Shown here: piece by piece, positions 1-56,535 of the stretch | How positions within the stretch are numbered: the stretch's first letter is position 1 | Layout of the letters: each line of letters starts with the position of its first letter | Assembly: GCA_027064125.1 (NCBI GenBank) | Contig: JAMOQF010000055.1 | Location: 1 to 56,535 of the forward strand | Length of the DNA: 56,535 bases | Reading direction: 5' to 3' | From: Acidobacteriota bacterium | Lineage (GTDB): Bacteria > Acidobacteriota > JAAYUB01 > JAMOQF01 | Notes under the pieces: generated by a model | Told to the model about the DNA's origin: nothing | Seen by the model: only the letters and a program-made list of their open reading frames with translations | Databases searched by the model: none | Made by a program: the position numbers and the translations under genes

Positions 1-93
1 AAAGATGCTTCTGATGTGAAACTACCCACTTTAAAGAAGATTTTAATAATATCATCTTCCAAAAAACCACTTATTGTTGAAGAGGTGGAGTAA
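1..93 (+). CDS. 3' end of an unidentified CDS cut by the window edge
   Basis: Frame 1 is open from position 1 (...KDASDVKLPTLKKILIISSSKKPLIVEEVE) and ends at TAA 91-93. No recognisable motif. Confidence 0.3.
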   Translation, partial: KDASDVKLPTLKKILIISSSKKPLIVEEVE

Positions 94-388
94 AGCAACT
101 TTTCCGATTTACGACCTGTGATTTTAGATTTTTAGAGAAAAAATATGTAAAATTAAAGGTGTCAGGCAAAAGTTTAAGAGAAATTTAAGGGGCTTTTAGG
201 GTTGGCATGCAAAAATGAACTCAAAACTGGCAGAATTAAAGTCCTCTGGCAAAATCAATGATTTAATGATTTAAGGAAAATTCCTTAGATTGAGTTTAAC
301 TTCTTAAATAACTTGAAAAAGGAAGTTAGATATTTAAAAAAAATCCGACGATATTTGTAGAAAGTAAAGGAGATATTAATGTGTCTGG
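94..388 (+). repeat. Intergenic mosaic repeat locus R1: one GGTGTCAGGCAA word plus one ~100-bp unit
   Basis: GGTGTCAGGCAA at 158-169 is followed by a unit with GGCA/TGGCA boxes. Positions 185-215 match 20606-20636 at 30 of 31 nt. Confidence 0.75.
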
Positions 389-1138
389 CTACAATTTTTT
401 ATTTATTTTTTCTTCAAATTTCTTTGAATACCTTATAAAAATAGAAAAGGAAGAAAAAGAACAAAAAATTAATCCCCTTATTCCATCTAAAAAACCCAAT
501 TTTAGGATATAGGATTTAAAGAATCTAAAGGGAGGGGAAAAGAGTAGTTTAAAAGTTGAAAAATCCCCACTTTTTTTATCAATTTCTGAATAGAGAATTA
601 TTTTTTTCAGGTGATGATCAATACTTTCGTAACTATAGTGGTATAGATCTCCCTTTAACTTTTTAGTCTTTAATTTTTTAGAAAATATTAAACCTTCGTG
701 GAGTTTTTTGTTGTCCCAACTGCAAAAATTTTTATTGAAGAGCCTGATCTTATATTCTGGATAATACCCTCCATGATTTAGAAATCCATTTAAGTACCAT
801 GTTTTTCTTGCTATTTTGTACACAGTATTTTCATCAAGCCCCCTCTTACACTCATCAATTATGGAATCTCTTAAATTTTTAGAAACAACCTCATCCGCGT
901 CTATTGATAGGATGAAGTCATTTTTTGCCATTTTATTTCCAAAGTTTTTTTGATCGCCAAATGTGGTAAACTTTCTTTGAAATACAGATGCCCCTAATTT
1001 TTTTGCAATTTTTACTGTGTTATCCGTTGAAAAGGAATCAACAACTACAATTTCATCTATAAAATCAAGACTTCTAATACATTTTTCAATTTTTCTTTCT
1101 TCATTGTAAGTTATTATTACAGCAGATATTTTTTCCAT
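389..1138 (-). CDS. Family 2 glycosyltransferase
   Basis: N-terminus MEKISAVIITYNEE...VVVDSFSTDNT and the DADE motif are typical of the GT2 (GT-A) fold. The start overlaps the pepF stop by 1 nt (TAATG). Confidence 0.85.
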   Translation of the reverse strand: MEKISAVIITYNEERKIEKCIRSLDFIDEIVVVDSFSTDNTVKIAKKLGASVFQRKFTTFGDQKNFGNKMAKNDFILSIDADEVVSKNLRDSIIDECKRGLDENTVYKIARKTWYLNGFLNHGGYYPEYKIRLFNKNFCSWDNKKLHEGLIFSKKLKTKKLKGDLYHYSYESIDHHLKKIILYSEIDKKSGDFSTFKLLFSPPFRFFKSYILKLGFLDGIRGLIFCSFSSFSIFIRYSKKFEEKINKKL

Positions 1139-2898
1139 TAGTTAAATCTTTCAAATTCTTCAATCATCTCTTCGATAAATTTAATTCCCTTTTCCCAGAA
1201 GGATCTTTCATTTAAGTTTTCGCCAACAATTTCAGCAAGTTGGTATGGGTTTTTACTCCCACCACTTGAAAGAATTTCCTTGTAGTTTTTTATGAAGTTT
1301 TCCCTTTCTTCCTCTTTATATTTTTTAAAAAGGGAAATTACAAATAATTCTCCAAAGGAATAGGCATAGCAGTAAAATCTGTAGTGAAAAAAGTGGGGAA
1401 TTGAAGACCAATTCCACTTTTGAACTTCAAAAAATTCAATTGAATCACCATACATTCTTTCCATTTCTTCCCACCAGATATTGCACATATCTTCTTCCGA
1501 TAGAAAACCTTCCTGACATCTTTTATGGGCTCTGTATTCAAATAAAATATACATGATTTGTCTGTATACAGTGGCAATTATGTCTTCAATTTTTGAGGAT
1601 AAGATATTTAAAAGGACATCCTTCATTTTGGTTTCATTTTTTAATTTCTCAGTAAGCAACATTTCTCCAAAAACCGATGCAGTTTCAGCAACCACAAGGG
1701 GAGGATGAAAATTTAGGTAACTATTTTTAGAGGCCATTATATCGTGTATACCATGTCCTATTTCATGAGCAAGAGTGTATACATCTCTTAATTTGGAATT
1801 GTAATTTGTCATTATAAAAGGATTTACCTCGGGGGATATCCCATAACAATACGCTCCCCCCATCTTCCCCTTTTTGATTTCCGCATCAATCCACTTTTTT
1901 TCAAAGAAATTTTTAGCAAGATTCCCAAATTCTTCGTCAAAAATTCCATAGGCGTCTATAACCATCTTAGCCGCTTCTTCATAGGGAATGTTTTCAAGTT
2001 CTTTTCCCATGGGGGCATATAGATCAGAACCCTTTAATTTTTTCTTTCCAAGCAATTCTGCTTTTTTTCTATAATATCTTTCCACCAGTGAATAACTATT
2101 TGTTATTACATCAACCATTAAGTCTATTGTGTCCTTTTCTATATGGTTTGCTATGTGGGTTGGTTCCATGGGATCTGAATACTTTCTGATTTCACATTCC
2201 ATGGCATGATCTTTAATTATGTTGTTGTAAATTGAGTTTAAAATTTTCCCAAATTCTTCATATTTTTTATAATAGGTAATTGTTGCCCTTTCCCTTACTT
2301 TTTCGTCAGGGTGATAGAAAAGGCCTCTAATTTCTGAACCAGTTAGTTTTTTTATTTCACCATCCATTTCAAATGTATAGGTAAAATCAGAAGTTATTTC
2401 GCTATAAAGTCTTTCAAAGGCATCGACACCTGTAAGATCTTTTTTCTCAATTAGAATTTCTTCTCTTTCGCTCAGTTTATGTGATTTTTCTCTCCAGAGA
2501 TTTTTAAGGTAATTTTTGTATTCTAAAAGTTCCTCTGAGTTTAGAAATTCCAAAAATTTGTCATCTTCCATTTTGAGAAGTTTCAACTCAAAGAAGGCGG
2601 TTTTCTCATATATTTTTGTTGAAAATTCTTCCGATTTAATCAGAAGTTGTTTGTAATTTCCATTTTGTGTATCTGTTGAAAAAAGCAAATATGCATAACC
2701 TCTTACTTTGCTTATCATTGTGAGAATTTTTTCAAGATCCTTTAATCCATCTTTTACCATTTTTGCCGTTTCAAGATTTTTTCTGTATTTTTTTTCAAAT
2801 TCTTCTGCGAGTTTTAAAGCCTTTTTAAGGTCAAGTTCCACCAATGGATCATCAATTCCGCTATAAAGTGGAGTAAGATCCCAATTTTTGCTATACAT
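1138..2898 (-). CDS. pepF: Oligoendopeptidase F-like M3 family metallopeptidase
   Basis: 586 aa with the zinc motif TLAHEIGHGIHD. Length and architecture fit M3B PepF. Confidence 0.85.
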   Translation of the reverse strand: MYSKNWDLTPLYSGIDDPLVELDLKKALKLAEEFEKKYRKNLETAKMVKDGLKDLEKILTMISKVRGYAYLLFSTDTQNGNYKQLLIKSEEFSTKIYEKTAFFELKLLKMEDDKFLEFLNSEELLEYKNYLKNLWREKSHKLSEREEILIEKKDLTGVDAFERLYSEITSDFTYTFEMDGEIKKLTGSEIRGLFYHPDEKVRERATITYYKKYEEFGKILNSIYNNIIKDHAMECEIRKYSDPMEPTHIANHIEKDTIDLMVDVITNSYSLVERYYRKKAELLGKKKLKGSDLYAPMGKELENIPYEEAAKMVIDAYGIFDEEFGNLAKNFFEKKWIDAEIKKGKMGGAYCYGISPEVNPFIMTNYNSKLRDVYTLAHEIGHGIHDIMASKNSYLNFHPPLVVAETASVFGEMLLTEKLKNETKMKDVLLNILSSKIEDIIATVYRQIMYILFEYRAHKRCQEGFLSEEDMCNIWWEEMERMYGDSIEFFEVQKWNWSSIPHFFHYRFYCYAYSFGELFVISLFKKYKEEERENFIKNYKEILSSGGSKNPYQLAEIVGENLNERSFWEKGIKFIEEMIEEFERFN

Positions 2899-2907
2899 GA
2901 CATCCTC

Positions 2908-5619
2908 CTATTGGGAAATTTCCATTAGAAGTATTTGCAAATCTAATAAATTTAATTTCCCATCTCCATTTATATCTCCCACATCTTTAAGATAGTTGTT
3001 TAAATATAGATTTTCCACCAGGAGATTTTTAAGGAGCAGGACATCCTCTATGTTTTTATTTCCATCTCCATTTAGATCTCCAGTAAAGTTTTCAAGGGAA
3101 CATGTTGGGGTTATTTCTTCAATGCTTATATCGTCTATGTACCATCCACTTCCGCCATTTGATTGATCTGAAGAAGCTCTGAACCTGATATATATTGTAT
3201 TTCCACTGAAAGAAGATAGATTTATAATACTTTCCTTTAATTGGGTGGAAAGTGATCCTCCACTAAAGGCCATTCTGCCTCCAATGGGAGAACCATATTT
3301 ATCAGAAATTTTCATATTGTATCCATTTTGAGTGAAGTAATTGCCCAGGTCCTGAAAGTTGTTTCCTCCATCTGTTGATATTTCCACAACTCCTCCATCG
3401 TATCCAATTTCAAAGGAATAGGTATGGAAAAAGTGAAGGTAATACAATTTTTCATTTGAGAGATCTATGGGGCCTAAGGTTAAATAACTATCCTGAATCT
3501 GAGGTGCATCTATTGTAAAATAACTGTGGTTTTGGGAGTGAGAGTAGGGGGTTTCCTTCAATTGCCATTCATAATTCGTTGTTCCAGCCCCTATTGATAT
3601 CTGCCAGAGAGAACTTCCACCAGATTCAAGATCATCTTCAAATATGTTATTGGAAGATATTTCTCCAATTTGTAGTTCTTCTTGAAAGTTAAATTCAAGT
3701 CCATCATTGTAAACTTTTATAAGGAATTTTGCCTTTTCTCCACACTGAAAATCACTACCTATTTTAAATATTATGGAATTTTCACAATGTATAATTGCCC
3801 CGGTGTGAGGTAAATTGTTAATTGAAAGGAGATTATTTAAAATTTTTATTGAAGGGTCTTCTGGAATAATTTTTATAAAGATTTTTCCAGTATCTACTGT
3901 TCCTGAGTTGTAGAAACTTAAATCCATTTTGTAAATTTCACCCGGATCTGCCTTTTCATCTCCATTGCCATCCAATTCCGAAAAGTCTACATTGTATAGG
4001 TTTACGAAGGGACCGTGGCTTCTACAATCTCCTTCTGAAAGTATGCCCCTGTTGTAGAAAATATTACATATTAATCCGGTATGATTTCCATTGTATAAAT
4101 TTTCATCTGCTTCAATTATTGAGAGGGCTCCATTTCTAAAATTTGTGGATGGAGGCATATGGTATTGTCCCTCAAGTACAATGGAATCCGTTATTTCCTT
4201 GCCCAGTTTCATAAATATTTCTCTAAGGCAGGATGACCATATCTCCCCATCGTCATGGATTTCACCATCCATGTCATCCGGGTACTTTTTATTTGAATCC
4301 ACCCTTCTCAGACATGGTGGAATTGAATTTGAATAGGAGGTGGAATCCCACTCTCCAATACAAAATGGATCAAAACCATTTGCAACACTTATGTTATAGG
4401 TGTTTGAGAAGGCCCAGTAATCACCGAAGCCTTCTCCTATGGCTCCCGATTCTCCTGTGGTGACAAACGCGTTTTTATTTTGAAAGTATTGAATTGAGTG
4501 CCCCATTTCATGAAGAATTATGTCTGCATCCTCTGCGTCGTCAACTCCGCCATCTCCATAAGCTATATAAGGGCTGCTTCCAGCAGAAAAATGGGATTGA
4601 TCCGCTCCATTTACTCCGTGGGGATCCACAGAAAGGGGATAGGGATATATGTCAAAACCTAAGGATTTTAAATATCTACATGCTTTATCAATCCAGTAAT
4701 ATACCATGACTGCTTCAAATCCATCATCTTCTCTGTAGTAGTTGAAGGAACCATCCTGTGATTTTGGTGGTGCAATATATGGATATTCAATGTCTTTAAC
4801 TTTTACATTTGGTCCATTTAAAATAAATAGGTCATTTTCATCCTTAGATATATCTTTTAGTAAAACTTCTTGATATGCTCTTTCTGAAATGGCGTTATTA
4901 CTATCTCCCATATCCCTCAAGTTTATATTTCTGAGTGAATTTACTGGATTTGGATTGAATATTCTTCCATTTCCATCGAAATAATAGATATTTGAGGTTT
5001 CAAAAAGTATTTTCCCATCAAGGAGGGAAATAATATATTTTACATCTAATGGAGAATTTTTCTTTTTTAATTCCACATAAGTTGAAGGTATTAAATTGTT
5101 ATCCTTTCCTATGTAAAAAACTTTATAGAGGTTTTTGAGGGAAAATTTTCTGCCATATTTTTTTTCAAAACTTTTTTCCGCTATTTCCAGGGAATCAGAT
5201 TCATTTAATTTTTGTGGATGGGAGATTTTGGTGTTGAATACCTTTTCGAAAATTGAGTAGAGTTCTTTTTTATCGTTAATGTGGAGATCTATATAAGAAT
5301 TAAAAACTTGAATTCCCTTAAAATTTGCCTTAAATCTCAAATGAATTCCACTTAAACTTGTCCATTCCTCTTCAAGGTTGAAGTTTTTGTAAATTTTTTC
5401 TATTTTCAATGGGTATTTTAAATTTTCAAGAATTAGTCCCGGATTTAAAAGTTCATTATTTTGCAGTTTGTAATCTTTCAATTTAAGGAAGCATGGAAAA
5501 TTTTTCTCATAAGAAATTTTAATTTCTTTTCCTTCAAAATTTATAAACTTATAGTTTGAAGAAAATAAAAAGGTAATTGAGAGTAAAGTAGTAAATAGGA
5601 AAAAGATTTTTTTGAACAT
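2908..5619 (-). CDS. Secreted zinc metalloprotease (thermolysin clan, M36/fungalysin-like) with a C-terminal MAM/lectin-like domain and a dockerin-type module
   Basis: Signal peptide MFKKIFFLFTTLLSITFLFSS. HEMGH plus the downstream GEGFGDYWA (gluzincin third ligand). The C-terminus is GDLNGDGNKNIEDVLLLKNLL...GDINGDGKLNLLDLQILL, a duplicated calcium-loop dockerin signature. Confidence 0.75.
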   Translation of the reverse strand: MFKKIFFLFTTLLSITFLFSSNYKFINFEGKEIKISYEKNFPCFLKLKDYKLQNNELLNPGLILENLKYPLKIEKIYKNFNLEEEWTSLSGIHLRFKANFKGIQVFNSYIDLHINDKKELYSIFEKVFNTKISHPQKLNESDSLEIAEKSFEKKYGRKFSLKNLYKVFYIGKDNNLIPSTYVELKKKNSPLDVKYIISLLDGKILFETSNIYYFDGNGRIFNPNPVNSLRNINLRDMGDSNNAISERAYQEVLLKDISKDENDLFILNGPNVKVKDIEYPYIAPPKSQDGSFNYYREDDGFEAVMVYYWIDKACRYLKSLGFDIYPYPLSVDPHGVNGADQSHFSAGSSPYIAYGDGGVDDAEDADIILHEMGHSIQYFQNKNAFVTTGESGAIGEGFGDYWAFSNTYNISVANGFDPFCIGEWDSTSYSNSIPPCLRRVDSNKKYPDDMDGEIHDDGEIWSSCLREIFMKLGKEITDSIVLEGQYHMPPSTNFRNGALSIIEADENLYNGNHTGLICNIFYNRGILSEGDCRSHGPFVNLYNVDFSELDGNGDEKADPGEIYKMDLSFYNSGTVDTGKIFIKIIPEDPSIKILNNLLSINNLPHTGAIIHCENSIIFKIGSDFQCGEKAKFLIKVYNDGLEFNFQEELQIGEISSNNIFEDDLESGGSSLWQISIGAGTTNYEWQLKETPYSHSQNHSYFTIDAPQIQDSYLTLGPIDLSNEKLYYLHFFHTYSFEIGYDGGVVEISTDGGNNFQDLGNYFTQNGYNMKISDKYGSPIGGRMAFSGGSLSTQLKESIINLSSFSGNTIYIRFRASSDQSNGGSGWYIDDISIEEITPTCSLENFTGDLNGDGNKNIEDVLLLKNLLVENLYLNNYLKDVGDINGDGKLNLLDLQILLMEISQ

Positions 5620-5685
5620 ATCACTTCCTTATCTTTAAACTTTAAAATATTAAAGATTAAAAAATAGGCAAATTGTTTTAAAGAA

Positions 5686-6084
5686 CTACTTAATTTTTAC
5701 AAAAATAGCCTTCGCTGTGGCCGAAATTTCTCCATTGGGATTTAATATTTTTCCGGAAGTTTTAATAATTTTTCCTCTGTCCTCATCAACTTTCCCAAAA
5801 ATTGTAATCTCACTTCCAGCAAGTATTGGTTTTTTCAGGGAAACCTCTATTTTCCCCGTTGCTACTGCTTTTTTCCCCGTTTTTCTGAAGGCAGCGTGAG
5901 CCATGACTTCATCAAGTAGCATTGATACAAATCCACCGTGAAGTACATTTCGATATCCCTGGTATTCTCTTTTTACTTTAAATTTTGTGGTAATTTCCCC
6001 ATCAGGTGTTTCATCTATTTTTAGTTTAAGCCCTATTGGATTTTCCTTTCCACAACAAAAACAGTAGTTATCTTCTTCAAACAT
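5686..6084 (-). CDS. PaaI-family hotdog-fold thioesterase
   Basis: 132 aa with CFCCGKENPIGLKL...VLHGGFVSMLLDEVM, typical of PaaI/YbgC-type thioesterases. Confidence 0.75.
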   Translation of the reverse strand: MFEEDNYCFCCGKENPIGLKLKIDETPDGEITTKFKVKREYQGYRNVLHGGFVSMLLDEVMAHAAFRKTGKKAVATGKIEVSLKKPILAGSEITIFGKVDEDRGKIIKTSGKILNPNGEISATAKAIFVKIK

Positions 6085-6087
6085 ATC

Positions 6088-6744
6088 TTAAACTATTTTA
6101 TTTCCGGGAACCTTTTCCCAGTCTTTTAGAAATCTTTCTATTCCAATATCTGTAAGAGGGTGTTTTACCAATTTTTCAATTACTGCAAAGGGGATGGTAG
6201 CAATATCTGCGCCTATCATTGCTGCTTCGACAACGTGAAGGGGATGCCTTATTGAAGCCACTATGACTTCTGTATCAAAGTCATAATTTTCAAATATTTG
6301 AACAATCTGGCTCACGAGTTCCATACCATTGTGTTGTATGTCATCAAGTCTTCCCACAAATGGACTTACAAATGTTGCTCCTGCCTTTGCGGCCATAAGT
6401 GCCTGGATTGGATTAAATATAAGGGTTACATTTGTCATGATACCTTCAGAGGATAGTATCTTTACCGCTTTTAGTCCCTCCACTGTCATTGGAATTTTAA
6501 TAGCAATATTGTCAGCAATTTTTGCAAGTTCCATAGCCTCCTTGACCATTCCTTCTGAATCTAAACTTACAACTTCTGCACTTACAGGACCGTCGACCAA
6601 CTCGCAAATTTCAGAAATTAATTCTTTGAAGTTCCTATTTTCTCTCGAAACAAGCGTTGGGTTTGTGGTTACTCCATCTAAAATTCCATAAGATAGTGCC
6701 TTTTTAATTTGCTCAATGTTTGCTGTGTCAATAAAAAATTTCAT
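6088..6744 (-). CDS. tal: Transaldolase / fructose-6-phosphate aldolase (short TalC/Fsa type)
   Basis: [15 protein letters not shown]...GVTTNPTL...[10 protein letters not shown] is the canonical short transaldolase. I place the start at ATG 6742-6744, preceded by AAGGTG at a 6-nt spacing, rather than the GTG at 6753 that lies inside the RBS. Confidence 0.9.
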
Positions 6745-6899
6745 ACTATTCACCTTAGAAATTTTATAAAGTTAATAATAAAATAGGTAATACTCTTAAG
6801 TCAAGATGTTATGATTTCCCAAAATCCGTGATTGCTATATAAAAGGCTCTGTAAATGTGTTAAAATAAAGTAATTTTAAAAAATTACCCTTAACCTAAA

Positions 6900-7835
6900 A
6901 GGGAAACACACCATAAACTTAGTGTTTGAGGGATTGTAGGAAAAGATATTTTCATTTATTAACTACATGATTAAATTTCAGGCAGTGTAAAATTAATTGT
7001 GTCAAAAAGGAGAAATCTCTTTTCGGGAAAAAGGGATTAAAATTAACCTTGATTGAAAATTCCCTAAAAGGACTATACCTATGAGTGACTTAATTTTTAC
7101 CTGGGTTTCAGAACTTTTCAAAAGGTATCAGGCAAGTAATAGGTAATACAGGTAAGTAAGTAAAAAAAGAAAGATGGAAGGGGACAGACCTAAATCTTGA
7201 AAATGTGTCAGGCAAAAATTTAGATGGCTTTTGAGGGGGAGGCAAATAAAAAAAGGATAAAATTCTGGCAAAAAGAAAATCCTTCTGGCAGAAATCAAAT
7301 GATTAAAATTTTTTTCTTTCTATAAGCCTTTAGGGGTATTTAGGGTGGGCAGATAGGAAGAAATTAAATTCTTGCAAAGATGAAATCCTTTGGCAAAAAA
7401 CAACAATTAAAGCAAATGCCCTTTTTCATCCTATAAACCTTTGGGGGTATTAGGGGTAGGCAAATAAGGAAAAAACTTAAAACTGGCAATACCTAAAAAT
7501 TTTCTGGCAAAAATTAACAATTAAAATAAAATCCCTTTTCTCTTCTATAAGCCTTTTATGGGCCTTATGGGCCTTTTGGATCGGGTAAGTAAGAGGAAAA
7601 ACTAAATTCTGGCAAAGATAAAATCTTTTAGCAAAAGTCAGCGATTAAATAAAATTCTTTTTTACCCTATAAATCTTTAAAGGATATGGAAAAAGGGACA
7701 GACCTGAATTTAAAATTGGACAAGTAAGAAAAAGGAATGAAGGGGAATTGTTCTCATACAAAATTGAAAGACTTCTTTTCTTTTATTTTAACAAATCTTA
7801 TTTACTAAATAGAAAATTTCTTTAATCTTTACTTA
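6900..7835 (+). repeat. Intergenic mosaic repeat locus R2: left boundary module, word motifs, four tandem units, right boundary module
   Basis: The left module 6903-7123 is homologous to 39507-39590 and, inverted, to 33640-33800. GGTATCAGGCAA is at 7124, GGGGACAGACCTAAA at 7180 and GTGTCAGGCAA at 7205. Units span 7216-7668. GGGACAGACCTGAA is at 7695. The right module ~7775-7835 is homologous to ~40220-40262. Confidence 0.85.
7216..7668 (+). repeat. Tandem array of four degenerate ~104-122 bp units
   Basis: Unit heads CTATAA(G/A)CC lie at 7320, 7431, 7545 and 7667 (periods 111, 114, 122). Each unit carries G-rich TTTAGGGG..TAGGG..GGCA followed by two (T)CTGGCA boxes, spaced about 25 and 20 bp, and ends in CCCTTTT. 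Confidence 0.85.
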
Positions 7836-8072
7836 AAAATACCTTTATCCAAAAGTCAATCCCGTATTTTAGATGGTTTTTATATGAGATATTGTATAAG
7901 ATATTGCTGACTGAAAATTACAAAATATATAAAATTTTTATTTATTTTTGTTGAAATTTTCAGTAAAATATTATCAAGTGGTTAATTTATTCGGAGGTTT
8001 GGAGTTACGAAAAGAGTATCCTTTCTTTTCATCCTGTTTTTAATTCTATTTATTTTTTCTGCCTGGAATAAG

Positions 8073-8906
8073 GTGGATAAAACTTATTCCAATTTTATTA
8101 ATACTTTTCTTTCCCTTTCGCCTGATCAGAGGGAGGAAGTAGCCTTGAAGAGGCACTGGGTGAAACTTGAGATCCCCTATATTCAGCAATATTCTGATAT
8201 GATACCTACTAATCTTGAAAGGAAGATGCCACCTGAGGTACTGGATAGGGTTTTAAAGGCTGCAGAACAAAAAGAGATGGAATTTCCATTTGATAAATTT
8301 AAAAAGATAGAGAGATGGATTCCTTCTGAAAAGGACATGAAGTTTATGCTTGGCAGATACGCTCCAGATGAAAATGAAGGTTTAAAGTTTGGTGATGGTG
8401 ATGGTGTTAACATGTGTGATCTTTCAATGGCTATAAAGGGAGATGTCCTTCTTGTTCACAATGGTTTTGTTCCATGGGGTTGGCATAGTCATGCTGGGAT
8501 TTTCTATGGAGGTACTGGAGTTTATTCCACTATAGAATCTGATTGCAATCAGAATTACTTTGGAGATCCCCATCCCGGAGTTCATTTTGAGCCAGTTTCC
8601 CACTGGAATAATGATTACGACTATTGTAGAATTATGAGGGTTATAACGTGGCCACTCAGTACAAGTTATCGTAGTAAGGCTGCTGAATATGCAAGAAAAC
8701 AACTTGGCAAGCCATACAACTTCAACTGGTTATGGAAATGGGCAACTGATAAATTTTATTGTTCTCAACTCGTTTGGGCTGGATATTACAGAACTTCAAA
8801 ATGGTATGCCCGTATTAATATTGATGCTGTTCCATCGGATACATGGGTTGCTCCAGATGAATTGTATGCTTCCTGGAGGACCTGGACAGTTACATCAAGT
8901 TGGTAA
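8073..8906 (+). CDS. Permuted papain-like (NlpC/P60 superfamily, YaeF/YiiX C92-like) amidase
   Basis: The order is His then Cys: GDVLLV...HSHAGIFYG comes upstream of GKPYNFNW...DKFYCSQLVWAGYY, as in circularly permuted C92 enzymes. The start is uncertain: GTG 8073 is the first canonical start, yet the frame is open upstream through a hydrophobic stretch (ILSFHPVLILFIFSAW). Confidence 0.6.
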   Translation: MDKTYSNFINTFLSLSPDQREEVALKRHWVKLEIPYIQQYSDMIPTNLERKMPPEVLDRVLKAAEQKEMEFPFDKFKKIERWIPSEKDMKFMLGRYAPDENEGLKFGDGDGVNMCDLSMAIKGDVLLVHNGFVPWGWHSHAGIFYGGTGVYSTIESDCNQNYFGDPHPGVHFEPVSHWNNDYDYCRIMRVITWPLSTSYRSKAAEYARKQLGKPYNFNWLWKWATDKFYCSQLVWAGYYRTSKWYARINIDAVPSDTWVAPDELYASWRTWTVTSSW

Positions 8907-8942
8907 TTGGTAGGGAAGTATAGATAAACAAACTTTTTTAGC

Positions 8943-9971
8943 ATGAGATTTTTTGGTAGAATTACATTTATAGGTATACTCTTTTTTTACCTTTTTTCAG
9001 GTTTTTTCTTTTCTGAGAAAAATTTAATACTGTTAAATTCGGGTAGGGATTACATCTACCTTTTTTCACCACAAAAAGAAACAGTAATCAAAAAGTTAGA
9101 AATCTGCGATAAGGAAGCCTCATGCACGGATATAATTTCCTTTATGAATAATTTTTTTGTAATTTTGCACAGGATATCATACAACACTGACGGCAGGGAT
9201 ATTTATGTACTGGACAAAGTAAGTGGTAATCTACTTAGAAAGATACCAATTGCAAAATCACCCTATCATTTTTTAAAAATAGATAAATTTCGATATTTAA
9301 TATCCCATACTCTTCTTGAATATGATGTGGAGGGGTTTATTTCAGAAATATTTAATATAAAAAAGGAATCGATAGAGAAAAAGTTTGTTTTTAGGGGAAT
9401 CCCTGTTGGGGTCATTTCCTTTTTAAATGGTAAATTTGCAGTGATTGAAGATGTAAGGGGGACTATTGGTGGAGTCGAACTTGTGGAATTGTTTGGAAAG
9501 AGAAAATTTCTCTTAAAAAATAGGTTTATTTCCTCAAATATTTTTTCCTGTAATGGGAAATTGTTTTGTGCGGTAAACCATTTTGGGCCCCCTAAAAGTA
9601 GAAATTCGCTTCTTCAAATCTTATTTGATAAAGGAGGAGGACATACAAAGGTAAAAATTTTAAAGAAATTTGAAATTTCAGATCCCATTATTCTTGGAAC
9701 GGCTAAAAATTATTTGTTTATAGGTTTTAATAACCATTCTTTTACAAATAACTACAATAGATTTGGAATTTATGATGTTAAAACCGGTAGTTTTACTCAA
9801 TTTAGCATATGTTATGGACCTGAATCCATTGTTTATTGTGATGGTAAGTTGTATATTGCCTGCATTCAAAGAGAAAGCATAGCAATCATTAACCTTAAAA
9901 ATTACGATGTAAAGGTTATCGATGTCTCAGATTGTGAAGTTGGTTTTTCAAGAATTAGAATGGGATATTAA
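8943..9971 (+). CDS. Hypothetical secreted or membrane-anchored protein, possibly beta-propeller-like
   Basis: 342-aa ORF with an N-terminal hydrophobic segment FIGILFFYLFSGFFF. No family motif recognised. Confidence 0.5.
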   Translation: MRFFGRITFIGILFFYLFSGFFFSEKNLILLNSGRDYIYLFSPQKETVIKKLEICDKEASCTDIISFMNNFFVILHRISYNTDGRDIYVLDKVSGNLLRKIPIAKSPYHFLKIDKFRYLISHTLLEYDVEGFISEIFNIKKESIEKKFVFRGIPVGVISFLNGKFAVIEDVRGTIGGVELVELFGKRKFLLKNRFISSNIFSCNGKLFCAVNHFGPPKSRNSLLQILFDKGGGHTKVKILKKFEISDPIILGTAKNYLFIGFNNHSFTNNYNRFGIYDVKTGSFTQFSICYGPESIVYCDGKLYIACIQRESIAIINLKNYDVKVIDVSDCEVGFSRIRMGY

Positions 9972-10035
9972 GTTTAAATTTGACTTTTTTCTCCCATATT
10001 ATTAAACTTTTGATTTTTAGAGATAAATATCACCT

Positions 10036-11052
10036 ATGGATAAGAATGTAAAAAAAAGAGTTATCTTTATATTTAAACTTGTTGTAACAGTTCTTCTCCT
10101 CTTTTATCTTTTTCACACCAAAGGGGTTAACTTAAAAAAGTCAGTTGAAATTCTTGCAAGATCAAATTATATATATTTTTTCCTTTCTCTTTTTCTTCTT
10201 CTTTTTGGACAATTTATATGTTCCTACAGGTGGAAGGTTATCTTAAAAGCCATGGATATTGACATTTCTCTTTTTAGATTATTTCAGTTTTATTTAATAG
10301 GTATGTTTTTTTCCCTCTTTTTGCCTTCAATTGTGGGAGGGGATTTTGTGAAAATATTTTATGTAAAGGAAGAAAGTGGAAAACCCATATCCTATATAAT
10401 TGCTTCAATATATCTTGAAAGGGCTACCGGATTTTTCTTTTTGATACTATATGGGATATTTGGTGCCTTGATGTATAAAATAAATATAACTTCAAAGGAA
10501 ATTCCACTGTTGAGTAATTTTGGTATCAGAGAAATTGATATTGTATACATTCCCATTTTCTTTTTGCTTCTCTTTGTGTTGGTAAACATAGTTGTTTTTA
10601 CATCAGGACTTTACAATATAGCCATAAAGATGCTTAATAGGCTAAATCTGAAAAAGTTTTCGGAAAAAATTTCAATACTGCACGATGCCACAAGGATTTT
10701 TAGAAATAAACCTTCTGTGTTGATAGTTCCCCTTGTTATTTCTGCGATAAATATTTTTTTTGTAAGTGTGGAAAACTATTTAATAGGTATTGGAATAGGA
10801 ATAAAGGCTTCCTTTTATGCCTATATGATTATTATATCGCTTATGTCCACAGTGGTTATGCTTCCAATTAGTATAAATGGGATTGGTTTGCGCGAAAATA
10901 TATTTGTGGTCCTTTTTTCTCTTATTGGAGTTGATCCCAATAGTAGTTTTTCTCTATCACTTATATCCTTTTTAGTTGTTGTCCTTTCAGCTCTGCCGGG
11001 GGGAGTTGTGTATTCACTGCTTAAAACAAAACCAGTGCCTGAAGAGATTTAG
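10036..11052 (+). CDS. Flippase-like / lysylphosphatidylglycerol-synthase TM-region family (UPF0104) membrane protein
   Basis: Polytopic membrane protein. The N-terminal KLVVTVLLLFYLF...FICSYRWKVIL resembles the LPG_synthase_TM family as I remember it. Confidence 0.65.
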   Translation: MDKNVKKRVIFIFKLVVTVLLLFYLFHTKGVNLKKSVEILARSNYIYFFLSLFLLLFGQFICSYRWKVILKAMDIDISLFRLFQFYLIGMFFSLFLPSIVGGDFVKIFYVKEESGKPISYIIASIYLERATGFFFLILYGIFGALMYKINITSKEIPLLSNFGIREIDIVYIPIFFLLLFVLVNIVVFTSGLYNIAIKMLNRLNLKKFSEKISILHDATRIFRNKPSVLIVPLVISAINIFFVSVENYLIGIGIGIKASFYAYMIIISLMSTVVMLPISINGIGLRENIFVVLFSLIGVDPNSSFSLSLISFLVVVLSALPGGVVYSLLKTKPVPEEI

Positions 11053-11053
11053 T

Positions 11054-11332
11054 ATGGATAGATTTTTTTCCCCTTCAAAAAAGTTTATTGTAAAAAAAAT
11101 ATCCTCGGGCTATATTTTTATACCTCTGGAAAAATTTGAATTAGATGGAGTGTATTCCACAAATGAAGTGGGTTATATAATATATTCCCTTGTGGAAAAA
11201 AAATATACTTTTGAAAAAATCGTAAAATTTTTATGTGATAAATATAATGTGAAAGAAACCCATATAAGAGAAGATGTGAGAAATTTCCTTGAAAATATGA
11301 AAAAAATTGGGATAATTGAAGAAAGAAAATAA
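11054..11332 (+). CDS. PqqD-family small protein (RiPP recognition element-like peptide chaperone)
   Basis: 92 aa from ATG 11054. The pattern ...NEVGYIIYSLVEKKYTFEKIVKFLCDKYNV..E..REDVRNFLENMKKIGII matches the PqqD/RRE winged-helix signature. The longer track ORF from 10976 overlaps the preceding gene and is not needed. Confidence 0.6.
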   Translation: MDRFFSPSKKFIVKKISSGYIFIPLEKFELDGVYSTNEVGYIIYSLVEKKYTFEKIVKFLCDKYNVKETHIREDVRNFLENMKKIGIIEERK

Positions 11333-11348
11333 ATATGAGGAGTTTTTT

Positions 11349-14300
11349 ATGGGGAAAAAAATATTTTTGCCAGTTATCTTTTTCTTTTTGTTTTTTTACA
11401 TTTTTTCAATGCCAATTATCAGATATCCTGCACCATCTCCTGATGGGATGTGGATTGCCTTTACATATCAGGGAGATATCTGGAAGGCTAAAATCGATGG
11501 TACCTTTCCAATGAGACTTACAGATAGTGAATCCTATGATGCTTATCCTGTTTGGTCTACTGATGGGGAAAAGATAGCCTTTTCTTCTAAAAGAAATGGA
11601 AATTTTGATGTTTTTGTAATGGATAGTGATGGAAGAAATTTGAAGCAAATCACCTTTTTTTCAAGGAATGACTATGTACTTGATTGGGATAGTTCTGGAA
11701 ACATTTTCTTTTCATCCCAGAGGGAGTTTACAAAATATTATGGATCCATCAATATTTACAGAGTTTCCTCAAAGGGAGGTACTCCCAAAAGAGTTTTGAA
11801 AAATGACACCTCCTATGGAAAAATAAGTCCTGATGGAAGATATCTACTCTATGTTAAAGGGAGATTTCCCTGGTGGAGACTTCACTATAAAGGCTCTGCA
11901 AATTTTGAAATATATCTTTATGATTTTAAAAGAAAAGAACATATAAGGATGACAGATTACAGGGGAAATGACAATTGGCCCATCTGGTCTCCCGATTCCA
12001 AATCCTTTTATTTTGTTTCAGAAAGGGATGGAAGTATAAATCTTTATAAAATGGATTTAAACACTAAGGAAATTAAAAGGATTACCAATTTCAAAGATTT
12101 GAGAATAACATTTCCATCTTCAAGCAGGAATAAAAATCTTCTTGCTTTTGAAAGAATGGGAAAAGTATATATTCTGGAAAAAGAAAATAAGTTGAGGGAA
12201 CTCAAATTAACTTTACCTGAGGATTTGAAGAGAAATTCTATTGAGAAATTGAGAAAAAGTAGTGATGTCTCAGAAATAGCGGTTTCTCCAGATGGTAAAA
12301 TGGTTGCCTTTGTAGTAAGGGGAGATATATTTGTTTTGAGAAGGGATATAAAAAATTTTAAAAAGGCCAAAAATATTACAAATTCCTGGTGGAGGGAGAA
12401 AAATATTTCCTTTTCTCCCGATGGTAAGAAAATACTTTTTATCTCCGATGAAAATGGAAATGACGATATTTTTACAATTGAGCCAGAGGATGGGAAGTCC
12501 TTTTACGCTTCATTAAAATATAAGATTACACCTATTCTTAAAACTCCTGAAGATGAATTGTTTCCAAAGTATTCCCCTGATGGGAGTAAAATTGCCTTTT
12601 TAAAGGCATCTGGAAATTTGTACACCATGGAGAGCAGCGGAGAAAATGTAAAACTGATTTATAAGTGCTGGAATCAACCTGATTATTCCTGGAGTCCCGA
12701 TGGAAAGTGGATAGCCTTTTCAAAATATGATGGGGACTATAACGCAGATATCTTTATAATGCCTTCAGGTGGTGGAAATGCCATAAACATTACTGAGCAT
12801 CCTGACAACGATATTCATCCCATCTGGTCAAGGGATGGAAAGTTTATTGTGTTTAGTTCCAAAAGAAATGCAGATTATAAGGAAGATAATGTAGATGTCT
12901 ACATGGTGTACCTCACAAAGAGGGATTCTGAAAGGAGTAAAGAAGAGTGGGAAGAGTTGTGGGTTGAAAAAAAGAGTGTAAAAAAGGAAGAGGATAAGAA
13001 AGAAAAGAAGAAGGTAGAGGTAAAAATTGATTTTGAGGATATTTCCTTTAGAGTAAAGAGAATTACTAAATTAACGGGCACTCAGATAGCCCTCGCTACA
13101 TCTCCTGATAGCAGAGAAATCCTCTTTTTATCAGATCACACGGGAAAGACACTTTTGTATAAAATAGATATATTTGGGAAAAATCTGAAAAAGGTTTCAA
13201 ATTCTGAACTTTTAGATTTTGATTCTGAAGAGAGTATTCCAAATGTTGCAATCTGGAATAGTAAGAATAAAAATATTTACTTTATTTCAAAGGGTGGATT
13301 TATCAAAAAGGTATCTGGAAATAAGGAAAAATCAATTCCCTTTCTGGCAAAACTTGTAATAAATCATAAACTTGAGAGAAGGCAGAAGTTTTTAGAGAGT
13401 TGGAGACTCATAAATGACTATTTTTACGACCCCAATTTTCACGGATATGACTGGAAGAGTTTTAGAAATAGGTATCTTCCCCTTGCTGAGAGTTGTGATA
13501 CGATTGAAGATTTTGACGATGTTGTGGATATGATGCTTGGTGAGATAAATGCATCCCACATGGGTATTTATTATCTTAAGAGGCCTAAAGGAGCAGTACA
13601 CACCGGTTTTCTTGGAATTTTGCCCGATGAGAACTACAGCGGAATGGGTATAAAGATTTTAGATGTTTTGAAAAATACACCTGCTTACAGGGATGAAAGC
13701 AGGCTTTATCCAGGAGATATAATTTTATCTGTTGATGGTAAAGAGATAAAACCAGATGTAAATTTTTACTCCCTCTTTGAAGATAAAGTTGGTGAGAAGG
13801 TTTATATAAAAGTTAAGGGAAAGGATGGAAATTTAAGAAATGTGATAATAACTCCAACTGGATTTATGACTGTGAGGCAGGCATATTATGAAAAGTGGGT
13901 AAGTGATAGAAGAGAACTTGTCCACAAATTGAGTAATGGAAGGATTGGATACATACACATTCAGTCCATGGGGCAGCCAAGTCTTGAAAGATTTGAGATG
14001 TTGCTTTATAAAGAGGCACATGATAAGGATGGATTAATAATTGATGTTAGAAATAATGGTGGTGGATGGACAACAGATTATATTCTTGCAATGCTGATGG
14101 TTAGAAATCACGCATATACGAAGGGTAGAGGTTCATGGGAGACTGGCTATCCACAGGATAGAAGGCCACTATATGCCTTTACAAAGCCAATTGTTGCCAT
14201 GTGTAATGAAAATTCCTACAGTAATGCCGAAATATTTTCCTGGGCTATAAAAACTTTAAAGAGGGGTCCCCTTGTTGGCAATCAGACCTTTGGTGCTGTG

Positions 14301-14516
14301 ATTTCAACTGGAGGTGCCTATCTCATAGATGGTTCTCTCCTGAGGCTACCGGGAAGGGGATGGTATGTTGAGGGTAGTGGTATAAATATGGAGCTTCATG
14401 GATGCATGCCTGACTATCTTGTGGAACTTGCTCCATCTGATGAGGAAAATGATAGGGACCCACAACTCATAAAGGCGGTTGAAGTGCTTTTAAAAAATTT
14501 AAAAAATAAAAATTGA
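11349..14516 (+). CDS. Tricorn protease homologue (S41 family: TolB-like beta-propellers + PDZ + C-terminal peptidase)
   Basis: ~1055 aa with repeated SPDG..IAF...G..D(I/V)(F/Y) propeller blades, a PDZ-like region (PGDIILSVDGKEI) and an S41 core (GLIIDVRNNGGG). Start moved to ATG 11349, which has GAGGAG 6 nt upstream and a signal-like MGKKIFLPVIFFFLFF. Confidence 0.85.
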   Translation: MGKKIFLPVIFFFLFFYIFSMPIIRYPAPSPDGMWIAFTYQGDIWKAKIDGTFPMRLTDSESYDAYPVWSTDGEKIAFSSKRNGNFDVFVMDSDGRNLKQITFFSRNDYVLDWDSSGNIFFSSQREFTKYYGSINIYRVSSKGGTPKRVLKNDTSYGKISPDGRYLLYVKGRFPWWRLHYKGSANFEIYLYDFKRKEHIRMTDYRGNDNWPIWSPDSKSFYFVSERDGSINLYKMDLNTKEIKRITNFKDLRITFPSSSRNKNLLAFERMGKVYILEKENKLRELKLTLPEDLKRNSIEKLRKSSDVSEIAVSPDGKMVAFVVRGDIFVLRRDIKNFKKAKNITNSWWREKNISFSPDGKKILFISDENGNDDIFTIEPEDGKSFYASLKYKITPILKTPEDELFPKYSPDGSKIAFLKASGNLYTMESSGENVKLIYKCWNQPDYSWSPDGKWIAFSKYDGDYNADIFIMPSGGGNAINITEHPDNDIHPIWSRDGKFIVFSSKRNADYKEDNVDVYMVYLTKRDSERSKEEWEELWVEKKSVKKEEDKKEKKKVEVKIDFEDISFRVKRITKLTGTQIALATSPDSREILFLSDHTGKTLLYKIDIFGKNLKKVSNSELLDFDSEESIPNVAIWNSKNKNIYFISKGGFIKKVSGNKEKSIPFLAKLVINHKLERRQKFLESWRLINDYFYDPNFHGYDWKSFRNRYLPLAESCDTIEDFDDVVDMMLGEINASHMGIYYLKRPKGAVHTGFLGILPDENYSGMGIKILDVLKNTPAYRDESRLYPGDIILSVDGKEIKPDVNFYSLFEDKVGEKVYIKVKGKDGNLRNVIITPTGFMTVRQAYYEKWVSDRRELVHKLSNGRIGYIHIQSMGQPSLERFEMLLYKEAHDKDGLIIDVRNNGGGWTTDYILAMLMVRNHAYTKGRGSWETGYPQDRRPLYAFTKPIVAMCNENSYSNAEIFSWAIKTLKRGPLVGNQTFGAVISTGGAYLIDGSLLRLPGRGWYVEGSGINMELHGCMPDYLVELAPSDEENDRDPQLIKAVEVLLKNLKNKN

Positions 14517-14527
14517 GGAAGTTAAAT

Positions 14528-14746
14528 ATGAATAGTTCCGACAAAGTTTTATCGGTAAGGATACCTTCAAGTTTAATAGATGAGATAGATAAAGTTGCAA
14601 AAAAGAGAAATATTAGCAGGAGTGTAATTGTAAGAGAAGCCCTTGAGAGTTTTTTTAACTCAAACAGAGATATTCAGATTGAATTTGCCCCCGCAGATAT
14701 TGATGTAAAAGGAAATGAATTTCTGGAAGAAATGGGCTGGGATTGA
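14528..14746 (+). CDS. Ribbon-helix-helix (CopG/MetJ-type) DNA-binding protein
   Basis: VLSVRIPSSLIDEIDKVAKKRNISRSVIVREALESFF is a classic RHH strand-helix-helix. ATG 14528 is preceded by GAGGAAG. Confidence 0.7.
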   Translation: MNSSDKVLSVRIPSSLIDEIDKVAKKRNISRSVIVREALESFFNSNRDIQIEFAPADIDVKGNEFLEEMGWD

Positions 14747-14779
14747 TATCTCTTGAGTGGCTGATTTTTAACTAATTGT

Positions 14780-14808
14780 TTGACTTAAAGAGGGAATTAC
14801 TGTATCTT
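14780..14808 (+). promoter_or_regulatory. Putative sigma-70-type promoter of ahcY
   Basis: TTGACT (14780-14785), a 17-nt spacer, then TATCTT (14803-14808), about 35 nt upstream of the ahcY start. Such matches are frequent in AT-rich DNA. Confidence 0.4.
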
Positions 14809-14842
14809 TTTCACTTATTTAAATTTTATTTTGGGAGATGAT

Positions 14843-16096
14843 ATGGAGTATAAAGTAAAGGATATTTCCCTTGCACCTTTGGGAAAACAAAAAATTGCAT
14901 GGGCTGAATCCAGGATGCCCGTTTTAATGAAGTTGAGGGAAAAATATTCTAAAACAAAACCTTTAAAGGGTTTTAAAATTTCTGGTTGTCTTCATGTTAC
15001 AAAAGAAACTGCAGTTCTTGTGAAAACCTTAAAGGCAGCGGGGGCGCAGGTTTCCTGGAGTGGATGTAATCCCCTTTCCACTAAGGATGATGTGGCAGCA
15101 GCCCTTGCTGAAGAAGGGATTTCAATTTTTGCCTGGCATGGAATGAATAGGGATGAATTTTACTGGTGCATTGAAAAAACCCTTGAGCAAAAGCCCAATT
15201 TAACCCTTGATGATGGAGCAGATTTAATTTTTACTGTTCACTATAAACATCCAGAACTTGCAAAGGAGATAATTGGTGGAACTGAGGAAACCACAACTGG
15301 GGTTCACAGATTGAGGGCTATGGCAAAGGCTAAGAAACTCCTATATCCCGTAATTGCCGTTAATGATGCTGAAACTAAATGGGATTTTGACAATGTATAT
15401 GGCACGGGACAATCTTCAATTGATGGAATTTTGAGATCTACAAACATTATGCTTGCTGGAAAGACCTTTGTTGTCGCTGGATATGGCCATTGTGGAAAGG
15501 GCTGTGCCATGAGGGCTAAGGGAATGGGTGCCAATGTCATTGTAACAGAGGTTAAGCCCACTGCTGCTCTTAAGGCAACCCTTGATGGTTTTAGAGTTAT
15601 GCCCATGGATGAGGCTGCAAAAATTGGAGATATCTTTATTACTGCAACGGGGATGAAGGATGTAATTGTAAAAAGACATTTTGAGAGTATGAAAGATGGT
15701 GCAATTGTGTGTAATACTGGGCACTACGATTGTGAAATAAATATACAGGATCTTGAGGATATTTCCGAGGGTAAAGAAGAGATAAGGCCAAACAATGAGG
15801 AATATAGACTTAAAGATGGAAAAAGGATTTATCTCCTTGCAAAGGGAAGACTTGTAAATCTTGCAGGGGCTGAAGGGCATCCTTCAGAGGTTATGGATAT
15901 GAGTTTTGCAAATCAGTTTATGTCAATGCTAAGACTTGCAAAAGAGGGGAAAAATCTTGAAAACCTTGTGTATGACATCCCTGAAGAGCAGGATCAGGAA
16001 ATTGCGAGATTAAAACTTGAAACAATGGGGATAAATATAGACACGCTTACCCCAGAGCAAATTGCCTACCTTGACGATTATTCAGCAGGTACATAG
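14843..16096 (+). CDS. ahcY: Adenosylhomocysteinase (S-adenosyl-L-homocysteine hydrolase)
   Basis: EYKVKDISLAPLGKQKIAWAESRMPVLM..., the NAD-binding VAGYGHCGKGCA, and C-terminal DDYSAGT are all typical of SAHH. The start is placed at ATG 14843 after GGGAG. Confidence 0.95.
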   Translation: MEYKVKDISLAPLGKQKIAWAESRMPVLMKLREKYSKTKPLKGFKISGCLHVTKETAVLVKTLKAAGAQVSWSGCNPLSTKDDVAAALAEEGISIFAWHGMNRDEFYWCIEKTLEQKPNLTLDDGADLIFTVHYKHPELAKEIIGGTEETTTGVHRLRAMAKAKKLLYPVIAVNDAETKWDFDNVYGTGQSSIDGILRSTNIMLAGKTFVVAGYGHCGKGCAMRAKGMGANVIVTEVKPTAALKATLDGFRVMPMDEAAKIGDIFITATGMKDVIVKRHFESMKDGAIVCNTGHYDCEINIQDLEDISEGKEEIRPNNEEYRLKDGKRIYLLAKGRLVNLAGAEGHPSEVMDMSFANQFMSMLRLAKEGKNLENLVYDIPEEQDQEIARLKLETMGINIDTLTPEQIAYLDDYSAGT

Positions 16097-16100
16097 ATAA

Positions 16101-16134
16101 GATCCCCCATCTTCTGGGGGATCTCTTTATTTTG
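16101..16134 (+). terminator. Rho-independent terminator after ahcY
   Basis: GATCCCCCA (16101-16109) pairs perfectly with TGGGGGATC (16115-16123) around a 5-nt loop, followed by a T-rich tract TCTTTATTTT. Confidence 0.8.
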
Positions 16135-16136
16135 GT

Positions 16137-17138
16137 ATGAAAAAATATTTAAAAAAGTTAAAAATAGGAAAACTTGAAGTATATCCCAATATTTTTCTCG
16201 CTCCCATGGCGGGAATCACAACAAAGTATTTCAGGGAAATTTTAATTTCCCTTGGTGGATGTGGGCTTACTTTTTCAGAATTAATAAGTTCTGAAGCCCT
16301 TATAAGAAATGGGAGGGATTCGTTTAAGATGATGGAAAGGGGTAGGGGAGAGTTTCCATATGCGGTCCAAATATATGGATTTAATCCAGAACACATGGGT
16401 GATGCCGCTAAAATTATAGAAGATGGTGGATATGGAGATTTAATTGATATAAATGCTGGGTGTCCTGCAAGAAAAGTGGTGAAAAATGGTTCTGGTTCAG
16501 CCCTTTTAAAAGATTTGCTCCTCTTTGAAAGAATAATTACAACTGTTAAAAAAAGGATTTCTTTACCAGTGTCTGTAAAGATGAGATCTGGATTTAATAC
16601 TCCCATATTTCTTGAGGCAGGGAAAATTGCGGAAAATTCTGGTGCGTCTTTTATTACTCTTCACCCAAGATTGAGAAGTGAAATGTTTTCAGGTAAATCT
16701 AACTGGGAATATATAAGAGAATTAAAGGAAAGTGTTTCAATACCTGTTGTTGGAAATGGAGATATTTTTTCTCCAGAAGATGGAGTTAGGATGTTTGAGA
16801 AAACGGGTTGCGATGCCATAATGATAGGAAGAGGTATTACCCGCGATCCCTTTCTAATAAAAAACACCTATGATTTTCTTAAAAGTGGTTCATATCTTTC
16901 TGCCTCCATCTGTGAGAAAATTGAAATATTATTAAAAATACTCGATGCAATAGATAAAAACTATCCAGATAAGGCTAAATGTGGTGAGATGAAAAGATAT
17001 TCTTCTTACTTTATACACGGATTTAATGGGGCATCAAAGGTTAGATCCCACATATATCTTCAAAAAAAGAGTGGAGATATAATTTCATTTGTGAAAAAAT
17101 TATATGAGAAAATTAAGGAGGAGGAAAATTGTAAATGA
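16137..17138 (+). CDS. dus: tRNA-dihydrouridine synthase
   Basis: FLAPMAGITTKYFR..., DINAGCPARKV and TLHPR motifs of the Dus TIM-barrel family. Confidence 0.9.
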   Translation: MKKYLKKLKIGKLEVYPNIFLAPMAGITTKYFREILISLGGCGLTFSELISSEALIRNGRDSFKMMERGRGEFPYAVQIYGFNPEHMGDAAKIIEDGGYGDLIDINAGCPARKVVKNGSGSALLKDLLLFERIITTVKKRISLPVSVKMRSGFNTPIFLEAGKIAENSGASFITLHPRLRSEMFSGKSNWEYIRELKESVSIPVVGNGDIFSPEDGVRMFEKTGCDAIMIGRGITRDPFLIKNTYDFLKSGSYLSASICEKIEILLKILDAIDKNYPDKAKCGEMKRYSSYFIHGFNGASKVRSHIYLQKKSGDIISFVKKLYEKIKEEENCK

Positions 17139-18064
17139 AGAATAAAAAGTTGATTAAAACTCCCATAGAAAGAGTTGATTTTCCAGAGTTTCTGAAGTAT
17201 AAAGAGGGAAAGGTAAGACAAATTGTAGACCTTGATGACAAATTACTCATTGTGACCACTGACAGAATCTCTGCCTTTGACTATATTTTGAAATCTCTCA
17301 TACCTTTTAAGGGGATTGTATTGAGCATGTTGAGTCTCTTCTGGTTTGACTACTTTGAAGATGAAGTAAAAAATCACATTATTAGTGGTGATATAAAGGA
17401 TTTTCCAGAAGTGTTTAGGGATTATGAACCATATCTTCTCGGTAGAAGTGTACTTGTCAAAAAGGCAAAGCCACTTCCCGTTGAGTGCATAGTAAGGGGA
17501 TATCTCTCTGGATCTGGTTGGAAGGAGTATTTGAAAAGTGGTGAGGTATGTGGTATTTCCTTACCTGAAGGACTTGAGGAGTCTGAAAAGTTGTCGGAGC
17601 CAATTTTTACACCTTCCACAAAGGCTGAAGAGGGACATGATGAGAATATAACTTTTGAAAAAATGTGTGATATCGTTGGTAGGGAACTTGGGGAAAAAAT
17701 AAGGGAAATTTCAATATCCCTATACCTTAAAGCACATGAATTTGCATATCAAAAGGGTATAATCGTTGCAGATACCAAAATGGAATTTGGCATTTATAAT
17801 GGAGAATTGATTCTCATAGATGAAATTTTTACCCCTGATTGTTCTCGTTTCTGGCCGCTTTCTGGATATGAGGTTGGAAAGAGTCAGGTATCTTATGATA
17901 AACAGTTTGTAAGAGATTTCCTCCTGAAAAGCAATTGGGATAGAAAAAGTGTTCCTCCACCTCTTCCAGATGAAATAGTTTCAAAAACATCTAAAAAGTA
18001 CCTTGAAATATATAAAATTTTAACTGGAGAAGATATTTTAACGAAGTTTGAGGTTTTAAAATGA
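17135..18064 (+). CDS. purC: Phosphoribosylaminoimidazole-succinocarboxamide (SAICAR) synthase
   Basis: GKVRQIVDLDDKLLIVTTDRISAFD and ADTKMEFG motifs. ATGA overlap with the dus stop. Confidence 0.95.
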   Translation: MKNKKLIKTPIERVDFPEFLKYKEGKVRQIVDLDDKLLIVTTDRISAFDYILKSLIPFKGIVLSMLSLFWFDYFEDEVKNHIISGDIKDFPEVFRDYEPYLLGRSVLVKKAKPLPVECIVRGYLSGSGWKEYLKSGEVCGISLPEGLEESEKLSEPIFTPSTKAEEGHDENITFEKMCDIVGRELGEKIREISISLYLKAHEFAYQKGIIVADTKMEFGIYNGELILIDEIFTPDCSRFWPLSGYEVGKSQVSYDKQFVRDFLLKSNWDRKSVPPPLPDEIVSKTSKKYLEIYKILTGEDILTKFEVLK

Positions 18065-18585
18065 ATATTTTAGATCTGTTTATTGTAATAGTTTTTTCAG
18101 TTTCCATTTTTTTTAGTTTTATAAAAGGTTTTATAAGGGAGTTTTTTTCAATTTTATCGGTTATTTTTGGGATCTATCTTGGTAGTTTTTACTACGAGAG
18201 TGTGGGGAATTTTTATAGGGGTATTATTGATAGTAAGGTTCTCAGAGATGTGGCTGGTTTTTTGAGTATATTCTTTGGGATTTTACTGCTTTCTTCCCTT
18301 TTAATATTTTTGTTCAATAAACTTATAAAGGCTGCAAATTTAAAGTGGCTTGACAGAGGGATAGGAGTTTTATTTGGATTTGTAAGGGGTTGGTTAATTA
18401 TAGCTGGAGTTCTTATAGTTATGGTTTCATTTCATTTTAAAGAAAACATGGTGGAAAAATCTAAACTTGCTCCCTACATTTTGACAACTTCAAGAATGAT
18501 GGTTTATATGACCCCTACAAAGGTTAAAAAGATGTTTGAAAGTGAATACGATAAGATATATAAAAAGTGGATTGAAGAGAAATGA
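18061..18585 (+). CDS. cvpA: CvpA-family membrane protein
   Basis: MNILDLFIVIVFSVSIFFSFIKGFIREFFS is the typical CvpA N-terminus, with four TM segments. ATGA overlap with purC. Confidence 0.8.
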   Translation: MNILDLFIVIVFSVSIFFSFIKGFIREFFSILSVIFGIYLGSFYYESVGNFYRGIIDSKVLRDVAGFLSIFFGILLLSSLLIFLFNKLIKAANLKWLDRGIGVLFGFVRGWLIIAGVLIVMVSFHFKENMVEKSKLAPYILTTSRMMVYMTPTKVKKMFESEYDKIYKKWIEEK

Positions 18586-18659
18586 TGTTGTTTTTATTTG
18601 ATCACATTTTTTGTCATTTTAAAGAATTTTAAATTGTGGATTTGAAAGTAGAAAAATAT

Positions 18660-20975
18660 TGGGGGGCTAAAAGGTGTCAGGCAAGATCTGGATAAAAATG
18701 ATAAAAAGAAAAGGTGTTAAGCTAAGATAATCGAATTCCTCCCATAATCCCCACCAATTGATTTGTAGGAAAGAAAGAAAAAGATTGAAAGTTCAGGAAA
18801 TTCAGGAAAATTCAAGATTTAGGGAAAGAAAAAATGGTGTCAGGCAAGTAGTAAAAAAAGAAGGTGGGTAGGGACAGACCTGAACTTGGGAAAAAATTTT
18901 AAAAAGTATCAGGCAGAAATACCCCCCACAATCCCTACCGTGGGTTTATAGAGAGGAAAGAGAAAGGTTTTTTCTTTTTTGTATGGCACTATTTGTTTTC
19001 AGAAATTTTTAGAAGCTTTTGAGGGAGGTAAATGAGAAAACAGATTAAATATTGGCAGAGTTAATAATTTTTTGGCAAAAGCAATGATTAAAGTAAGTCC
19101 CTTTTTCATCCTATAAACCCTTAAGGGGGTGTTAGGGGTAGGCAAATTAAAAATAAATTAAAGAAATGGATGGGGACAGACCTGAATTTGAGGAATTTGA
19201 GAAATGAATTTAAGAATTAGAATTAAAGGTGTCAGGCAAAATTTTAGATAAAAAGTGTCAGTCAGAAATTTAAATGGCATTTAGGGTAGGCAAACATAGG
19301 AAAAACTCAAAACCGGCAGTCACTTAAAATTTTCTGGCAGAAATCAAGCAATTAAGGCAAACCATTTTTTTCTTTCTATAAGCCTTTAGGGGGCATTTAG
19401 GGTGGGTAAGTAAAAAAAAGAAAATGGAAGAGGGGACAGACCTAAAAATGAGAAATGTCATGTAAAATTAAAAGGTGTCAGGCTAATAGGTAATAGGTAG
19501 AAAGTTTAAAATCTTCTGGCAGAGACTGACAATTAAGATTAACCCTTTTTATCCTATAAACCTTCAGGAGGTATTCAGGAGATGGCAAATAGGATAACAA
19601 ATTAAAATCTTAGAAAGATAAAGTCTTCTGGCAAAGATCAAACAACTAAGCAAAATCTCTTATCCTCCTATCAGCCTTTAGTGGGCATTTGTGGTGGTAA
19701 ACAAAAGAAAAACTTAAAACTGGCGATGACTCTAAATTTTTTAGTAAAAGTCAAGGATTTAAAAAATCCTTTTTTCCTTCTACAAACTTTTAGGAGGACT
19801 TTAAGAATGGAAGAGCGGAAGAGGAAACAGACCTGAGTTTAAGAATAAATTTAAAAAAAATATCAGGCAAATAAGTAGGACAAGTAAGACAGGTAAGTAA
19901 GTAAAAAAAAGAGAAGATGGGTAAAGGTGGGTAGGGACAGACCTGAAGACCTGAAGATAAGATTAAAAAAGGTGTCAGGCAAAGTTTGGAAAATTTGGAA
20001 TTTGGGAAATGGTGTCAGGCTAAAAGGCTGAAAAGCGTCTGACCCCCTCACAATCCCCACCATGGGTTTATAGAAAAGACAAGAAGAATTAAAGATTTAG
20101 AATTTTGTTCCAGTCAAAAAATCTAAGAATTTAAAAAGAATTTAAGTGGACTTTAAGGAAGACAAATAAAAAAAATCAAATTTTGGCAAAAAGAAATTTC
20201 TTTAGCAAAAGGCAACAATTAAGTTCATCCCTTTACTTTCCTATAAACCTTCAGGGGGCTTTCAAAGTGGACAAGCAAAAAGCAAATTAAATTCAGCTAA
20301 ATAAAATTTTTTAGCAGAAATAAAATGATTAAAATTTTTTGAAAAAACCAGGTGATTAAAGAATAATTCTTTTTGTCTTCTATAAATTTTTTTGGATAGG
20401 CTAAAAAGGTGTCAGGCAAATAAGTGAAAAATAAGTAAATAAATAAGGAAATAAGTAAGGTAAGTAAGTAAAGAGAAAGTGTCAGGCAAAAAATTTAGGC
20501 GGCATTTGGAGAGGCAAGAAAAAATACCTAAAACTGGCAATAACTTAAAATCTTCTGGCAGAAATCAAACAATTAAAGTAAAACCATTTTCTTCTCTATC
20601 AGCCTTTAAGGGGCTTTTGGGGTTGGCATGCAAAAAATAAACTAAAAACTGGCAATAACTTAAAATCTTCTGGCAGGGACAAACAATTAAAGAAAAATCC
20701 CTTTTCTTCTCTACAAACCTTCAGGGGGTATTTAGGGGAGGCAAGTAGGAAAAGAAATTGAATTCTGACAGGAGTGATAAAGTCTTCTGGCAAAAGTCAG
20801 GCAACGAGGAAAGCGCAGAAAAGTTTTTGTATCTCTTTTTAAAAGACAAAAATTTAAAGGCTTTCCTCAATGAGTTTAAGATTTTCTTCTTCTACCCTGA
20901 AAGGAGATGTTTCAAGAGCCTTACACAATTAAGTTGACATTATCAAACCTTGCACAATTAACTTTACATTACCCT
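18660..20975 (+). repeat. Intergenic mosaic repeat locus R3: the largest array, ~2.3 kb and gene-free
   Basis: At least 11 GTGTCAGGC(A/T) words (18673, 18836, 18906, 19238, 19255, 19474, 19860, 19971, 20011, 20408, 20480). Five GGGACAGACCTGA words (18871, 19172, 19432, 19823, 19934). About 12 full or truncated units, with heads at 19111, 19376, 19554, 19668, 19780, 20241, 20380, 20596 and 20711. Inverted unit heads at 18739, 18922 and 20043. Confidence 0.85.
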
Positions 20976-21093
20976 TTTTTCCTTTATTGGAATATTTTGT
21001 CAATTATATGAAAAGTATGAAAATATACATTTAGGTTAAAAATGGTTGTGTATATAGAATCTCAAAAAGTTTTTAATGGGAATTTAAGGAGTA

Positions 21094-21567
21094 TTATTTA
21101 AACAATTTTTCAACAGATAGAACTTTATAATATTTTACACTTTTTGGTAATTTAACTTCAGCAGTTCTACCAACTTTTGTGTTTAGAAGTCCTTTGGCAA
21201 GGGGTGCATTTATAGATATGACTTCTATCCCTTCCCATTCATCAAATTCTCCAAGAATGGCAAATTCCATCTCTTCCCCTGTATCTTTATCCAGTACCCT
21301 TACTTTTTTACCTATTGTTACGATATTATCAGGTAGATCCATTTCCTCAATCAATGCCACATTTGCAAGTCTCTCTCTAATTTTTAACTCTTCAATTGCG
21401 AGCATTTCCTTTCTCTCTTTTGCTGCGTCATATTCAGCATTTTCTGATAAATCTCCATAAGATGCTGCAATTTGAAGGTCTTTTGCCACACTATATTTTT
21501 CCTTTTGTATATCTTGAAGTCTTTTTTGAAATTTTTCATATGTTTTTTTTGTCATATATATGGGCAT
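21094..21567 (-). CDS. greA: Transcription elongation factor GreA
   Basis: N-terminal coiled coil plus DLSENAEYDAAKE and a C-terminal FKBP-like domain. Start placed at ATG 21565-21567 (MPIYMTKK), with GGGAG 6 nt upstream. Confidence 0.9.
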   Translation of the reverse strand: MPIYMTKKTYEKFQKRLQDIQKEKYSVAKDLQIAASYGDLSENAEYDAAKERKEMLAIEELKIRERLANVALIEEMDLPDNIVTIGKKVRVLDKDTGEEMEFAILGEFDEWEGIEVISINAPLAKGLLNTKVGRTAEVKLPKSVKYYKVLSVEKLFK

Positions 21568-21568
21568 A

Positions 21569-22078
21569 TTATTCTCCCGATTCACTTAAAATTTTTAAAA
21601 ATGAAGATTTCACTTTTTCATAGGTTGTTTTAAGATCTTCTGGAATTATTCTCGTTTCACCTATTATTGTCACCATATTTGAATCTCCAGTCCATCTTGG
21701 TACAACATGCATGTGTAAATGATCTGCAACCCCTGCTCCTGCACATCGCCCCTGATTGAAACCTATATTGAATCCTTCTGGATTGTAAACCTCGACAAGT
21801 GCCCTCTGGAGTGTTTTTGTGAGTTTAAACATTTCTATGCCTTCTTCATCTTTAAGAAGAGAAAATTCGGCAAAGTGTCTGAAGGGTACCACCATGGAAT
21901 GTCCGTTGGTATATGGAAATCTATTTAAAATGATAAAATTAAACTTCCCTCTATAGACAATTAGATTTTCTTCATCGTTATTCTCAGATGGTATTTTACA
22001 AAAAATACACTCATCCCCTTTGTTGCTACTTGCATTTTTGATGTATTGGTATCTCCAGGGAGTCCATAAATAATCCAT
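21569..22078 (-). CDS. HIT-family (histidine triad) nucleotide hydrolase/transferase
   Basis: Histidine triad HLHMHVVPR, with upstream NRFPYTNGH. Confidence 0.9.
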   Translation of the reverse strand: MDYLWTPWRYQYIKNASSNKGDECIFCKIPSENNDEENLIVYRGKFNFIILNRFPYTNGHSMVVPFRHFAEFSLLKDEEGIEMFKLTKTLQRALVEVYNPEGFNIGFNQGRCAGAGVADHLHMHVVPRWTGDSNMVTIIGETRIIPEDLKTTYEKVKSSFLKILSESGE

Positions 22079-22079
22079 T

Positions 22080-22355
22080 TTAATTATTTACAATCTCCTT
22101 TAGTTCTTTACCGGGTTTAAATTTAACAACCTTTTTTGCAGGGACGTGTACTTTTTCCCCTGTTTTGGGATTTCTTGCAATTTTTTCCTTCTTCTCTTTT
22201 ACATTAAAAACTCCAAATCCTCTAATTTTAATGCTTTCTCCCTTTGAAAGGGAATTTGTAATGGCATCCAAAATGAGATTAACCGCTTCGGTACTTTCTT
22301 TATAGGTTATGTTCATTTTTTCAGCGATAATTTTAATAAGTTCCAATTTTGTCAT
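22080..22355 (-). CDS. HU/IHF-family DNA-binding protein
   Basis: MTKLELIKIIAEK...RGFGVFNVKEKKEKIARNPKTGEKVHVPAKKVVKFKPGKELK is the canonical HU fold sequence. Confidence 0.95.
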   Translation of the reverse strand: MTKLELIKIIAEKMNITYKESTEAVNLILDAITNSLSKGESIKIRGFGVFNVKEKKEKIARNPKTGEKVHVPAKKVVKFKPGKELKEIVNN

Positions 22356-23980
22356 TAATTTTCCTCCTTACTCATACTTGAAATTTGTTTTTTAATCCTT
22401 TCACTGAGCGGTATATTTAATTCCTTTGTAGTTACAGCGATCTTTCTTTCTGCAAGATTCATATTTTTTATTTTTACTTTTATATTATCTCCCACTTTAT
22501 ATTCTTCCAGGGCCTTCTCAAGTTCTGAATTGTGACAAAGGGCTTCAATGCCATCATCTAACTTGATAAAAAGTCCGAAATTAGTTATATTTGTAATTTT
22601 CCCTTCTAATATATCTCCTTCAGTATAATTTGCAAAAAAGTTTTCCCACTTTTTTGATTCATGTTTTTTTAAACCAAGTGTTAATTTGTGTTTGTATGGG
22701 TTTATGTGAATTATTGAAACTTCTATCTTTTCTCCTATGTTTAAATTTTTTAATTCCTCTTCTGGGATGGAAGATACTTTTAAAGTCCCCAATATTTTAG
22801 GTTCAAGTTCCACTATTATTTCTGAGGAATTTATTTCTCTCAAAGTTCCTTCTAAGGTGGAAAATTTCTTATGCCTTTTTGCAAAATCAAACCAGGGGTC
22901 CCTTTTGGCTCTTTTTATGCTCAGTGAAATTTTTCTGTGATTTTTATCAATTCCCATTATTTTTACATTCACTTTATCGCCAATTTTAAATATTTCTGAT
23001 GGGATTTCCACCTTTTCCCATGAAATTTCGCTCTTATGAACGAGTCCTTCAATTCCTTCTTCAAGTTCCACAAAGATTCCATAATCTTCAAAGGATTTAA
23101 TTTTACCTTCTACAATTGTTCCCTGAGGATATTTTACATCTGCATTTTGCCATGGATCAGGGGTTAGTTGCTTGTATCCGAGACTCACTTTTCCTTCAAC
23201 CTCATCGTAGTGAAGGACCATTACATTGATTGTTTCTCCTATTTTAAAAAAATCTGCTGGATGTTTGACCCTTCCCCAAGAAATATCTGTTTTGTGTAGC
23301 AATCCGTCCACTCCACCTAAATCTAAGAAAACACCATATTCAGTTATATTTTTAATGTATCCCTTTACTATATTTCCGGGATAGAGATCTTCCTTAGAAG
23401 TTAGATTGATGTGATTATTTTCAATGAATTCCTTTTGAGATACAACAATATTTTTCTTTTCTTCATTAATATTTAGGATTTTAAGTTTTATTTCTCTTCC
23501 TATTGCACTTTTAGGATTTTTTATGAATAGGGGATCTGCCAAAGAACCGGGGAGAAATGATGGGATTCCTATGTCTACTATAAATCCCCCTTTTATCATT
23601 CTTACTATTTTTCCAGAAATAGGCCTTTCATCCATCATGTTCTTGATCAATTTTTTGATTAATTCTTTTTCTAAAATTTCTCTTCTTGAGAGAATGACAT
23701 GTTGCTCATCCGATGGAATTGCTTCAATTTTTACTTCAATTTCATTTCCAATTTTCCTTTCTTCTTGAGCAACTTGTTCAATTGGAAGTTTGCCTTCTGT
23801 CTTATATCCCAGATCTATCAGGCAATGGTCTTCCAATATTTCCACAATGGTTCCCTTTACAATATCTCCCTTTTTGAAATACATGGAACCGGGTGAAAAC
23901 ATTTCAAGTAGTTTACTAAATTCCTCACTACCATTTTCTTCATTTTTGAAGAAGGGAGAACCTAAAAATCTTTTTTCCAT
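22355..23980 (-). CDS. rpsA: 30S ribosomal protein S1 (six S1 domains)
   Basis: Repeated G.(I/V)V.G.V..I...G.F(V/I).L..G(I/V).GL.H.S(E/D)IS S1-domain pattern over 541 aa. Confidence 0.9.
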   Translation of the reverse strand: MEKRFLGSPFFKNEENGSEEFSKLLEMFSPGSMYFKKGDIVKGTIVEILEDHCLIDLGYKTEGKLPIEQVAQEERKIGNEIEVKIEAIPSDEQHVILSRREILEKELIKKLIKNMMDERPISGKIVRMIKGGFIVDIGIPSFLPGSLADPLFIKNPKSAIGREIKLKILNINEEKKNIVVSQKEFIENNHINLTSKEDLYPGNIVKGYIKNITEYGVFLDLGGVDGLLHKTDISWGRVKHPADFFKIGETINVMVLHYDEVEGKVSLGYKQLTPDPWQNADVKYPQGTIVEGKIKSFEDYGIFVELEEGIEGLVHKSEISWEKVEIPSEIFKIGDKVNVKIMGIDKNHRKISLSIKRAKRDPWFDFAKRHKKFSTLEGTLREINSSEIIVELEPKILGTLKVSSIPEEELKNLNIGEKIEVSIIHINPYKHKLTLGLKKHESKKWENFFANYTEGDILEGKITNITNFGLFIKLDDGIEALCHNSELEKALEEYKVGDNIKVKIKNMNLAERKIAVTTKELNIPLSERIKKQISSMSKEEN

Positions 23981-24134
23981 AAAAAACCTTGTGTTAATAA
24001 AATAAAATAAGTTTATACATTATGATGTGAGTATGTGTCAAGAATTAACCTCCATTTAAATTTTTATTTACTTTTTTGAACTTTACTTGAAAATTTAAAT
24101 CTTAAAATATATATTTGTAAAAGAGGTGAAAACT

Positions 24135-25487
24135 ATGAAAAAAATATTTACATTAATTTTTCTTTTAACTTTTTTCTCCCTTTTTATTTCTTCCAAAGAA
24201 GTTAACAGGGATTTTAATCAGGGGGAATCCCTTTCAATTTTCGTAGTAAAGATTGAGGGAAGAGGTGTTCTAAGTAATAAATTAAATGGTAAAAATTTAA
24301 TTGTGAAAAACATGCCTGTGTTAAAGGGAGATGAAATTTCTATTAAAAAAGGGGCTTTTGTTGAATTGATGGATTCCATGGGTAATTTATATAGAGTTGG
24401 AGGGACAAAGAGTAAAGTAAAATTTTATCGGATAGATAAAAAAAGAGTGGAGATTGAACTCAAAAAGGGAAATATATTTGTGAACAAGAATACAAATGCT
24501 CTTCTTATGATTAAGTGTGGGAAGGGAATAGTTGCTTCTTCTGGTGGGAGCAGATTTTTGGTGGAAAAAGATAAAGGTGGAAATAACATCTATTGTTTTG
24601 TTGGACCTGTCTTAATTAAAAGTAAAAATGAAGAAAAAAGGTTATATGAGCCAAGAAGTGCCGAAATTTATGGAGATAAAATAAGGATTTTTAAAACAAA
24701 TGATTATAAAAACAATCCACTTTATAGATGGTCAGACAAAAGGGATTCGGAGATAAACAATAAAATAAGTATGAGATATCTTGCTTTTAAAGATGTAAAT
24801 CCAGTTATTTTATATGAACTTTCCCACTATGGGAATTGGGTGAAACATCCCAGATGGGGGTATGTGTGGGTTCCCAATAAAATACCATCTGATTGGCATC
24901 CCTATTCCTATGGAAGATGGTATAGTGTAGGTAGAGATACCAATATGGTTTGGATTTCAGCAGAGCCCTGGGGATATGTGTATTATTGTGGAAATTGGGC
25001 ATACGATAGTGAATATGGCTGGGTGTTAATTCCATCAAGAATAAATAGGCCAATGTTTGATATGGCCAGGGATGTGTGCTGGTTTTTTGATGGTGATTAT
25101 GTATTCTGGATGTGGAAGGGATTTTTGAAAAATCGGGAATTAACTCAGTTTAAGATTTCCAGAAATTATGTGTCTGGCATGAGATTAAGAGATTTTTTAA
25201 TGGGTAAAATTGCCAATAAGAACAGGGTAAAAAATTCCTTGAGAAGGTTTTCATCTTCTAAAATAAGACCTTCCAGATTGATTTTCAATGAAAGGGAACT
25301 TTTTAGGAGAATTTCAAATTCCAATTTTGTGAGAAGGAATCATTATGGAGGTTATTTTTCACCATCAATTGGTAAAGGGTCTTCTGGAGTGGGTGCTGGA
25401 AGTGGAAGTGCTGGAGGTTTTAGGGGATCTTTTCACGGTTCAACAGGAACTGGTAATGTGGGAAGAAGGGGGCCCAAAAAAAACTAA
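24135..25487 (+). CDS. Secreted FecR-like / Trp-Tyr-Gly repeat (DUF6600-like) protein with a glycine-rich tail
   Basis: Signal peptide MKKIFTLIFLLTFFSLFISS. A FecR-like beta region (VLKGDEISIKKGAFVELMDSMGNLYRV). YGNWVKHPRWGYVWVPN...WHPYSYGRW...WGYVYYCGNWAYDSEYGWVLIP repeats. C-terminal GSSGVGAGSGSAGGFRGSFHG. ATG 24135 follows AGAGGTG. Confidence 0.5.
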   Translation: MKKIFTLIFLLTFFSLFISSKEVNRDFNQGESLSIFVVKIEGRGVLSNKLNGKNLIVKNMPVLKGDEISIKKGAFVELMDSMGNLYRVGGTKSKVKFYRIDKKRVEIELKKGNIFVNKNTNALLMIKCGKGIVASSGGSRFLVEKDKGGNNIYCFVGPVLIKSKNEEKRLYEPRSAEIYGDKIRIFKTNDYKNNPLYRWSDKRDSEINNKISMRYLAFKDVNPVILYELSHYGNWVKHPRWGYVWVPNKIPSDWHPYSYGRWYSVGRDTNMVWISAEPWGYVYYCGNWAYDSEYGWVLIPSRINRPMFDMARDVCWFFDGDYVFWMWKGFLKNRELTQFKISRNYVSGMRLRDFLMGKIANKNRVKNSLRRFSSSKIRPSRLIFNERELFRRISNSNFVRRNHYGGYFSPSIGKGSSGVGAGSGSAGGFRGSFHGSTGTGNVGRRGPKKN

Positions 25488-25565
25488 ATATTTCAAAATT
25501 TTTGTAAACTTATCGTAAAAATATACGATAATATAGTTTAAAAAAATAAGTTAGGAGGATTTAAA

Positions 25566-25892
25566 ATGGATATAGGAAACATTGGAGGAGTTACTCAAAC
25601 TTTTACCTTACAGGACATATCAAATATTACTAAACCGAAGACGAGTGGATGGAGCAAATTTAAATCTGTTCTGGGTGGAATAGCAGGGGCTGTTTCTTCT
25701 TTTATTCCTGGCGGTAGTTTAATAAGTGGACTCCTTGGATCTTCAAGTGGTGTTACACCATTTGACCAACAGTGGGAGTTGCTTCAGCAACAGTATCAGA
25801 TTCAGCAGGAATCGCAGATGTTCAATATGCTTTCAAATATTTCTAAGACAAGACATGAAGCCTGTATGTCAGCAATTAGAAATATGAAATAG
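25566..25892 (+). CDS. Small hypothetical protein: Gly-zipper hydrophobic segment plus a Q-rich helix
   Basis: Strong AGGAGG RBS 7 nt upstream. VLGGIAGAVSSFIPGGSLISGLLGSSSG, then ELLQQQYQIQQESQMFNMLSNISKTRHEACMSAIRNMK-COOH. Confidence 0.55.
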   Translation: MDIGNIGGVTQTFTLQDISNITKPKTSGWSKFKSVLGGIAGAVSSFIPGGSLISGLLGSSSGVTPFDQQWELLQQQYQIQQESQMFNMLSNISKTRHEACMSAIRNMK

Positions 25893-25913
25893 AGATTTTT
25901 AAAGGGCGATAAA

Positions 25914-26303
25914 ATGAAGATAGATCCAGATTTAAATAAAATCACTTCCATTTTAAGTGAGAATATTAAAGATGAAAAGTTGGAAAATATTGAGAAAAAG
26001 GCTGGCACCTTTTCGGAAAAATTGGATGTAAGTAAAACATCTGAAACAGATTTAAGTGAAGTAGAAAAACTTGAAGAGAGGCTGAAAAAGATTGTCAAAG
26101 ATGAAATTGGAAAAGATGGCGCGGTTAACTATGAAAAGGTAACAAATAAGATTTTATCTGAATTGATACTTGATATATTTCCATCCATATCCAGCAATAA
26201 TGGACTAAAAGAAAAAATAATAAAGGATGTATTTCAATTTATTAATGATGATCCAACTTTAAAGGAATATTTCAGAAAATATATTGAGAAATTAAAAATT
26301 TGA
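25914..26303 (+). CDS. Small acidic helical hypothetical protein
   Basis: 129-aa ORF 21 nt downstream of the previous gene. Lys/Glu-rich, with no recognised motif. Confidence 0.5.
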   Translation: MKIDPDLNKITSILSENIKDEKLENIEKKAGTFSEKLDVSKTSETDLSEVEKLEERLKKIVKDEIGKDGAVNYEKVTNKILSELILDIFPSISSNNGLKEKIIKDVFQFINDDPTLKEYFRKYIEKLKI

Positions 26304-26316
26304 TAGATAATATTCT

Positions 26317-27393
26317 GTGATAAGTTTAATTGAAAAGGTAGTTATAGAAAAGGATTCTCTGGAAAGTTCTGTGGGGAGAAATTTAATCTCTTTTTTCCCA
26401 CGGGAAAAAATATTGATTGTTAATGACTTTGAAGATTTTGAATTTAATAAAACCCACTGGCATATTATTTGTAGACGGGGGAAGGGAAATTTTTTAAAGG
26501 ATTGTCCCTGCACACCAAATTATAGGGGTTGTAATTATAAAGTTTTAAATTTAATTTACAATTGCTATCTCTCCTGCACCTATTGTATTTTGCAGAGTTA
26601 CCTGGGAGGAAAAATCATTACTATTTTTTCAAATTATGAAGATGTTTTTAAAGAAATTGAATTTTATCTTGAAAATAGAAAGGGATCCCTTATAAGGTTT
26701 GGTACAGGTGAACTCTCTGACAGTCTTTTTTTAGACAATATTACTGGAATTTCTAAGAACCTCATGGAGTTTTTTTCCACAAAGAAAAATGGTGTAATTG
26801 AGTTAAAGACAAAGACTGTGAAAATAGATCATCTACTGGGTGTTAAACACAACGGAAGAACCGTTTTTGCCTGGTCTTTAAATCCTGTGGAGATAGCATT
26901 GAGTGAGGAAAAATTATCTCCCCATCCATATCTTAGGATTGAAGCTGCTAAAAGGGCTCAGGAAAGTGGGTTTTTTGTGGCATTTCATTTTGATCCAATA
27001 ATCTATTATGATGGTTGGCTTGAAGGATACTCAAGTATTATTTCTAAACTTGGGAGGGAATTGGATCCCGAAAAGGTTGTCTGGATAAGTATGGGATCTC
27101 TCCGATTTATGCCTTCACTACTTGAGTTTGTGGAAAGGGAGTATCCAGATTCTAAAATTTTCTATAATGAATTTATAATAGGACTTGATGGTAAAAGAAG
27201 GTATTTTCTTCCACTGAGAAAAAAAATGTATAAAGTGATTTTTTCAAAGTTGAAAGATGTTTTCCCCGATGTTCCCATATATTTTTGTATGGAAAGTGAT
27301 GATTTATGGGAAGAGATAATAGGTTTTAGACCTAAAAGTGATGAAGAAGTTGGTGAGTATGTTGTGGGAAAAATTAAGAGGATTCTCTTTTAG
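26317..27393 (+). CDS. Spore-photoproduct-lyase-family radical SAM protein
   Basis: CPCTPNYRGCNYKVLNLIYNCYLSCTYCILQSYL contains the CxxxCxxC cluster in the context typical of SplB-like enzymes (...C..SC.YCILQ.Y). GTG start. Confidence 0.8.
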   Translation: MISLIEKVVIEKDSLESSVGRNLISFFPREKILIVNDFEDFEFNKTHWHIICRRGKGNFLKDCPCTPNYRGCNYKVLNLIYNCYLSCTYCILQSYLGGKIITIFSNYEDVFKEIEFYLENRKGSLIRFGTGELSDSLFLDNITGISKNLMEFFSTKKNGVIELKTKTVKIDHLLGVKHNGRTVFAWSLNPVEIALSEEKLSPHPYLRIEAAKRAQESGFFVAFHFDPIIYYDGWLEGYSSIISKLGRELDPEKVVWISMGSLRFMPSLLEFVEREYPDSKIFYNEFIIGLDGKRRYFLPLRKKMYKVIFSKLKDVFPDVPIYFCMESDDLWEEIIGFRPKSDEEVGEYVVGKIKRILF

Positions 27394-27396
27394 TTT

Positions 27397-28230
27397 TTAT
27401 AGTGCTTTTATTTTTTCCACTACTTCTTTTATGAGATAATCTGGTGTTGATGCTCCTGCTGAAATTCCCACGGTTTTACAGTTTTTAAACCATTCTTCCT
27501 TTATGTTTTTGGCAGATTCAACTTGATATGTATTTGGGTTTAACCCCCTGGAAATTTCAGTTAACCTCCTGGTATTTGCACTTGTAAATGATCCCACAAT
27601 TATCATCACATCATTTTCAAGGGGCATTTTTCTAATTTCATCCTGATGATCCTGGGTGGGTTTGCAGATTGTATTTATAAACCTCAATTCTTTTGTTATT
27701 GTTACAAGCTTTGAAAGTATCCCTTTAACTTTTTCAATATTTTGTGTTGATTGGACCACTACACCAATTTTTTTGAATTTTTTTCCTATTTTTTTAACTT
27801 CATGGGGATTTTCAATAACTATTGGGTTTTTCGATTGTGCTGCTATTGCCTTTACTTCATCGTGGTTGTGGTCACCTATTACAACAATTTGATAATTTTC
27901 AGATTCAAGTTTTTTTACTATTTTATGAATTTCAAGCACCATGGGACATGTTGCATCTACTATTTTTAACCCCTTTTCCTTTGCTCTTTCATATATTTCA
28001 GGTACTGTGCCATGTGCCCTCAATAGGAGAACGCCACTATTTATTTTTTCTATTGAATCCACAACCTTTATGCCTGCTTTTTTAATTTGTTCCACCACAA
28101 ATTCATTGTGAACTATATCTCCCAACATGTATACATCGTTTTTTTCTTCTCTTGCCGTTTTTAAAGCAATCTCAATGGCTCTTTTAACACCAAAACAAAA
28201 TCCTGCACTTTTTGCAACTTTAATTTTCAT
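27397..28230 (-). CDS. ispH: 4-hydroxy-3-methylbut-2-enyl diphosphate reductase
   Basis: MKIKVAKSAGFCFGVKRAIEIA, ATCPMV and the conserved third Cys region, typical of IspH/LytB. Confidence 0.95.
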   Translation of the reverse strand: MKIKVAKSAGFCFGVKRAIEIALKTAREEKNDVYMLGDIVHNEFVVEQIKKAGIKVVDSIEKINSGVLLLRAHGTVPEIYERAKEKGLKIVDATCPMVLEIHKIVKKLESENYQIVVIGDHNHDEVKAIAAQSKNPIVIENPHEVKKIGKKFKKIGVVVQSTQNIEKVKGILSKLVTITKELRFINTICKPTQDHQDEIRKMPLENDVMIIVGSFTSANTRRLTEISRGLNPNTYQVESAKNIKEEWFKNCKTVGISAGASTPDYLIKEVVEKIKAL

Positions 28231-30097
28231 TTTCCTCTTCCTCTAAGAGTAAAAGTGAATAGTTGGGCTTATAGAAATTTGATATGGCAACTTTTAATTT
28301 TTCATATTCTTCAGGTTTACTATATCTTTTGAGTGTTTCAATTTCCTTTACCACTTTTATAAGGTTATTCTTTTTGTTGTATTTAAATTTCATTGTAAGT
28401 TTAAGTGAATTTCCACTGTAACTGAAATTTTTGAATTCATATAGAGGAATAAAATTTTCAGGAAGTTTTATTTTATAGTTTATAGTTACTTTTGCTGGTT
28501 CTCCCAGGTAAATTGGTAATTTTCTCTTTTCAAGAGAAGTATCTATTTTGATGGTTGTAAATGGAAAGATATTTGGAGGTAATTCCAGAAATAAAATTTT
28601 TCTTTCCTTTAGTCCATATTTTTTTAAGGTTCCTTCTATGGTTAAAACTGCAGGATCTTTTAAATTTTCTATGTTTTCCATTTTAAATTTTAAATCCTTA
28701 CAGTTTAAGTATGAATTGATTCTTTCCTCTATTTCTTTTTTTTCTATTCTATTAAATGAATTTCTACAAAGGAGTGAAAATTCACCCCACAATTTTATTT
28801 TATTTTGAAGTTTGACATCTCCGTTTTTTTCTAAATATAGGTCATAATTTATTATGAAGCCATTTTTTGCAATTTTCCCACAGTCTTCAAAGGATATTTT
28901 CTTGTCTGAAACAAGCATTACGGAATTTCCATTTATAAAAGGGGAATATGGGAAGGAAGAATATTCTGAAAAGGGATTTAAGTATAGAATTTTATCTCCC
29001 AGAGTTATTTTAAGACCCATAAGATTAAATTGGCTCAATGCTGGAATATTTCTTTCTACTTCCAATTTATGTTTTTCAAAGAAAAATATTTTTACATCAA
29101 AATTTAAGGATTTAAGTATCGTATACATTAAGATTGTTTTATCAAGGGTTGTTCCTTTTTTTAGATTTAAAGTCTTGGAAATGTCTGGTTGGAGTTTAAG
29201 TGCCAGATTAAAGGGAATATATATATTTTTTACATTATTTATAGTGTTAAATGTGTTTTCAAGAACTTCCCATTTCTTTTTTGAGTTTTTTTTCAATTCT
29301 AATATTGTTTTTTGAATCTTTTGGGTCAATTCAATGTCTTTTATTTTTTTCAACAACTCCTTTAATCTATCCTGCCAACTACTATAGGTTGAAAAAATTA
29401 AAAGTGGAGAAAAATATTCTTCAGGAGGTGATTGAGGTTCTTTAATTAATGGAGATAGATTTTTTGCATGGAAGTGATAAATTTTATAACCATTCTTCAG
29501 ATAAGATTCATATAGTATTTTTTCTCCATTTTTGAGTTTGAAAAAGAGATCCTTTTTCTGGGGAATTGAAATTGTAATTTCTTCATCTAAAATGGGGTAC
29601 CAGTCCTTTAAAAAGATTTTTCCATCAAGATTTTTCCCCATTTCATTTTTTTTATATCCCACTTCTATTATATATCCTGAATCTAAGTTTTTAAACTTTG
29701 CCACTTTTGAATATATATCTCTGTAATTTACCGGTGTCTCATAAATATCTTCAACAGGTGTAAAAAAACCTGTGGTATCGTAGGTTCCTGCCTGGAAAAA
29801 ATCCACATTTTCTTTATTTTTGATGTATAAAACCCTTAAATTTGAGAATTTTTCAATTCCATTTTTGCTAAAGATTTTGATAATCTGATATACTCTTTTT
29901 TTTATTTTTCCATCTTTTGAAAGTATTATTTCTATATTTCTTTTTATTATTACGTTGTTGGATTCTGGATAATCTTCTTGTGATGGATGGTTTAGATATT
30001 TTTCTATTTCTGGGTTTTTTTGAAATTGAGAGAATGAAAAGATTTCCATCAAAAAAATTAGGATTATTAAAAATAGCATAAATTTATTCTTTATCAT
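28220..30097 (-). CDS. DUF3857/transglutaminase-like paralogue lacking the catalytic triad (probable pseudoenzyme)
   Basis: Collinear with the upstream paralogue. However GTTLDKT replaces GICRDKS (Cys to Thr), FNLMGL replaces FDHSIV (His to Leu) and YLNPF replaces FLDPT (Asp to Asn). Confidence 0.6.
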   Translation of the reverse strand: MIKNKFMLFLIILIFLMEIFSFSQFQKNPEIEKYLNHPSQEDYPESNNVIIKRNIEIILSKDGKIKKRVYQIIKIFSKNGIEKFSNLRVLYIKNKENVDFFQAGTYDTTGFFTPVEDIYETPVNYRDIYSKVAKFKNLDSGYIIEVGYKKNEMGKNLDGKIFLKDWYPILDEEITISIPQKKDLFFKLKNGEKILYESYLKNGYKIYHFHAKNLSPLIKEPQSPPEEYFSPLLIFSTYSSWQDRLKELLKKIKDIELTQKIQKTILELKKNSKKKWEVLENTFNTINNVKNIYIPFNLALKLQPDISKTLNLKKGTTLDKTILMYTILKSLNFDVKIFFFEKHKLEVERNIPALSQFNLMGLKITLGDKILYLNPFSEYSSFPYSPFINGNSVMLVSDKKISFEDCGKIAKNGFIINYDLYLEKNGDVKLQNKIKLWGEFSLLCRNSFNRIEKKEIEERINSYLNCKDLKFKMENIENLKDPAVLTIEGTLKKYGLKERKILFLELPPNIFPFTTIKIDTSLEKRKLPIYLGEPAKVTINYKIKLPENFIPLYEFKNFSYSGNSLKLTMKFKYNKKNNLIKVVKEIETLKRYSKPEEYEKLKVAISNFYKPNYSLLLLEEEENEN

Positions 30098-32051
30098 TTT
30101 TCACCTCTTTTACTGGAAGTTTCACAAGTATAATATATTTTCTCATCCTGATAAATTTTGAACAGAATTCCTTAAATTCATTAAATTCTTCTGGATAAAT
30201 TAAGTCAGTTGAAACTGAGGCAGAAAATGTATAACTTAAATTTTTGCTCTTCCTGTTAAATTTTAATGATAGATGAAAAGGTCCATTTTCATATTTAACG
30301 TCATCTGGAAATGTAATAAATTTATAGTTAGAATTGGGAAGAGTAAATTTTTCTTCATATTTAATTGAAAAGGGGGATATTAGGTGTATAGGGTAATTTC
30401 TTTTTTTCATATCTGAAAGTTTATCAACCATTGGTGTAAAATATGGGTCAAAAATTCCAGTTGTTAAAATTGGTTTAAAAATGAGATATTTACCTACCAT
30501 TATTGGATAATCTTTGGTCTCAATATTGATTAATATTTCTTCATTTGATGTGTAATCATCGGGAGAAGTATAATCTGGAATGATTGGCATTTTAGAATTT
30601 GGGTGGATGTATTTTATCAAACTGTTTAAAAAATAGGGCATATTTCTTGACCCAACTTTTTTTACCAATGACCTTAATAGGGTGTCAAAAATACCTTTAC
30701 CGCTTATTGTTATGGATGTTTTTAATATGTTTCCAACCTCATATTTGGAGGAAGAAATAACTTCAAGTTGATTTTTTTCTGGGGGAATTTGAGGTACTTT
30801 TACTATTTTAGATCCCTTCTGGGTAAGGGGAAGGATGTATCTACCACCTATTGTGGTGGATTCTTTAAATGTTGGAGGAGATGAGGTGGGATCAAGAAAT
30901 ATCTTTTTGCCATTTAGATTTACCATTACAATTGAGTGATCAAAGTATAATGTTGGAATTTTAACGAATGTTTCATAATTAAAATTAGTAAGACATTCCA
31001 CAGGATTTAGCCCCAATTTGCGGAGGAAGGAAATTAACAATATTGATTTATCTCTACATATTCCATGCGATTTTTTAAATGTTACCGATGCTTTCTGGGG
31101 GGGAATAAAAGCCCCTGTGTTAAAGGAATAAGAGTTTAGTTCTATGGTATTTGTAATATAGTGATATATTGAAAATACCCTTTCCTCCAGGTTTTTTTTA
31201 TTTTTTACAAGTTGTTTTAGTTTTTCCTCCATTTCTTTTGAAAAGTCGAAGCATTTTTCACTTTGGTAGAATCCTATTCTGGAAATTTCCTCCCAATTTT
31301 TTATAGTTGATACATACAATGTGGGTGAAATTTCAAAAATAGATGGCATGTATTCTTCAGTTTTTAGTGGGGGAATCTTTTCTACTTTAAAGAGAAATAT
31401 TTTTTTATCTTTTAACTTTTTTTCTATACTTTTAAAATTTCCATTTCTCCAATTGAAAAAAATTTGCATCTTTTCAGGTACCACAATTTCCACTTCTTTA
31501 AGAAGAATTGGAGAAAAATATTTAAATGGAAACATATCTAAAAAGTTGTTCTTTATCTGGGGTTTTATTTTTAATTTTATTGAGTAGTCAATTGAATCTC
31601 CAATTTTTAATTCTGGAAATTTTATGTAAAATTGGAAGAAACCATCATTTTTTTTTCCTGCTTTAGCCTTTCCAATGAAATTATAGGGAACATCGACTAT
31701 TTCTCCATTATTTCTTATTATTCTTGCGTAGTTTAATTCTATTTTTGTGTAATTTTCATTGTAGAAAAAAAGAACATAAGAAAGTTTTTCAACCCCTTTT
31801 TGTGTGAGAATAGTTGAAATTTGGGATAATTCTTCAGTATAGCTTCCATCTTCATTGAGTATAATTTTATTTATTTCTTCATCTAAAACTGTATCTATGT
31901 CTTTAAATTGCTTTGAGAATTCTATTCCCCTTTTTATTTTTGATAATACTATGTTTTTCCCGTCATAAGCAAAGAAATGGGTAGTTAAAAGAGTTAGGAT
32001 TATCAAAAAAATGGTGCCTAATTTTTTCACTGGGAGTTCCTCCGTTTTCAT
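30084..32051 (-). CDS. Transglutaminase-like cysteine protease-fold protein with DUF3857-like N-terminal domain
   Basis: Signal/TM segment. Transglutaminase core HGICRDKSILLISFLRKLGL ... YFDHSIVMV ... FLDPT (Cys-His-Asp). Confidence 0.7.
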   Translation of the reverse strand: MKTEELPVKKLGTIFLIILTLLTTHFFAYDGKNIVLSKIKRGIEFSKQFKDIDTVLDEEINKIILNEDGSYTEELSQISTILTQKGVEKLSYVLFFYNENYTKIELNYARIIRNNGEIVDVPYNFIGKAKAGKKNDGFFQFYIKFPELKIGDSIDYSIKLKIKPQIKNNFLDMFPFKYFSPILLKEVEIVVPEKMQIFFNWRNGNFKSIEKKLKDKKIFLFKVEKIPPLKTEEYMPSIFEISPTLYVSTIKNWEEISRIGFYQSEKCFDFSKEMEEKLKQLVKNKKNLEERVFSIYHYITNTIELNSYSFNTGAFIPPQKASVTFKKSHGICRDKSILLISFLRKLGLNPVECLTNFNYETFVKIPTLYFDHSIVMVNLNGKKIFLDPTSSPPTFKESTTIGGRYILPLTQKGSKIVKVPQIPPEKNQLEVISSSKYEVGNILKTSITISGKGIFDTLLRSLVKKVGSRNMPYFLNSLIKYIHPNSKMPIIPDYTSPDDYTSNEEILINIETKDYPIMVGKYLIFKPILTTGIFDPYFTPMVDKLSDMKKRNYPIHLISPFSIKYEEKFTLPNSNYKFITFPDDVKYENGPFHLSLKFNRKSKNLSYTFSASVSTDLIYPEEFNEFKEFCSKFIRMRKYIILVKLPVKEVKNDKE

Positions 32052-32090
32052 TCATTAAGATGGTAGTATATTAGAAAAAGGATATTAAAA

Positions 32091-32942
32091 TCAAAGGTTT
32101 TTACTCATTTCCTCAAGTCTTCTAATTCTTTCTTCTATTGGCGGATGTGTGGATAGTAATTTTTTGTAAAAATCTTTTCCAGTTAAGGGATTTACAATGA
32201 ACATATGTGCTGTAGAAGGGTTTGCTTCAAGGGGTATCTTTTTTGAGTACATTTCTAATTTCCTCAATGCATTTGCAAGGTATAGGGGATTACCTGAAAT
32301 TTTTGCTCCTCCTTCGTCTGCTAAATATTCTCTTGATCTCGAAATTGCCATTTGAATCAGCATTATGATTATGGAAATGGCGATTGAAAAAATTATGAGT
32401 CCTATCAATCCAAGTATTCCACCTCTGTTGTCCTCGTCATTTGAGAATATCATGGAGTACCTTGCAAGGGTCAAAAGTAAACTAATTGCTCCTGCAATTG
32501 TTGCAGCAACTGTTTGAATCAAAATATCTCTATGCTTAATGTGGGTAAGTTCATGTCCAATAACTCCTTTTAACTCTTCTTTTGTAAGCAATCTTATTAT
32601 CCCTGTGGTCATTGCAACTGCACTGTGATTTGGGTTTCTGCCGGTTGCAAAGGCATTGGGAGATGGTGAATCTATAATGTATATTTTGGGCATTGGCAGG
32701 TTTGCGTTTTTTACAAGTTCTTCAACAAGTGAAAATATTTCGGGGGCATCTTCTCTCTTTATTTCCCTTGCCCTATACATTTTAAGTACTATTTTGTCAC
32801 TAAACCAATACGATATAAAATTCATAAACATTGCCAGGAAAAAGGCAAAGATCATACCTCCTCTTCCACCTATAATACCCCCTATAAAGATAAAAATTAA
32901 TATAAGAGTTGTCATTAAGAAGAAAGTCTTAAATTGGTTCAA
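32091..32942 (-). CDS. htpX: Zinc metalloprotease HtpX
   Basis: Four TM segments, [10 protein letters not shown] and C-terminal [13 protein letters not shown] start with GGGAGGG 6 nt upstream. Confidence 0.95.
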
Positions 32943-33039
32943 CTTTTACCCTCCCTTTAAAAATATGTTTAAATAAATATGATAGTATTTTTTTAAAAAA
33001 TTACGAAAAAAATGTGAAATTTTTTGGGGAATGTAAAGT

Positions 33040-33800
33040 TATAGGAACAAAAACTTCTTAAGCATTTTCTTCGTTTGGGAAAAACCTCCATTTGTATGTA
33101 ATCTTTTGATTCCTTAAAACACCTTTTTCCACCCTAAACCTCATTCACTAATCCCATCCAGACTGTTTTTAGAAAGGGAAAAGTTTTACTTTAACTCTTC
33201 GTTTTTTAATTTTTCTTTTTTGCTTAGTACTAAATTTTTAGTTTTTCTCATTCTTTCCTATAAACCCATAGTGGGGATTGTGGGGAAGTGTTTTTAGTCT
33301 GACACCTTTTATTTTTATCCAGATCTTGCCTGACACTAATTTTAATCAAATTCAGGTCTGGCCCCACTTCTTTTTTTCTTACCTGCCCAACACAACATAT
33401 TTGCCTGACACCTTTTGACCTAACATAACATTTTTAGCCTGGCACCTTTCGGCACCTTTCTTAGTATCATTTTCAAGTCTTTTTCAGGTCTTCAGGTTTT
33501 TCCCAATTCCCCCACCAATTTTTCCATCTTTTGTGCTGGGATTCTTAACTCAATTTCTCTAAATGTGGTTCTGTAAGTTCTTTTGTAATAACCCTTTATT
33601 CCAGTTTAATATCTCATAAGGTATTTTTCCTTTTTTTCTAATAAAATTTTTTCAATCAAATCCTTGAAAAGTTTCAAAATACCACGTAAAAATTAAACAT
33701 GCTCATTGTGTTTCACACCGTTTTGGGAAGTTAATTTTAGCCTCCTTCTTTATGATGTAAAAATTTCTTCCTCCTGACACAATTAGTCGTTAAATTATTT
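33040..33800 (-). repeat. Intergenic mosaic repeat locus R4: the same family in inverted orientation
   Basis: The reverse complement carries TTGCCTGACAC (33326, 33401), TTCAGGTCTGGCCCC (33351) and CCTATAAACCCATAGTGGGGATTGTGGGG (33257-33285). Positions 33311-33336 are the exact reverse complement of 18674-18699. Positions 33640-33800 are the inverted counterpart of the R2 left boundary module. Confidence 0.85.
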
Positions 33801-33882
33801 GTTTCTCTACAAAAAATTTTTAAAAATAATTTGAAAAAGTATTAAAATGTTTAAATAGAAATAAATGAAGAGGTTCTAATTT

Positions 33883-36747
33883 ATGCGTTTAAAAACCGTT
33901 ATCTTTTTAGTTTTGTTATTGTTTTTTCCCCTTCTTACTTTAAATAAGGTTATGGGTAGAAATTTGGAAAATTTAGATGATAAAAAAAAAGAGTTGATGA
34001 AGGTAGTTGATGTAACTAAATATTATAAAAACTTTAATTGTATTTCGAAAGAAACTTTTCCTTTTAACCCTTCAACTTGGATAAAAAGATATGGAGGGGA
34101 TTTTGCTGATGAAGCTTATTCTGTTGCTTCTACCACAGATGGAGGATACATTCTTGCTGGGTACACCAATTCATTTGGATTACTTTTTGAGGATGTTCTT
34201 GTTGTAAAAATTACTTCTTCTGGAAAGGTTTTGTGGGCCAAAATGTATGGTGGCAATCTCGTTGACAAGGCAATTTCAATAATTAGAACTTCTAATGATG
34301 AGTTTTTAATTGTTGGATTTACAAGTTCTTTTGGAAATATAAATGGTGATGGCCTTGTGTTTAAAATAAATTCAAATGGAGATGTAATCTGGTCGAGAGT
34401 ATATGGGGGAAATCACATGGATGTCTTTTATTCTGCAGTGGAAAGTAAAGATGGTTATGAAATATTGGGCTATACATATTCCTTTGGTAATGGAAAAGAA
34501 GATATGTGGTTGGTTAAACTAAGTTTTAGTGGATCTCTTTTATGGTCAAAGATATATGGTGGTGTTAAGAGTGATTTGGGCTTAGGTTTGAAAAAGGATT
34601 TTGATGGAGGTCTTTTATTAACTGGTAGAACTGACTCATATGGAAATGATGGAGATATAATTTTGATTAAAGTGGATCAGAAAGGGAGTGTTAAATGGGA
34701 TAAAGTATATAGAGGAGAATGTTTTAATATCATTTATTCTATAGAAAAGACTTCGGATGGTGGATATGTATTAGGGGGAAGTTCAAAGTCTTCCGGTGAT
34801 AATGGATGGGATTTTTTAGTTGTAAAACTTGATTCCAAAGGGTGTGTAGAATGGTCTAAAACTTTTGGGAGCTATAATGATGAAGTTTCTTTTTCTCTTG
34901 TAAGGACAGTGTCTGGATTTTTTTTGGTTGGATATGAATTGGATTCTAATTTTGATTTTTATAGAGGATTATTGTTACGGATTGATAAAAATGGGGATTT
35001 GAATTGGTCTAAAATTTTTGATCAGGGAAGTAGTTATATACCTTATTTTGTAACTAATTCCTCTGAAGGAGGATTTTTAATTGCTGGTGGTTTGGAATCA
35101 GATTATTATGGTAAATATGATTTTTCTCTGTTAAAACTTGGTTCAAATCTTGACATAGAAGGATGTTCTTTTTTTAAAGATTATCATATTTTAGAAAATA
35201 ATATTAATTTAACAGTAACTTCTCCTGATATTATTGAGTATTCACCTTCTACTTCTTCAAGTGAGGTCTTGCTCAATTCCTTAGTGGCTCCAATTAAGGT
35301 TTATAACGTGTGTCCCATTATTCCGTGGGCAAAAATTTATTCTAATGTAAGTAGTAATATTTGCACAAGTATTGTTAAAAGTTCTGATAATAATTATGTA
35401 ATTTTAGGAAATACAAGTTCTCTTGGCAATAGTGATAATGATATTTTAATTTTCAAACTTGATTCATATGGAAATATTATTTGGGCAAAAAATTATGATG
35501 GTGGTGGAGATGATTTTGGAAGTGAAATAGTGGAATCTTGTTATGGTTGTTATATCATTGTTGGAAAGACAAATTCCTTTGGTTCTGGAAATTATGATGT
35601 ACTTGTTATGAAGATTGACGAACTTGGTTCTATTGTTTGGTGTGATGTATTGGGGGCATATTATAATGATTACGGGGGTTCGTTAATTCAAATATCATGT
35701 GATGAACTGGATATAATTGGGTATACCAATTCTTATGGAATTGGTTCATATGATACTTTTGTTGCTAAACTTGATTATAATGGTAATGTAATTTGGTCTA
35801 AGGCTTATGGGAAGAGTAATAAAGATGATAAAGGTCATTTTATATTGAAAACATCAGATGGTGATTTTTTAATAGGTGGAGTTACTGTCTCCACTGGAGA
35901 TTCAAATGGCATAGATTCATTTCTTGTGAAACTTGATGCAAACGGAAATCTTTTATGGTCCAAGACCTATGGAGATGATAGGGATTTGGTTTTTAAATCT
36001 GCGGTAGAAACGGAAGATGGAGGATTTTTAATATTTGGTGAGAGCGTACTTCATGGAATATGGAGAGATTTACTTGTGGTTAGACTCAATTCAACTGGAG
36101 AATTAAAATGGGCAGAGACATTTGAGTGTAAAGGTACTATCCATTTAAATTCGGTTGTTAAAACCTATGATGGGAAATATATGCTTGTTGGAAAATCAAA
36201 TATTTTAAACAATGAGGATGTTTTTGTTATGGAACTTGATTGTGATGGTAATATAATTTTTTCAAAAATCTTTGGTTCGGATGGAAACGAGGAGGCTTTT
36301 TCTGTTGAGGAAATTTGTAAAGATTGGTCTTTTATAATTGGGAAAGCAGATTCTTTTGGAAATGGAAGAAGTGATATATTGCTCTTAAAATTACCTTATT
36401 TGGGAGATTTTAACTATTGCCCCTATTTAAGAGATTTTTATCCTTCCCCAGTTAAAATGGATTTGGTTGAAAAATCTGAAGATATTACAGTAACTCCCTT
36501 TATGTTTCATGAGGATGAGAATTGTTATTTTATGGATAGAAATGTTTCCTTAGAACAAACTAAAATATGTCCTCTTTTAGGAGATCTGGATGGGAATGGG
36601 ATTGTAAATATAAATGATGTTTTATTACTTAAAGAATATCTTGTGGGGAATTTTCTGGATATAGAAAGGGGCATGGCTGATATGGATGAAAGTGGAAGGA
36701 TAGATAATGTTGATTTGATGTTGCTTTTATTTAAGTTAAGCAGATAG
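33883..36747 (+). CDS. Secreted tandem-repeat protein (about 14 beta-propeller-type blades in two blocks) with a C-terminal dockerin-type module
   Basis: Signal peptide. Fourteen ~50-60 aa repeats of the form W.K.YGG...D.A.S...T.DGGY.L.G.T.SFG.G..D.L..KL...G.... The C-terminus is CPLLGDLDGNGIVNINDVLLLKEYL...DMDESGRIDNVDLMLLL. Confidence 0.7.
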   Translation: MRLKTVIFLVLLLFFPLLTLNKVMGRNLENLDDKKKELMKVVDVTKYYKNFNCISKETFPFNPSTWIKRYGGDFADEAYSVASTTDGGYILAGYTNSFGLLFEDVLVVKITSSGKVLWAKMYGGNLVDKAISIIRTSNDEFLIVGFTSSFGNINGDGLVFKINSNGDVIWSRVYGGNHMDVFYSAVESKDGYEILGYTYSFGNGKEDMWLVKLSFSGSLLWSKIYGGVKSDLGLGLKKDFDGGLLLTGRTDSYGNDGDIILIKVDQKGSVKWDKVYRGECFNIIYSIEKTSDGGYVLGGSSKSSGDNGWDFLVVKLDSKGCVEWSKTFGSYNDEVSFSLVRTVSGFFLVGYELDSNFDFYRGLLLRIDKNGDLNWSKIFDQGSSYIPYFVTNSSEGGFLIAGGLESDYYGKYDFSLLKLGSNLDIEGCSFFKDYHILENNINLTVTSPDIIEYSPSTSSSEVLLNSLVAPIKVYNVCPIIPWAKIYSNVSSNICTSIVKSSDNNYVILGNTSSLGNSDNDILIFKLDSYGNIIWAKNYDGGGDDFGSEIVESCYGCYIIVGKTNSFGSGNYDVLVMKIDELGSIVWCDVLGAYYNDYGGSLIQISCDELDIIGYTNSYGIGSYDTFVAKLDYNGNVIWSKAYGKSNKDDKGHFILKTSDGDFLIGGVTVSTGDSNGIDSFLVKLDANGNLLWSKTYGDDRDLVFKSAVETEDGGFLIFGESVLHGIWRDLLVVRLNSTGELKWAETFECKGTIHLNSVVKTYDGKYMLVGKSNILNNEDVFVMELDCDGNIIFSKIFGSDGNEEAFSVEEICKDWSFIIGKADSFGNGRSDILLLKLPYLGDFNYCPYLRDFYPSPVKMDLVEKSEDITVTPFMFHEDENCYFMDRNVSLEQTKICPLLGDLDGNGIVNINDVLLLKEYLVGNFLDIERGMADMDESGRIDNVDLMLLLFKLSR

Positions 36748-36840
36748 ATTTGGTGTCAGGCACGAAAAAATAAAAATTTTTAAAACTTTAATGACCATTC
36801 TGGTATCTAATTAAAAAAGGAATTAATTTAAAAGGGGGAT

Positions 36841-36874
36841 AAAAAAAAGAGCAGGTAAGGGGGAACCCTGCTCT
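36841..36874 (-). terminator. Rho-independent terminator after tsf
   Basis: On the minus strand AGAGCAGG pairs with CCTGCTCT (36848-36855 / 36867-36874) around an 11-nt loop, followed by a U8 tract (A8 at 36841-36848 on the plus strand). Confidence 0.7.
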
Positions 36875-36905
36875 TCGGATGATATAACAGGGGACGGGAG
36901 AACAA

Positions 36906-37496
36906 TTATCCTATTTCATATCTTACAAAACGTTTAACCTGGATATTTTCTCCCAATTTTAAAATCATATCAGAAATATACTCATTTACCTTTTTAGAAT
37001 CGTCTTTAATATATTCCTGTTCAAGCAAACAATTTTCCTCAAAGAATTTATTTAACTTACCTTCAACTATTTTGTCAATAATATTTTCAGGTTTTTTTGA
37101 ATCTTTTAACTGATCTCTGTAAATATTTTTTTCTTTTTCAATGACTTCCGTTGGAACTGAATCTCTGTCAATCCATTTGGGATTAGCAGAAGCAATTTGC
37201 ATTGCAAGATTTCTTACAAATGTCTGAAACTCTTCATTTTTAGCAACAAAGTCTGTTTCACATCCAACTTCAATCATTACTCCTATCTTTTTATTTGAAT
37301 GGATATAGGCCTCTATAACCCCTTCTTTAGTTGTTCTGCCAGATTTTTTCTCGGCTGCAGCCAATCCCTTTTTCCTGAGATATTCTATGGCCTTTTCCAT
37401 ATCTCCATTTGTTGCCTGTAGTGCTTCTTTGCAGGCCATCATTCCTACGCCAGTTTTTTCGCGTAGTTCTTTAACCATTTGTGCTGTTATAGCCAT
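36906..37496 (-). CDS. tsf: Elongation factor Ts (short form)
   Basis: [26 protein letters not shown] is the canonical UBA-like N-terminus. 196 aa. Confidence 0.95.
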
Positions 37497-37511
37497 TTTT
37501 TTCCTCCAATT

Positions 37512-38315
37512 TTATTCTTCTTCTTTAATTGTTTCTGTAACTTCTTCACTATTTTTTTCTTCTTCGATTTTTTCTTCCTTTTCCTCTTCTTCTACTTTAT
37601 CCTTTTCCTCTACCATTTGATCCTGCATTCTTAAGTTTGTTCCTTCTATTATAGCATCTGCCAGTTTTGAGGTAATAAGTCTTACAGATCTGAGAGCATC
37701 ATCATTTCCAGGTATGACATAGTCAATTAGATCTGGATCACAGTTAGTATCCACAAGTGCAACTATTGGGGTGTTTGTTTTATTCCCCTCTTTAACGGCA
37801 ATTTCTTCGTTACTTGGGTCTATAACTATCAAAACATCGGGTAAATCTTCCATTCCTATTATTCCGCCAAGATTTCTTTCAAGTTTTCTTCTCCTTCTTT
37901 CAAGCCTCGATACCTCTTTTTTGGGAAGTTCGTCGAAGGTTCCATTTTCCTTCATTTCATTTAACATTTGAAGTTTTTTAATGGAATTTTTTACAGTTTT
38001 CCAGTTTGTCAAGAGTCCGCCCGGCCAGCGATTTATTATATAAAATTGTCCACATCTTTCTGCTTCTTCTTTTACCGCATCTTGAGCCTGTCTCTTTGTT
38101 CCAACGAATAGGAATTTTTTCCCTTCACGGGCGGCCTGAATAACAAAATCTGTTGTTTCTTTAAACAACTGCATTGTTTTTTGTAAGTCTATAATGTGGA
38201 TTCCATTTCTTGCCCCAAATATATATGGTTTCATTTTGGGGTTCCATCTTCTTGTCTGGTGACCAAAATGAACACCAGCTTCAAGTAGTGCTTTCATAGA
38301 TATTGTAACCAACAA
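37512..38315 (-). CDS. rpsB: 30S ribosomal protein S2 with an acidic C-terminal tail
   Basis: [26 protein letters not shown] is canonical. The C-terminal ~35 residues are Glu/Lys-rich. Confidence 0.95.
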
Positions 38316-38355
38316 TGCCTCCTAATAAAAAATTTTTTAAAAAACATATAAAATA

Positions 38356-38751
38356 TTATCTCTTTGAGAACTGAGGTCTCCTTCTTGCACCTTTGAGACC
38401 ATATTTTTTTCTCTCTTTCATCCTTGAATCTCTACGTAAGTATCCAGCCTGTTTTAACTTCTGCCTCAGTTCAATATTAAAATGAACAAGAGCCTGAGCG
38501 ATACCATGCCTTATTGCTCCTGCCTGTGCCATTAAACCACCGCCTTTTACTTTTATCAGGATATTAAATTTATCTGCATATCCTGTAAGTAATAATGGCT
38601 GCATCACAAGGGTCTTCTGAGAAACTGTTTTAAAATATTCATTGATATCCTTTTTGTTGATAACGATTTTCCCATTTCCAGGCCTTAAATAAACTCTTGC
38701 AACGGCGGTTTTTCTTCTTCCAGTTGCATAGTATTCTATTTGTTCACTCAA
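38356..38751 (-). CDS. rpsI: 30S ribosomal protein S9
   Basis: YATGRRKTAVARV...GGG..GQAGA.RHGI(A)RAL...RRDSR..ERKK.G...ARR..QFSKR. Confidence 0.95.
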   Translation of the reverse strand: MSEQIEYYATGRRKTAVARVYLRPGNGKIVINKKDINEYFKTVSQKTLVMQPLLLTGYADKFNILIKVKGGGLMAQAGAIRHGIAQALVHFNIELRQKLKQAGYLRRDSRMKERKKYGLKGARRRPQFSKR

Positions 38752-38768
38752 TTTTCATCTCCTTAAAA

Positions 38769-39197
38769 TTAAAATTTTAATTCTATAGGTTTTTGTGCAG
38801 CATGTTTATGCTGCTCTCCTTTATAAACTCTAAGTTTTTTTAACATTTTCCTTCCAAGTTTGTTCTTTGGAAGCATTCCCTTGACAGCGTTTGTTATTAT
38901 TCTTTCGGGATATTTTTCCATCATCTTTCTTGCAGTGGTTTCTTTAAGCCCTCCAAGGTATCCAGTGTGTCTTCTGTACACTTTTTGATCGAGTTTTTTG
39001 CCTGTAAGTTCTACCTTTTCAGCATTAATTACAATGACATAATCTCCACAATCCATGAATGGAACATAATAGGACTTATGTTTTCCCATAAGTATTTTTG
39101 AAATTTTAGTGGCAAGCCTTCCAAGGACTTTGCCCTTAGCATCAACCACATACCATTTCTTTTCTATATCATCTGCTCCTGGAATAAAAGTTTTCAT
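38769..39197 (-). CDS. rplM: 50S ribosomal protein L13
   Basis: [28 protein letters not shown] and [12 protein letters not shown] motifs. Confidence 0.95.
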
Positions 39198-39437
39198 CTT
39201 TCCTCTCCAAAAAATTATTTCTAAATTGTTTGAGCTGGATTAAATAGCTTTACGCTAAAATTAACTCTTTATTATATAGAAAGATCATCCAGCCTGCCAA
39301 CAATCCAAACGGGGATATGATAAATACCATATTTGATTTCTTTTGTAAACATTTTTTTTTATTTTTTTATTTTTTTGTGTGTGGGTTGTTCAACATATAT
39401 ATTAAAATAGAACTGAATGTAAGATTTGGTAGAGTTT

Positions 39438-39509
39438 ATGTATGAAAACATAATAAATAAAATTGGTGATGATGAGCAATATGAAATAGTGTCTTTTCTT
39501 GGAAAATGA
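39438..39509 (+). pseudogene. N-terminal remnant of a Ser/Thr kinase paralogue
   Basis: MYENIINKIGDDEQYEIVSFLGK* aligns with the N-terminus of the intact kinase, MRTFIQELEKSGQYKILKLIGKGG. The frame breaks inside the glycine loop exactly where the repeat boundary module begins. Confidence 0.65.
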
Positions 39510-40262
39510 TACATACCATAAATTTTCTGTCTTGGGGATTATAAGAGAAGAAATTTTCATTTATCAACTCCATAATCAAATTTTATAGCAAATATCTGGT
39601 TTAATTCATATCTTTTATTTTAGATTTAATTAAAGGATTAATTCCCTATGTTTTATGTATTATGTAGTTTAAAGAATGCTACTTGAAAAGGCAGATTAAA
39701 TATAGACAAATAAAAAATAAATTAAATTTAGGCAAAAATAAAAAAGCTTTTTACAAAAGGCATTGAATTTAAGTATTCCCCCTTTCCCTTTTATAAACTT
39801 TAAGGGAGAATTTAGGGATGAGAATAAATTTTAAAAAAGTGTCAGGCAAGAAATTTAAGGGGCATTTATGGGGGGCAAGGAAAAGAAAAACTTAAAACTG
39901 GCAAGACCTAAAATTTTTTTGGCGAAAATTAATGAATAAAAGAAAATCTCTTTTTCCTTCTATAAACATTCTGGATGGCATCTGGGTAGCAGGTAAGAGA
40001 AGAATTTAGTATTAGGCGAGAAATCTGGTGCATGAAATTAGAATTGGTGTCAGGCAAGAATTGGATAAAAAGAAAAGTGTCAGGCAGAAAATTTAAGAAA
40101 ATTTAATAATGAAAATTTAAAAAGGCAAATAAGAAAAGAAGCAAAAAAGAGTGGTGAAAATTTAATTCTTTAAGTCGGGACCAGTGATTAAGTAAACTTT
40201 TCTCATATAAGCATATTTTTTCAAATTATCTTAATAAATCTTATTTACCAAACGAAAAGTTT
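39507..40262 (+). repeat. Intergenic mosaic repeat locus R6, lying between the two kinase-paralogue remnants
   Basis: The left module 39507-39590 is ~75% identical by eye to 6903-6985. GTGTCAGGCAA(G) words lie at 39840, 40046 and 40077. A unit spans 39851-39960. The right module ~40220-40262 is homologous to ~7790-7835. Confidence 0.8.
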
Positions 40263-40264
40263 TT

Positions 40265-40552
40265 TTAACTATCCTTTTAATTTTTATTTTATGCTATTAT
40301 ATAGAGAAAGGGAATTTAAATAGATCAGATAAATATTTAAGAAAAGCAAGAGAGATATTTGGTGAATATGATAGAGATATACCTGAGAAAATTTTTTTAA
40401 TGGGAATGGTGGATGTCTATTACTCAAAAGCAAATAGGGGTAAAATGAGTTATATTACAGAACTCTTGGCGAAAAATAAATTTTATAGTATAAAATTTAA
40501 AAAGTTATTTAATCTTTTTAAGAATCATAGATTGTCTCGGGAGTTGCCATGA
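40265..40552 (+). pseudogene. C-terminal remnant of a Ser/Thr kinase/TPR paralogue
   Basis: Open frame without a start: ...CYYIEKGNLNRSDKYLRKAREIFGEY...ELLAKNKFYSIKFKKLFNLFKNHRLSRELP*. It aligns with the last ~85 aa of the intact kinase (AYYLKNGNFKKSGELMEISKRMVSKY...KLINSRKYYRANFLNLFNMFKNYKLSLFPAR*). Its TGA overlaps the kinase ATG (ATGA). Confidence 0.7.
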
Positions 40553-43500
40553 GAACTTTTATTCAGGAACTTGAAAAAAGTGGTCAATATAAGATTTTAA
40601 AGTTGATAGGAAAGGGGGGAACTGCGGAAGTTTACCTTGCTGAAGACAGGATTTTGAATAGAAAAGTTGCCATTAAGTTTATTCTGAGTTTTGATGAAGA
40701 GAGTAAAGAGCAATTTCTAAAAGAAGCGAGGATTCAGGCTCAGATAGAACATGACAATATCTGTAAAATATTTGAAGTGGGAGAAGTGCTTGAAATCCCA
40801 TATATTGTTATGGAGTATATTGATGGCAAACCCCTTGATTATTTTTCAAATAAAATATCTCTTGAAAAGAAGGTCTCTTTAATATTGAAAGTGTGTGATG
40901 TTTTAATAGAAGCGCATAGAAATGGTGTCATCCACAGAGATATAAAGCCTTCCAATATTCTTGTTGAAGAAAAGGAAAGTGGAGAGTTAAAACCCTATTT
41001 AATGGATTTTGGGATAGCAAGGAAACAAAATGCCCCTGGGAAAACCACCACAGGAACTGTAGTAGGTAGTCCAAATTATATGTCTCCTGAGCAGGCCATG
41101 GGGAAAGTTCATGAACTTGACAGAAGAAGTGATATTTATTCTCTTGGGGCTACATTTTACCATTTAATATGTGGGAAGACACCTTTTGACGCTCAGTCGA
41201 TTATTACGGCAATATATTGTGCAATAAATAAAGAACCTACATCACCGAGAAAAATTTCACCTGCTATTCCAAAGGATATAGAAGCTATCGTGCTTAAATG
41301 CCTTGAAAAAAATCCGGATAGAAGATATCAATCTGCAAGGGAACTTGCGGATGATTTGAAAAGATTTCTAAATGGGGAGCCGGTTCTTGCACAAAATCCC
41401 ACTTTTGCCTATAGGTTTTATAAAAGGGTTAGAAAAAATAAGAAGTTTTATCTTCTTTTGTCCCTTCTCATTATATCCATTTTATCTGCTCTTTTTATCT
41501 ATTTTTATAACAGGATATTACAGGAAAAAAGGGCCAGATTGATACTTGAATTTGATAGAAAGGCAAATGAAATAGAGAATTTGCTGGAAATTGCTTATCT
41601 TTTGCCTCCGCACAGTATAGCAAAGAGGAAAAATGAGGTATTGAAAAAAATAAAGGCTCTTGAAGAAAAAATTATGGAATTAAATGAGAAGGAAAAGGCT
41701 ATAGGTTTTTTTGCAATGGGAAAGGCGTATTTCTATCTTGGAGAATATAATAAAAGTCTAAGATATTTAAATAGAGCCTGGAAAAACTTTAAGACAGGTT
41801 ATGTCGCACATTTTATTGCCCTTGTAAATTCAAGTATTTACCTTGAAAAATATCAGGATTATTCCCTTTTAAGTGATAAAAAAGAAAGGGAAGCAAAATT
41901 GAAGGAGATAAATTTAAAATATAGAGATCCTGCCTTAAAGTTTTTTAAGTTGAGTGATATTGATTGGCCTGAGGGAGCAAGTTTTAAAAAAGGTATATTT
42001 TGTCTCCTTGAAAAAAAATATAATGAGGCAATATTAAATTTCGAGAAAGTTATAAGGGAAAATCCTGCATATTATAGGGCTTTGGTGCTTGAAGGGGAGT
42101 GTTATTTAAATCTTTATGTAAATTCTAAAGGGGAAAAAAAGGATTACTACTTTAAAAGGGCGATAGAGTCAATTAAAAGGGCTATTTTAATAGGTAGAAG
42201 TGATCCTTCCCTCTATGTGAAGTTGGCAAGGTATTATGAAAAAAAGATGATTACTTTGATTTACAATTCCAATAGGGATCTCATGCCGATTTTCAAAAAG
42301 ATAGAGTCAAATTTAAAAATTGCCATAAAAATTGATAATAGAAATAAGAGGGCCTATGAAGAAATGACTTCTGCCTATTGGAGAATTTCAGAGTATCTTG
42401 CTTTTAAAGGGGATAAAGGTGCGAGAAGAGTGGTTGAAAAGGGACTTAAAATAACCGAGTATGCTGCTAAACTTTTTCCCAACTCTTTTGATATATTTAG
42501 TTCCAGAATAAGTTTTTACATCTTAACTATTAATTATTTTCGTCCTGAAAAGAAAAAAATGGAAAAACTTATAGATGAAGCCATAGATTTCTTGAAAAAA
42601 AGTGAGAAATTGTTTCCTTCTACAAAGAGCATTTTATATAAAAAGGGAGAGTTATATAGTGCAATTGGCTATTACAAGTTTGATAATGGTTCTAATCCTG
42701 AAATTTTTTTAAAAGAATCAATTAAAGTTTACACTGAGATAATTGATAATTTTAAAGAAGATATTGAAATAGCAATTTTTAACAGGGCAGTTGATGAATA
42801 TTATTTTGCGAAGTCTTATTACCATTTTGACGGCAAGGATCCTTGTGAATATTTGAAAAAGTCTATAAGGGACTATAAAAAGGTTTTAGAGATGGATCCT
42901 GGAGATTATTTAACCATGATAAATTTGAGTGAACTCTACTATTTTAGATTTTCGTTTAATTTGTTAAATGGTAGCAATTTGAAAAGGGATTTGAAAAGGA
43001 TAGAATATTACTACAACTGTGCCAGAAAAATAAATGAGAATTATAGGTTTACATATCTTCTTAAGTTGGAGTTTTTGATAGCAAAAATGGAATATTTAAA
43101 TTTAATGGGTTCCTTTAATAAAAGAAAGGTTGATGAAACTATTAACTTCTTGGAATTTATCAAAAATAAATTTTCCATTGATGAGGCGACCTATTTTTCA
43201 TATCTTTCTTTAATTTACAGAGCAAATTTAAATCCCGATTTGAATTTCATAAAATCGTATGAAAAAAATCTTTTAATTCCATATTTAAAAAGAGATGAGA
43301 GGGACATATATTTGAATATGGATGGTTTCTTTACCCCCTATTTTATTTTTCTTGGGAAAAGTGATTTTTCAAATTATTCCATTGTCACCAAAATGTTAGA
43401 TGTATTTAAGAGAGTAAAGAAATTTGAAGGAGAGAAATACACTTCTGATAGAGAACTTTTAAAAATATTGCTTTTTTGCTCTGCGTACTATTTAAAAAAT

Positions 43501-43740
43501 GGAAATTTCAAAAAGAGTGGGGAATTAATGGAAATTTCAAAGAGAATGGTTTCAAAATATGGTGAAAATCTTTTGGAGGAGAAGTTTTTTAAATCGTTTG
43601 TTAATTTATATTTTGGTGACCGAAATTCCTTTAAGTTTATTGAAAAATTAATTAATTCAAGGAAATACTATAGGGCAAATTTTTTAAATTTGTTTAATAT
43701 GTTTAAAAATTATAAACTTTCTTTATTTCCAGCAAGGTAA
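40549..43740 (+). CDS. Hanks-type Ser/Thr protein kinase with one TM segment and a ~730-aa TPR-like helical-repeat domain
   Basis: GKGGTAEVY, VAIK, HRDIKPSNILV, DFGIA and SPEQ. TM segment FYLLLSLLIISILSALFIYFY. The C-terminal part is helical-repeat rich. Confidence 0.9.
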   Translation: MRTFIQELEKSGQYKILKLIGKGGTAEVYLAEDRILNRKVAIKFILSFDEESKEQFLKEARIQAQIEHDNICKIFEVGEVLEIPYIVMEYIDGKPLDYFSNKISLEKKVSLILKVCDVLIEAHRNGVIHRDIKPSNILVEEKESGELKPYLMDFGIARKQNAPGKTTTGTVVGSPNYMSPEQAMGKVHELDRRSDIYSLGATFYHLICGKTPFDAQSIITAIYCAINKEPTSPRKISPAIPKDIEAIVLKCLEKNPDRRYQSARELADDLKRFLNGEPVLAQNPTFAYRFYKRVRKNKKFYLLLSLLIISILSALFIYFYNRILQEKRARLILEFDRKANEIENLLEIAYLLPPHSIAKRKNEVLKKIKALEEKIMELNEKEKAIGFFAMGKAYFYLGEYNKSLRYLNRAWKNFKTGYVAHFIALVNSSIYLEKYQDYSLLSDKKEREAKLKEINLKYRDPALKFFKLSDIDWPEGASFKKGIFCLLEKKYNEAILNFEKVIRENPAYYRALVLEGECYLNLYVNSKGEKKDYYFKRAIESIKRAILIGRSDPSLYVKLARYYEKKMITLIYNSNRDLMPIFKKIESNLKIAIKIDNRNKRAYEEMTSAYWRISEYLAFKGDKGARRVVEKGLKITEYAAKLFPNSFDIFSSRISFYILTINYFRPEKKKMEKLIDEAIDFLKKSEKLFPSTKSILYKKGELYSAIGYYKFDNGSNPEIFLKESIKVYTEIIDNFKEDIEIAIFNRAVDEYYFAKSYYHFDGKDPCEYLKKSIRDYKKVLEMDPGDYLTMINLSELYYFRFSFNLLNGSNLKRDLKRIEYYYNCARKINENYRFTYLLKLEFLIAKMEYLNLMGSFNKRKVDETINFLEFIKNKFSIDEATYFSYLSLIYRANLNPDLNFIKSYEKNLLIPYLKRDERDIYLNMDGFFTPYFIFLGKSDFSNYSIVTKMLDVFKRVKKFEGEKYTSDRELLKILLFCSAYYLKNGNFKKSGELMEISKRMVSKYGENLLEEKFFKSFVNLYFGDRNSFKFIEKLINSRKYYRANFLNLFNMFKNYKLSLFPAR

Positions 43741-45334
43741 TTTACAAATATTACTACATCTGCTTCATTTACAATTCCATTATAATCTAAATCTCCACAC
43801 TCAAGAGAGGAATTAAATGGAGGTGTTCCGGGGGAAATATTTCCATCCAGATAATTTAAAAGTATTGTGAGATCGAGAACTGAAATTTTTTCATCTCCTG
43901 AAAGATCCCCCATTAAACTGCAATTATTTATCACATATTCATAACATCCAATGTCAATTCCACTTCCCTGGGGTCTATGGTTATTGTCAAGGTCTACACT
44001 TATTGAAACTGAATTATTTCCAGCATCTATACATGGACTGTTCTGGGTTAGTTTATATTCTGAATCCAGAAGGGGATTTTGAATGAGTGTGTTTTCTTCC
44101 CCATTTACATGATTTTGCCATTCTGTAAAATTCATATTTTCTGCTTCATAATCAGGTCTTTGATCTGTAAATTGAGGGTTATTGCCATTTAAATAATAAC
44201 AATTGTTGTCCATTTCAGGCATTCCTGCATCATAACCATTAACTCTTCCAATACTTTCATGGTAAAAGGTCCTTATAAAAACTATATTTGAAGTGATATT
44301 GCTATCTTGAAGCACTATGTTATTGTATACTTTTGAGTTTTTATTGGGTGGCCTGTAAGTGTATTCGTCATTGGGATCGCTGTCTTCTTCCCAATCCTAT
44401 AGACTCACTCCAAAGTATATGGCACTGTGATTAGTTTGAGCGGTGTTAATTAGAGTATTGTTATAAGCGCTACAGTTAAGAGATGCGTAAAAGCCGATTC
44501 CCTCATTCTGGGTATCCACTATGAGGCAATTTTTTACCACCCCTCTTATATTTTCATATCTGTGGGGATTTACTGTTAGGTCAAAGTATTCTGGACTTGT
44601 ATCAAATCCTATTCCCACACCCATTTCTCCACAGTGTTCTATAATATTTCTTTCAATTACACAGTCTGTTGCACCTCCTTTTGCATATACACCAGTTGAA
44701 CCAATATTGTGAATATGACAATCAACAACATGCATGTTATCACCATTTACATTGTCAATTCCTTCTGCATTTTCAGAATACCTTGCACCAGAATTGTATA
44801 TTTCACAATTTTCAATGGTTACATAATCACAATTGGGAGTTATTTTAATACAATCTCTTCCCGTATCATGAACTTTACAATTTGAGATGGTTATATGGGA
44901 TACACCTGTTCTATCTTCTTCTCCCCAATCCCATCTTGTAAAAAGCATTATCCCATAGTAATATCCTCCGGTGATTTCCAGATTTTCTAATTTTCCCCAG
45001 TCGGCATCCACGTCAAATGTAACTGTAGTGTCAATGTTTTCATCATTGATTGGAGCACTAATCTTTATGCTTTCTCCACTGTATGCCTTAATTGTTATGT
45101 GCGGGTTTCTTATTCTAATGGCTTCATTGTATGTTCCTTCTCTTACTATAAGGGTATCTCCACTTGAACTTTCATCAAGGGCCTTTTAAATAGTTCTGTA
45201 GGGATTTGATAGACTGCCATCTCCACTATTGTCATTTCCGGTTGTTGAAATATATATTGTGGCTGAAAAGGAGAATATGGAGAAAAATGTTAAAAAAATG
45301 TCAATATTATTTTTTTAAAAAAATGACTATTCAT
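43710..45334 (-). pseudogene. Disrupted gene for a secreted right-handed beta-helix (pectate-lyase-fold) protein with a C-terminal dockerin-type module
   Basis: One reading frame is broken three times. (1) After MNSHFFKKIILTFF, a frameshift in an A7/T7 run (45292-45298). (2) An in-frame TAA at 45186-45188 in ...GSLSNPYRTI*KALDESSSGDTLIVREGTY. (3) An in-frame TAG at 44397-44399. The C-terminus is GDLSGDEKISVLDLTILLNYL...GDLDYNGIVNEADVVIFVNYL. Confidence 0.75.
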
Positions 45335-45500
45335 GGCTTTATTTCCTTTTTAAAAGAAATTAGACCTCTTCAATTTTAGGAAGTGTAAAAGTGAATTTTA
45401 ACATATGTGTTAATTTTTTGGAAAATAATTTTTTAAAATTTGTTTAAAAAAAATTTTTTTATGCTAAAATTTTTCAACTAATTACTATTTGGAGATTTTA

Positions 45501-46361
45501 ATGGAAGATTTACACACCCACACGATTGTTTCCGATGGAGAATTTTATCCTGAAGAATTAGTAAAACTTGCTTCTTCTTCAGGAGTTAAAAAATTGTCCA
45601 TTACTGACCACGATTCAATTGGAGCATATAAATTATTTCCCCAGGTATTTGATTTAGCAAAGAAATTAAATGTTGAACTTATTACAGGATGTGAATTCGA
45701 TGCGGATTACAAAGGTGTTGAGGTGCATATTCTCGGTTATAATTTAGATATAACCAACAAAGATTTGAATGAATATTTATCTCAGATACAGGAGAAGAGA
45801 AGGGAAAAACTGCTGCTTCAAATTGAAAAGATAAATGAATATTTTAAAAGGGAAGTGCTTGTTAAGGATGAGATCTTCATAAAAGAAAGAGAAACTTTTA
45901 TGAAACCACATATTGTAAGGCCCATTATTAAACTTATGAATTTTGACGATTATCCTTCTGCTGCGAAGTGGGTAAGAGAGGTTGCCCATGTGGATGTTAA
46001 AGTTCCAAAAATGAGTTCTTCTTTTATTATCGATTTGATAAAAATGTGTGGTGGAATACCGGTTTTAGCACATCCCGGGTATTATATTGTTGAAAGTGGC
46101 TTTAAAGTTGACAGGTTAATAAAGGATTTTGTTGACATGGGTATTGAAGGAATTGAGGTGGAATACAGATATCATGGTACTTCTAAATATTTTAGAAGGA
46201 AAAAAGATGAACTTGATATGATAAAAAAGCTGCACGAAGAGGCGGTAAAATACAAATTGCTTGAGACAAGGGGAAGTGATGCTCATGTTAAGGATGATTT
46301 CCTGACATTTAATAGCAGGAGTTACCTTTGGGATTTTATAGAGAACCTAAAGACGTATTAA
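45501..46361 (+). CDS. PHP-domain metal-dependent phosphoesterase
   Basis: MEDLHTHTIVSDGE...ITDHD...HPG...GSDAH motifs of the PHP family. ATG 45501 has GGAG 6 nt upstream. Confidence 0.85.
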   Translation: MEDLHTHTIVSDGEFYPEELVKLASSSGVKKLSITDHDSIGAYKLFPQVFDLAKKLNVELITGCEFDADYKGVEVHILGYNLDITNKDLNEYLSQIQEKRREKLLLQIEKINEYFKREVLVKDEIFIKERETFMKPHIVRPIIKLMNFDDYPSAAKWVREVAHVDVKVPKMSSSFIIDLIKMCGGIPVLAHPGYYIVESGFKVDRLIKDFVDMGIEGIEVEYRYHGTSKYFRRKKDELDMIKKLHEEAVKYKLLETRGSDAHVKDDFLTFNSRSYLWDFIENLKTY

Positions 46362-47116
46362 AAAGTAAGAAGGGTGTTCTAATAGATATTGATGGGGTTT
46401 TGTTAAATGATGGAAAACCCCTTAATGGGGGAAGAGAGTTTCTTGAATTTTTAAAGGATATAGGAAAGCCTTTCATCTGTATTACAAATACTACCATAAG
46501 AAGTAGAAAAGAGATTTTTTATATTTTGAAAGAGTATAGTTTTCCTGTTTCAGAAAATGAAATCTTAACGTCCACTCTAATTGCCAATTACTACTTGAAA
46601 AAAAAGTATAAAACGCTGCCTATTTGTGCTTATGTTAATGAAAATGTTCTTGAAGATCTATTTGATTTGAATCTGTCAGATGATGGTTGTACTGCTGTTT
46701 TGTTGGGGGATATGGGGGATGGATTTTCAAGAATGGTCTTGAATGAAATTTTTGTGAAATTGATGAATGGAGCGGATTTTTATGCCTTTCACAAAAACAG
46801 ATTCTGGAGGGTTGGAAATGAGTTATTTTTGGACCTTGGTGCCTTTGTTTCTGCCCTTGAATATGCTTCTGGGATAAAGGCTAAGATTATTGGAAAGCCA
46901 TCCGAAATAATTTTTAAAGAATCCCTTTCAATTTTGGGGTTGTCCTCGGAAGAAGTGTTAATTATTGGAGATGACTTTGAAAGCGATATTTTAGGGGCTA
47001 AGAAATTGGGAATTGATGGTATTTTGGTTTTAACTGGAAAGTATACTGAAGAAATTTTGAAAAGAAGAAACTTTTCGCCTGAGTATTTAATCAAAAATTT
47101 ATATGAGTTGCTTTAA
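46328..47116 (+). CDS. HAD-superfamily hydrolase, subfamily IIA (NagD-like)
   Basis: GVLIDIDGVLLNDGKPLNG..EFL......GKPFICITNTT and C-terminal IGDDFESDILGAKKLGIDGILVLTGK. Only a TTG start (46328) is available, so the start is uncertain. Confidence 0.75.
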   Translation: MGFYREPKDVLKSKKGVLIDIDGVLLNDGKPLNGGREFLEFLKDIGKPFICITNTTIRSRKEIFYILKEYSFPVSENEILTSTLIANYYLKKKYKTLPICAYVNENVLEDLFDLNLSDDGCTAVLLGDMGDGFSRMVLNEIFVKLMNGADFYAFHKNRFWRVGNELFLDLGAFVSALEYASGIKAKIIGKPSEIIFKESLSILGLSSEEVLIIGDDFESDILGAKKLGIDGILVLTGKYTEEILKRRNFSPEYLIKNLYELL

Positions 47117-47127
47117 AGGAGGTAACA

Positions 47128-47847
47128 ATGAAGGGTTCAAATCCTGTTTTAAGTGATAGAGTTTTTAAGAGTGCCTACATGGGTTCTTATGGGGTTGAGG
47201 GGATGACCCTTGGTGGGGTGAAGGTAAAGACTTTTACCCTTTTTTCAATTTTGTTGCTTGGGGGATATTTTTCATGGATGCATCCGGGTTCACTTCTCTT
47301 GTTTTTGGGGCTTGGACTTGGTTTTATACTTGCCCTGATAATAAGTTTTGTACCTAAGACCGCTCCCTTTTTATCTCCCTTATATGCTGCATGTGAGGGT
47401 GTATTTCTGGGAGTTGTTTCCCATATTTTTGAAATCAGGTATCCCGGAATAGTTTTACAGGCTGTTGGAGCAACATTGGGTGTGTTTCTTTTGATGTTGT
47501 TTCTATATAATAATAGAATTATAAGAGTAACTGGAAGACTCAAACTTGGGATAATTGCTGCCACATTTGGAATAGCAATTTTTTATTTTGTCAGCATGAT
47601 TCTTTCCTTTTTCGGAATTAGAATTGGGATAATTTATTCAAGTTCTCCACTGGGAATATTGTTTTCAATATTTGTGGTGGGTGTGGCAGCCTTTAATCTC
47701 TTACTTGATTTTGATTTTATTGAAAATATGAGTGAAAGGGGAGCAGAAAAGTATTTCGAATGGTATGCAGCCTTTGGATTGATGGTAACACTTGTGTGGC
47801 TTTATATTGAAATTTTAAGGCTTATTTCAAAGTTCAGGGAGAGATAG
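47128..47847 (+). CDS. Bax inhibitor-1/YccA-like integral membrane protein
   Basis: MKGSNPVLSDRVFK is the N-terminus typical of the BaxI_1 group, followed by about seven TM segments. Confidence 0.7.
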   Translation: MKGSNPVLSDRVFKSAYMGSYGVEGMTLGGVKVKTFTLFSILLLGGYFSWMHPGSLLLFLGLGLGFILALIISFVPKTAPFLSPLYAACEGVFLGVVSHIFEIRYPGIVLQAVGATLGVFLLMLFLYNNRIIRVTGRLKLGIIAATFGIAIFYFVSMILSFFGIRIGIIYSSSPLGILFSIFVVGVAAFNLLLDFDFIENMSERGAEKYFEWYAAFGLMVTLVWLYIEILRLISKFRER

Positions 47848-47851
47848 ATCT

Positions 47852-48586
47852 ATGGAACTAAAAGGAGTAATACTGGCAGGTGGGACAGGTAGTAGACTAT
47901 ATCCCCTTACAAAGGTTACCAATAAACATCTTTTACCAGTTGGGAAAAAACCCATGATTTTTTGGCCTATTGAGAAGTTAGTGGAGGTGGGGATAAATGA
48001 AATACTTGTTGTAACTGGAACAGAACATATGGGAGATGTGGTTGCATTACTTGGAAGTGGAAAAGATTTTGGCTGTAATTTTACCTACAAAGTACAGGAT
48101 GAGCCTGGTGGGATTGCACAGGCTCTTGGACTTGCCGAAAATTTTGCTTCTGGAAGTAAATTAGCTGTAATTCTTGGGGATAATATTTTTGCCGATCCAC
48201 TTAAACCCTATGTGGATAGATTTTTATCTCAGAAGGATGGTGCCAGAATTGTTTTAAAAAGGGTGGAACATCCGGAAAGGTTTGGGGTGGCACAATTTGA
48301 AGGGGATAAAATAATAAAAATTGTGGAAAAACCAAAAATTCCACCTTCAAGTTATGCCGTAACAGGTGTATACTTTTATGACAGTGAGGTTTTTGATATA
48401 ATAAAGAATCTAAAGCCCTCGAAGAGAATGGAATATGAAATTTCGGATGTAAATAATGAGTACATAAGAAGAAATAAGTTATATGCAGATTTCTTTGAGA
48501 GTTGGTGGACAGATGCAGGAACTTTTTCTTCACTTAAAAGGGCTCAAAAGTTGGTGGAGGAACTTGAAAATGGAAAAAGAATTTAA
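47852..48586 (+). CDS. rmlA: Glucose-1-phosphate thymidylyltransferase-type sugar nucleotidyltransferase (short form)
   Basis: KGVILAGGTGSRLYPLTKVTNKHLLPVGKKPMI and LGDNIF motifs. Sits with rmlC and rmlD. Confidence 0.85.
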   Translation: MELKGVILAGGTGSRLYPLTKVTNKHLLPVGKKPMIFWPIEKLVEVGINEILVVTGTEHMGDVVALLGSGKDFGCNFTYKVQDEPGGIAQALGLAENFASGSKLAVILGDNIFADPLKPYVDRFLSQKDGARIVLKRVEHPERFGVAQFEGDKIIKIVEKPKIPPSSYAVTGVYFYDSEVFDIIKNLKPSKRMEYEISDVNNEYIRRNKLYADFFESWWTDAGTFSSLKRAQKLVEELENGKRI

Positions 48587-49049
48587 AACAGGAAACATAG
48601 AGGGAGTTATAATAAAAAATTTAAAAAAGAATCTGGATAGAAGGGGGTGGCTTTGTGAAATTTTTAGGGAAGATGAAGTAGAGGGCTTTAAACCGGTAAT
48701 GTCTTATGTGTCAATTACCTATCCAGGGGTTAAAAGGGGACCCCATGAACATAGAGAACAAACTGATTATTTTGTCTTTTTGGGACCTGGTAATTTTGAA
48801 ATAACTTTGTGGGATAATAGGAGTAATTCCCCTACTTATGGGAATAAGATGATTTTTGTGGGGGGCGTTGACAATCCCATTTCCGTTAAGATTCCCCCCG
48901 GTGTTGTTCATGGATATAAAAATATTTCAGATGAGAGGGGTATGGTGATAAATTTGCCTGACAAATTGTATAGAGGACATGGGAAGAGGGAAGAGGTGGA
49001 TGAGATTAGATATGAAAATCTTAAAGGTACAGTTTTTAAAATAGATTGA
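48570..49049 (+). CDS. rmlC: dTDP-4-dehydrorhamnose 3,5-epimerase (cupin fold)
   Basis: From ATG 48570: MEKEFKTGNIEGVIIKNLKKNLDRRGWLCEIFR...RGPHEH...GVVHGYKN. The longer track ORF from 48483 lies inside rmlA. Confidence 0.8.
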   Translation: MEKEFKTGNIEGVIIKNLKKNLDRRGWLCEIFREDEVEGFKPVMSYVSITYPGVKRGPHEHREQTDYFVFLGPGNFEITLWDNRSNSPTYGNKMIFVGGVDNPISVKIPPGVVHGYKNISDERGMVINLPDKLYRGHGKREEVDEIRYENLKGTVFKID

Positions 49050-49891
49050 TGAAAATCTTAATTACAGGAGCAAAGGGTCTACTTGGAGGTTATCTCGTAG
49101 ATTTTTTTAAGAACTCGTATAGGGTCTTTGCATTTGGAAGAAAAGATCTTGACATAACTGATTTTAAATCCTTGAAAAATAAAATTGCGGAGATTAAACC
49201 AGATATTCTTATAAACTGTGCCGCCTATACAGATGTGGATGGGGCTGAAAAAAATTTTAAGGAGGCATTTAGAGTAAATGGCTTTGGTGTGCGTAATTTA
49301 GCAATATTGTCAAGGGATTACGATTTTCATCTGATTCATTTCTCCACAAATTATGTTTTTAAAGGCGATAAAAATAGGTTGTATAATGAGTTTGATATTG
49401 TTTCTCCTGTCAATACCTATGGAGAATCTAAACTTGCGGGGGAATTGGAAATAGAAAAATTTTCAAATAATTATTCAATTATAAGGATATCATGGTTATA
49501 TGGGAATGGAGGCAATTCCTTTCCGGTAAAAATTCTGAAAAAGGCAGAGAAGGAAAGATTTATAAACGTTGTAAATGACATTTATTGTTCCCCAACAAGT
49601 GTAAGGATGGTTGCAGAAACTGTTAATTTTGTTATTAGAAATGGAATTAAGGGAATTTTACACTGTAGTTGTGAAGGTTTTTGCACTTTATATGAATATG
49701 CTTTAATCTTAAAGGATATTTTTAAATTTCCTTCAAAGATTTTACCCATATCTTCAAAAAAGTTTTCCTTTGTGGCCAGAAGGCCTAATTTTTCAGTACT
49801 TGAAAGTATTGTATTTAGGGATTATGGCTATACTTTTAGAAATTTTAGGGAAGAGTTAATCTCTTTTTATAGGGACTATGGTAAAGTTTAA
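49049..49891 (+). CDS. rmlD: dTDP-4-dehydrorhamnose reductase
   Basis: MKILITGAKGLLG, NCAAYTDVDGAE and YGESKLAGE motifs. The ATG overlaps the rmlC TGA by 1 nt. Confidence 0.85.
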   Translation: MKILITGAKGLLGGYLVDFFKNSYRVFAFGRKDLDITDFKSLKNKIAEIKPDILINCAAYTDVDGAEKNFKEAFRVNGFGVRNLAILSRDYDFHLIHFSTNYVFKGDKNRLYNEFDIVSPVNTYGESKLAGELEIEKFSNNYSIIRISWLYGNGGNSFPVKILKKAEKERFINVVNDIYCSPTSVRMVAETVNFVIRNGIKGILHCSCEGFCTLYEYALILKDIFKFPSKILPISSKKFSFVARRPNFSVLESIVFRDYGYTFRNFREELISFYRDYGKV

Positions 49892-50660
49892 AAAAGACCT
49901 GGGGCAAAATTTCTTATATGATCCATCTATTTCAAAAAAGATAGTGGATTTCTCGAAGTTAAAGGATGGAGATATCGTTCTTGAAATTGGTCCTGGCAAA
50001 GGAATTTTAACAGAAGAACTTCTTAGGAGGAATTGTAGACTGTTCTGTGTGGAAGTGGATCCTGAACTTTTCAAATACTTATCATATAAGTTTGGGGAAA
50101 GGATAAATTTATTCAATGAAGACATATTGGAGTTTGATCTGGAAAAGATTGGTGGTGAAAATTTCCATGTAGTTGGAAATTTACCCTACAATATTTCCAC
50201 TGCGATTCTTAAGAAATTTACCATTTGGGGAGAAAATATCTCATCAATGACCTTTATGTTTCAGTTTGAGGTTGCCCGCAGAATTGTCTCTAAAATCAAT
50301 GTAAAAGATTACGGTAGTTTGACGGTTTTTTCAAATACTTTCTGGGAGATAGAAAAGGGATTTAAACTTTCTCCCGGATCCTTTTTTCCGGCTCCCAAGG
50401 TCTATTCCTATGTCTTGAGATTTCACTCATTCAAGAATTTGATAGATTCACAGGATAGGATAAATTACCTGTCCTTTCTAAATTCTATCTTTATGTATAA
50501 GAGAAAAAAGATGGGTACAATATTCAGGAGAAATGGATATCCTGAAGAACTTTTTGAATATGATGATTTAAATATTGATCCAGATTTGAGGCCTCAAAAT
50601 ATTTCTGTTAAATCCTACCTTGCCCTTTTCCAGAAAATTAAAAAAGATGGAACTTTTTAG
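49878..50660 (+). CDS. rsmA: 16S rRNA (adenine1518/1519-N6)-dimethyltransferase
   Basis: KKDLGQNFLYDPSISKKIV, VLEIGPGKGILTEEL and GNLPYNIST motifs of KsgA/RsmA. Confidence 0.9.
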   Translation: MVKFKKDLGQNFLYDPSISKKIVDFSKLKDGDIVLEIGPGKGILTEELLRRNCRLFCVEVDPELFKYLSYKFGERINLFNEDILEFDLEKIGGENFHVVGNLPYNISTAILKKFTIWGENISSMTFMFQFEVARRIVSKINVKDYGSLTVFSNTFWEIEKGFKLSPGSFFPAPKVYSYVLRFHSFKNLIDSQDRINYLSFLNSIFMYKRKKMGTIFRRNGYPEELFEYDDLNIDPDLRPQNISVKSYLALFQKIKKDGTF

Positions 50661-50704
50661 AGAAATTTTTCGTTATTAATTTTTGAAGTAGAAAGTTAGT
50701 GGTT

Positions 50705-51277
50705 ATGGATGACATGGAACTGATAGAAAGATGTAAATGTTCAGATCCAGATGCATGGAATGTTCTGGTAAAAAAGTATTGGAATGATGTTTATAGGATT
50801 GTTTACAGATTGGTCTTTGATAAAGAAATTGCAAAGGACATAACTCAGGAGATTTTTTTAAAACTTATGGACAACATAAAGATTTTCGATGTTAAGAGGG
50901 GAAATTTTAGGAGTTGGTTGAATTCCATTTCAAAAAATTACACCATAGACTATTTGAGAAAAAATAAAATGCGTTTACTTCAACAAAAAGAAGATGTGAG
51001 TGAATTGTGCAAATGGGGAGTTGGCAGCGAAGCACATGAAGATCCCTATTTAAGATTAAGGAGATATGAAAAAAAGGAGTTTTTGAGAAGTTGTCTTATG
51101 GAACTTAAGGAGGATTACAGAACAGTTATAGTGATGAGGGATATTGAAAATCTTTCCTATGAGGAGATGGTGGAAGTACTTGGAATACCCCTTGGAACCC
51201 TTAAATCAAGGTTAAATAGGGCAAGAATTGAACTTGCCAAAATAGTTCTTTCAAGAAAAAAAAGTATAGGTGAATAA
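50705..51277 (+). CDS. ECF-type RNA polymerase sigma-70 family factor
   Basis: Region 2 (VYRIVYRLV..KEIAKDITQEIFLKL) and region 4 (LSYEEMVEVLGIPLGTLKSRLNRAR). Confidence 0.9.
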   Translation: MDDMELIERCKCSDPDAWNVLVKKYWNDVYRIVYRLVFDKEIAKDITQEIFLKLMDNIKIFDVKRGNFRSWLNSISKNYTIDYLRKNKMRLLQQKEDVSELCKWGVGSEAHEDPYLRLRRYEKKEFLRSCLMELKEDYRTVIVMRDIENLSYEEMVEVLGIPLGTLKSRLNRARIELAKIVLSRKKSIGE

Positions 51278-51279
51278 CT

Positions 51280-51816
51280 ATGAGATGTGAGTATTTTGAA
51301 GAATTAATTACTGAGTATCTGGATGGGGAACTTCCTTTACATTTAAAGGAAGAGTTTGAGAAGCATCTTTTTGAATGTAAGAATTGCAGAGATCTTTTTG
51401 AACAAATAAAGGAAAATATGGAGTTGTTGAGGGAATTTAAGGAGGAAGTGGAATTTGATTTTCAGCCTGAAAGTAATATTTTCATCACCAGAAGGCATAA
51501 AAAGAGGGAGTTTATTAAGAGATTTCTTGCCACCGCTGCAATTTTTATTATGGGAATTTTTATGTTAAGGGGGGTGGTGGCTTTTAGAAATGTCTCTTTT
51601 AACTCCCTTTTAATTGATACTGCACAAAGTTTTATGTCTGTTGCTGTTAATTCTCAAAAATTGATTTTTAATGCTAAAAATTTTGGGGAAAGGGCTCTAA
51701 ATAAATTTGATGGGGTAAAGAACGATTTTTCCAGGCACTATAGAGAGTTTGAAAAGGAATTTAGTATGAACAAAAATCCTAATTATAGAGAAAAAAATTT
51801 TAAGATAGGGAGGTAA
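51280..51816 (+). CDS. Zinc-binding (ZAS-type) anti-sigma factor with one TM segment
   Basis: Lies immediately downstream of the sigma gene. H-x3-C-x2-C motif HLFECKNC. TM segment FLATAAIFIMGIFML. Confidence 0.75.
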   Translation: MRCEYFEELITEYLDGELPLHLKEEFEKHLFECKNCRDLFEQIKENMELLREFKEEVEFDFQPESNIFITRRHKKREFIKRFLATAAIFIMGIFMLRGVVAFRNVSFNSLLIDTAQSFMSVAVNSQKLIFNAKNFGERALNKFDGVKNDFSRHYREFEKEFSMNKNPNYREKNFKIGR

Positions 51817-51819
51817 AAA

Positions 51820-52449
51820 ATGAATTGCTTTTATCATGGGGATAGACCCGCAAATAACTTTTGTAACAACTGTGGTAAACCTCTTTGTGATGAGTGTAAA
51901 AGAGAGGTTAAGGGGAGAATTTATTGTGAAGATTGTCTTTATGGGGCAATATCTTCACAGGAAAGGTTAAAGGCAATTGAAAACAGGTCTCCTATTCCCG
52001 GAATTTCCTTACTTCTTGCTTTTTTGCCGGGACTTGGAGCAATTTATAATGGGGAATATTTAAAGGCAATTTTCCAGTTTGTGATTTTTTGTTCCCTAAT
52101 TTTTCTTGCGAATATCACCGGTTTTTTCTTGTTTGGTCTGGGAGCAGCGCTTTACTATTTTTACACAATTTTTGATGCCTATAAGAGTGCCAATGAGATA
52201 AGGATAAAGGGAAGAAAAATTGAATCTGAAAGTAAATCTGTAGGGGTTTACAGAGGTGTCTTTCTGATCTTGCTTGGTATTTTGTTTTTGCTCAATAACT
52301 TTGGGCTTTTGAGTTTTTCCTTTATGAAGATTTACTGGCCATTTTTGTTGATTGTTTTAGGTGCTTATTTGATTTATAGAGAGGTTGCCCAAAAAAATAA
52401 AAAAGAAGAAATTGCCAAAGTAGATGGTGGGGAGGAAAAAAATGAGTAA
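51820..52449 (+). CDS. Membrane protein with an N-terminal zinc ribbon (B-box-like) and a LiaI/LiaF-like TM region
   Basis: CFYHGDRPANNFCNNCGKPLCDECK...YCEDC. Multiple TM segments. The C-terminal GVFLILLGILFLLNNFGLL...YWPFLLIVLGAYLIY motif recurs in the next gene. Confidence 0.6.
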   Translation: MNCFYHGDRPANNFCNNCGKPLCDECKREVKGRIYCEDCLYGAISSQERLKAIENRSPIPGISLLLAFLPGLGAIYNGEYLKAIFQFVIFCSLIFLANITGFFLFGLGAALYYFYTIFDAYKSANEIRIKGRKIESESKSVGVYRGVFLILLGILFLLNNFGLLSFSFMKIYWPFLLIVLGAYLIYREVAQKNKKEEIAKVDGGEEKNE

Positions 52450-54193
52450 AGGAAAAAAGGGAACCATCTTTGGGGGGATTTTATTAATAATTTTGGGGAT
52501 TTTACTTCTTTTTCAAAATATATATGGTGGTTTCTCAATATCCAGAATTATATTAAAATTTTGGCCCCTTATTCTTATTTATATAGGTATTAAGAAAATT
52601 TATCTTTATTTTGACAGGGATTCTAAAAATTTTGAAAAGAGAAGTTTTTCGGCGATTTTTGTCTATTTGTTTCTTGGGAGTGTCTTTTTGGCTAACAATT
52701 TGGGGATGTTTTCTTTAGATGTGAAAATTGTTAAACTCTATTGGCCTCTCATTTTTATAGTTGTTGGACTTGGAAAAATAGTGGACCATTTTATTGGAAG
52801 GCAAGTTAGGATTAAGGGAAGTGAGGTCATCTTTTTAATATTTATAATACTTGTAGGGCTTAGTAGTTCTCTTGTGTTTAAAATTGAAAGGTGGGTGAAT
52901 GGAAGATGGGGAAACGTAAATATTGCTGTGGAAAGGGTTATAAATAAGGGTGAAATTGGTGGAAAATTGGTTGAAAGGTTGAAATTTGAAAATAAGATTA
53001 AGGTGGATGGTATAAACAAAATTTTTTTAGATGTAAATGATTCAAACATCTCTTTTGTAAAGGGAGAAAGTGAAGGTTATATAAAAGTTGTGGAGACTGT
53101 TAAATCTTTTGAGGGTAAAGGTAGAAAATTATTAAAGAGGGACTTTTCAAACAAAATATTTAAGGAAGGCTCTGTCTTAAAAATAAAAACGCCTATGATA
53201 AGCGGCTATAGAGGTTTTAGGATTTATGAAAGAATATTACTTCCCCGCGTCATTAAAAATGTCGTTGTTAATTCTCATGGGGGAGATATAGAGGCCAGAG
53301 GATTAGATGCTGATATTTTAGTTGAAAATTCCATAGGGGATATTGATTTTATAGATATAAGGGGAAATGTTAAACTTAACAATTTTTCTGGAAATGTTTT
53401 TTTAAAGAGAATTGGTGGAAATGTGGATACTGAAATAAAAAATGGGAATTTAACATTGTTGAATTTGAGTGGGGATTTAAATTTGAAGGAGAGTTTTTCA
53501 AATATTGAAGTTAAAAATGTAAATGGAATTTCAAGGATAAATTTAAATTATGGAAATTTTTCGGGGAATACATTTAAAAATTCAACTTTTTTAAAATCCC
53601 ATTCCTGTAAAGTGAATATTAAAAAAGTTGAAGGGAATATTGATATGCAGTTTAAGTTTGGAGAGGTAAATATTTATGATGTAAAAGGAAATGTTTCATT
53701 TGTTGGGAAATCTGATTCTCTTGAGATGGATAAAGTTAATGGCAAAATTACCGGTAAGTCTGAATTTTTAAAGATTAGAATTTTTAATGTGATGAAGGAT
53801 ATTGAGATCACAGGGAAAAATAGTGATTTTTTTGTAAAAAATGTTTCTGGTACCACCTTTGTTGAAAATAAATTTGGATCTTTTCAAGGTGTAGATTGTG
53901 GTAGAAATGTGGTAATAAAGAATTTTGGTGGAGATTTGAAATATGGAATAAATAAGAACTTAAAAAGTGTTTCTCTTTTTGCTAAAAATGGAAATATTTA
54001 TCTTTCTGTGGATAAAGGACTTAAATTAAACTATAAATTTTCAGCATCTTTTGGAAAAATATTTGTTCCTCGTGATTTTTCTAACAAAGTCTTAAAAAAG
54101 GGTGCAAATAGTTATTTTACAATTTTTAATAAGAATATATCTAAAAATGTGGTCTGCAATTCCACTTATGGAAATATATATTTTAACCGTTGA
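52442..54193 (+). CDS. Membrane protein with N-terminal LiaF-like TM repeats and a C-terminal DUF4097/toastrack-like beta-helix repeat domain
   Basis: ATG 52442 follows GGGGAGG. LLIILGILLLFQN...FWPLILIYIGI and LANNLGMF...YWPLIFIVVGLG. Many repeats of G(D/N)(I/V).(I/V/L)....G.(I/V/L). Confidence 0.6.
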   Translation: MSKGKKGTIFGGILLIILGILLLFQNIYGGFSISRIILKFWPLILIYIGIKKIYLYFDRDSKNFEKRSFSAIFVYLFLGSVFLANNLGMFSLDVKIVKLYWPLIFIVVGLGKIVDHFIGRQVRIKGSEVIFLIFIILVGLSSSLVFKIERWVNGRWGNVNIAVERVINKGEIGGKLVERLKFENKIKVDGINKIFLDVNDSNISFVKGESEGYIKVVETVKSFEGKGRKLLKRDFSNKIFKEGSVLKIKTPMISGYRGFRIYERILLPRVIKNVVVNSHGGDIEARGLDADILVENSIGDIDFIDIRGNVKLNNFSGNVFLKRIGGNVDTEIKNGNLTLLNLSGDLNLKESFSNIEVKNVNGISRINLNYGNFSGNTFKNSTFLKSHSCKVNIKKVEGNIDMQFKFGEVNIYDVKGNVSFVGKSDSLEMDKVNGKITGKSEFLKIRIFNVMKDIEITGKNSDFFVKNVSGTTFVENKFGSFQGVDCGRNVVIKNFGGDLKYGINKNLKSVSLFAKNGNIYLSVDKGLKLNYKFSASFGKIFVPRDFSNKVLKKGANSYFTIFNKNISKNVVCNSTYGNIYFNR

Positions 54194-54213
54194 TTTCTTG
54201 AAGGAGGTAAAGG

Positions 54214-55077
54214 ATGAGAAAATTTTTGCCATTTTTAATCTTACTGTTATTTTCAATATTTTTTTTGACGGGATGTGTTGAAGAATTTTACATGAATCCA
54301 CCTCATAAATCGATATTTCAAAAGGAAGTTAATTTTTCAGGGGAAAAAAGTCTTAATATTACTTGTAAATCGGGGGTTGCTGATTTAAAGATAGCTCCCA
54401 TTGAAACTAATAGTAAAAAACTTTTTAAACTTGAGGTGGTATATGACGATGCCAATCAAAAACTCCATTATGATTTTACAAGAAATGACTTAACAATTAC
54501 CCTTGAAGGTAGAAAATCTTCAAAGCACTTGAATTCCACCATTACACTTTTCGTTTCTAAAAAAGTTCCAGTTTCTTTTGATATAAGGGTTGGTGTTGGA
54601 AATGGCAATATAGATTTAACTGGACTTAAAGTGAAGAGTTTTAATATAAAGACAGGGGTTGGGGATACTGATATTTTTTGTAAAGAGAAAAATGAAATGG
54701 TGTGTGAAGGTATTACCATAAAAAATGGTGTTGGGGATTTGAGCTTTATTGGGCTTGGAAATTTAAATTGTAAGGAATTTGAATGTACAGGAGGTGTTGG
54801 AGATTGCCATATTGAAGTTGGTGATAGATGGAAAGGAGAAGTTAGGGGAAAGGTAGAAAGTGGCGTCGGAGATGTTGAAATATTTTTTCCAGAAAGTGTT
54901 GCTGTAGAGGCTAGGGTTGTAGGAAGCAAATATACTTCATCTGTTTCGGTTGATTATGATGTTTTTGAAAAGTCCAATGAGCATTTGTATATTACAAGGG
55001 GATTTAAGGAAAAGGATAAGAAACTCTATTTGAAAATAGTTTCAGGCGTGGGAGATGTTAAAATAAGAGTAAAATAG
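54214..55077 (+). CDS. Lipoprotein with a toastrack (LiaF C-terminal / DUF2154-like) domain
   Basis: Lipobox FFLTGC. Five GVGD(T/L/C/V) repeats (GVGDTDI, GVGDLSF, GVGDCHI, GVGDVEI, GVGDVKI). GGAGG RBS. Confidence 0.6.
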   Translation: MRKFLPFLILLLFSIFFLTGCVEEFYMNPPHKSIFQKEVNFSGEKSLNITCKSGVADLKIAPIETNSKKLFKLEVVYDDANQKLHYDFTRNDLTITLEGRKSSKHLNSTITLFVSKKVPVSFDIRVGVGNGNIDLTGLKVKSFNIKTGVGDTDIFCKEKNEMVCEGITIKNGVGDLSFIGLGNLNCKEFECTGGVGDCHIEVGDRWKGEVRGKVESGVGDVEIFFPESVAVEARVVGSKYTSSVSVDYDVFEKSNEHLYITRGFKEKDKKLYLKIVSGVGDVKIRVK

Positions 55078-55090
55078 GTGGTAATTAATT

Positions 55091-56038
55091 GTGGTAAAGA
55101 AGGGAATTGTCTTACTGTCAATGGGTGGAGCTGAAAATAGGGAAGAATTGAAACTTTTTTTGAAAAACATGTTCTATGACAGGAATATTCTGCCCATTAA
55201 GAATAATTTTTTAAGGTTGGCTGTTTCAAGTTTTATTGCAAATATTAGGGTCAATAGGGCATATAAGAACTATATGGAAATTGGTGGAAGGTCTCCTTTA
55301 AAAGAAATAACTTTTAAAATAAGAGACAAAATGAGGGAAAAAATAGATGATGAGGTATTTATAGCCTTCAGGTATTTACCTCCTTTTAGTTATGATGTTA
55401 TAAAGAAAATGAAAGGAAGGGGGATTGAGGAAGTTTTTCTTCTTCCTCTTTATCCACATAACTCTATTTCCACTGTGAAGTCATCAATTGATGATTTTTA
55501 TAAATGGGTAGATAAGTTTAATTTAAATTTTGAAATAAAAGTTATGAAGCCATTTTATAAAGAGGAAGATTATAATGATTTAATTTGCAAAGGGATATTG
55601 GATTACGTAGGTGATAGGGATTGTGGTGATTTTATACTCTTATTTTCTGCCCATTCAATTCCTGAAAAATTTATTGAATATGGAGATACTTATAAAGAGG
55701 AAGTTGAAGAGCATGTGGAAATTTTAAGTAAAAAATTAGGAAAAATGGGAGCGAACTTTAAAAATATAGTGCTTGGCTATCAGTCAAGGTTGGGACCTGT
55801 TAAATGGGTGGGACCTGCTCTTGAAGATGTGTTGAAAAAATTGGAAGGTGAGAAAGTAATTATTTATCCTATTTCCTTTGTGGTGGACAATATTGAGACC
55901 CTTTATGAACTTGAAATTGAATATGAAAAAATTGCACATGATCTTGGTATCCTTGAATATAAGGTGATAAAATGTCCCAACGCTTCCGATGAATTTATAG
56001 ATTTCCTCATAAAAGGTGCCAGGCACGATTTTGATTAA
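55091..56038 (+). CDS. hemH: Ferrochelatase
   Basis: GIVLLSMGGAENREELKLFLKNMFYDRNILPI, LPLYPH, and SAHSIPEKFIEYGDTY motifs. GTG start. Confidence 0.9.
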   Translation: MVKKGIVLLSMGGAENREELKLFLKNMFYDRNILPIKNNFLRLAVSSFIANIRVNRAYKNYMEIGGRSPLKEITFKIRDKMREKIDDEVFIAFRYLPPFSYDVIKKMKGRGIEEVFLLPLYPHNSISTVKSSIDDFYKWVDKFNLNFEIKVMKPFYKEEDYNDLICKGILDYVGDRDCGDFILLFSAHSIPEKFIEYGDTYKEEVEEHVEILSKKLGKMGANFKNIVLGYQSRLGPVKWVGPALEDVLKKLEGEKVIIYPISFVVDNIETLYELEIEYEKIAHDLGILEYKVIKCPNASDEFIDFLIKGARHDFD

Positions 56039-56054
56039 TTTGTTGTTGAATGTT

Positions 56055-56130
56055 ATTAAATGTGCCGGGCAATTTATTTTATTTTTAGATAAGATCAGGT
56101 GTATTAAAATGGGTGTCTGGCAAGCAGATA
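56055..56130 (+). repeat. Degenerate copies of the GTGTCAGGCA word starting another repeat locus (R7) at the window end
   Basis: GTGCCGGGCAA (~56063) and GGTGTCTGGCAAG (~56111) lie just downstream of the hemH stop. The remaining ~400 bp to the window end are ORF-free and G+T-rich. Confidence 0.45.
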
Positions 56131-56535
56131 TTTATGTATTTGTGTATTTTAGTACTTATATTTAGATGAGGATAAAAGAGGTTGAAGTATGGGAAAGGTT
56201 TTTTTGATGTAATGGAGTGTATTTAATGTGTTATTTTTGTATGTTAATGGTTTAAGTTAAATTGTTTTTTTTATGTTTTAAATTGATGAAGTTTTAATTT
56301 TATCTTAATTTAAGGGTTAGAGATTAGAAGATTAGACTTTTTAAAATATTGTTTTCCATTAGTTTTTTTATTTAATTTTCCTTCAGGTAATTTTAAGTTT
56401 TATACTGTTTTTTTAGGTTTTATTAAGGAGAAGAGTTTGTTTTTATCATCAAAGGTAGAGTAATTTTTCAGTTTTTTTAGATTGCATTTTTTCATGAATT
56501 TTTCATGAAAACGTTTTATAAAATCAATAGATCCA

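Follow-up and report, generated by a model that had tools for sequence, protein, structure and literature searches.

Why do the long gene-free spacers of this contig from an Acidobacteriota bacterium share one vocabulary of repeated words, and to which known class of elements, if any, do these words belong? The whole stretch of DNA that was analysed (56,535 nt) is called the window here. A first-pass annotation had described an unclassified family of repeats that recalls BIME/REP mosaics, and had listed a non-autonomous mobile element, arrays of protein-binding sites and structured non-coding RNA as its candidate roles.

Extent and organisation of the repeat family

The repeats form a genuine family, confined to intergenic DNA and far more frequent than chance would give. 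The family is built from three modules. Module A is GGTGTCAGGCA, module B is GGGGACAGACCT, and module U is a 113-nt purine-rich unit that includes three (T)GGCA boxes spaced about 27 and 21 nt. Of the 10-mer core GTGTCAGGCA, the window has 14 exact copies (12 +, 2 −), all intergenic; allowing one mismatch raises the count to 23 (20 +, 3 −), 20 of them intergenic. The full 12-mer GGTGTCAGGCAR has 8 exact copies versus 0.00 expected. For the second word, GGGGACAGACCTGA, there were 1 exact copy, 7 copies with at most one mismatch (6 +, 1 −) and 8 with at most two (7 +, 1 −), all intergenic; the last count agrees with the 7 forward copies and 1 reverse copy first reported. The nhmmer search for U (about 113-115 nt) gave 16 matches at E < 1e-5 and 20 at E < 1, every one on the + strand of the window, which is close to the roughly 20 copies claimed, and TRF found a 114-nt period at 7311-7556. 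An inverted head has 3 copies in the window, at 18925 (+), 20047 (+) and 33258 (−). The near-identical distant blocks were also confirmed: 185-215 and 20606-20636 are identical at 30/31 positions, and 18674-18699 recurs exactly, in reverse complement, at 33311-33336.

The repeated DNA amounts to 3,684 nt when 3 or more hits are required and to 4,470 nt when one is enough, namely 6.5-7.9% of the window, and the family occupies 40-47% of the non-coding DNA. The earlier estimate of about 7 kb or 12% was overstated about two-fold and is roughly the summed length of the spacers. Family members were found in seven spacers; two of these (36753, and 56113 with one mismatch) hold a lone word only. As had been noted, the window includes no cas gene and no transposase gene, and the largest array (18674-20942) has no ORF longer than 66 aa. 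The members in the window are as follows.

156-286, +: small array; A (159-168), then one truncated U (185-286)
7116-7830, +: array in the divergent TAL/Peptidase_C92 spacer; A, (GTAA)n A-run, B, A, four U, B, terminal module. A at 7125 (one mismatch) and 7205; B at 7180-7193 and 7694-7707; U at 7220-7328, 7330-7439, 7440-7553 and 7568-7672; the terminal module recurs at 40217-40273
18674-20942, +: largest array, in the convergent cvpA/greA spacer. Exact A at 18674, 18837, 19229, 19972, 20409 and 20479; A with one mismatch at 18906, 19255, 19475 and 20012; B at 18870, 19172, 19432, 19823 (two mismatches) and 19933; U at 19009-19119, 19270-19384, 19385-19562 (with a B-A insert), 19563-19676, 19678-19787, 20142-20249, 20250-20331, 20494-20604, 20605-20719 and 20720-20811; inverted-head modules at 18925-18951 and 20047-20073; a right-flank module ends at 20942
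33230-33411, −: short cassette in the opposite orientation; inverted head 33258-33284, A 33327-33336, B-like word GGGGCCAGACCTGA 33352-33365, A 33402-33411
36753-36762, +: lone A word directly past the stop codon of a dockerin-protein gene
39705-40273, +: array in the divergent rplM/kinase spacer; weak U (39705-39797), A (39839), U (39854-39967), A (40047), A (40077), weak U (40124-40210), terminal module (40217-40273)
56113-56122, +: lone A-like word GTGTCTGGCA, one mismatch; weak member

In the same-species contig L145, homology to the window begins only at 185, within the U unit of the small array. A further 105 U units were found on 22 other contigs of one metagenome. We also examined a 244-kb set, consisting of the window and same-family contigs that were chosen for carrying the repeat. 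In this set, GTGTCAGGCA has 78 copies in non-coding DNA versus 0 in 188 kb of coding DNA, which supports the earlier statement that the words are intergenic.

The array grammar is A(1-3)-U(0-7)-B, and the modules are co-oriented in 40/43 arrays. The transitions are B to A (46, median gap 23 nt), A to U (44), U to U (65, gap 4), U to B (30) and B to U (4). Runs of U have 1-7 units, and the A-U(n)-B composite is found up to about five times per spacer. In the alignment of U, conservation is highest at the columns of the boxes and words, and the linkers are variable. The (T)GGCA boxes look like A half-sites.

Variation and growth of the arrays

The arrays might have been created by short-read metagenome assembly, since 18/24 ends of complete contigs fall in arrays, the assemblies of relatives have N gaps at word clusters, and the divergence level shifts inside arrays. 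However, four independent assemblies (L112, L113, L141 and L146, from NCBI, ENA and Logan) have the arrays at 98.7-99.9% identity with equal module order. Thus, the arrays are not assembly artefacts, and this explanation is extremely improbable.

Strains differ in the largest array by a 31-bp tandem duplication in L112 and by 178 extra bp in L113. The latter difference is flanked by a 12-nt direct repeat, as in a deletion between direct repeats. Across six strain comparisons, 11 indel events were in arrays versus 3 elsewhere, and near-identical strains differ by gain or loss of whole modules. In addition, the largest array is 1.9 kb long in the sister population L153.

Tandem 113-nt units at many intergenic loci, strain polymorphism and the concentration of indels in arrays are all consistent with a plain minisatellite (VNTR, MIRU-like) that changes by slippage and unequal recombination only. 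However, adjacent U units are 66% identical on average versus 67% between contigs, and the closest pairs, some of them 85-89% identical, sit on different contigs. Neighbouring units resemble each other no more closely than distant copies do, unlike those of a young slippage array, so simple slippage fails to explain array growth. Furthermore, slippage is unable to seed one three-module grammar at dozens of unlinked loci. The recent spread or homogenisation suggested before is supported in part, by the 85-89% identical units across contigs and by the module indels between strains.

The uniform unit length, the single orientation within an array and a weak 6-bp pairing that is possible between the A and B words on the − strand might point to small structured non-coding RNA genes arranged in arrays, or to one long processed transcript. 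However, RNAalifold, run on 95 units, found no consensus fold for either strand or across the unit junction (0.0 kcal/mol). The Rfam search that had been proposed gave nothing at gathering scores and chance-level matches only (E about 1). In addition, promoter-like and terminator-like sites are at shuffle level. The arrays are found in convergent, divergent and tandem spacers, and their orientation is unrelated to that of the flanking genes. Thus, the non-coding RNA role is very unlikely.

Palindromic words, RAYT genes and relatives

Both words have palindromic forms of 13 nt, which are common to the species of the window and its relatives: A′ is GGTGC-CAG-GCACC and B′ is GGGGT-CAG-ACCTC. They are alike in layout (5-bp stem, CAG triloop). 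The changes between them, at positions 3/11 and 5/9, are paired and retain the palindrome. The word head is T(T/G)AG. The predicted folding energies are −4.5 kcal/mol for A′, −2.2 for B′, and −12.9 and −7.7 for inverted B′ pairs. The array forms of A and B are broken palindromes (0 and −0.2 kcal/mol). Since the palindrome is lost, most copies in arrays may have ceased to serve as RAYT substrates. The 244-kb set has 54 array-type and 15 palindromic copies of B, and 46/54 of the former versus 5/15 of the latter are near a U.

At least one transposase is present elsewhere in the genome. RAYT (REP-associated tyrosine transposase) genes, which encode Y1/HUH enzymes acting on single-stranded DNA, were found on one contig with the same arrays and on one contig from the assembly that holds window-identical contigs. 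The first (L136:4106-4852) matches Pfam Y1_Tnp (E = 5e-7) and carries the motifs HUH (HFH) and Y..NPVRA. Over the whole profile it scores 62.7 bits with the NCBIfam REP-associated tyrosine transposase versus 21.7 bits with IS200, and the former score falls below the equivalog cut-off of 80 for REP_Tyr_transpos. A profile built from 30 homologs had 4ER8 (TnpA-REP) as its sole PDB match, and the AlphaFold model (pLDDT 86) had 4ER8_A as its top Foldseek match (TMt 0.74). The link between L136, the RAYT-1 contig, and the genome of the window consists of a common repeat family and a common G+C content only; no overlapping unique sequence was found. The RAYT locus L147 belongs to an assembly whose other contigs include some that match the window at 99.5-99.9% identity, and that assembly encodes the paralog RAYT-2. 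Each genome has several RAYT paralogs, which have diverged to 50-66% identity, as for Group 3 RAYTs (PMC5581495). The L136 and L150 loci are syntenic, which points to the vertical inheritance typical of RAYTs (PMC5581495).

B′ was found within 300 bp upstream of RAYT in 5/5 loci examined (L136, L147, L149, L150 and L152), and additionally downstream in 3 loci. These copies are mostly direct, not inverted; an inverted pair is upstream in L150. Next to RAYT genes, at L150 2816/2886 and L136 5470/5487, inverted B′ pairs form long hairpins. Because B′ lies beside every RAYT gene examined, it is the likely RAYT substrate. No locus with full A′ flanks was found among the RAYT loci examined, so A is linked to RAYT by its similar design only. 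As the lineage has RAYT genes and the palindromic ancestor of the second word adjoins each RAYT locus examined, the family can no longer be called unclassified.

These results also bear on two of the alternatives. For a minisatellite, the association of B′ with RAYT would have to be incidental. However, B′ adjoins all five RAYT genes and palindromic B′ is about ten-fold concentrated on the RAYT contig, which makes this explanation quite unlikely. The family also resembles MITEs derived from a DDE-type insertion sequence, being short, non-coding, dispersed and intergenic, with high-identity copies at distant loci. However, the units and arrays have no terminal inverted repeats at their borders (the sole inverted matches among modules are those of the inverted-head module with unit heads), target-site duplications were not seen, and neither the window nor the annotated RAYT contig yielded a DDE transposase. 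A MITE origin is therefore hardly credible.

In the relatives, no array lies in the orthologous spacers. Opposite the largest array, which takes up 2.5 kb of the window, the spacer is 12 bp in L115 and 5 bp in L116, both of which are fully syntenic. The orthologous TAL/Peptidase_C92 spacer is 290 bp in L115, where it holds one GGTGCCAGGCA, and 181 bp in L116. The U unit is absent from all relative loci, and the A′ clusters of relatives occupy other spacers, one being 3 bp in the window.

The arrays could instead be functional scaffolds, on which a nucleoid-associated or regulatory protein binds the boxes and words, kept by selection. The conservation of boxes and words within U would fit this explanation, and so would the A word sequence conserved across three species. 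In addition, arrays changed by 0.39% between strains versus 0.64% for third codon positions, and in two comparisons between populations, the intergenic tracts with arrays resemble each other far more closely than the genes beside them do. However, the spacers that hold words differ between species and the orthologous ones lack arrays, the arrays take any spacer type and either orientation to genes, and whole modules are gained or lost between near-identical strains. At the strain level, arrays change no slower than coding DNA overall or other intergenic DNA. The cross-population similarity is also explicable by recombination tracts or chimeric contigs, and no candidate binding protein was identified. 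Thus, selection for protein binding seems unlikely to us.

Comparison with known systems

Since array module B corresponds to the palindrome flanking RAYT genes, the arrays are an unusually elaborate relative of the E. coli REP/BIME repeats, not a new kind of element. The likeness to BIME/REP and the role as a non-autonomous mobile element are thus the earlier readings favoured by the evidence. We propose, with a probability of about 0.6, that this is a lineage-specific REP/RAYT-type family grown into BIME-like composite arrays that are mostly selfish or neutral DNA. In the species of the window, derivatives of A′ and B′ are joined to the 113-nt U. RAYT would have seeded the words in intergenic DNA. 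Probably the arrays then took up copies drawn from a pool across the genome, or recombined with one another, rather than growing by slippage in place, and microhomology deletion and small duplications may remodel them.

E. coli REPs are high-copy extragenic short palindromes in composite mosaics, with a RAYT gene flanked by the repeat; classically, two REPs flank RAYT genes in inverted orientation (PMC2817692). The present family, like E. coli REP/BIME-2 and its RAYT (YafM, TnpA-REP; 4ER8), has a vertically inherited Y1/HUH gene flanked by the repeat, here mostly in direct copies. It also has two related word types (compare Y and Z2) and, like BIME-2, a tandemly repeated composite unit whose copy number varies between strains. 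REP families exceed 100 copies per genome, and here 78 A and 54 + 15 B were counted in the 244 kb of window and repeat-selected contigs. Unlike E. coli REPs, the palindromes are 13 nt instead of 20-40 nt, the GT(A/G)G head is absent, and array copies are mostly non-palindromic. Furthermore, A and B are in direct order in co-oriented arrays, whereas BIMEs alternate; U forms most of the array, and arrays reach 2.1 kb and fill about 45% of the intergenic DNA of the window. In Pseudomonas fluorescens, RAYTs mobilise REPINs, in which two inverted REPs across a short spacer make one long hairpin. A few inverted B′ pairs beside RAYT genes are like these. However, the arrays are not doublets: 40/43 have one orientation, and their dominant copies are non-palindromic.

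IS200/IS605 elements and PATEs, their non-autonomous derivatives, have two similar small hairpins at opposite unit ends on one strand and insert 3′ of a fixed short target. They share with the present family a Y1/HUH enzyme and the lack of terminal inverted repeats and of target duplication. The tight junction of B, about 23 nt and A resembles a right-end/left-end junction of IS200/IS605, and the direct A...B layout with a fixed B-to-A gap is like that of a PATE, although the array hairpins are decayed and neither a cleavage motif nor a target motif could be defined. Unlike in IS200/IS605, the enzyme is of RAYT type by its scores and is not carried within the repeats. It is conceivable, but in our view improbable, that A-U(n)-B composites are a RAYT-dependent non-autonomous element that inserts preferentially beside a resident copy in the IS200/IS605 style. 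Two mini-hairpin ends on one strand would then define the element, and arrays would be assembled from unrelated pool copies. This would explain why neighbours are no more alike than random pairs, why A follows B after about 23 nt, and why arrays lie at divergence switches between co-occurring populations. If so, this would be the first RAYT-type system seen to build kilobase-scale tandem arrays.

The REP/RAYT-type family that we favour also resembles, by description, other modular intergenic mosaics and strain-variable tandem units. In Neisseria dRS3/RS and pneumococcal BOX, the internal units are variable (RS between dRS3; BOX A-B(n)-C), and mycobacterial MIRU-VNTRs have 40-120 bp tandem units at many loci in strain-variable number. 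As in MIRU-like VNTRs, several intergenic loci carry tandem units here, and the number of copies varies from strain to strain. To our knowledge, the dRS3/RS, BOX and MIRU families have no tie to RAYT and no sequence relation to the family in the window. BOX and MIRU units are shorter than U, and their arrays are much smaller.

Composition and order of the repeat arrays

The G+C content of the window is 32.3%, and about 9.3 kb of it lies outside ORFs. The first-pass annotation had described a repeat family filling about 7 kb of intergenic DNA, and its members proved to be genuine. For the first short word (A), the core GTGTCAGGCA was found in 14 exact copies (12 on the + strand and 2 on the - strand) and in 23 copies with ≤1 mismatch, and 0.00 matches to its 12-mer form were expected from shuffled sequences. 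The second word (B, GGGGACAGACCTGA) was found in 7-8 copies at ≤1-2 mismatches. In addition, a profile made from seven clear copies of the long unit (U) detected 16 copies at E < 1e-5 and 20 copies at E < 1 in the window, all on the + strand. Both long-range identities reported earlier were reproduced, all good copies are intergenic, and the window contains neither a transposase nor a cas gene, as had been claimed. The largest array has no ORF longer than 66 aa, and public gene calls put no genes in the arrays. However, the amount of repeat had been overstated. Family-matching DNA amounts to 3.7-4.4 kb, or 6.5-7.9% of the whole window and 40-47% of the non-coding part. Family members do occur in seven spacers, but two of the seven carry just one word each.

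The family extends beyond the window: a scan of metagenomes with the pattern B-N(10-40)-A gave 22 contigs, all from a single JGI metagenome (Ga0256842). They comprise 187 kb with 32.7% G+C, none of the 22 overlaps the window, and they carry 105 further U units. We found no overlap in unique sequence between these contigs and those of the metagenome-assembled genome (MAG), so it is not provable that both come from the same species. Across all 244 kb, the A core occurred 78 times outside ORFs and 0 times within the 188 kb of ORFs. All modules had a single orientation in 40 of 43 arrays, and their order was constrained. The transitions were B to A (46, median gap 23 nt), A to U (44), A to A (43), U to U (65, gap 4 nt) and U to B (30), and B to U just 4 times. 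Therefore, the composite can be written as A(1-3) - U(0-7) - B, repeated. The U consensus is 113 nt long and rich in purines on one of its strands. It has a CTATAAACC tail and three conserved (T)GGCA boxes, which on inspection resemble half-sites of A.

The arrays lie in convergent, divergent and tandem spacers and in both orientations relative to adjacent genes. No association was seen between the direction of an array and the local strand composition or the orientation of genes (concordance in 25 of 43, r = 0.17, P = 0.28). When a 596-Gb genome collection was scanned with the 15-mer AAAGGTGTCAGGCAA, the matches were all single chance ones to genomes without any relation, as such a pattern is too short for a collection of that size. 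A literature search for the words found nothing relevant.

Some further modules and one spacer of the window were also recorded:
6897-7045 and 39508-39583: second, unrelated-looking repeat (…GGGATTGTAGGAAAAGATATTTTCATTTATTAACTACATGATTAAATTT…), located upstream of the main arrays in two divergent spacers; present again on metagenome contigs
18925-18951 and 20047-20073 (+ strand), 33258-33284 (- strand): inverted-head module, to which the GGGGATTGTGGG motif of the second repeat is similar
7706-7830 and 40217-40273: terminal module (…AAATCTTATTTAC(T/C)AAA…) common to the downstream ends of two arrays; in both cases a + strand gene follows at about 250-300 bp
20812-20990: right-flank module (GATGTTTCAAGAGCCTTACACAATTAA…) after the last unit, with an internal 20-nt direct repeat (ACACAATTAAGTTGACATTA / GCACAATTAACTTTACATTA); conserved in a second occurrence on another contig, L126 (about 430-470)
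45012-45488: 477-bp spacer lacking family members, whose first ~250 nt read as an extension of the upstream beta-helix ORF (44397-45011, - strand); the start of this gene may be miscalled, or the gene may be disrupted

The arrays were reproduced at 98.7-99.9% identity in four independent assemblies, and thus they are not an assembly artefact. The suggestion that they encode a structured non-coding RNA was not supported, as Rfam gave no match at gathering scores and only chance-level ones at E of about 1. RNAalifold on 95 distinct units found no structure on either strand or at the unit junction. A B-A hairpin was unconvincing, with at most a 6-bp stem on the - strand, one pair of which is G-U (mean z -1.2). 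Promoter-like and terminator-like sites were no more frequent in the arrays than in shuffles. Two other candidates were rejected: a sigma-54 promoter reading of the TGGCA boxes, in which inspection showed no GC at the -12 position, and a CsrA-type sponge, for which no GGA motif is conserved. Meanwhile, the MITE reading was set aside because there are no terminal inverted repeats at the borders of units or arrays. The largest array had no blastn match in plasmid and phage collections, and a scan of viral contigs found no B-A cassette.

Palindromic B words flank RAYT genes

On one contig with typical A/U/B arrays (L136), the gene at 4106-4852 (or 4160-4852) codes for a protein of 230-248 aa that has a Pfam Y1_Tnp domain. 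Its top NCBIfam match is 'REP-associated tyrosine transposase' (RAYT), covering the whole profile at 62.7 bits compared with 21.7 bits for IS200, and it has the HUH (HFH) and Y..NPVRA motifs. The sequence alone had no phmmer match in PDB. A profile of 30 homologs had a sole PDB match, 4ER8 (E. coli RAYT in complex with a REP hairpin), and the confident structural model (pLDDT 86) also had 4ER8_A as its top match. In addition, several homologs are named RayT in the JGI annotation.

The flank of this gene contains TAGGTCTGACCCCAT, the reverse complement of ATGGGGTCAGACCTA, which is the 13-nt palindromic form of the B word (B'). In a relative, the RAYT ortholog lies among the same genes, with six or seven exact copies of GGGGTCAGACCT around it, including one inverted pair. 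A paralog with 66% identity (contig L147, 4892-5581) comes from an assembly that also contains contigs matching the window at 99.5-99.9%, and B' lies 150 bp upstream of this paralog. Two more paralog loci are arranged alike, so that B' was found at RAYT in 5 of 5 loci. B' was absent from 52 kb of the relatives' other sequence, and 8 of the 15 palindromic B' copies in the data of the window's species are on the RAYT contig. Immediately downstream of this first RAYT gene are two genes for tRNA-Ser, with anticodons TGA and GCT (L136, 4912-5104; locus L150, about 3795-3985). The relative keeps this layout, and RAYT and the tRNAs are together enclosed by B' words.

B' (GGGGT-CAG-ACCTC) and the palindromic form of A (A', GGTGC-CAG-GCACC) share a common layout, and the differences between them are paired changes (positions 3/11 and 5/9) that preserve arm complementarity. 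As single-stranded DNA, A' folds at -4.5 and B' at -2.2 kcal/mol, and inverted B' pairs fold at -12.9 and -7.7 kcal/mol. The dominant array forms are GGTGTCAGGCA (78 copies) and GGGACAGACCT (54 copies, 46 of them near a U). Each has lost the loop-closing pair and has no fold.

Lineage specificity and polymorphism of the arrays

Just two relatives match the window's PurC protein at 72-73% identity, and the next matches, among them the nearest named ones, are at about 60% (Kryptonia and others), which indicates a deep and uncultured lineage. Both relatives show full synteny with the window across about 20 kb. The cvpA|greA spacer measures 12 and 5 bp in the relatives versus 2.5 kb in the window, and the TAL|C92 spacer 290 and 181 bp versus 1.3 kb. 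The U unit was not found in the relatives. The A word of the relatives is palindromic, GGTGCCAGGCA(C), and forms direct clusters in other spacers, one of which measures only 3 bp in the window. The words are therefore old and shift between spacers, and the window's species alone has U and the big arrays. Scaffold gaps (N runs) of the relatives lie inside A' clusters or near RAYT (L116, 14440-14549 and 17493-17592; L152, 4292-4390), and the repeats break these assemblies as well.

Among near-identical strains, one contig carries a 31-bp tandem duplication. Another has 178 bp more than the window. A 12-nt direct repeat bounds this segment, implying that the window's lineage lost it by microhomology deletion. 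In six strain comparisons, there were 11 indel events in arrays and 3 elsewhere. The substitution level of arrays was 0.39%, compared with 0.64% for third codon positions and 0.27% for the remaining intergenic DNA, and there was no clear sign of purifying selection on the arrays. An early hint of it (1.06% versus 2.4% at third codon positions) was gone after pooling the six strain pairs. The mean identity of units was 66% for adjacent units and 67% between contigs, and pairs with at least 85% identity were found between contigs only. Therefore, the arrays are not young products of slippage.

The divergence level shifts abruptly at an array in two comparisons of co-occurring populations. In L128 versus L134, genes are about 84% identical and the array tract 91-100%. 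In the sister population L153 versus the window (17724-26724), the two sides of the cvpA|greA array are 97.9% and 90.6% identical. These switches could stem from recombination junctions within arrays, from selection acting on intergenic DNA, or from metagenome contigs being chimeric. Meanwhile, the match of the same-species contig L145 (about 99.5% identical elsewhere) begins at position 185, inside a U unit, and window 1-184 has no counterpart. Beyond the match (L145, compared over 9558-10517), L145 continues with an array of 1.16 kb and a gene for a CLC channel, and at this place the window has the end of another ORF. The cause is either rearrangement at the array or chimerism of a contig end. 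Of the 24 ends of complete contigs, 18 are inside arrays. For practical work, the arrays break up metagenome assemblies of this organism and may yield chimeric contigs.

A REP/RAYT-type reading and other genes of the window

The best-supported reading is that the arrays are a REP/RAYT-type family. Short palindromes flanking vertically inherited RAYT genes would presumably be processed by RAYT, which may seed the words. In one species, the palindromes would have been joined to the long unit and expanded to directional BIME-like arrays. Array growth would then proceed by recruiting copies from elsewhere, through either transposition beside a resident copy or recombination between arrays. The arrays are probably largely selfish or neutral DNA.

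The defining traits of canonical REP and BIME include length, a GTAG head and alternating orientation (PMC2817692), and the present family differs from them in all three. Therefore, it is best regarded as a new variant working like REP/BIME and not as a member of the enterobacterial families. In this lineage, the palindromes of the REP/RAYT system are minimal (13 nt), and there are several RAYT paralogs. REP/RAYT studies have mostly been done in Proteobacteria, and to our knowledge, the multiplication of REP/BIME and the cellular role of RAYTs are largely unsettled. A natural comparison is available here between solitary or loosely clustered words in the relatives and long-unit arrays making up nearly half of the intergenic DNA in one species. 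This contrast could reveal the route from simple REPs to mosaic arrays.

In addition, three secreted-looking proteins of the window end in dockerin type I domains (2908-5619, 33883-36747 and 43710-44315). One of them is an M36 fungalysin-like peptidase, and the window has no evident cohesin-bearing scaffold. Furthermore, 50699-55077 holds a compact envelope-stress-like cluster with an ECF sigma factor, a zf-HC2 anti-sigma factor and three LiaF-like/DUF4097 'toastrack' membrane proteins.

Follow-up and report, generated by a model that had tools for sequence, protein, structure and literature searches.

Layout of the tal–C92 spacer

The divergent tal and C92-amidase genes of this acidobacterium, a Thermotomaculum-like organism whose C92 protein is 76% identical to T. 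hydrothermale TTHT_1854, are separated by a spacer that carries a modular repeat array, R2, one of several in the window (the whole 56,535-nt stretch of contig JAMOQF010000055.1 analysed here; Table 1). Between 6903 and 7827, its modules follow one another as L, M, W1, W2, W1, a head-less unit, three full units of ~111 bp, a truncated head, W2 and R. The two W1-type words are GGTATCAGGCAA, from 7124, and (T)GTGTCAGGCAA, from 7204/7205; the two W2-type words are GGGGACAGACCTAAA, from 7180, and GGGACAGACCTGAA, from 7695. CTATAA heads start at 7320, 7431, 7545 and 7667, and the C's of the GGCA/TGCA boxes fall at 7350/7375/7394 and 7461/7487/7508. All of these words, heads and boxes had been picked out in an initial annotation made from the sequence alone, and every one is present.

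Two features of that annotation required redrawing: Firstly, the unit run consists of a head-less copy (7219–7318) and three full copies (7320, 7431 and 7545); the fourth unit it proposed, at 7667, amounts to a head stub. Secondly, the single left module it placed at 6903–7123 resolves into two modules, L and M. Only the L-core is common to array R6 (6903–6977 matching 39508–39582, with the R-core at 7785–7827 matching 40227–40270), and only M recurs inverted in array R4 (33715–33786, local score 35 versus 17 ± 2.5 for shuffles). M is also found at loci L058, L060, L063 and L066. Tandem periodicity is detected over 7311–7556 (TRF, period 114, score 268), and unit 4 owes its extra length to a 9-bp internal tandem repeat, TTATGGGCC, present in 2.7 copies at 7556–7579.

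Table 1. Modules of R2 and other arrays in the window, with the neighbouring tal promoter
Feature	Position	Strand	Remarks
Minimal array, W1 and one head-less unit	158..285	+	Between convergent genes
tal promoter TTGACT-18-TATTAT	6775..6804	-	Outside the repeat; kept in array-free sister species
L module, 5' cap (L-core)	6903..6977	+	8 copies by nhmmer
M module	6993..7121	+	Second half of the 'left module' of the initial annotation; recurs inverted in R4
W1 word GGTATCAGGCAA	7124..7135	+	
TAAG-rich tract, 3' of W1	7136..7170	+	TTAC/TAAG indel among strains
W2 word GGGGACAGACCTAAA	7180..7194	+	
W1 word starting the unit run	7204..7215	+	In place of unit positions 1–9
Unit 1, head-less	7219..7318	+	Profile positions 10–105; subtype cluster 41; fused to W1
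Unit 2, full, 111 bp	7320..7430	+	Subtype cluster 42; absent in strain L006
Unit 3, full, 114 bp	7431..7544	+	Subtype cluster 25
Unit 4, full, 122 bp	7545..7666	+	Subtype cluster 40
Truncated unit head CTATAAATCTTTAAAGG..., ~25 nt	7667..7693	+	Running into W2
W2 word GGGACAGACCTGAA	7695..7708	+	End of unit run
R module core, 3' cap, consensus AATAAATCTTATTTACTnAAnAGAAAATTTTTTTAAC	7785..7827	+	10 nhmmer copies, array-final each time
Array R3, 11 units with W1, W2 and E	18673..21094	+	3' module X (20820–21094); no L or R
Array R4: W1, M, W1, W1, W2, W1, W1, E	33248..33786	-	Inverted; no full units
Array R6: L, head-less unit, W1, head-less unit, W1, W1, R	39508..40270	+	

Repeat vocabulary, caps and distribution

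The family was surveyed in 244 kb of DNA from this species, comprising the window and 22 further loci and representing ~10% of one genome; these loci were picked for containing the repeat. A profile built from the units of R2 retrieves at least 41 strand-consistent arrays and 131 units from this DNA (E-values down to 1e-24), and array DNA makes up ~4.7 kb, or ~8%, of the 56.5-kb window. GGGACAGACCTGAA, allowing up to two mismatches, was observed eight times against 0.21 expected, and GGTGTCAGGCAA 24 times against 1.9. The full vocabulary consists of the caps L and R, the modules M and X, the words W1 (GGTGTCAGGCAA) and W2 (GGGGACAGACCTGAA), the ~111-bp unit in at least 14 subtypes, and E, which is an inverted partial unit. 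These items are combined under a polar grammar, L? [W1 (E W1)? head-less unit, full units, truncated head, W2]n W1? R?, in which the modules of an array are co-oriented with near-perfect strand consistency, and the resulting arrays are found in all types of intergenic DNA. Identity is 66.1% between adjacent units and 65.8% between units of different arrays, and as neighbours are no closer than distant copies, recent local slippage alone would not give this pattern. Unit subtypes are common to several loci (the four units of R2 are four different subtypes), and two consecutive units of L049 and L051 are 93–94% identical.

Other arrays share the boundary modules of R2, as had been anticipated for a bounded element: nhmmer recovers eight copies of L, all eight at the start of an array, and ten copies of R, all ten at the end, each co-oriented with its own array. 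The bounded-element description itself stands in so far as L and R occur only at the polar ends of arrays, but just two of 15 complete arrays (R2 and R6) have both. Of the arrays whose 5' end is intact, five of 26 carry L, and of those whose 3' end is intact, eight of 27 carry R; the 2.5-kb array R3 lacks both, and at L061 (8070–8260) L is joined straight to R with no array between them. Since few arrays with intact ends carry them, the caps are optional items of the vocabulary and not obligatory termini. L compared with reverse-complemented R did not rise above shuffles in three of four pairs and revealed no terminal inverted repeat, and a target-site duplication is not definable because the corresponding spacers of the sister species are too diverged for the junctions to be placed.

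A promoter scan places an outward sigma-70-type promoter, TTAATA-18-TACAAT, on the minus strand of L (6962..6933). The copy of L in R6 has TTGATA-18-TATAAT (11/12 matches) and that in L061 has TTGATA-18-TAAAAT, and the conserved blocks of L alignments are the -35 element (TTGATA/TTGGTG), the 18-nt spacer and the -10 element (TATAAT). From these motifs we infer that L acts as a portable sigma-70 promoter facing outwards, such that arrays bearing L, and perhaps R, probably alter the transcription of neighbouring genes as a side effect. Separately, R would be at best a weak promoter or terminator, its top candidate being TTTACT-17-TAACTT (7/12 matches) and hairpins being absent; neither a promoter or terminator call nor a fold signal was obtained in the R module.

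In sister species that share this gene order, three orthologous spacers are short and free of arrays. The tal–C92 spacer measures 181 bp in the syntenic sister scaffold L069 versus ~1.26 kb here, the ColV–GreA spacer, with R3, 5 bp in L069 versus 2.5 kb here, and the DUF5916–iPGM spacer 62–72 bp in sister species versus 845–1600 bp here. The inserted DNA is flanked by conserved core promoters, those of tal, C92 and iPGM. Profiles of the unit, L, R, M and E have 0 matches in 163 kb of relatives, the repeat pattern has 0 matches in GTDB species-representative genomes, 0 in viral contigs and none in a plasmid collection, and a literature search on the accessions, or on Thermotomaculum together with repeats, returned nothing relevant. 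On the sequences compared, the repeat family is lineage-specific, one lineage bearing arrays and its closest relatives being without them.

Strain variation and competing explanations

Several candidate roles for the arrays as coding or transcribed sequence were considered. The unit consensus has stop codons in all six frames, and two small ORFs (one of 21 aa in M, the other, MKIS..., on the reverse strand of L) were discarded as their starts and frames are not conserved across copies. RNAalifold predicts zero base pairs on either strand for 57 full units, folds of L, M and R are no better than those of shuffles (z-scores ~0), and Rfam gave nothing at gathering thresholds and sub-threshold noise otherwise; a structured RNA, having neither a consensus fold nor an Rfam family, was rejected. 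Unit junctions (ATTAAA...CTATAAA) were similarly discarded as promoters, position 6 of the -10 being A or G and never T, and the scan making no call. It is improbable that the arrays are transcribed from L to R on their purine-rich strand as long leaders or non-coding RNAs, with repeated single-stranded motifs that would titrate an RNA-binding protein like a CsrB-type sponge. The array strand is indeed purine-rich (A 40%, G 18% versus T 28%, C 14%), resembling the sense strand of genes here, and arrays lean towards the orientation of the downstream gene (17 versus 10) and the majority gene strand (18 versus 9), but these trends are weak and many arrays sit in convergent spacers. Moreover, no promoter in L faces the array, the conserved one facing away from it, promoter-like sites in R2 (10) are not above shuffles (5.9 ± 2.6), and conserved secondary structure, covariation and Rfam family are all lacking.

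Replication and CRISPR biology offer further readings of direct repeats with short boxes. Almost no credence can be given to R2 as a replication origin, a set of plasmid iterons or a centromere-like partition site. Direct repeats with A-tracts and boxes at regular spacing would be apt for such a role, but the copy number, no fewer than 41 arrays over 244 kb of chromosomal DNA, effectively refutes it. The arrays flank tal, rplM, greA, iPGM and similar genes with no rep, dnaA or par genes, their unit is 111 bp and not 17–22 bp, plasmids yielded no match and syntenic relatives have no arrays. Very improbable, too, is an origin as degenerate CRISPR-derived DNA (an orphan leader, trailer or repeat remnants) or as a low-complexity assembly artefact. 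In its favour, a cluster of five W1-type words in the sister species L090 adjoins the end repeat, itself degenerate, of a genuine CRISPR array; that array, however, looks entirely different from the repeat arrays, its repeat occurs in none of the 92 other loci, cas genes were not seen, and the units have no unique spacers, every part of them being homologous between copies. As to artefact, independent assemblies (NCBI, ENA, JGI and Logan) that drew on different samples and assemblers reproduce the same arrays base-for-base, which argues that the arrays are not products of assembly.

Near-identical strains vary in unit number and in module content: one 111-bp unit of R2 is absent in L006. R3 differs between strains by indels of +29 bp and +178 bp, with just six substitutions in 2509 bp, and a single indel, of 130 bp by blastn coordinates or 134 bp in the MAFFT alignment, separates the iPGM arrays of two strains. 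The strains compared are 99–100% identical outside indels, whose borders bear direct repeats of 8–29 nt. The gene upstream of the iPGM array differs among strains, with the breakpoint inside the array.

We consider it probable that R2 is one array of a new, lineage-specific family of non-coding intergenic mosaic repeats, similar to NIME and BOX elements and remodelled by recombination. The arrays would act as DNA, rather than as structured RNA or protein, and would grow and shrink by slipped-strand mispairing or by unequal recombination at equivalent positions of homologous modules. Their spread to new spacers may have come about by gene conversion or ectopic recombination; alternatively, a recombinase encoded elsewhere, for which no candidate was seen in the 244 kb, might recognise the W2/W1 junction words. 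Arrays at different loci exchange unit subtypes, and arrays are breakpoints of chromosome rearrangement. No multi-copy or transposase-like gene was found among 174 ORFs in the 244 kb, and Pfam scans found no transposase or recombinase domain in the proteins of the window or in ten array-flanking proteins.

Positions within the unit are very unequally conserved, C1 and T91 reaching 100% and others standing near 45%, and consensus G/C positions are kept like A/T positions (0.76 versus 0.77) in a genome that is 68% AT; a binding function therefore fits these data at least as well as passive repeats do. Across the 131 copies, the C's of the boxes lie at consensus positions 31, 57 and 77, which sets them 26 and 20 bp apart, and exact GGCA is found at the three boxes in 63%, 44% and 49% of units. 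One orthologous array is 92–100% identical between two co-occurring populations while its flanking genes are 76–87% identical, and such an excess over the genes could mean constraint rather than junk; in the L055/L061 case, an apparent array identity of 96% stands beside 83% for the genomes. Between strains, substitutions nominally affect 4.2% of conserved versus 6.9% of other unit positions (p = 0.02), a contrast dominated by a single alignment in which paralogous units were paired (L087/L089, 30% mismatch).

It is a real, if minor, possibility that the arrays are functional protein-binding platforms, on which a lineage-specific nucleoid-associated or regulatory protein would organise or insulate intergenic DNA or be titrated. 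The candidate boxes would be two TTTAGGG motifs 10 bp apart, three (A/T)GGCAA motifs 26 and 20 bp apart, CTATAA and ATTAA. Position-specific conservation among otherwise saturated copies, retention of G/C boxes despite the AT-rich genome, strict polarity and grammar, the conservation of the orthologous array above its flanking genes, and the location of R ahead of a co-oriented gene in eight of ten determinable cases all favour such a role, and RNA structure offers no other account of the conservation. Against it, sister species of the same gene order have no array at three loci, arrays lie beside unrelated housekeeping genes and also in convergent spacers with nothing to regulate, and strains tolerate the loss or gain of whole units. 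In addition, each box has an exact GGCA in only 44–63% of units, the boxes, spaced by 26/20/65 bp, show no helical phasing, and the sampled DNA yielded no candidate for the binding protein. This reading retains the iteron-like idea of the initial annotation minus replication, and is compatible with mosaic, mobile repeats. Resemblances to KOPS (GGGNAGGG), IHF and Pho-box motifs are each one mismatch or one spacing off.

A more specific and unlikely reading is that the W2/W1 junctions are the sites of a lineage-specific site-specific recombinase, which would shuffle W1-units-W2 cassettes into polar arrays with promoter-bearing L and R caps and with TTTAGGG and GGCAA boxes that would bind a partner protein. 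Were it true, intergenic DNA of a regulatory or architectural kind would be built by a system resembling integrons or NIMEs, and an active, enzyme-driven genome-architecture system would have invaded one vent acidobacterium after its split from the sister species.

Significance and comparison with known systems

Relatives of this organism, including Thermotomaculum hydrothermale with its 2.3-Mb genome, have tightly packed spacers, and yet one lineage devotes ~8% of the window to rule-governed non-coding repeats. The array-free sister species, with identical gene order, provides a natural experiment for comparison, through which it becomes possible to address: 1) the invasion of a streamlined genome by mosaic repeats; 2) structural variation and rearrangement at strain level; 3) delivery of portable promoters to housekeeping genes. 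The arrays also have practical consequences: they break metagenome assemblies, many contigs of this species ending within them, and they are ready-made VNTR markers for tracking strains of an uncultured hot-vent acidobacterium. They are probably a new example of bacterial mosaic repeat DNA, and not a replication or RNA element.

Among known systems, iterons are likewise direct repeats with regularly spaced short boxes, but the present arrays differ from them in copy number, genomic distribution, unit length and the lack of an adjacent initiator gene; unlike MITEs and other non-autonomous transposons, they have no terminal inverted repeats. Mycobacterial MIRUs are tandem intergenic units of 40–120 bp with copy-number polymorphism among strains, to which the unit-sized strain indels seen here correspond. 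MIRU loci, however, number in the tens, lie inside operons and have short ORFs coupled to flanking genes, whereas the units of this family number in the hundreds, occupy spacers of all types, have stops in all frames and are joined by non-unit modules under a grammar. The BIMEs and REP clusters described by Gilson, Bachellier and co-workers are reportedly intergenic mosaics of a few motifs, some of them in variable tandem number. The REPs of enterobacteria and pseudomonads are imperfect palindromes in alternating orientation, mobilised by RAYTs; the arrays described here have no palindromes and a uniform orientation, and no RAYT-like gene was seen in the 244 kb.

BOX elements of Streptococcus pneumoniae and S. 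suis enclose tandem modules of variable number between a 5' and a 3' cap and vary in length among strains, and their caps can affect neighbouring expression, with S. suis also using alternative larger caps (115–133 nt) around the same interior (PMC3049150). Their modules are named boxA, boxB (the tandem copies) and boxC, with boxE/boxF-capped variants. R2, R6 and the iPGM array have the same L-interior-R arrangement, and the 'empty' L-R pair in L061 is a further parallel. BOX caps, though, resemble the terminal inverted repeats of insertion sequences and the element folds as a stem-loop RNA, neither of which applies here; boxB is 45 bp long while the units here are 111 bp and of many subtypes, and most arrays here are without one or both caps.

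NIMEs of Neisseria are non-coding intergenic arrays in which short, conserved and relatively G+C-rich words separate many families of RS repeats, 50–150 bp in length, and they vary in repeat number and length among strains and are tied to recombination and rearrangement (PMC1797815). Their word, dRS3, is an inverted repeat of 20 bp (ATTCCC-N8-GGGAAT) that a phage recombinase is known to target, whereas W1 and W2 are non-palindromic. Unlike in NIMEs, all modules here are co-oriented, the words flank runs of units and not every unit, and L/R caps are an option; no sequence similarity links the two and no recombinase was found. As in NIMEs, W1 and W2 delimit runs of ~111-bp units whose subtypes, at least 14 in number, are common to several loci, and strains differ by indels of 29, 111, about 130 and 178 bp and by a rearrangement breakpoint inside the iPGM array. 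The present family is probably akin in general type to the NIMEs of Neisseria, the BOX elements of streptococci and the BIMEs of enterobacteria.

Modules and grammar of the arrays

The R2 array, which lies between tal and the C92-family peptidase gene, is built of pieces that recur, in repeat searches, in five further intergenic spacers of this window. Its tandem structure has a period of 114 at 7311-7556 (TRF score 268), and within the window both short words occur far more often than expected (GGGACAGACCTGAA, 8 observed vs 0.21 expected; GGTGTCAGGCAA, the word W1, 24 observed vs 1.9 expected); neither a tRNA nor an Rfam family was found anywhere in the window. On reading the sequence, every word and unit head named in the initial annotation proved to be present at its coordinates, and the module order is L (the 5' cap), M, W1, W2, W1, a head-less unit, three full units, a truncated head, W2 and R (the 3' cap). 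The unit run, originally described as four tandem units, thus ends in a head stub of ~25 nt at 7667, and what had been taken as a single left module is two, L-core and M: of these, L-core alone is shared with R6, and M alone with R4, where it is inverted. In the R6 array the order is L, head-less unit, W1, head-less unit, W1, W1, R; R3 strings modules of these kinds together over 2.3 kb but has neither cap, its 3' end being formed by module X, which is also found behind arrays or R modules at seven or more further loci (L047, L049, L052, L053, L054, L063, L065).

A pattern scan of metagenome contigs yielded 22 loci, every one from metagenome Ga0256842, and these belong to the window's species: assemblies carrying the window's tal encode an iPGM protein 100% identical to that of one such locus. 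Over the 244 kb of window and loci together, profiles built from R2 found 131 units, 8 L, 10 R and 6 M modules and 22 inverted partial units (E). With the C's of its three boxes at positions 31, 57 and 77, the unit consensus, CTATAAACCTTTAGGGGCaTTTAGGGTAGGCAAATAA-A-rich-TAAAATCTGGCAA-AATTAAAATtTTCTGGCAAAAAtCAACGATTAAAgtAAAtTCCTTTTT, extends to the whole family the spacings of 25-26 and 19-21 bp first noted in R2; these are no multiples of the helical turn, and only 44-63% of units carry an exact GGCA at a given box. One polar grammar, its modules all co-oriented, holds in every array: an optional L; one or more blocks of W1 (optionally followed by E and W1), a head-less unit, full units, a truncated head and W2; then an optional W1 and an optional R. 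Unit subtypes number at least 14 and are common to different loci; R2's four units belong to four of them, and adjacent units are 66.1% identical vs 65.8% for units from different arrays. The arrays are thus no recent local duplications but mosaics, with pieces exchanged between loci.

A short terminator hairpin, GGTGCCAGGCACC plus a T-run, is stereotyped in the clade, and W1 resembles a broken, non-pairing derivative of it, a hint that this delimiter word may have arisen from a terminator. The TAAG/GTAA tract of R2 shows a 3-4-nt step between strains.

Coordinates of features in the window and in compared loci
Locus	Feature	Positions	Strand	Remark
Window	R2 array	6903-7827
Window	tal gene	6088-6744	minus	flanks R2, divergent
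Window	C92-family peptidase gene	8073-8906	plus	flanks R2, divergent from tal
Window	module X	20820-21094		recurrent 3' module, contains ...ATGTTTCAAGAGCCTTACACAATTAAGTTGACATTA...
Window	TAAG/GTAA microsatellite-like tracts	7136-7170, 19873-19905, 20418-20471		after W1 words
Window	dockerin type I proteins	2908-5619, 33883-36747, 43710-44315		one fused to M36 peptidase
Window	LPG-synthase-like gene	10036-11052
Window	terminator hairpin	56015-56026, 33435-33446
L069	terminator hairpin	2553-2575, 2704-2726, 16850-16866
L090	CRISPR array	11178-13527		span includes the W1-type word cluster; repeat GTTTCAATTCCTTATAGGTAGAGTGGAAAT
L090	W1-type word cluster	11276-11440	reverse	GCCTGACACC
L087/L088	iPGM array region	4403-6000
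L089	iPGM array region	2002-2845
L055	orthologous array and flanks	1-2755
L061	orthologous array and flanks	1936-5340

Several familiar classes of sequence can be set aside. The unit consensus has stops in all six frames, and two small ORFs, in L and M, are not kept in other copies, where the start codon or the frame is lost, so the arrays are not coding DNA. Nor are they structured RNA: folded as an alignment, 57 units yielded no base pairs whichever strand was taken, the folds of L, M and R stayed at the level of shuffled sequence, and the modules have no Rfam match. A replication origin or iteron set is excluded by at least 41 arrays lying by unrelated genes (tal, rplM, greA, iPGM, a SurA-like gene, methyltransferases and others) in spacers of all three orientations, divergent, tandem and convergent, a CRISPR array by the absence of unique spacers, a classical MITE by L and R not being inverted repeats, and an assembly artefact by the reproduction of arrays in NCBI, ENA, JGI and Logan assemblies.

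Caps and a predicted outward promoter

L always stands at the start of an array and R at its end, and locus L061 holds an 'empty' L-R pair. Most arrays, however, lack one or both caps, L being present at 5 of 26 intact 5' ends, R at 8 of 27 intact 3' ends and both in 2 of 15 complete arrays; the earlier picture of a bounded element therefore fits R2 and R6 but fails for the family as a whole. The conserved blocks of L (TTGATA/TTGGTG, an 18-nt spacer, TATAAT), read on the strand opposite to that of the array, form a predicted canonical promoter that points outward. At three loci a divergent gene lies ahead of it (tal, rplM, DUF465), at four the 3' end of a convergent one, and such varied neighbours argue for a portable promoter rather than any single gene's native one; tal retains its own conserved promoter, nearer the gene than that of L. 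R has a 45-nt A+T-rich core that gave no promoter, terminator or fold call, and in 8 of 10 determinable cases the next gene is co-oriented with it.

Gain in one lineage and turnover between strains

The C92 protein shares 76% identity with TTHT_1854 of the acidobacterium Thermotomaculum hydrothermale, and for ribosomal protein L13 the nearest relative among the species-representative genomes scanned reaches only 64%. A sister-species scaffold, L069 (79% C92 identity, 31% G+C), is collinear with window 1138-21585, with a tal-C92 spacer of 181 bp vs ~1.26 kb in the window and a ColV-GreA spacer of 5 bp vs ~2.5 kb; the tal and C92 core promoters align on both sides of the extra DNA. Between DUF5916 and iPGM, sister species have 62-72 bp vs 845-1600 bp of array here. 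Since five module profiles have, in addition, zero matches in 163 kb of relatives, the arrays were gained in this lineage and are not ancestral regulatory DNA.

In relatives, the repeat vocabulary has a single trace, five W1-type words clustered in L090 (sister species GCA_054037515.1). The cluster comes after the tricorn gene's terminator hairpin and abuts the degenerate end repeat of a genuine CRISPR array of at least 25 copies that reaches the locus end. The window's species has two tricorn-protease paralogues, and these, with the three dockerin proteins, are unusual for an acidobacterium.

Strains 99-100% identical in flanking DNA show module-sized differences inside arrays. Unit number does vary between strains, a possibility raised at the outset: R2 has lost one 111-bp unit in one strain, R3 has gained segments of 29 bp and 178 bp against just 6 substitutions over 2509 bp, and the iPGM array has one ~130-bp indel (130 bp by blastn coordinates; 134 bp in alignment). 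The indels are bordered by 8-29-nt direct repeats, as expected from slippage or unequal recombination. Point divergence within R2 is 1.5%, in line with the 0.3-4.3% measured for genes nearby. Between two strains the LPG-synthase-like gene diverges by 4.3%, its neighbours by 0.3-0.8%, which suggests a local recombination import.

Loci L087/L088 and L089 come from strains of one species (iPGM 99.8% identical) that differ in the gene upstream of the iPGM array, so that a breakpoint of chromosomal rearrangement lies within this array. The ancestral neighbour is retained in one strain, which has DUF5916, then W1, a head-less unit, two full units, W2, W1 and R', then iPGM, without L; other strains have DUF465 (minus strand), an array running from L to R', and iPGM. 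These layouts argue that inter-array recombination rearranged the chromosome and introduced the L cap.

In two co-occurring populations (L055 and L061) an orthologous array is 92-100% identical while its flanking genes are 76-87% identical at the DNA level, which might come from introgression through recombination, from strong constraint or from a short contig being chimeric. An array better conserved than its flanking genes would also be in keeping with units that serve as putative binding arrays for a lineage-specific protein, as would the position-specific conservation of units and the G/C boxes kept in an AT-rich genome; sister species, however, dispense with arrays and unit loss is tolerated, and we consider this reading, the main alternative and compatible with a mosaic one, rather unlikely.

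A repeat family and its known counterparts

The arrays probably represent a new intergenic mosaic repeat family of the NIME/BOX/BIME kind, in which DNA-level modules would have spread through the spacers of a single Thermotomaculum-like lineage, slippage and ectopic recombination would reshuffle them, and at least one predicted outward promoter would be carried along. The abundance of the modules, their grammar, their presence in this lineage, their changes between strains and the lack of any coding for RNA or protein are established by the sequence data, whereas we infer this recombinational mechanism of array growth and exchange; no transposase or recombinase was found in the part examined (~10% of the genome), terminal inverted repeats are absent, and no target-site duplication is definable, the sister spacers being too diverged.

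No comparable repeat system in Acidobacteriota was found in the literature searched. NIMEs combine a short G+C-rich word with many families of 50-150-bp repeats, strain dynamics and a link to recombination (PMC1797815), all of which the present family shares; the NIME word is palindromic, and its recombinase is known (PMC1797815), whereas the family described here is wholly non-palindromic and polar. BOX elements consist of a cap, a variable tandem interior and a second cap (PMC3049150), a layout followed here by R2, R6 and the L-capped iPGM array; they also show length polymorphism, as the present arrays do, and effects on neighbouring genes (PMC3049150), which are probable for the L-bearing arrays, but differ in their TIR-like caps and folded RNA (PMC3049150). 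From both, the present family is set apart by the lack of sequence similarity, a larger vocabulary and optional caps. We rate the general kind, that of NIMEs and BOX elements, as already known, and the sequence family, its polar non-palindromic grammar and its occurrence in this phylum as new.

Follow-up and report, generated by a model that had tools for sequence, protein, structure and literature searches.

Enterobacterial BIMEs and pneumococcal BOX elements consist of short module types that stand in a regular intergenic order, with the number of modules varying from locus to locus. The units of BIME/REP elements are palindromes of 20-40 nt whose orientation alternates and which are associated with RAYT transposases. 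A different design is known from Porphyromonas gingivalis, where BrickBuilt is a MITE that contains a minisatellite; it has 23-nt repeats and IS5-type ends and carries no transposase remnant (Klein et al. 2015, PMC4596501).

The locus considered here, R3, is a 2.5 kb spacer (18586-21093) in the window, by which we mean the whole stretch of 56,535 nt of Acidobacteriota DNA that was analysed. It is flanked on the left by cvpA (18061-18585, forward strand; 174 aa by translation, with Pfam Colicin_V found on the identical product in MAG contigs) and on the right by greA (21094-21567, reverse strand; 157 aa from the ATG; Pfam GreA_GreB_N and GreA_GreB). We read R3, with a probability of roughly 0.68, as a decayed, non-autonomous derivative, or a fusion of a few such derivatives, of an IS256-family (ISCni1-like) insertion sequence, in which the transposase gene has mostly been replaced by a modular minisatellite. 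The long gene-free gap in a compact genome would then be explained without a new RNA gene, and about 7% of the window would be debris of one IS-derived repeat family.

Like BrickBuilt, the family is non-coding, strictly intergenic and multi-copy, has a limited host range, and runs from a leader through tandem direct repeats to a tail, its inverted-repeat ends matching those of a resident IS family; many copies are partial, having just the leader or just the tail, and target-site duplications are kept in only some of them. Unlike BrickBuilt, its units are about 114 nt long and strongly diverged (~61% pairwise identity), its ends are of the IS256 type, both a 5' and a 3' piece of the transposase gene are clearly retained, and there are internal copies of the left inverted repeat (the S words) and an inverted head. 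The leader/tandem-repeat/tail architecture can be called BrickBuilt-like as an analogy of design, without sequence homology. The family would also qualify as a MITE, being without transposase and having ends that match a parent IS of the same gene pool; its copy number and location fit (many intergenic copies), while R3 itself measures 2.3 kb against about 50-1000 bp for MITEs and 0.7-1.2 kb for its siblings. With BIME and BOX elements it shares several module types in regular order, an intergenic location and a variable number per locus, but identity with REP/BIME was rejected: the units are direct, ~114 nt long and without a hairpin, the clusters are bounded by IS256 ends, and no recurrent protein gene was found adjoining the arrays. 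A leader-like head followed by polar direct repeats in non-coding DNA is also reminiscent of CRISPR arrays; however, unique spacers are lacking, since one diverged repeat fills the entire 114-nt period, and the window has no cas genes. If our reading is correct, this is the second independent bacterial transposon derivative with an internal minisatellite, after BrickBuilt, and since remnants of the transposase have stayed in place, the derivative can be tied to its parent directly.

The first-pass annotation had described the spacer as gene-free and as made almost entirely of the repeat family, and both descriptions were borne out. There is no credible ORF in 18586-21093 (the longest has 66 aa), and 91.5% of R3 matches copies outside R3 (E<1e-3), the only unique segments at this cut-off being 18586-18670, 18823-18840 and 20985-21093. 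The spacer recurs at an identity of at least 99.8% in three independent assemblies of this species, and therefore it is not a misassembly. Rfam gave no match, either at gathering thresholds or at E<=1, no tRNA or tmRNA genes were found in the window, and sigma-70-like promoters and intrinsic terminators were no commoner than in shuffles. A sigma-54 reading of the TGGCA motifs was ruled out by eye, as neither the spacing nor the -12 element fits.

The family follows a polar grammar composed of S words (GGTGTCAGGC), a head H, runs of units U, joints of the M module (GGGACAGACCTGA) with S, and a tail. The head is about 135 nt long and contains an inverted unit-like segment, scored by nhmmer as an inverted partial unit, and U, of about 114 nt, is direct and occurs in runs. 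The polarity is fixed, leading from the left IS end or S words through H and the U runs with their M-S joints to the terminal 3' part of the transposase gene and, last, the right inverted repeat. All modules lie on one strand, which is purine-rich as coding strands are. The cores of M and S are nearly invariant. The S word and the inner part of the IS inverted repeat have GTGTCAGGC in common, and the long-form S words, which agree with the left inverted repeat of the IS in 20 of 27 positions, are copies of it. The pattern used to find units matched five times in the window and never in 100 shuffles; 124 unit matches in 230 kb confirm that the unit is multi-copy and intergenic, and the arrays have no consistent orientation relative to neighbouring genes.

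R3 begins with a unique flank (18586-18670) that matches neither the repeat family nor, significantly, the IS left inverted repeat, local alignments of the left edge to the IS left end being no better than those of shuffles. The modules and IS parts that follow are all on the forward strand. In the leading block (18671-18921) there are two S words (18673, 18836), the degenerate start of a head (18738-18756), an M module (18871-18883) and, at 18906, the S variant GTATCAGGC. The first head (18922-19040; CCCCCCACAATCCCTACCGTGGGTTTATAG ... GAGGGAGGTAAATGAG) was aligned with 10 other heads, and its first ~90 nt score as an inverted unit (nhmmer minus-strand match 18925-19013, profile positions 17-96). 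After it come the first direct unit (19046-19137), with M at 19173 and then S at 19228, and the next unit (19307-19402), with M at 19433 and S at 19474. A three-unit run (19502-19803; units 19502-19579, 19603-19694 and 19714-19803) leads to two M-like modules (19824, 19934) and two S words (19971, 20011). The second head (20044-20175, from the head alignment) is a divergent, interior variant (nhmmer minus-strand match 20049-20090) and precedes a stretch (20178-20391) that consists of a unit (20178-20263) and a chimeric unit (20329-20391). Between 20408 and 20804 there are S words (20408, 20478), two units (20528-20622, 20642-20737) and a last unit (20759-20804), which is truncated at profile position 45. 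The tail (20803-20944) comprises the last ~45 transposase codons and the right inverted repeat (20918-20944), of which a second tandem copy lies at 20947-20973 (inverted-repeat scan and alignment, 5/27 mismatches), and a unique flank (20985-21093) extends to the stop codon of greA.

The compound arrangement reported in the first pass is present at about 18906-19143 and 20011-20275 and, inverted, at 33130-33345 in R4, and it occurs at least eight more times in related contigs. This "compound module" consists of the head of the array together with its first unit, and the "inverted head" is the start of the conserved ~135-nt head element. The claim that units are repeatedly truncated at the same point did not hold, as M-adjacent units are complete through profile position 93-96 of 96 and M comes after the normal 20-35-nt linker downstream of them. 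Likewise, the supposed recombination or insertion hot-spot junctions are not breakpoints, U-M-S being the regular module order of the whole family.

What the first pass missed is that the right end of R3 is the end of an insertion sequence and that the whole block is missing from sister species. L129, a near-complete IS copy of 1255 nt from the same metagenome with a frameshift in its transposase, served as the reference for IS positions. The R3 tail aligns to its positions 1222-1378 (blastn, 81% over 158 nt, E 8.5e-40) and, by tblastn, to a Thermotomaculum hydrothermale transposase, and its right inverted repeat has 2/27 mismatches in the inverted-repeat scan. Longer sister remnants in contigs L110 and L104 match Pfam Transposase_mut (profile positions 268-373 of 379; 28.8 bits, cut-off 21), and identity to L129 is 80-88% for the IS ends and the remnants beside them. 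The likeness to the IS256 family (ISCni1-like; Transposase_mut) thus consists of the right repeat and last codons in R3, the left inverted repeat, 5' UTR and first codons in R2 and R4, and 8-bp duplications in L116 and the T. hydrothermale copy, while the centre of the gene is replaced by repeats. Whereas an autonomous IS256 element has an intact Mutator/IS256 DDE transposase of ~370-400 aa, R3 keeps only the ~45 terminal codons; no Transposase_mut gene is among the window ORFs, and no intact transposase gene was found in 21 array-bearing metagenome contigs, which probably belong to the same genome as the window. Autonomous members also have inverted repeats of about 26 bp at both termini and target-site duplications of 8-9 bp. 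In R3 the right inverted repeat is doubled and no left one was found; both ends are present in the sisters L103, L113 and L116. The lack of a recognisable left inverted repeat and a size above that of the siblings count against an IS-derivative origin of R3 in particular.

Two other arrays of the window, R2 and R4, supply the left part of the insertion sequence. R2 (6981-7840, forward strand) has the left inverted repeat at 6981-7007, then the 5' UTR of the IS and, ending at 7121, 14 codons from the start of the transposase gene; this part aligns to L129 positions 130-270 (blastn, 81.6%). Beyond it, an S-M-S series leads to four units (7261-7684) and another M (7695), and the scan found no right inverted repeat in R2. 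R4 (33010-33800, reverse strand) has an IS left part (IS 206-415 = 33732-33523), after which come M-like modules, S modules, one head, part of a unit and an IS right part (IS 1169-1249 = 33126-33047); its right end is degenerate, and its ends were identified by eye. R5 (39548-40090, forward strand) has two units (39723-39817, 39892-39986) and S words with no recognisable IS end, and the R1 fragment (141-285, forward strand) has a long-form S resembling the left inverted repeat (141-167) and a partial unit (221-285). Outside the window, both inverted repeats were detected by the scan in L103, L113 and L116, where all S, M, H and U modules lie between the two repeats, and in L104 the right repeat was found by the scan and the left one by eye. 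Other arrays are one-ended, with a left end in R2 and a right end in R3, L106, L108 and L110. A perfect 8-bp target-site duplication (GAAAAAAT) is present at the L116 composite (1178 nt), and the T. hydrothermale IS copy has AAATTTAA; among the four two-ended composites the duplication is kept in L116 and absent in L103, L104 and L113. Such a duplication would also persist had an ordinary IS insertion later been converted.

In relatives L120 and L122, which have ~74% nucleotide identity and the same gene order, cvpA and greA are separated by 12 and 5 nt, and neither units nor IS remnants were found in those 20 kb. Therefore, the array is a lineage-specific insertion. Apart from these two relatives, homologues of the S1 protein are only 36-41% identical. 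A nearer lineage (P0009) has an S1 protein that is 92% identical. The metagenome scan found the repeat family in one sample only, and viral, plasmid and phage collections gave no match to it; 92 genome-contig matches to a degenerate (~33-bit) pattern were all single chance matches in unrelated taxa. Heterogeneity of array length, raised in the first-pass annotation, was indeed observed, as strains differ by a 29-nt duplication and a 178-nt indel. The 29 additional nucleotides of L001, after 19414, are an exact tandem duplication of the M module at 19433, and the 178 additional nucleotides of L003 (~1.5 units) are flanked by the 12-nt direct repeat TTAAAATTTTTT; relative to L003, the chimeric unit at 20329-20391 is the product of a 178-nt deletion between the 12-nt direct repeats. 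Between strains only internal indels are seen, and the present-day dynamics of the array are recombinational.

On our reading, an ancestral IS copy would have gained a repeat block within its transposase gene, and the composites would then have reached dozens of intergenic sites, either by transposing in trans via the IS ends or because IS copies already resident there underwent gene conversion through the end sequences they share. The copies would now be decaying, with repeat-mediated duplication and deletion as the only visible change, and the R3 element would have no cis function for cvpA or greA. On the other hand, the arrays could form an intergenic repeat family in their own right, comparable to BIMEs, BOX elements or minisatellites, into which an IS256-family element inserts preferentially as a later visitor. 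About half of the arrays (e.g. R5, L099 and L102) lack an IS remnant, the unit has no similarity to the IS, and the IS/array junctions differ among copies, the left part ending at IS 176-493 and the right part starting at IS 974-1347; there is also precedent, as some insertion sequences target repeated extragenic sequences (IS1397 and ISKpn1 insert into BIMEs). Nevertheless, we consider a visiting element improbable, because an IS that had landed in an array should have array DNA beyond both of its ends, and the modules are always on the inner side of recognisable IS ends, never outside. Moreover, the S word within the arrays itself copies the IS inverted repeat, and L104, L110 and L126 share a unit/transposase junction at residue 253, which indicates that the composite was copied whole. 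The origin from an IS derivative, which we prefer, needs later erosion or several independent events to accommodate the varying junctions. These junctions, the single duplication kept in four composites, the arrays without IS remnant and the dissimilarity of U to the IS count against such an origin of the family.

It had also been proposed that the compound module is a structured RNA, or cruciform DNA, with a long-range stem between its two heads. The complementary words GGGTTTATAG / CTATAAACC(C) are present, RNAalifold recovers their stem together with a G/C-rich extension, pairing across 10 copies amounts to 89.4% of cells, and there is one true compensatory change (L116, columns 31/316). 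However, shuffled partners pair at 87.6%, and the observed value was reached in 29/500 shuffles; double changes in the stem number 4 pairs against 2.0 expected (reached in 46/500 shuffles), the covariation term is +0.08 kcal/mol (RNAalifold), and several copies (L113, L115 and L112) have uncompensated changes. The two compound modules have folding z-scores of -1.25 and -0.11, single units have values from -1.07 to +1.97, and RNAalifold left the 87 full units as an open chain on both strands. The head and the unit are complementary because one unit-like copy is inverted, an arrangement that yields pairing automatically. With no covariation, no thermodynamic support and no Rfam match, a folded RNA or cruciform is very improbable here and can be taken as already weakly refuted; R3 is lineage-specific, junk-like DNA and not a folded RNA gene.

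The units themselves are conserved in an uneven manner. Of 117 columns, 23 are conserved at 90% or more and 11 at 50% or less, and the standard deviation of column conservation is 0.168 against 0.046 under neutral decay; the motifs CTGGCA (twice), ATTA, CTATAAACC and GGGGGC persist in a genome of 32% G+C, and the best-kept ones are G+C-rich. Local tandem amplification with homogenisation was ruled out, since adjacent units are 62.5% identical and units of different arrays 61%, and the arrays are not collinear copies of a multi-unit master either, as close similarity of two units is no predictor of close similarity between the units downstream of them. Derivation of the unit from the IS was also rejected (the nhmmer unit profile gave nothing better than E ~0.8 against both IS copies), as was resemblance of its motifs to the IS inverted repeats, for which local alignments were no better than shuffles. 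Uneven conservation without homogenisation or collinearity hints at constraint or at unit-level copying, which our main model does not account for.

One could therefore ask whether the units are functional and under selection, as sites for a DNA-binding protein or as small RNAs that would be transcribed from the side of the IS-derived promoter and processed, with the IS context being only their evolutionary origin. The position-specific conservation, the persistence of G+C-rich motifs, the unhomogenised neighbours, the almost unvarying M and S cores and the placement of all modules on one purine-rich strand would be consistent with such a role. It is nevertheless quite unlikely, because in the sister species cvpA and greA abut without arrays, copy number and position are unrelated to the orientation of neighbouring genes, strains tolerate the loss of 1.5 units, neither a conserved structure nor an Rfam family was found, promoter-like and terminator-like sites are no commoner than in shuffles, and the conservation of motifs might equally reflect copying requirements. 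In a broader form, which we give a small chance, the ~114-nt unit would be under its own selection, either as a domesticated set of protein-binding or small-RNA modules or as a self-copier adding itself head-to-tail within carriers derived from IS256; if true, this would account for the conserved motifs, the unhomogenised neighbours and the non-collinear arrays alike. Units that keep their motifs and yet are not homogenised pose a small puzzle about the rise and persistence of bacterial tandem repeats. The arrays also break short-read assemblies of the lineage, several MAG contigs ending within them, which bears on binning and on estimates of genome completeness.

The genes cvpA (18061-18585, + strand; Pfam Colicin_V, found on the identical product in MAG contigs) and greA (21094-21567, - strand; GreA_GreB_N and GreA_GreB) converge on the interval R3 (18586-21093). 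The longest open reading frame in this gap is 66 aa, and blastn against 22 related contigs and the remainder of the window covers 91.5% of it with matches, the only unique parts being 18586-18670, 18823-18840 and 20985-21093; the first-pass annotation of R3 as a gene-free spacer made of repeats is thereby confirmed. Since L001, L002 and L003, which are independent assemblies of one species, that of the window, all contain this spacer with an identity of at least 99.8%, it is not an assembly artefact.

The basic unit of the family (U), defined by an iterated nhmmer profile, has a 96-nt core, a period of 112-117 nt and the consensus ...CTGGCAA..CTTAAAATCTTCTGGCAGAAATCAAACAATTAAAG....CCCTTTTC.TTCTATAAACCTTTAGGGGGCATTTAGGG..GGCAAATAA..... 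The profile has 21 matches in the window, spread over five intergenic regions. A specific degenerate pattern of U, with 5 matches in the window versus 0 in shuffles, led to 21 more contigs among the JGI metagenomes. Every one of them is from sample Ga0256842; they overlap neither one another nor the window and have only the repeats in common with it. Because the window contig itself is also present at JGI, they probably belong to the same genome. The total comes to 124 matches to U in 230 kb. The family was absent from the viral contigs, plasmids and phages searched.

The modules of the arrays lie on a single strand and in a fixed order. Short S words, GGTGTCAGGC, come first, followed optionally by a conserved head (H) roughly 135 nt long, CCCCCACAATCCCCACCATGGGTTTATAG...TTGTCTGGCACTATTTGTTTTCAGAAATTTTTAGAGGCTTTTGAGGGAGGCAAATAA, the first part of which scores as an inverted unit; a run of units comes next, then the short module M (GGGACAGACCTGA), 15-50 nt, and another S with another run, and the 3' end is formed by a tail (X) roughly 145 nt long, ending ...CCTTGCACAATTAAGTTGACATTACC. 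The cores of M and S are nearly invariant. The compound module that had been noticed in R3 does recur, as S, H and the first U, three times in the window and at least eight more times elsewhere. The units beside M that had been regarded as truncated reach profile position 93-96 of 96 and are followed by the normal linker and then M, and so they are not truncated. In another contig of the same species (L126:100-300; GCA_054051215.1), a module type not seen in the window is located upstream of an array, where inverted S-like words (GCCTGGCACCA, GCCTGACACC) are clustered and interleaved with a 12-nt tandem repeat, CCAACTACAACTA. On a metagenome contig (L115:913-1921), five clustered tRNA genes (1474-1921) directly follow an array that has its head.

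The tail, together with the DNA upstream of it in two metagenome contigs (L110 and L104), encodes the C-terminal third of a Mutator/IS256-type transposase, and the translations match Pfam Transposase_mut at profile positions 268-373 of 379 (E 7e-7, 28.8 bits versus a cut-off of 21). One of the homologues is found in Thermotomaculum hydrothermale (AP017470), where a full IS of 1257 nt (L125:9128-10384) has the inverted repeats GGCAGTGTAACATTAATTGTGTCAGG / GGTAATGTCAAGTTAATTGTGTCAGGC and an 8-bp duplication, AAATTTAA; intact relatives are named IS256 family or ISCni1 by their sources. The closest copy, near-complete at 1255 nt (L129:130-1384, Ga0256842_1049794, same metagenome), is broken by frameshifting into ORFs 81 and 304 aa long and is the best candidate parent of the repeat carriers. 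A tRNA-like sequence (GCGGGAATAACTCAGTGGTAGAG...) starts about 75 nt beyond its right end. Placed by blastn of L129, the tail of R3 (20803-20942) corresponds to IS positions 1222-1378 (81% identity), the array region R2 (6981-7121) to 130-270, comprising the left inverted repeat, 5' UTR and 14 codons, and the region R4 to 206-415 in its left part (33732-33523) and 1169-1249 in its right part (33126-33047). The right inverted repeat is doubled in R3, at 20918-20944 and 20947-20973, and there is no transposase or recombinase gene among the ORFs of the window. GC skew along the window tracks the coding strand, with positive values over + genes and negative values over - genes; the arrays show sense-strand skew (+0.31 to +0.37 over 18-20 kb), which matches their co-orientation with the transposase gene.

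Every S, M, H and U module is bracketed by a left and a right inverted repeat in L103, L113 and L116, the last of which (1178 nt) also has a perfect 8-bp duplication, GAAAAAAT. Both ends are also present in L104 and R4, with visual inspection used to recognise the degenerate left repeat of the former and the degenerate ends of the latter; in the single-end copies (R2, R3, L106, L108, L109, L110, L111, L117 and L118) the modules lie on the inner side of the end. The 9-mer GTGTCAGGC is common to the S word and the inner part of the inverted repeat, and long-form S words such as TGTCATGTAAAATTAAAGGTGTCAGGC agree with the left repeat in 20 of its 27 positions; the arrays thus contain internal copies of the left end of the IS. 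The junction between unit and transposase at residue 253 is common to L104, L110 and L126, and the breakpoints differ in other copies, the left part ending at IS 176-493 and the right part starting at IS 974-1347. In L103 (60-160, minus strand), the right end of the composite is closely bordered on its outer side by a G-rich run resembling a palindrome, GGGGAGGGGGGAGGGGGGACCCTCCCC.

In L120 and L122, relatives that share the gene order and are about 74% identical at the nucleotide level, cvpA and greA are separated by 12 and 5 nt, and neither a unit nor an IS remnant occurs in 20 kb; other internally deleted IS copies in other organisms (L127, L128) are without units. The lytB-like/SPL-like spacer presents the reverse situation, with about 440 nt in the relatives (L120:3572-4008, L122:4083-4529), free of units, versus 3 nt in the window (27393-27397). 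Among strains, an exact tandem duplication of M adds 29 nt after 19414 in L001, and L003 is longer after 20328 by 178 nt, about 1.5 units, with the direct repeat TTAAAATTTTTT on both sides; since this additional DNA lies between direct repeats, the window unit 20329-20391 is a deletion chimera. The more distant strain L004 differs by 0.74% in the spacer and by 1.08% in the upstream, mostly coding DNA. Short-read contigs of the same species (L004, L005, L006 and many of L099-L119) repeatedly end inside or beside arrays, after cvpA at 537 nt in L004, 364 nt in L006 and 97 nt in L005; the repeat family fragments MAG assemblies.

The first-pass annotation had also proposed that the heads could form a long-range stem in a structured RNA or a cruciform. 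Such a stem can be drawn, and RNAalifold recovered it in 10 head-plus-first-unit modules, but with a covariation term of +0.08 kcal/mol, and Rfam gave no match even at E<=1; the proposal is not upheld. Paired cells amount to 89.4% against a shuffled value of 87.6% (89.4% is reached by 29 of 500 shuffles), double changes affect 4 pairs versus 2.0 expected (46 of 500 reach 4), and L112, L113 and L115 carry uncompensated changes. The 87 full-length units gave no consensus structure on either strand, and folding z-scores of -1.25 and -0.11 were obtained for the two compound modules, the units, folded on both strands, ranging from -1.07 to +1.97. The complementarity of head and unit is the automatic outcome of an inverted homologous copy.

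We consider R3 to be selfish, decaying DNA without a role for cvpA or greA, with a probability of roughly two in three. An old burst followed by decay accounts only partly for the oddities of the units. Adjacent units are 62.5% identical versus 61% for units from different arrays, the nearest relative of 83 of the 87 units is in another array, and the arrays are not collinear. Column conservation is very uneven (sd 0.168 versus 0.046 expected), the best-kept motifs are G+C-containing, and no similarity between the unit and either the IS or its inverted repeats could be detected. These oddities leave room for constraint on the unit or for a copying mechanism at the unit level; a functional or self-copying unit seems unlikely. 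Judged by analogy, the closest documented design is BrickBuilt of Porphyromonas gingivalis, a MITE in which a 23-nt minisatellite stands between a leader and a tail, with IS5-type ends and no transposase remnant (PMC4596501). The architecture is the same, whereas the present family has IS256-type ends, keeps pieces of the transposase gene, carries diverged units of 114 nt and includes an inverted head.

Ribosomal protein S1 (22355-23980) has one lineage at 92% and two relatives at 67-68% identity; because the remaining best matches, with Desulfobacterota-like names, are only 36-41% identical, the host belongs to a sparsely sampled deep lineage. The IS remnant is nevertheless 69% identical to one in the acidobacterium T. 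hydrothermale, an indication that the IS may have spread horizontally. At their C termini, three proteins (2908-5619, 33883-36747 and 43710-44315) carry dockerin type I domains, and one of the three also has an M36-like metallopeptidase domain; such surface or secretion machinery is unusual in an uncharacterised lineage of low G+C content. On L111, one of the array-bearing metagenome contigs, a tmRNA gene (Rfam RF00023, 200.6 bits) occupies 11099-11450.

Follow-up and report, generated by a model that had tools for sequence, protein, structure and literature searches.

A lineage-specific mosaic of non-coding repeats in place of the interior of a tandem kinase gene in an uncultured bacterium

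The DNA considered here is a 56.5-kb stretch (hereafter the window, meaning the whole of the stretch analysed) from an uncultured bacterium. Between rplM and an intact Ser/Thr kinase gene (kinase B), it holds the two ends of a second kinase gene (kinase A) and, between these, a non-coding repeat array. The features of the locus are listed below, with L001 and L018 denoting two conspecific assemblies in which kinase A is intact.

39198-39437, no strand assigned: spacer between rplM and kinase A with the promoter region, retained unchanged and collinear with the intact allele (92-100% identity per 100 bp to L001 and L018)
39438-39509, plus strand: N-terminal stub of kinase A, codons 1-22 and two bases of codon 23 (39438-39505), followed by a TGA derived from the insert
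39506-40273, plus strand: non-coding repeat array of 768 bp (the insert), with no ORF of 60 aa or more and no Rfam match
39508-39583, plus strand: left-end module, common to the array at 6903-6978 (79% over 76 bp, E=5e-13; nhmmer E=3e-21)
39584-39703, plus strand: segment left uncovered in the similarity search, without a match in any sequence compared
39704-40109, plus strand: core of family modules, including two ~96-nt units (39731-39820 and 39900-39993; nhmmer E=3e-15 and 2e-17)
40110-40225, plus strand: second segment left uncovered in the similarity search, without a match in any sequence compared
40226-40268, plus strand: right-end module, common to the array at 7783-7825 (81% over 43 bp, E=6e-6; nhmmer E=1e-10)
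40274-40552, plus strand: C-terminal remnant of kinase A, codons 982-1073 and the stop, whose TGA overlaps the ATG of kinase B
40549-43740, plus strand: kinase B, intact, a 1,063-aa Ser/Thr kinase with TPR repeats (Pfam Pkinase, E=8e-46)

The first-pass annotation of this DNA had aligned both kinase fragments with kinase B. The alignment holds for the C-terminal fragment (40262-40549), which is collinear with the kinase B C-terminus (26/88 identical residues, E=5e-13), but not for the N-terminal one when taken alone (6/21 identical, E=0.07, not significant). Both fragments, however, closely match the ends of P0004, a 1,073-aa kinase encoded in the related assembly L001, with 91% identity (21/23) to residues 1-23 and 88% amino-acid identity to residues 982-1073; P0004 and kinase B are 42% identical. 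On this sequence evidence, the two fragments are remnants of one gene, a tandem Ser/Thr-kinase paralogue of kinase B, of which the first 23 codons (the last of them incomplete) and the last 92 survive at 39438-39505 and 40274-40552. The N-terminal stub that had been described is real, although the stop at which its frame ends (TGA, 39507-39509) comes from the insert. The overlap of the remnant stop with the kinase B start, likewise described, is present as ATGA at 40549-40552, and the coupled pair is intact in two relatives; kinase B also has its own ribosome-binding site, GGGAG.

The proposal that an array lies between the remnants of a destroyed kinase paralogue, and that relatives with an intact tandem pair would define the junctions, is borne out by L001 (GCA_054001555.1) and L018 (GCA_053992795.1), in which the syntenic genes are arranged as rpsB-rpsI-rplM on the minus strand followed, on the plus strand, by kinase A and, through an ATGA overlap, kinase B. 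In the DNA alignment, window 37377-39505 corresponds to L001 1-2130 (95.4% identity) and window 40274-43422 to L001 5006-8154 (98.4% identity), and the 2,875 bp of kinase A interior in between (L001 2131-5005) are exchanged for the 768-bp array. The loss runs from the last base of codon 23 to the end of codon 981 (~958 codons), so that the earlier estimates of ~940 codons and a ~750-bp array were both somewhat low, and the junctions fall at 39505|39506 and 40273|40274 instead of ~39507 and ~40262. The right junction sits at a codon boundary of kinase A. Neither junction shows homology or microhomology with kinase A, nor is there a target-site duplication at 39505|39506 or 40273|40274, one copy of which the 2,875-bp deletion would have removed anyway. 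Because conspecific strains keep the intact coupled kinase pair and the alignment describes a clean insertion-plus-deletion allele, the array can be read with confidence as the derived state: by sequence comparison, kinase A was ancestrally intact, and array DNA arrived in a coding gene. The earlier view of the array as invasive, with insertion coupled to deletion, is thus supported. The stub and the remnant also count against the reverse order, in which the array-bearing state would be ancestral and the intact gene of L001 and L018 acquired later.

The array allele is found in at least four assemblies besides that of the window, and the 768-bp insert recurs with 1-2 mismatches in GCA_053940225.1 and GCA_054051215.1 (L002 and L072). 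The coexistence of the two alleles within a species gives base-level junctions and makes the event accessible to population metagenomics. The divergence of the flanks from the intact-allele strains is uneven. The left flank, at 95.4%, includes patches of 80-94% even inside rplM, against 98.9-99% at other loci (the N-terminal stub has 4 nucleotide differences from L001 in 68), and the first 52 bp of the right flank are 33% diverged, with 17 of the 20 nucleotide differences between the C-terminal remnant and L001. The rest of the remnant (3 differences in 227 bp) and kinase B (98.9% identity; 25 synonymous and 8 non-synonymous codon differences from L001) show background divergence. This unevenness suggests that the allele may predate the strain split or may have been imported by homologous recombination. 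A search with P0004 of a genome contig collection from which the species is absent recovered only two unrelated kinases, and the P0003 locus, from another species and in another context, has one kinase alone and none of the motifs of the repeat family. The lineage is poorly sampled, given that the identity of GreA homologues falls from 100% to 64% to ~40%.

The insert belongs to a family of non-coding mosaic repeats that occupies about 8% of the window, within a housekeeping stretch, and is built of the GTGTCAGGCA motif (23 occurrences against 0.87 expected), the GGGACAGACCT motif and the ~96-nt unit (22 nhmmer matches, two of them inside the insert). Of the strong unit matches, 16 share a single strand within their array, inversion being confined to a few partial copies. 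Other arrays of the family in the window are the following.

90-290, plus strand: short array at the left end of the window, highly strain-variable (array 1)
6903-7825, plus strand: closest relative of the insert, with its left-end module, units and right-end module ordered likewise, between divergent transaldolase and C92-peptidase genes (array 2)
18650-20820, plus strand: largest array in the window, in the 2,508-bp cvpA-greA spacer
33150-33650, minus strand: array of opposite orientation, with inverted-repeat pairs I1-I5 and GTGTCAGGCA on the minus strand at 33327 and 33402

Single copies of a short motif also occur directly after stop codons (36753 and 56113). In a related species, the motif is a perfect palindrome, GTGCCWGGCAC, whereas GTGTCAGGCA of the window is non-palindromic. 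Apart from that of the related species, the only palindromes are an 11-13-nt core (TTCTG-G-CAGAA or CTTTT-RGC-AAAAG), and in some units an IHF-like ATCAAnnnnTTA adjoins a small palindrome at a fixed position; matches to the IHF consensus number 15 in the whole window against 11 expected, so this is a lead only. Beyond the window, a metagenome contig search with AAAAACTTAAAACTGGCRA returned 44 loci, of which 42 were chance single matches; the remaining two, L038 and L059 (metagenome Ga0256842), are the only ones found in this way with family arrays, and these lie at other loci and lack the end modules. A search of viral contigs with two family patterns gave two chance matches for one pattern and none for the other, hence no link to phages, and a search of the literature for the motifs and the sample accessions found nothing relevant.

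The insert is collinear with array 2 at the left end (79%), in a unit (86%) and at the right end (81%). The boundary modules recognized in the first-pass annotation are indeed shared with that array, but they are not common to the whole family: they occur in just 2 of ~9 arrays examined (39508/40226 and 6903/7783), and no other array of the window has them, nor do L007, L008, L038 and L059. The core of the insert, with three GTGTCAGGCA motifs (39839, 40047 and 40077), shares 70-86% identity with modules found in other arrays at 7200-7560, 19040-20760 and 33290-33350, and no part of the insert has a match better than 86% over 80 bp. Internal self-similarity is almost nil, the two units being diverged from each other and 236 bp being unique. 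Similarity that reaches both junctions does not, as a matter of sequence, prove that these are the termini of an element, and the true ends of the array 2 copy are unmappable against the related species because its spacer is too diverged to align. Comparison of the left end with the reverse complement of the right end gave no evidence of terminal inverted repeats (score 19 against 16.0 +/- 2.7 for shuffles, p=0.15; ungapped inverted identity of the terminal 40 nt, 11/40). The 6903 copy alone has a weak internal inverted match (p=0.004).

Two other identities of the array were considered and rejected. A structured RNA is contradicted by the Rfam search of the window at the gathering score and the tRNA/tmRNA search, which returned nothing, and by the search of 39150-40600 at E<=1, which returned a single chance match to a lncRNA; the consensus fold of 14 units has 4 pairs (-0.83 kcal/mol), and on either strand the predicted fold of the insert is less stable than those of its shuffles (z=+1.8 and +1.0). 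A CRISPR array is contradicted by irregular spacing and by the 60-86% identity between copies (Tandem Repeats Finder and a repeat finder).

In this poorly sampled lineage, the arrays contribute heavily to structural variation and to the breaking of assemblies. Strains with 99.7% identity in the flanks have arrays that differ by hundreds of bases: the cvpA-greA spacer ranges from 1,875 to 2,686 bp among strains, and gains and losses at loci other than kinase A amount to 166 to about 600 bp. The indels are bounded by TTAAAATTTTTT or by unit homology, with a 31-bp tandem duplication in addition, a pattern that points to unequal recombination or slippage at the level of units. At array 1, strains differ both in array content and in the left-flank gene; the kinase locus is accordingly not, as had been thought, the only place in the window where an array is tied to a rearrangement, since array 1 also marks a strain-variable junction. 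The arrays are not hypermutating (array 2 is 98.5% identical between strains whose other sequence is 99.05% identical), and a recent donor of the insert should therefore be at least ~95% identical to it. Where the window has ~1.3 kb with array 2, the spacer of the related species measures just 181 bp, which indicates that the family gains new sites; no ~96-nt units were found in 34 kb of that species.

The left-end module of the insert includes a sigma-70-like match, TTGATA-18-TATAAT (39567->39538, minus strand), that points outward, to the left, and scores 11/12; the homologous position in the other left-end copy, in the 6903 array, scores 9/12. A promoter-like site for rplM itself lies at 39300->39271 on the minus strand. 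In sigma-70 scans, promoter-like sites are no more numerous than in shuffles, and the conserved position in the left-end module alone is noteworthy. The module would place a strong promoter-like site facing the rplM-rpsI-rpsB-tsf operon, and given this orientation, the insert may rewire the neighbouring ribosomal-protein operon. Kinase B is presumably expressed by read-through from the retained upstream promoter, which is plausible because no terminator is predicted at 39150-40650.

Based on these observations, the window strain probably carries a derived allele in which a 768-bp copy of a mosaic repeat, non-coding and lineage-specific, has taken the place of the kinase A interior. The replacement itself follows from alignment with the intact locus; the arrival of the array we infer. 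The source of the inserted segment would be a family copy at some other genomic site, and both ends of the segment would have been joined by non-homologous means. It could have been a non-autonomous element mobilised in trans, with a subsequent adjacent deletion of the kind caused by insertion sequences, or filler DNA taken up when a break was repaired with the loss of 2.9 kb. Resident arrays would then be remodelled as their units of ~96-115 nt recombine unequally or slip, and as sequence is exchanged from array to array. No donor copy of the insert was found in ~3% of the genome (about 100-150 kb of the species) or in the metagenome contig search, and Pfam searches of the 56.5 kb detected no transposase or integrase.

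Several other accounts of the locus have to be weighed against this one. That the allele is an artefact, either chimeric junctions formed at a repeat or unrelated small ORFs flanking an ordinary spacer, might be suspected because assemblies from short reads are indeed interrupted within such arrays (with Logan contigs terminating at 39848 and 39864 and beginning at 40324); the suspicion is effectively refuted by the identical junctions in three NCBI assemblies and a JGI contig, by the two Logan assemblies from other runs that cross the left junction (contigs L073 and L074), and by the match of the fragments, at syntenic loci, to both ends of one intact protein. The array allele is not an assembly artefact. 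It is also very unlikely that a small insertion or a deletion scar seeded an array that expanded locally, without movement of any 768-bp element: the fast expansion and contraction at other loci, including the 31-bp tandem duplication, lends this idea some appeal, but the near absence of self-similarity in the insert, the collinearity of both ends and an internal unit with array 2, and the invariance of the insert (1-2 mismatches) across three assemblies all speak against it.

Two further possibilities concern the route and the date of the invasion rather than its occurrence. If two copies of the element, or two arrays, had inserted in the same orientation near codons 23 and 981 of kinase A, homologous recombination between them could have deleted the intervening 2.9 kb and left one hybrid array, flush on both sides, without a separate step of adjacent deletion; recombination between similar units does remove blocks from arrays and add others, and the variation of array 1 in content and left-flank gene is the expected product of an array-to-array deletion. 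This scheme, which is a sub-mechanism of the main reading and not an alternative to invasion, is nonetheless improbable: the same 3.2-kb gene would have to be hit twice independently, the sampled assemblies (at least 7) yielded no one- or two-insertion intermediate, and the halves of the insert, both closest to array 2, bear no sign of separate origin. Somewhat less doubtful, although still not the likely case, is an ancient replacement in a divergent lineage that entered the clade of the window together with its flanks by homologous recombination, in which event the polymorphism within the species would be uninformative about recent mobility. The low identity and patchiness of the left flank, the 17 differences in the 52 bp beside the right junction and the merely ~80% identity of the insert to its nearest relative agree with such an import, whereas the background divergence of the remaining remnant and of kinase B would require the imported tract to end within 52 bp of the junction. 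The original invasion would still be required, so that its date would shift and the conclusion would not.

The replacement of the kinase interior by a family copy remains the preferred reading, and under it kinase A, a member of a coupled pair of giant TPR-repeat kinases, appears dispensable. A more far-reaching idea, which we regard as a long shot, is that the arrays are produced by a dedicated DNA-insertion system of this lineage and are no mere by-product of recombination. The system, for example a recombinase or nuclease acting at GTGTCAGGCA (GTGCCWGGCAC) and TTCTG-G-CAGAA, would start arrays at sites previously free of them and extend them by modules of ~100 nt. Were this the case, the kinase A allele would record the founding of an array in a new class of non-coding arrays that propagate themselves and, in addition, deliver outward promoters to neighbouring operons, and the machinery would point to a new kind of mobile DNA.

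Among known systems, the family may be compared, by analogy, with BIME-, BOX- and Correia-like interspersed repeats, with differences from each. BIMEs are clusters of REP sequences in enterobacteria, including the RIP/RIB type that bears IHF sites. Like BIMEs, the arrays are non-coding and intergenic (the kinase locus being the exception), combine several short motif types in a mosaic and vary among strains in size and content; the short motif also occurs singly after stop codons and is palindromic in the related species, and some units have the IHF-like ATCAAnnnnTTA near a small palindrome. Unlike BIMEs, in which REPs alternate in orientation, the arrays consist of units of ~96-115 nt that nearly all face one way, and they reach 2.2-2.7 kb; the core GTGTCAGGCA is non-palindromic in the species of the window, no imperfect palindrome of 20-40 nt with a stable hairpin was found, and in one case the element replaced coding sequence. 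No REP-associated tyrosine transposase (RAYT, IS200/IS605-like) was detected by Pfam among the ORFs of the window, that is, in ~57 kb of the genome.

The BOX elements of Streptococcus pneumoniae, which have the structure boxA-(boxB)n-boxC, span ~100-300 bp and form stable RNA structures, resemble the family in their modularity, with distinct end modules around variable internal repeats, in being non-coding and presumably moved in trans, and in their location near promoters, where they can affect neighbouring genes. In contrast to BOX, the insert has 768 bp and other arrays up to 2.7 kb, no structure was found, the end modules are confined to 2 of ~9 arrays instead of being present in all copies, and there is neither sequence similarity nor an Rfam match. 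Correia elements (NEMIS) and other bacterial MITEs share with the family the non-autonomous and strain-polymorphic character, the tendency to land in or beside genes and the outward promoter-like sequences (11/12 in the left-end module and 9/12 in its second copy). They differ from it in that the copies here, within ~3% of the genome, are 70-86% identical mosaics and not near-identical discrete units, and are array-like internally, and in that the insert lacks terminal inverted repeats and an observable target-site duplication. Adjacent deletions caused by insertion sequences, and filler-DNA indels left by the repair of breaks, resemble the kinase allele in the flush segment, the adjacent loss and the lack of duplication or junction homology; they differ in that neither a transposase or insertion sequence nor a filler donor was seen here. 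Interspersed non-coding repeats of the REP/BIME, BOX and Correia types are widespread. To our knowledge, direct before-and-after evidence of such repeats entering new sites is rare, and of their entering coding sequence rarer still; the family described here is a repeat family demonstrably able to take over coding DNA.

The 1,351 bp that separate rplM from the downstream Ser/Thr kinase of the locus (kinase B) contain no ORF of 60 aa or more:

38769-39197, minus strand, rplM
40549-43740, plus strand, kinase B, a 1,063-aa Ser/Thr kinase with TPR repeats (Pfam Pkinase, E=8e-46)

In this interval, the first-pass annotation recognized two remnants of a destroyed upstream paralogue (kinase A), separated by an invasive repeat array. 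The C-terminal remnant can be identified from the window alone: the frame ending at 40552 is collinear with ~88 residues at the C-terminal end of kinase B (identity 26/88, E=5e-13). The N-terminal remnant, a 23-aa ORF at 39438-39509 that aligns weakly with kinase B residues 2-22 (6/21, E=0.07), is suggestive on that basis and owes its assignment to P0004, the sole protein among the kinase B homologues that matches both fragments (91% identity between its residues 1-23 and the N-terminal stub, 88% between residues 982-1073 and the C-terminal remnant). P0004 (1,073 aa) is 42% identical to kinase B and represents intact kinase A in the assembly GCA_054001555.1 (L001), where the gene order is rpsB-rpsI-rplM (minus strand), kinase A (plus strand) and a second kinase that begins with an ATG overlapping the stop of kinase A. 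The identical tandem arrangement, with both kinases intact, is present in GCA_053992795.1, so that related genomes do carry the intact pair at this locus.

The DNA alignment with L001 defines the junctions to the base. Positions 37377-39505 of the window correspond to L001 1-2130 (95.4% identity) and 40274-43422 to L001 5006-8154 (98.4%); the junctions therefore fall at 39505/39506 and 40273/40274, and 768 bp of the window (39506-40273; hereafter, the insert) occupy the place of 2,875 bp in L001 (2131-5005). The left break lies within codon 23, the Lys of the kinase A glycine loop (FLGK/GGSG), such that the third base of this codon and the TGA stop come from the insert; the right break is at the codon boundary ahead of codon 982. 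Neither homology between the insert and kinase A nor a target duplication was found at the two junctions, although the deletion would have taken one copy of any such duplication with it. The main point of the annotation is thus borne out by comparison with the two intact alleles: the array allele derived from the intact gene, through two homology-free joins and the loss of 2,875 bp.

The array allele is not an assembly artefact given that it recurs in further assemblies: the 768-bp insert is present in GCA_053940225.1 (1 mismatch) and GCA_054051215.1 (2 mismatches), and Logan assemblies of two other runs span the left junction and end within a repeated motif, at 39848 and 39864. Among the sampled assemblies, this allele is carried by strains ~99.8% identical to the window, and intact kinase A by two strains whose identity elsewhere is ~98-99% (98.9% over 13.9 kb), which places them in the same species.

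The insert is a member of a repeat family occupying five non-coding regions that add up to about 8% of the window:

~90-290, array at the left end of the window
6903-7825, array 2
18650-20820, largest array
33150-33650, inverted array
39506-40273, the insert in kinase A

The recurrent modules of the family are GTGTCAGGCA (23 matches with at most 1 mismatch against 0.87 expected) and GGGACAGACCTGAA, and a ~96-nt unit yields 22 nhmmer matches, two of these within the insert, with a mean column identity of 64% among 14 copies. The insert is organized as follows, from left to right:

76 bp, left-end module, 79% identical to 6903-6978
120 bp, segment without a match
~400 bp, family modules, best match 86% to 7471-7550
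116 bp, segment without a match
43 bp, right-end module, 81% identical to 7783-7825

Being collinear with the insert at three points, array 2 is its closest relative, and the end modules were found in no other array examined. In each ~96-nt unit (7262-7690, 19050-19816, 20180-20752, 39726-39999), the arms of a small palindromic core change together (TTCTG-G-CAGAA in some copies, CTTTT-RGC-AAAAG in others), and in several an IHF-like ATCAAnnnnTTA follows the core; over the whole window, matches to the IHF pattern show no enrichment (15, against an expected 11). Solitary copies of GTGTCAGGCA are located a few bases past the stop codons of a dockerin-protein gene (36753-36762) and the ferrochelatase gene (56113-56122), a distribution like that of REP sequences. 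Beside the left-end module of array 2, a module at 6992-7068 recurs in an array of another metagenome (L059 5615-5691). It includes a hairpin whose arms change in a compensatory manner (AATCTCTTTT-CGGG-AAAAAGGGATT and ACCTCCTTTT-GGG-AAAAAGAGGT) and, being followed on the minus strand by a T-rich run, looks terminator-like.

The family represents neither an RNA nor a protein: it has no Rfam match, no tRNA was found, the ~96-nt unit has no conserved fold (4 pairs only, -0.83 kcal/mol), and the insert folds worse than its own shuffles on both strands. Outside the arrays, the window holds housekeeping genes.

Between strains with 99.7% identical flanks, the arrays differ in length. The array at ~90-290, which varies in content as well, comprises ~150 bp in the window, is ~265 bp longer in L008 and reaches about 1.16 kb (1,162 bp) in L007 (compared over window 1-400, L008 9300-10498 and L007 9300-11655). 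On its far side, L007 has a CLC-channel gene where the window has an ORF end (1-90) that is merely 89% identical to that of L008; with a 99.7% identical right flank, this is a second window array at a strain-variable junction. The cvpA-greA spacer (18586-21093; loci L064, L065, L066 and L068), which contains the largest array, is 2,508 bp long in the window, against 2,538, 2,686 and 1,875 bp in a further three assemblies. The indels are bounded either by short direct repeats (TTAAAATTTTTT) or by corresponding sites within two units (TATCAGCCTTTAGTGGGC), and one of the differences is due to a tandem duplication of 31 bp; these changes point to unequal recombination or slippage rather than site-specific insertion. 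Point substitution within arrays proceeds at an ordinary level: when the window is compared with L006, identity is 98.5% in array 2, 99.05% in the remainder and 96.7% in other intergenic DNA.

A related species (ERZ23495730 scaffold_306; amino acid identity of 93% for transaldolase and 56% for kinase B) has a 181-bp spacer at the site of array 2, against ~1.3 kb in the window, and no ~96-nt units across 34 kb. It does possess small intergenic clusters of the perfect 11-bp palindrome GTGCCWGGCAC, the counterpart of the non-palindromic GTGTCAGGCA, together with GGGGACAGACCT:

L019 1440-1900, 6550-6795, 9780-10005 and 13195-13294, GTGCCWGGCAC clusters
L016 2875-3065 and 17005-17555, GTGCCWGGCAC clusters

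Thus, the short motifs predate the species of the window, and the large arrays look like an expansion within it. Several scaffold gaps in the related species are flanked by such clusters. Two more family array loci (L038 and L059) come from metagenome Ga0256842; none was found in viral contigs.

The 768-bp insert would have come from another copy of the family, by either of two routes. A non-autonomous element could have been mobilized in trans, with simultaneous or subsequent adjacent deletion of the insertion-sequence kind, leaving both ends flush and no duplication; alternatively, a break that cost kinase A its interior could have been repaired with a captured array fragment serving as filler. 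The similarity between the insert and array 2 extends to within 2-5 bp of both junctions, which is weaker proof than it looks because mapping of the true ends of array 2 did not succeed. No transposon hallmarks and no terminal inverted repeats were found at the insert, no transposase or integrase anywhere in the window, and no donor copy within the ~3% of the genome covered. Two insertions followed by recombination are possible as well, although this requires two hits in one gene, and growth of the insert in place is unlikely given its limited internal repetition and collinearity with array 2.

The flanks bear on the date of the invasion, not on the invasion itself. The left flank, at 95.4% identity to the intact allele, includes patches of 80-94%, and the C-terminal remnant has 20 differences, 17 of them concentrated in the 52 bp at the right junction (40274-40325; 33% divergence) and three in the other 227 bp. 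This patch is still kinase-derived (translation CYYIEKGN, compared with AYYLKNGN in kinase B) and could have arisen as a recombination mosaic, by gene conversion or through error-prone repair of this junction. Because the flanks beside the insert are unusually diverged, the array allele may predate the separation of the strains or may in part have been imported by recombination.

The GGGAG ribosome-binding site of kinase B is still in place, and the stretch from the retained upstream promoter region to the start of kinase B contains no predicted terminator. With 25 synonymous and 8 non-synonymous codon differences from L001, the kinase B sequence shows purifying selection, and its expression has probably been maintained. 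Within the left-end module lies the highest-scoring promoter-like site of the region (TTGATA-18-TATAAT, 11/12, minus strand, 39567 to 39538), facing rplM-rpsI-rpsB-tsf; array 2 has TTAATA-18-TACAAT (9/12) at the homologous position, facing the adjoining minus-strand transaldolase gene. This positional coincidence in two of two copies would make them candidate promoters at most, and the total count of promoter-like sites does not exceed that in shuffles.

Among the other genes, a type I dockerin domain terminates several large secreted-looking proteins (33883-36747, 2908-5619, 43710-44315). One in-frame stop (...YFGVSL*DWEEDSD...) divides a beta-helix/dockerin gene (43710-45011, minus strand) into two ORFs, 204 and 201 aa long. 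In GCA_054051215.1 this gene was called as one product of 433 aa, so the stop may be a strain-specific nonsense mutation. The window has, between the M48 peptidase gene and tsf, the inverted array followed by the gene for a 954-aa dockerin protein; the related species has a 120-bp spacer there and no counterpart of this protein.

Disruption of genes by interspersed repeats is a known phenomenon; here, kinase A offers a clean before/after polymorphism that is of use, and the family stands out for its size and dynamics. The family is neither a CRISPR array nor an Rfam RNA, and its closest analogues are bacterial mosaic interspersed repeats. With BIMEs it shares the motif mosaic, strain-variable clusters, solitary motifs after stops and a possible IHF site, but it lacks the hairpins and alternating orientation of REP/BIME and so is not one of these; with BOX elements, end modules around a variable core, but only some arrays have these modules and an RNA fold is lacking, so it is not BOX; and with Correia elements and other MITEs, outward promoter-like sites and strain-polymorphic insertion, but assignment to MITEs is rejected because terminal inverted repeats are lacking, as are near-identical copies in the ~3% of the genome covered. 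It is best described as a non-coding mosaic repeat family, for which the kinase locus provides direct evidence of occupying new DNA, genes included.
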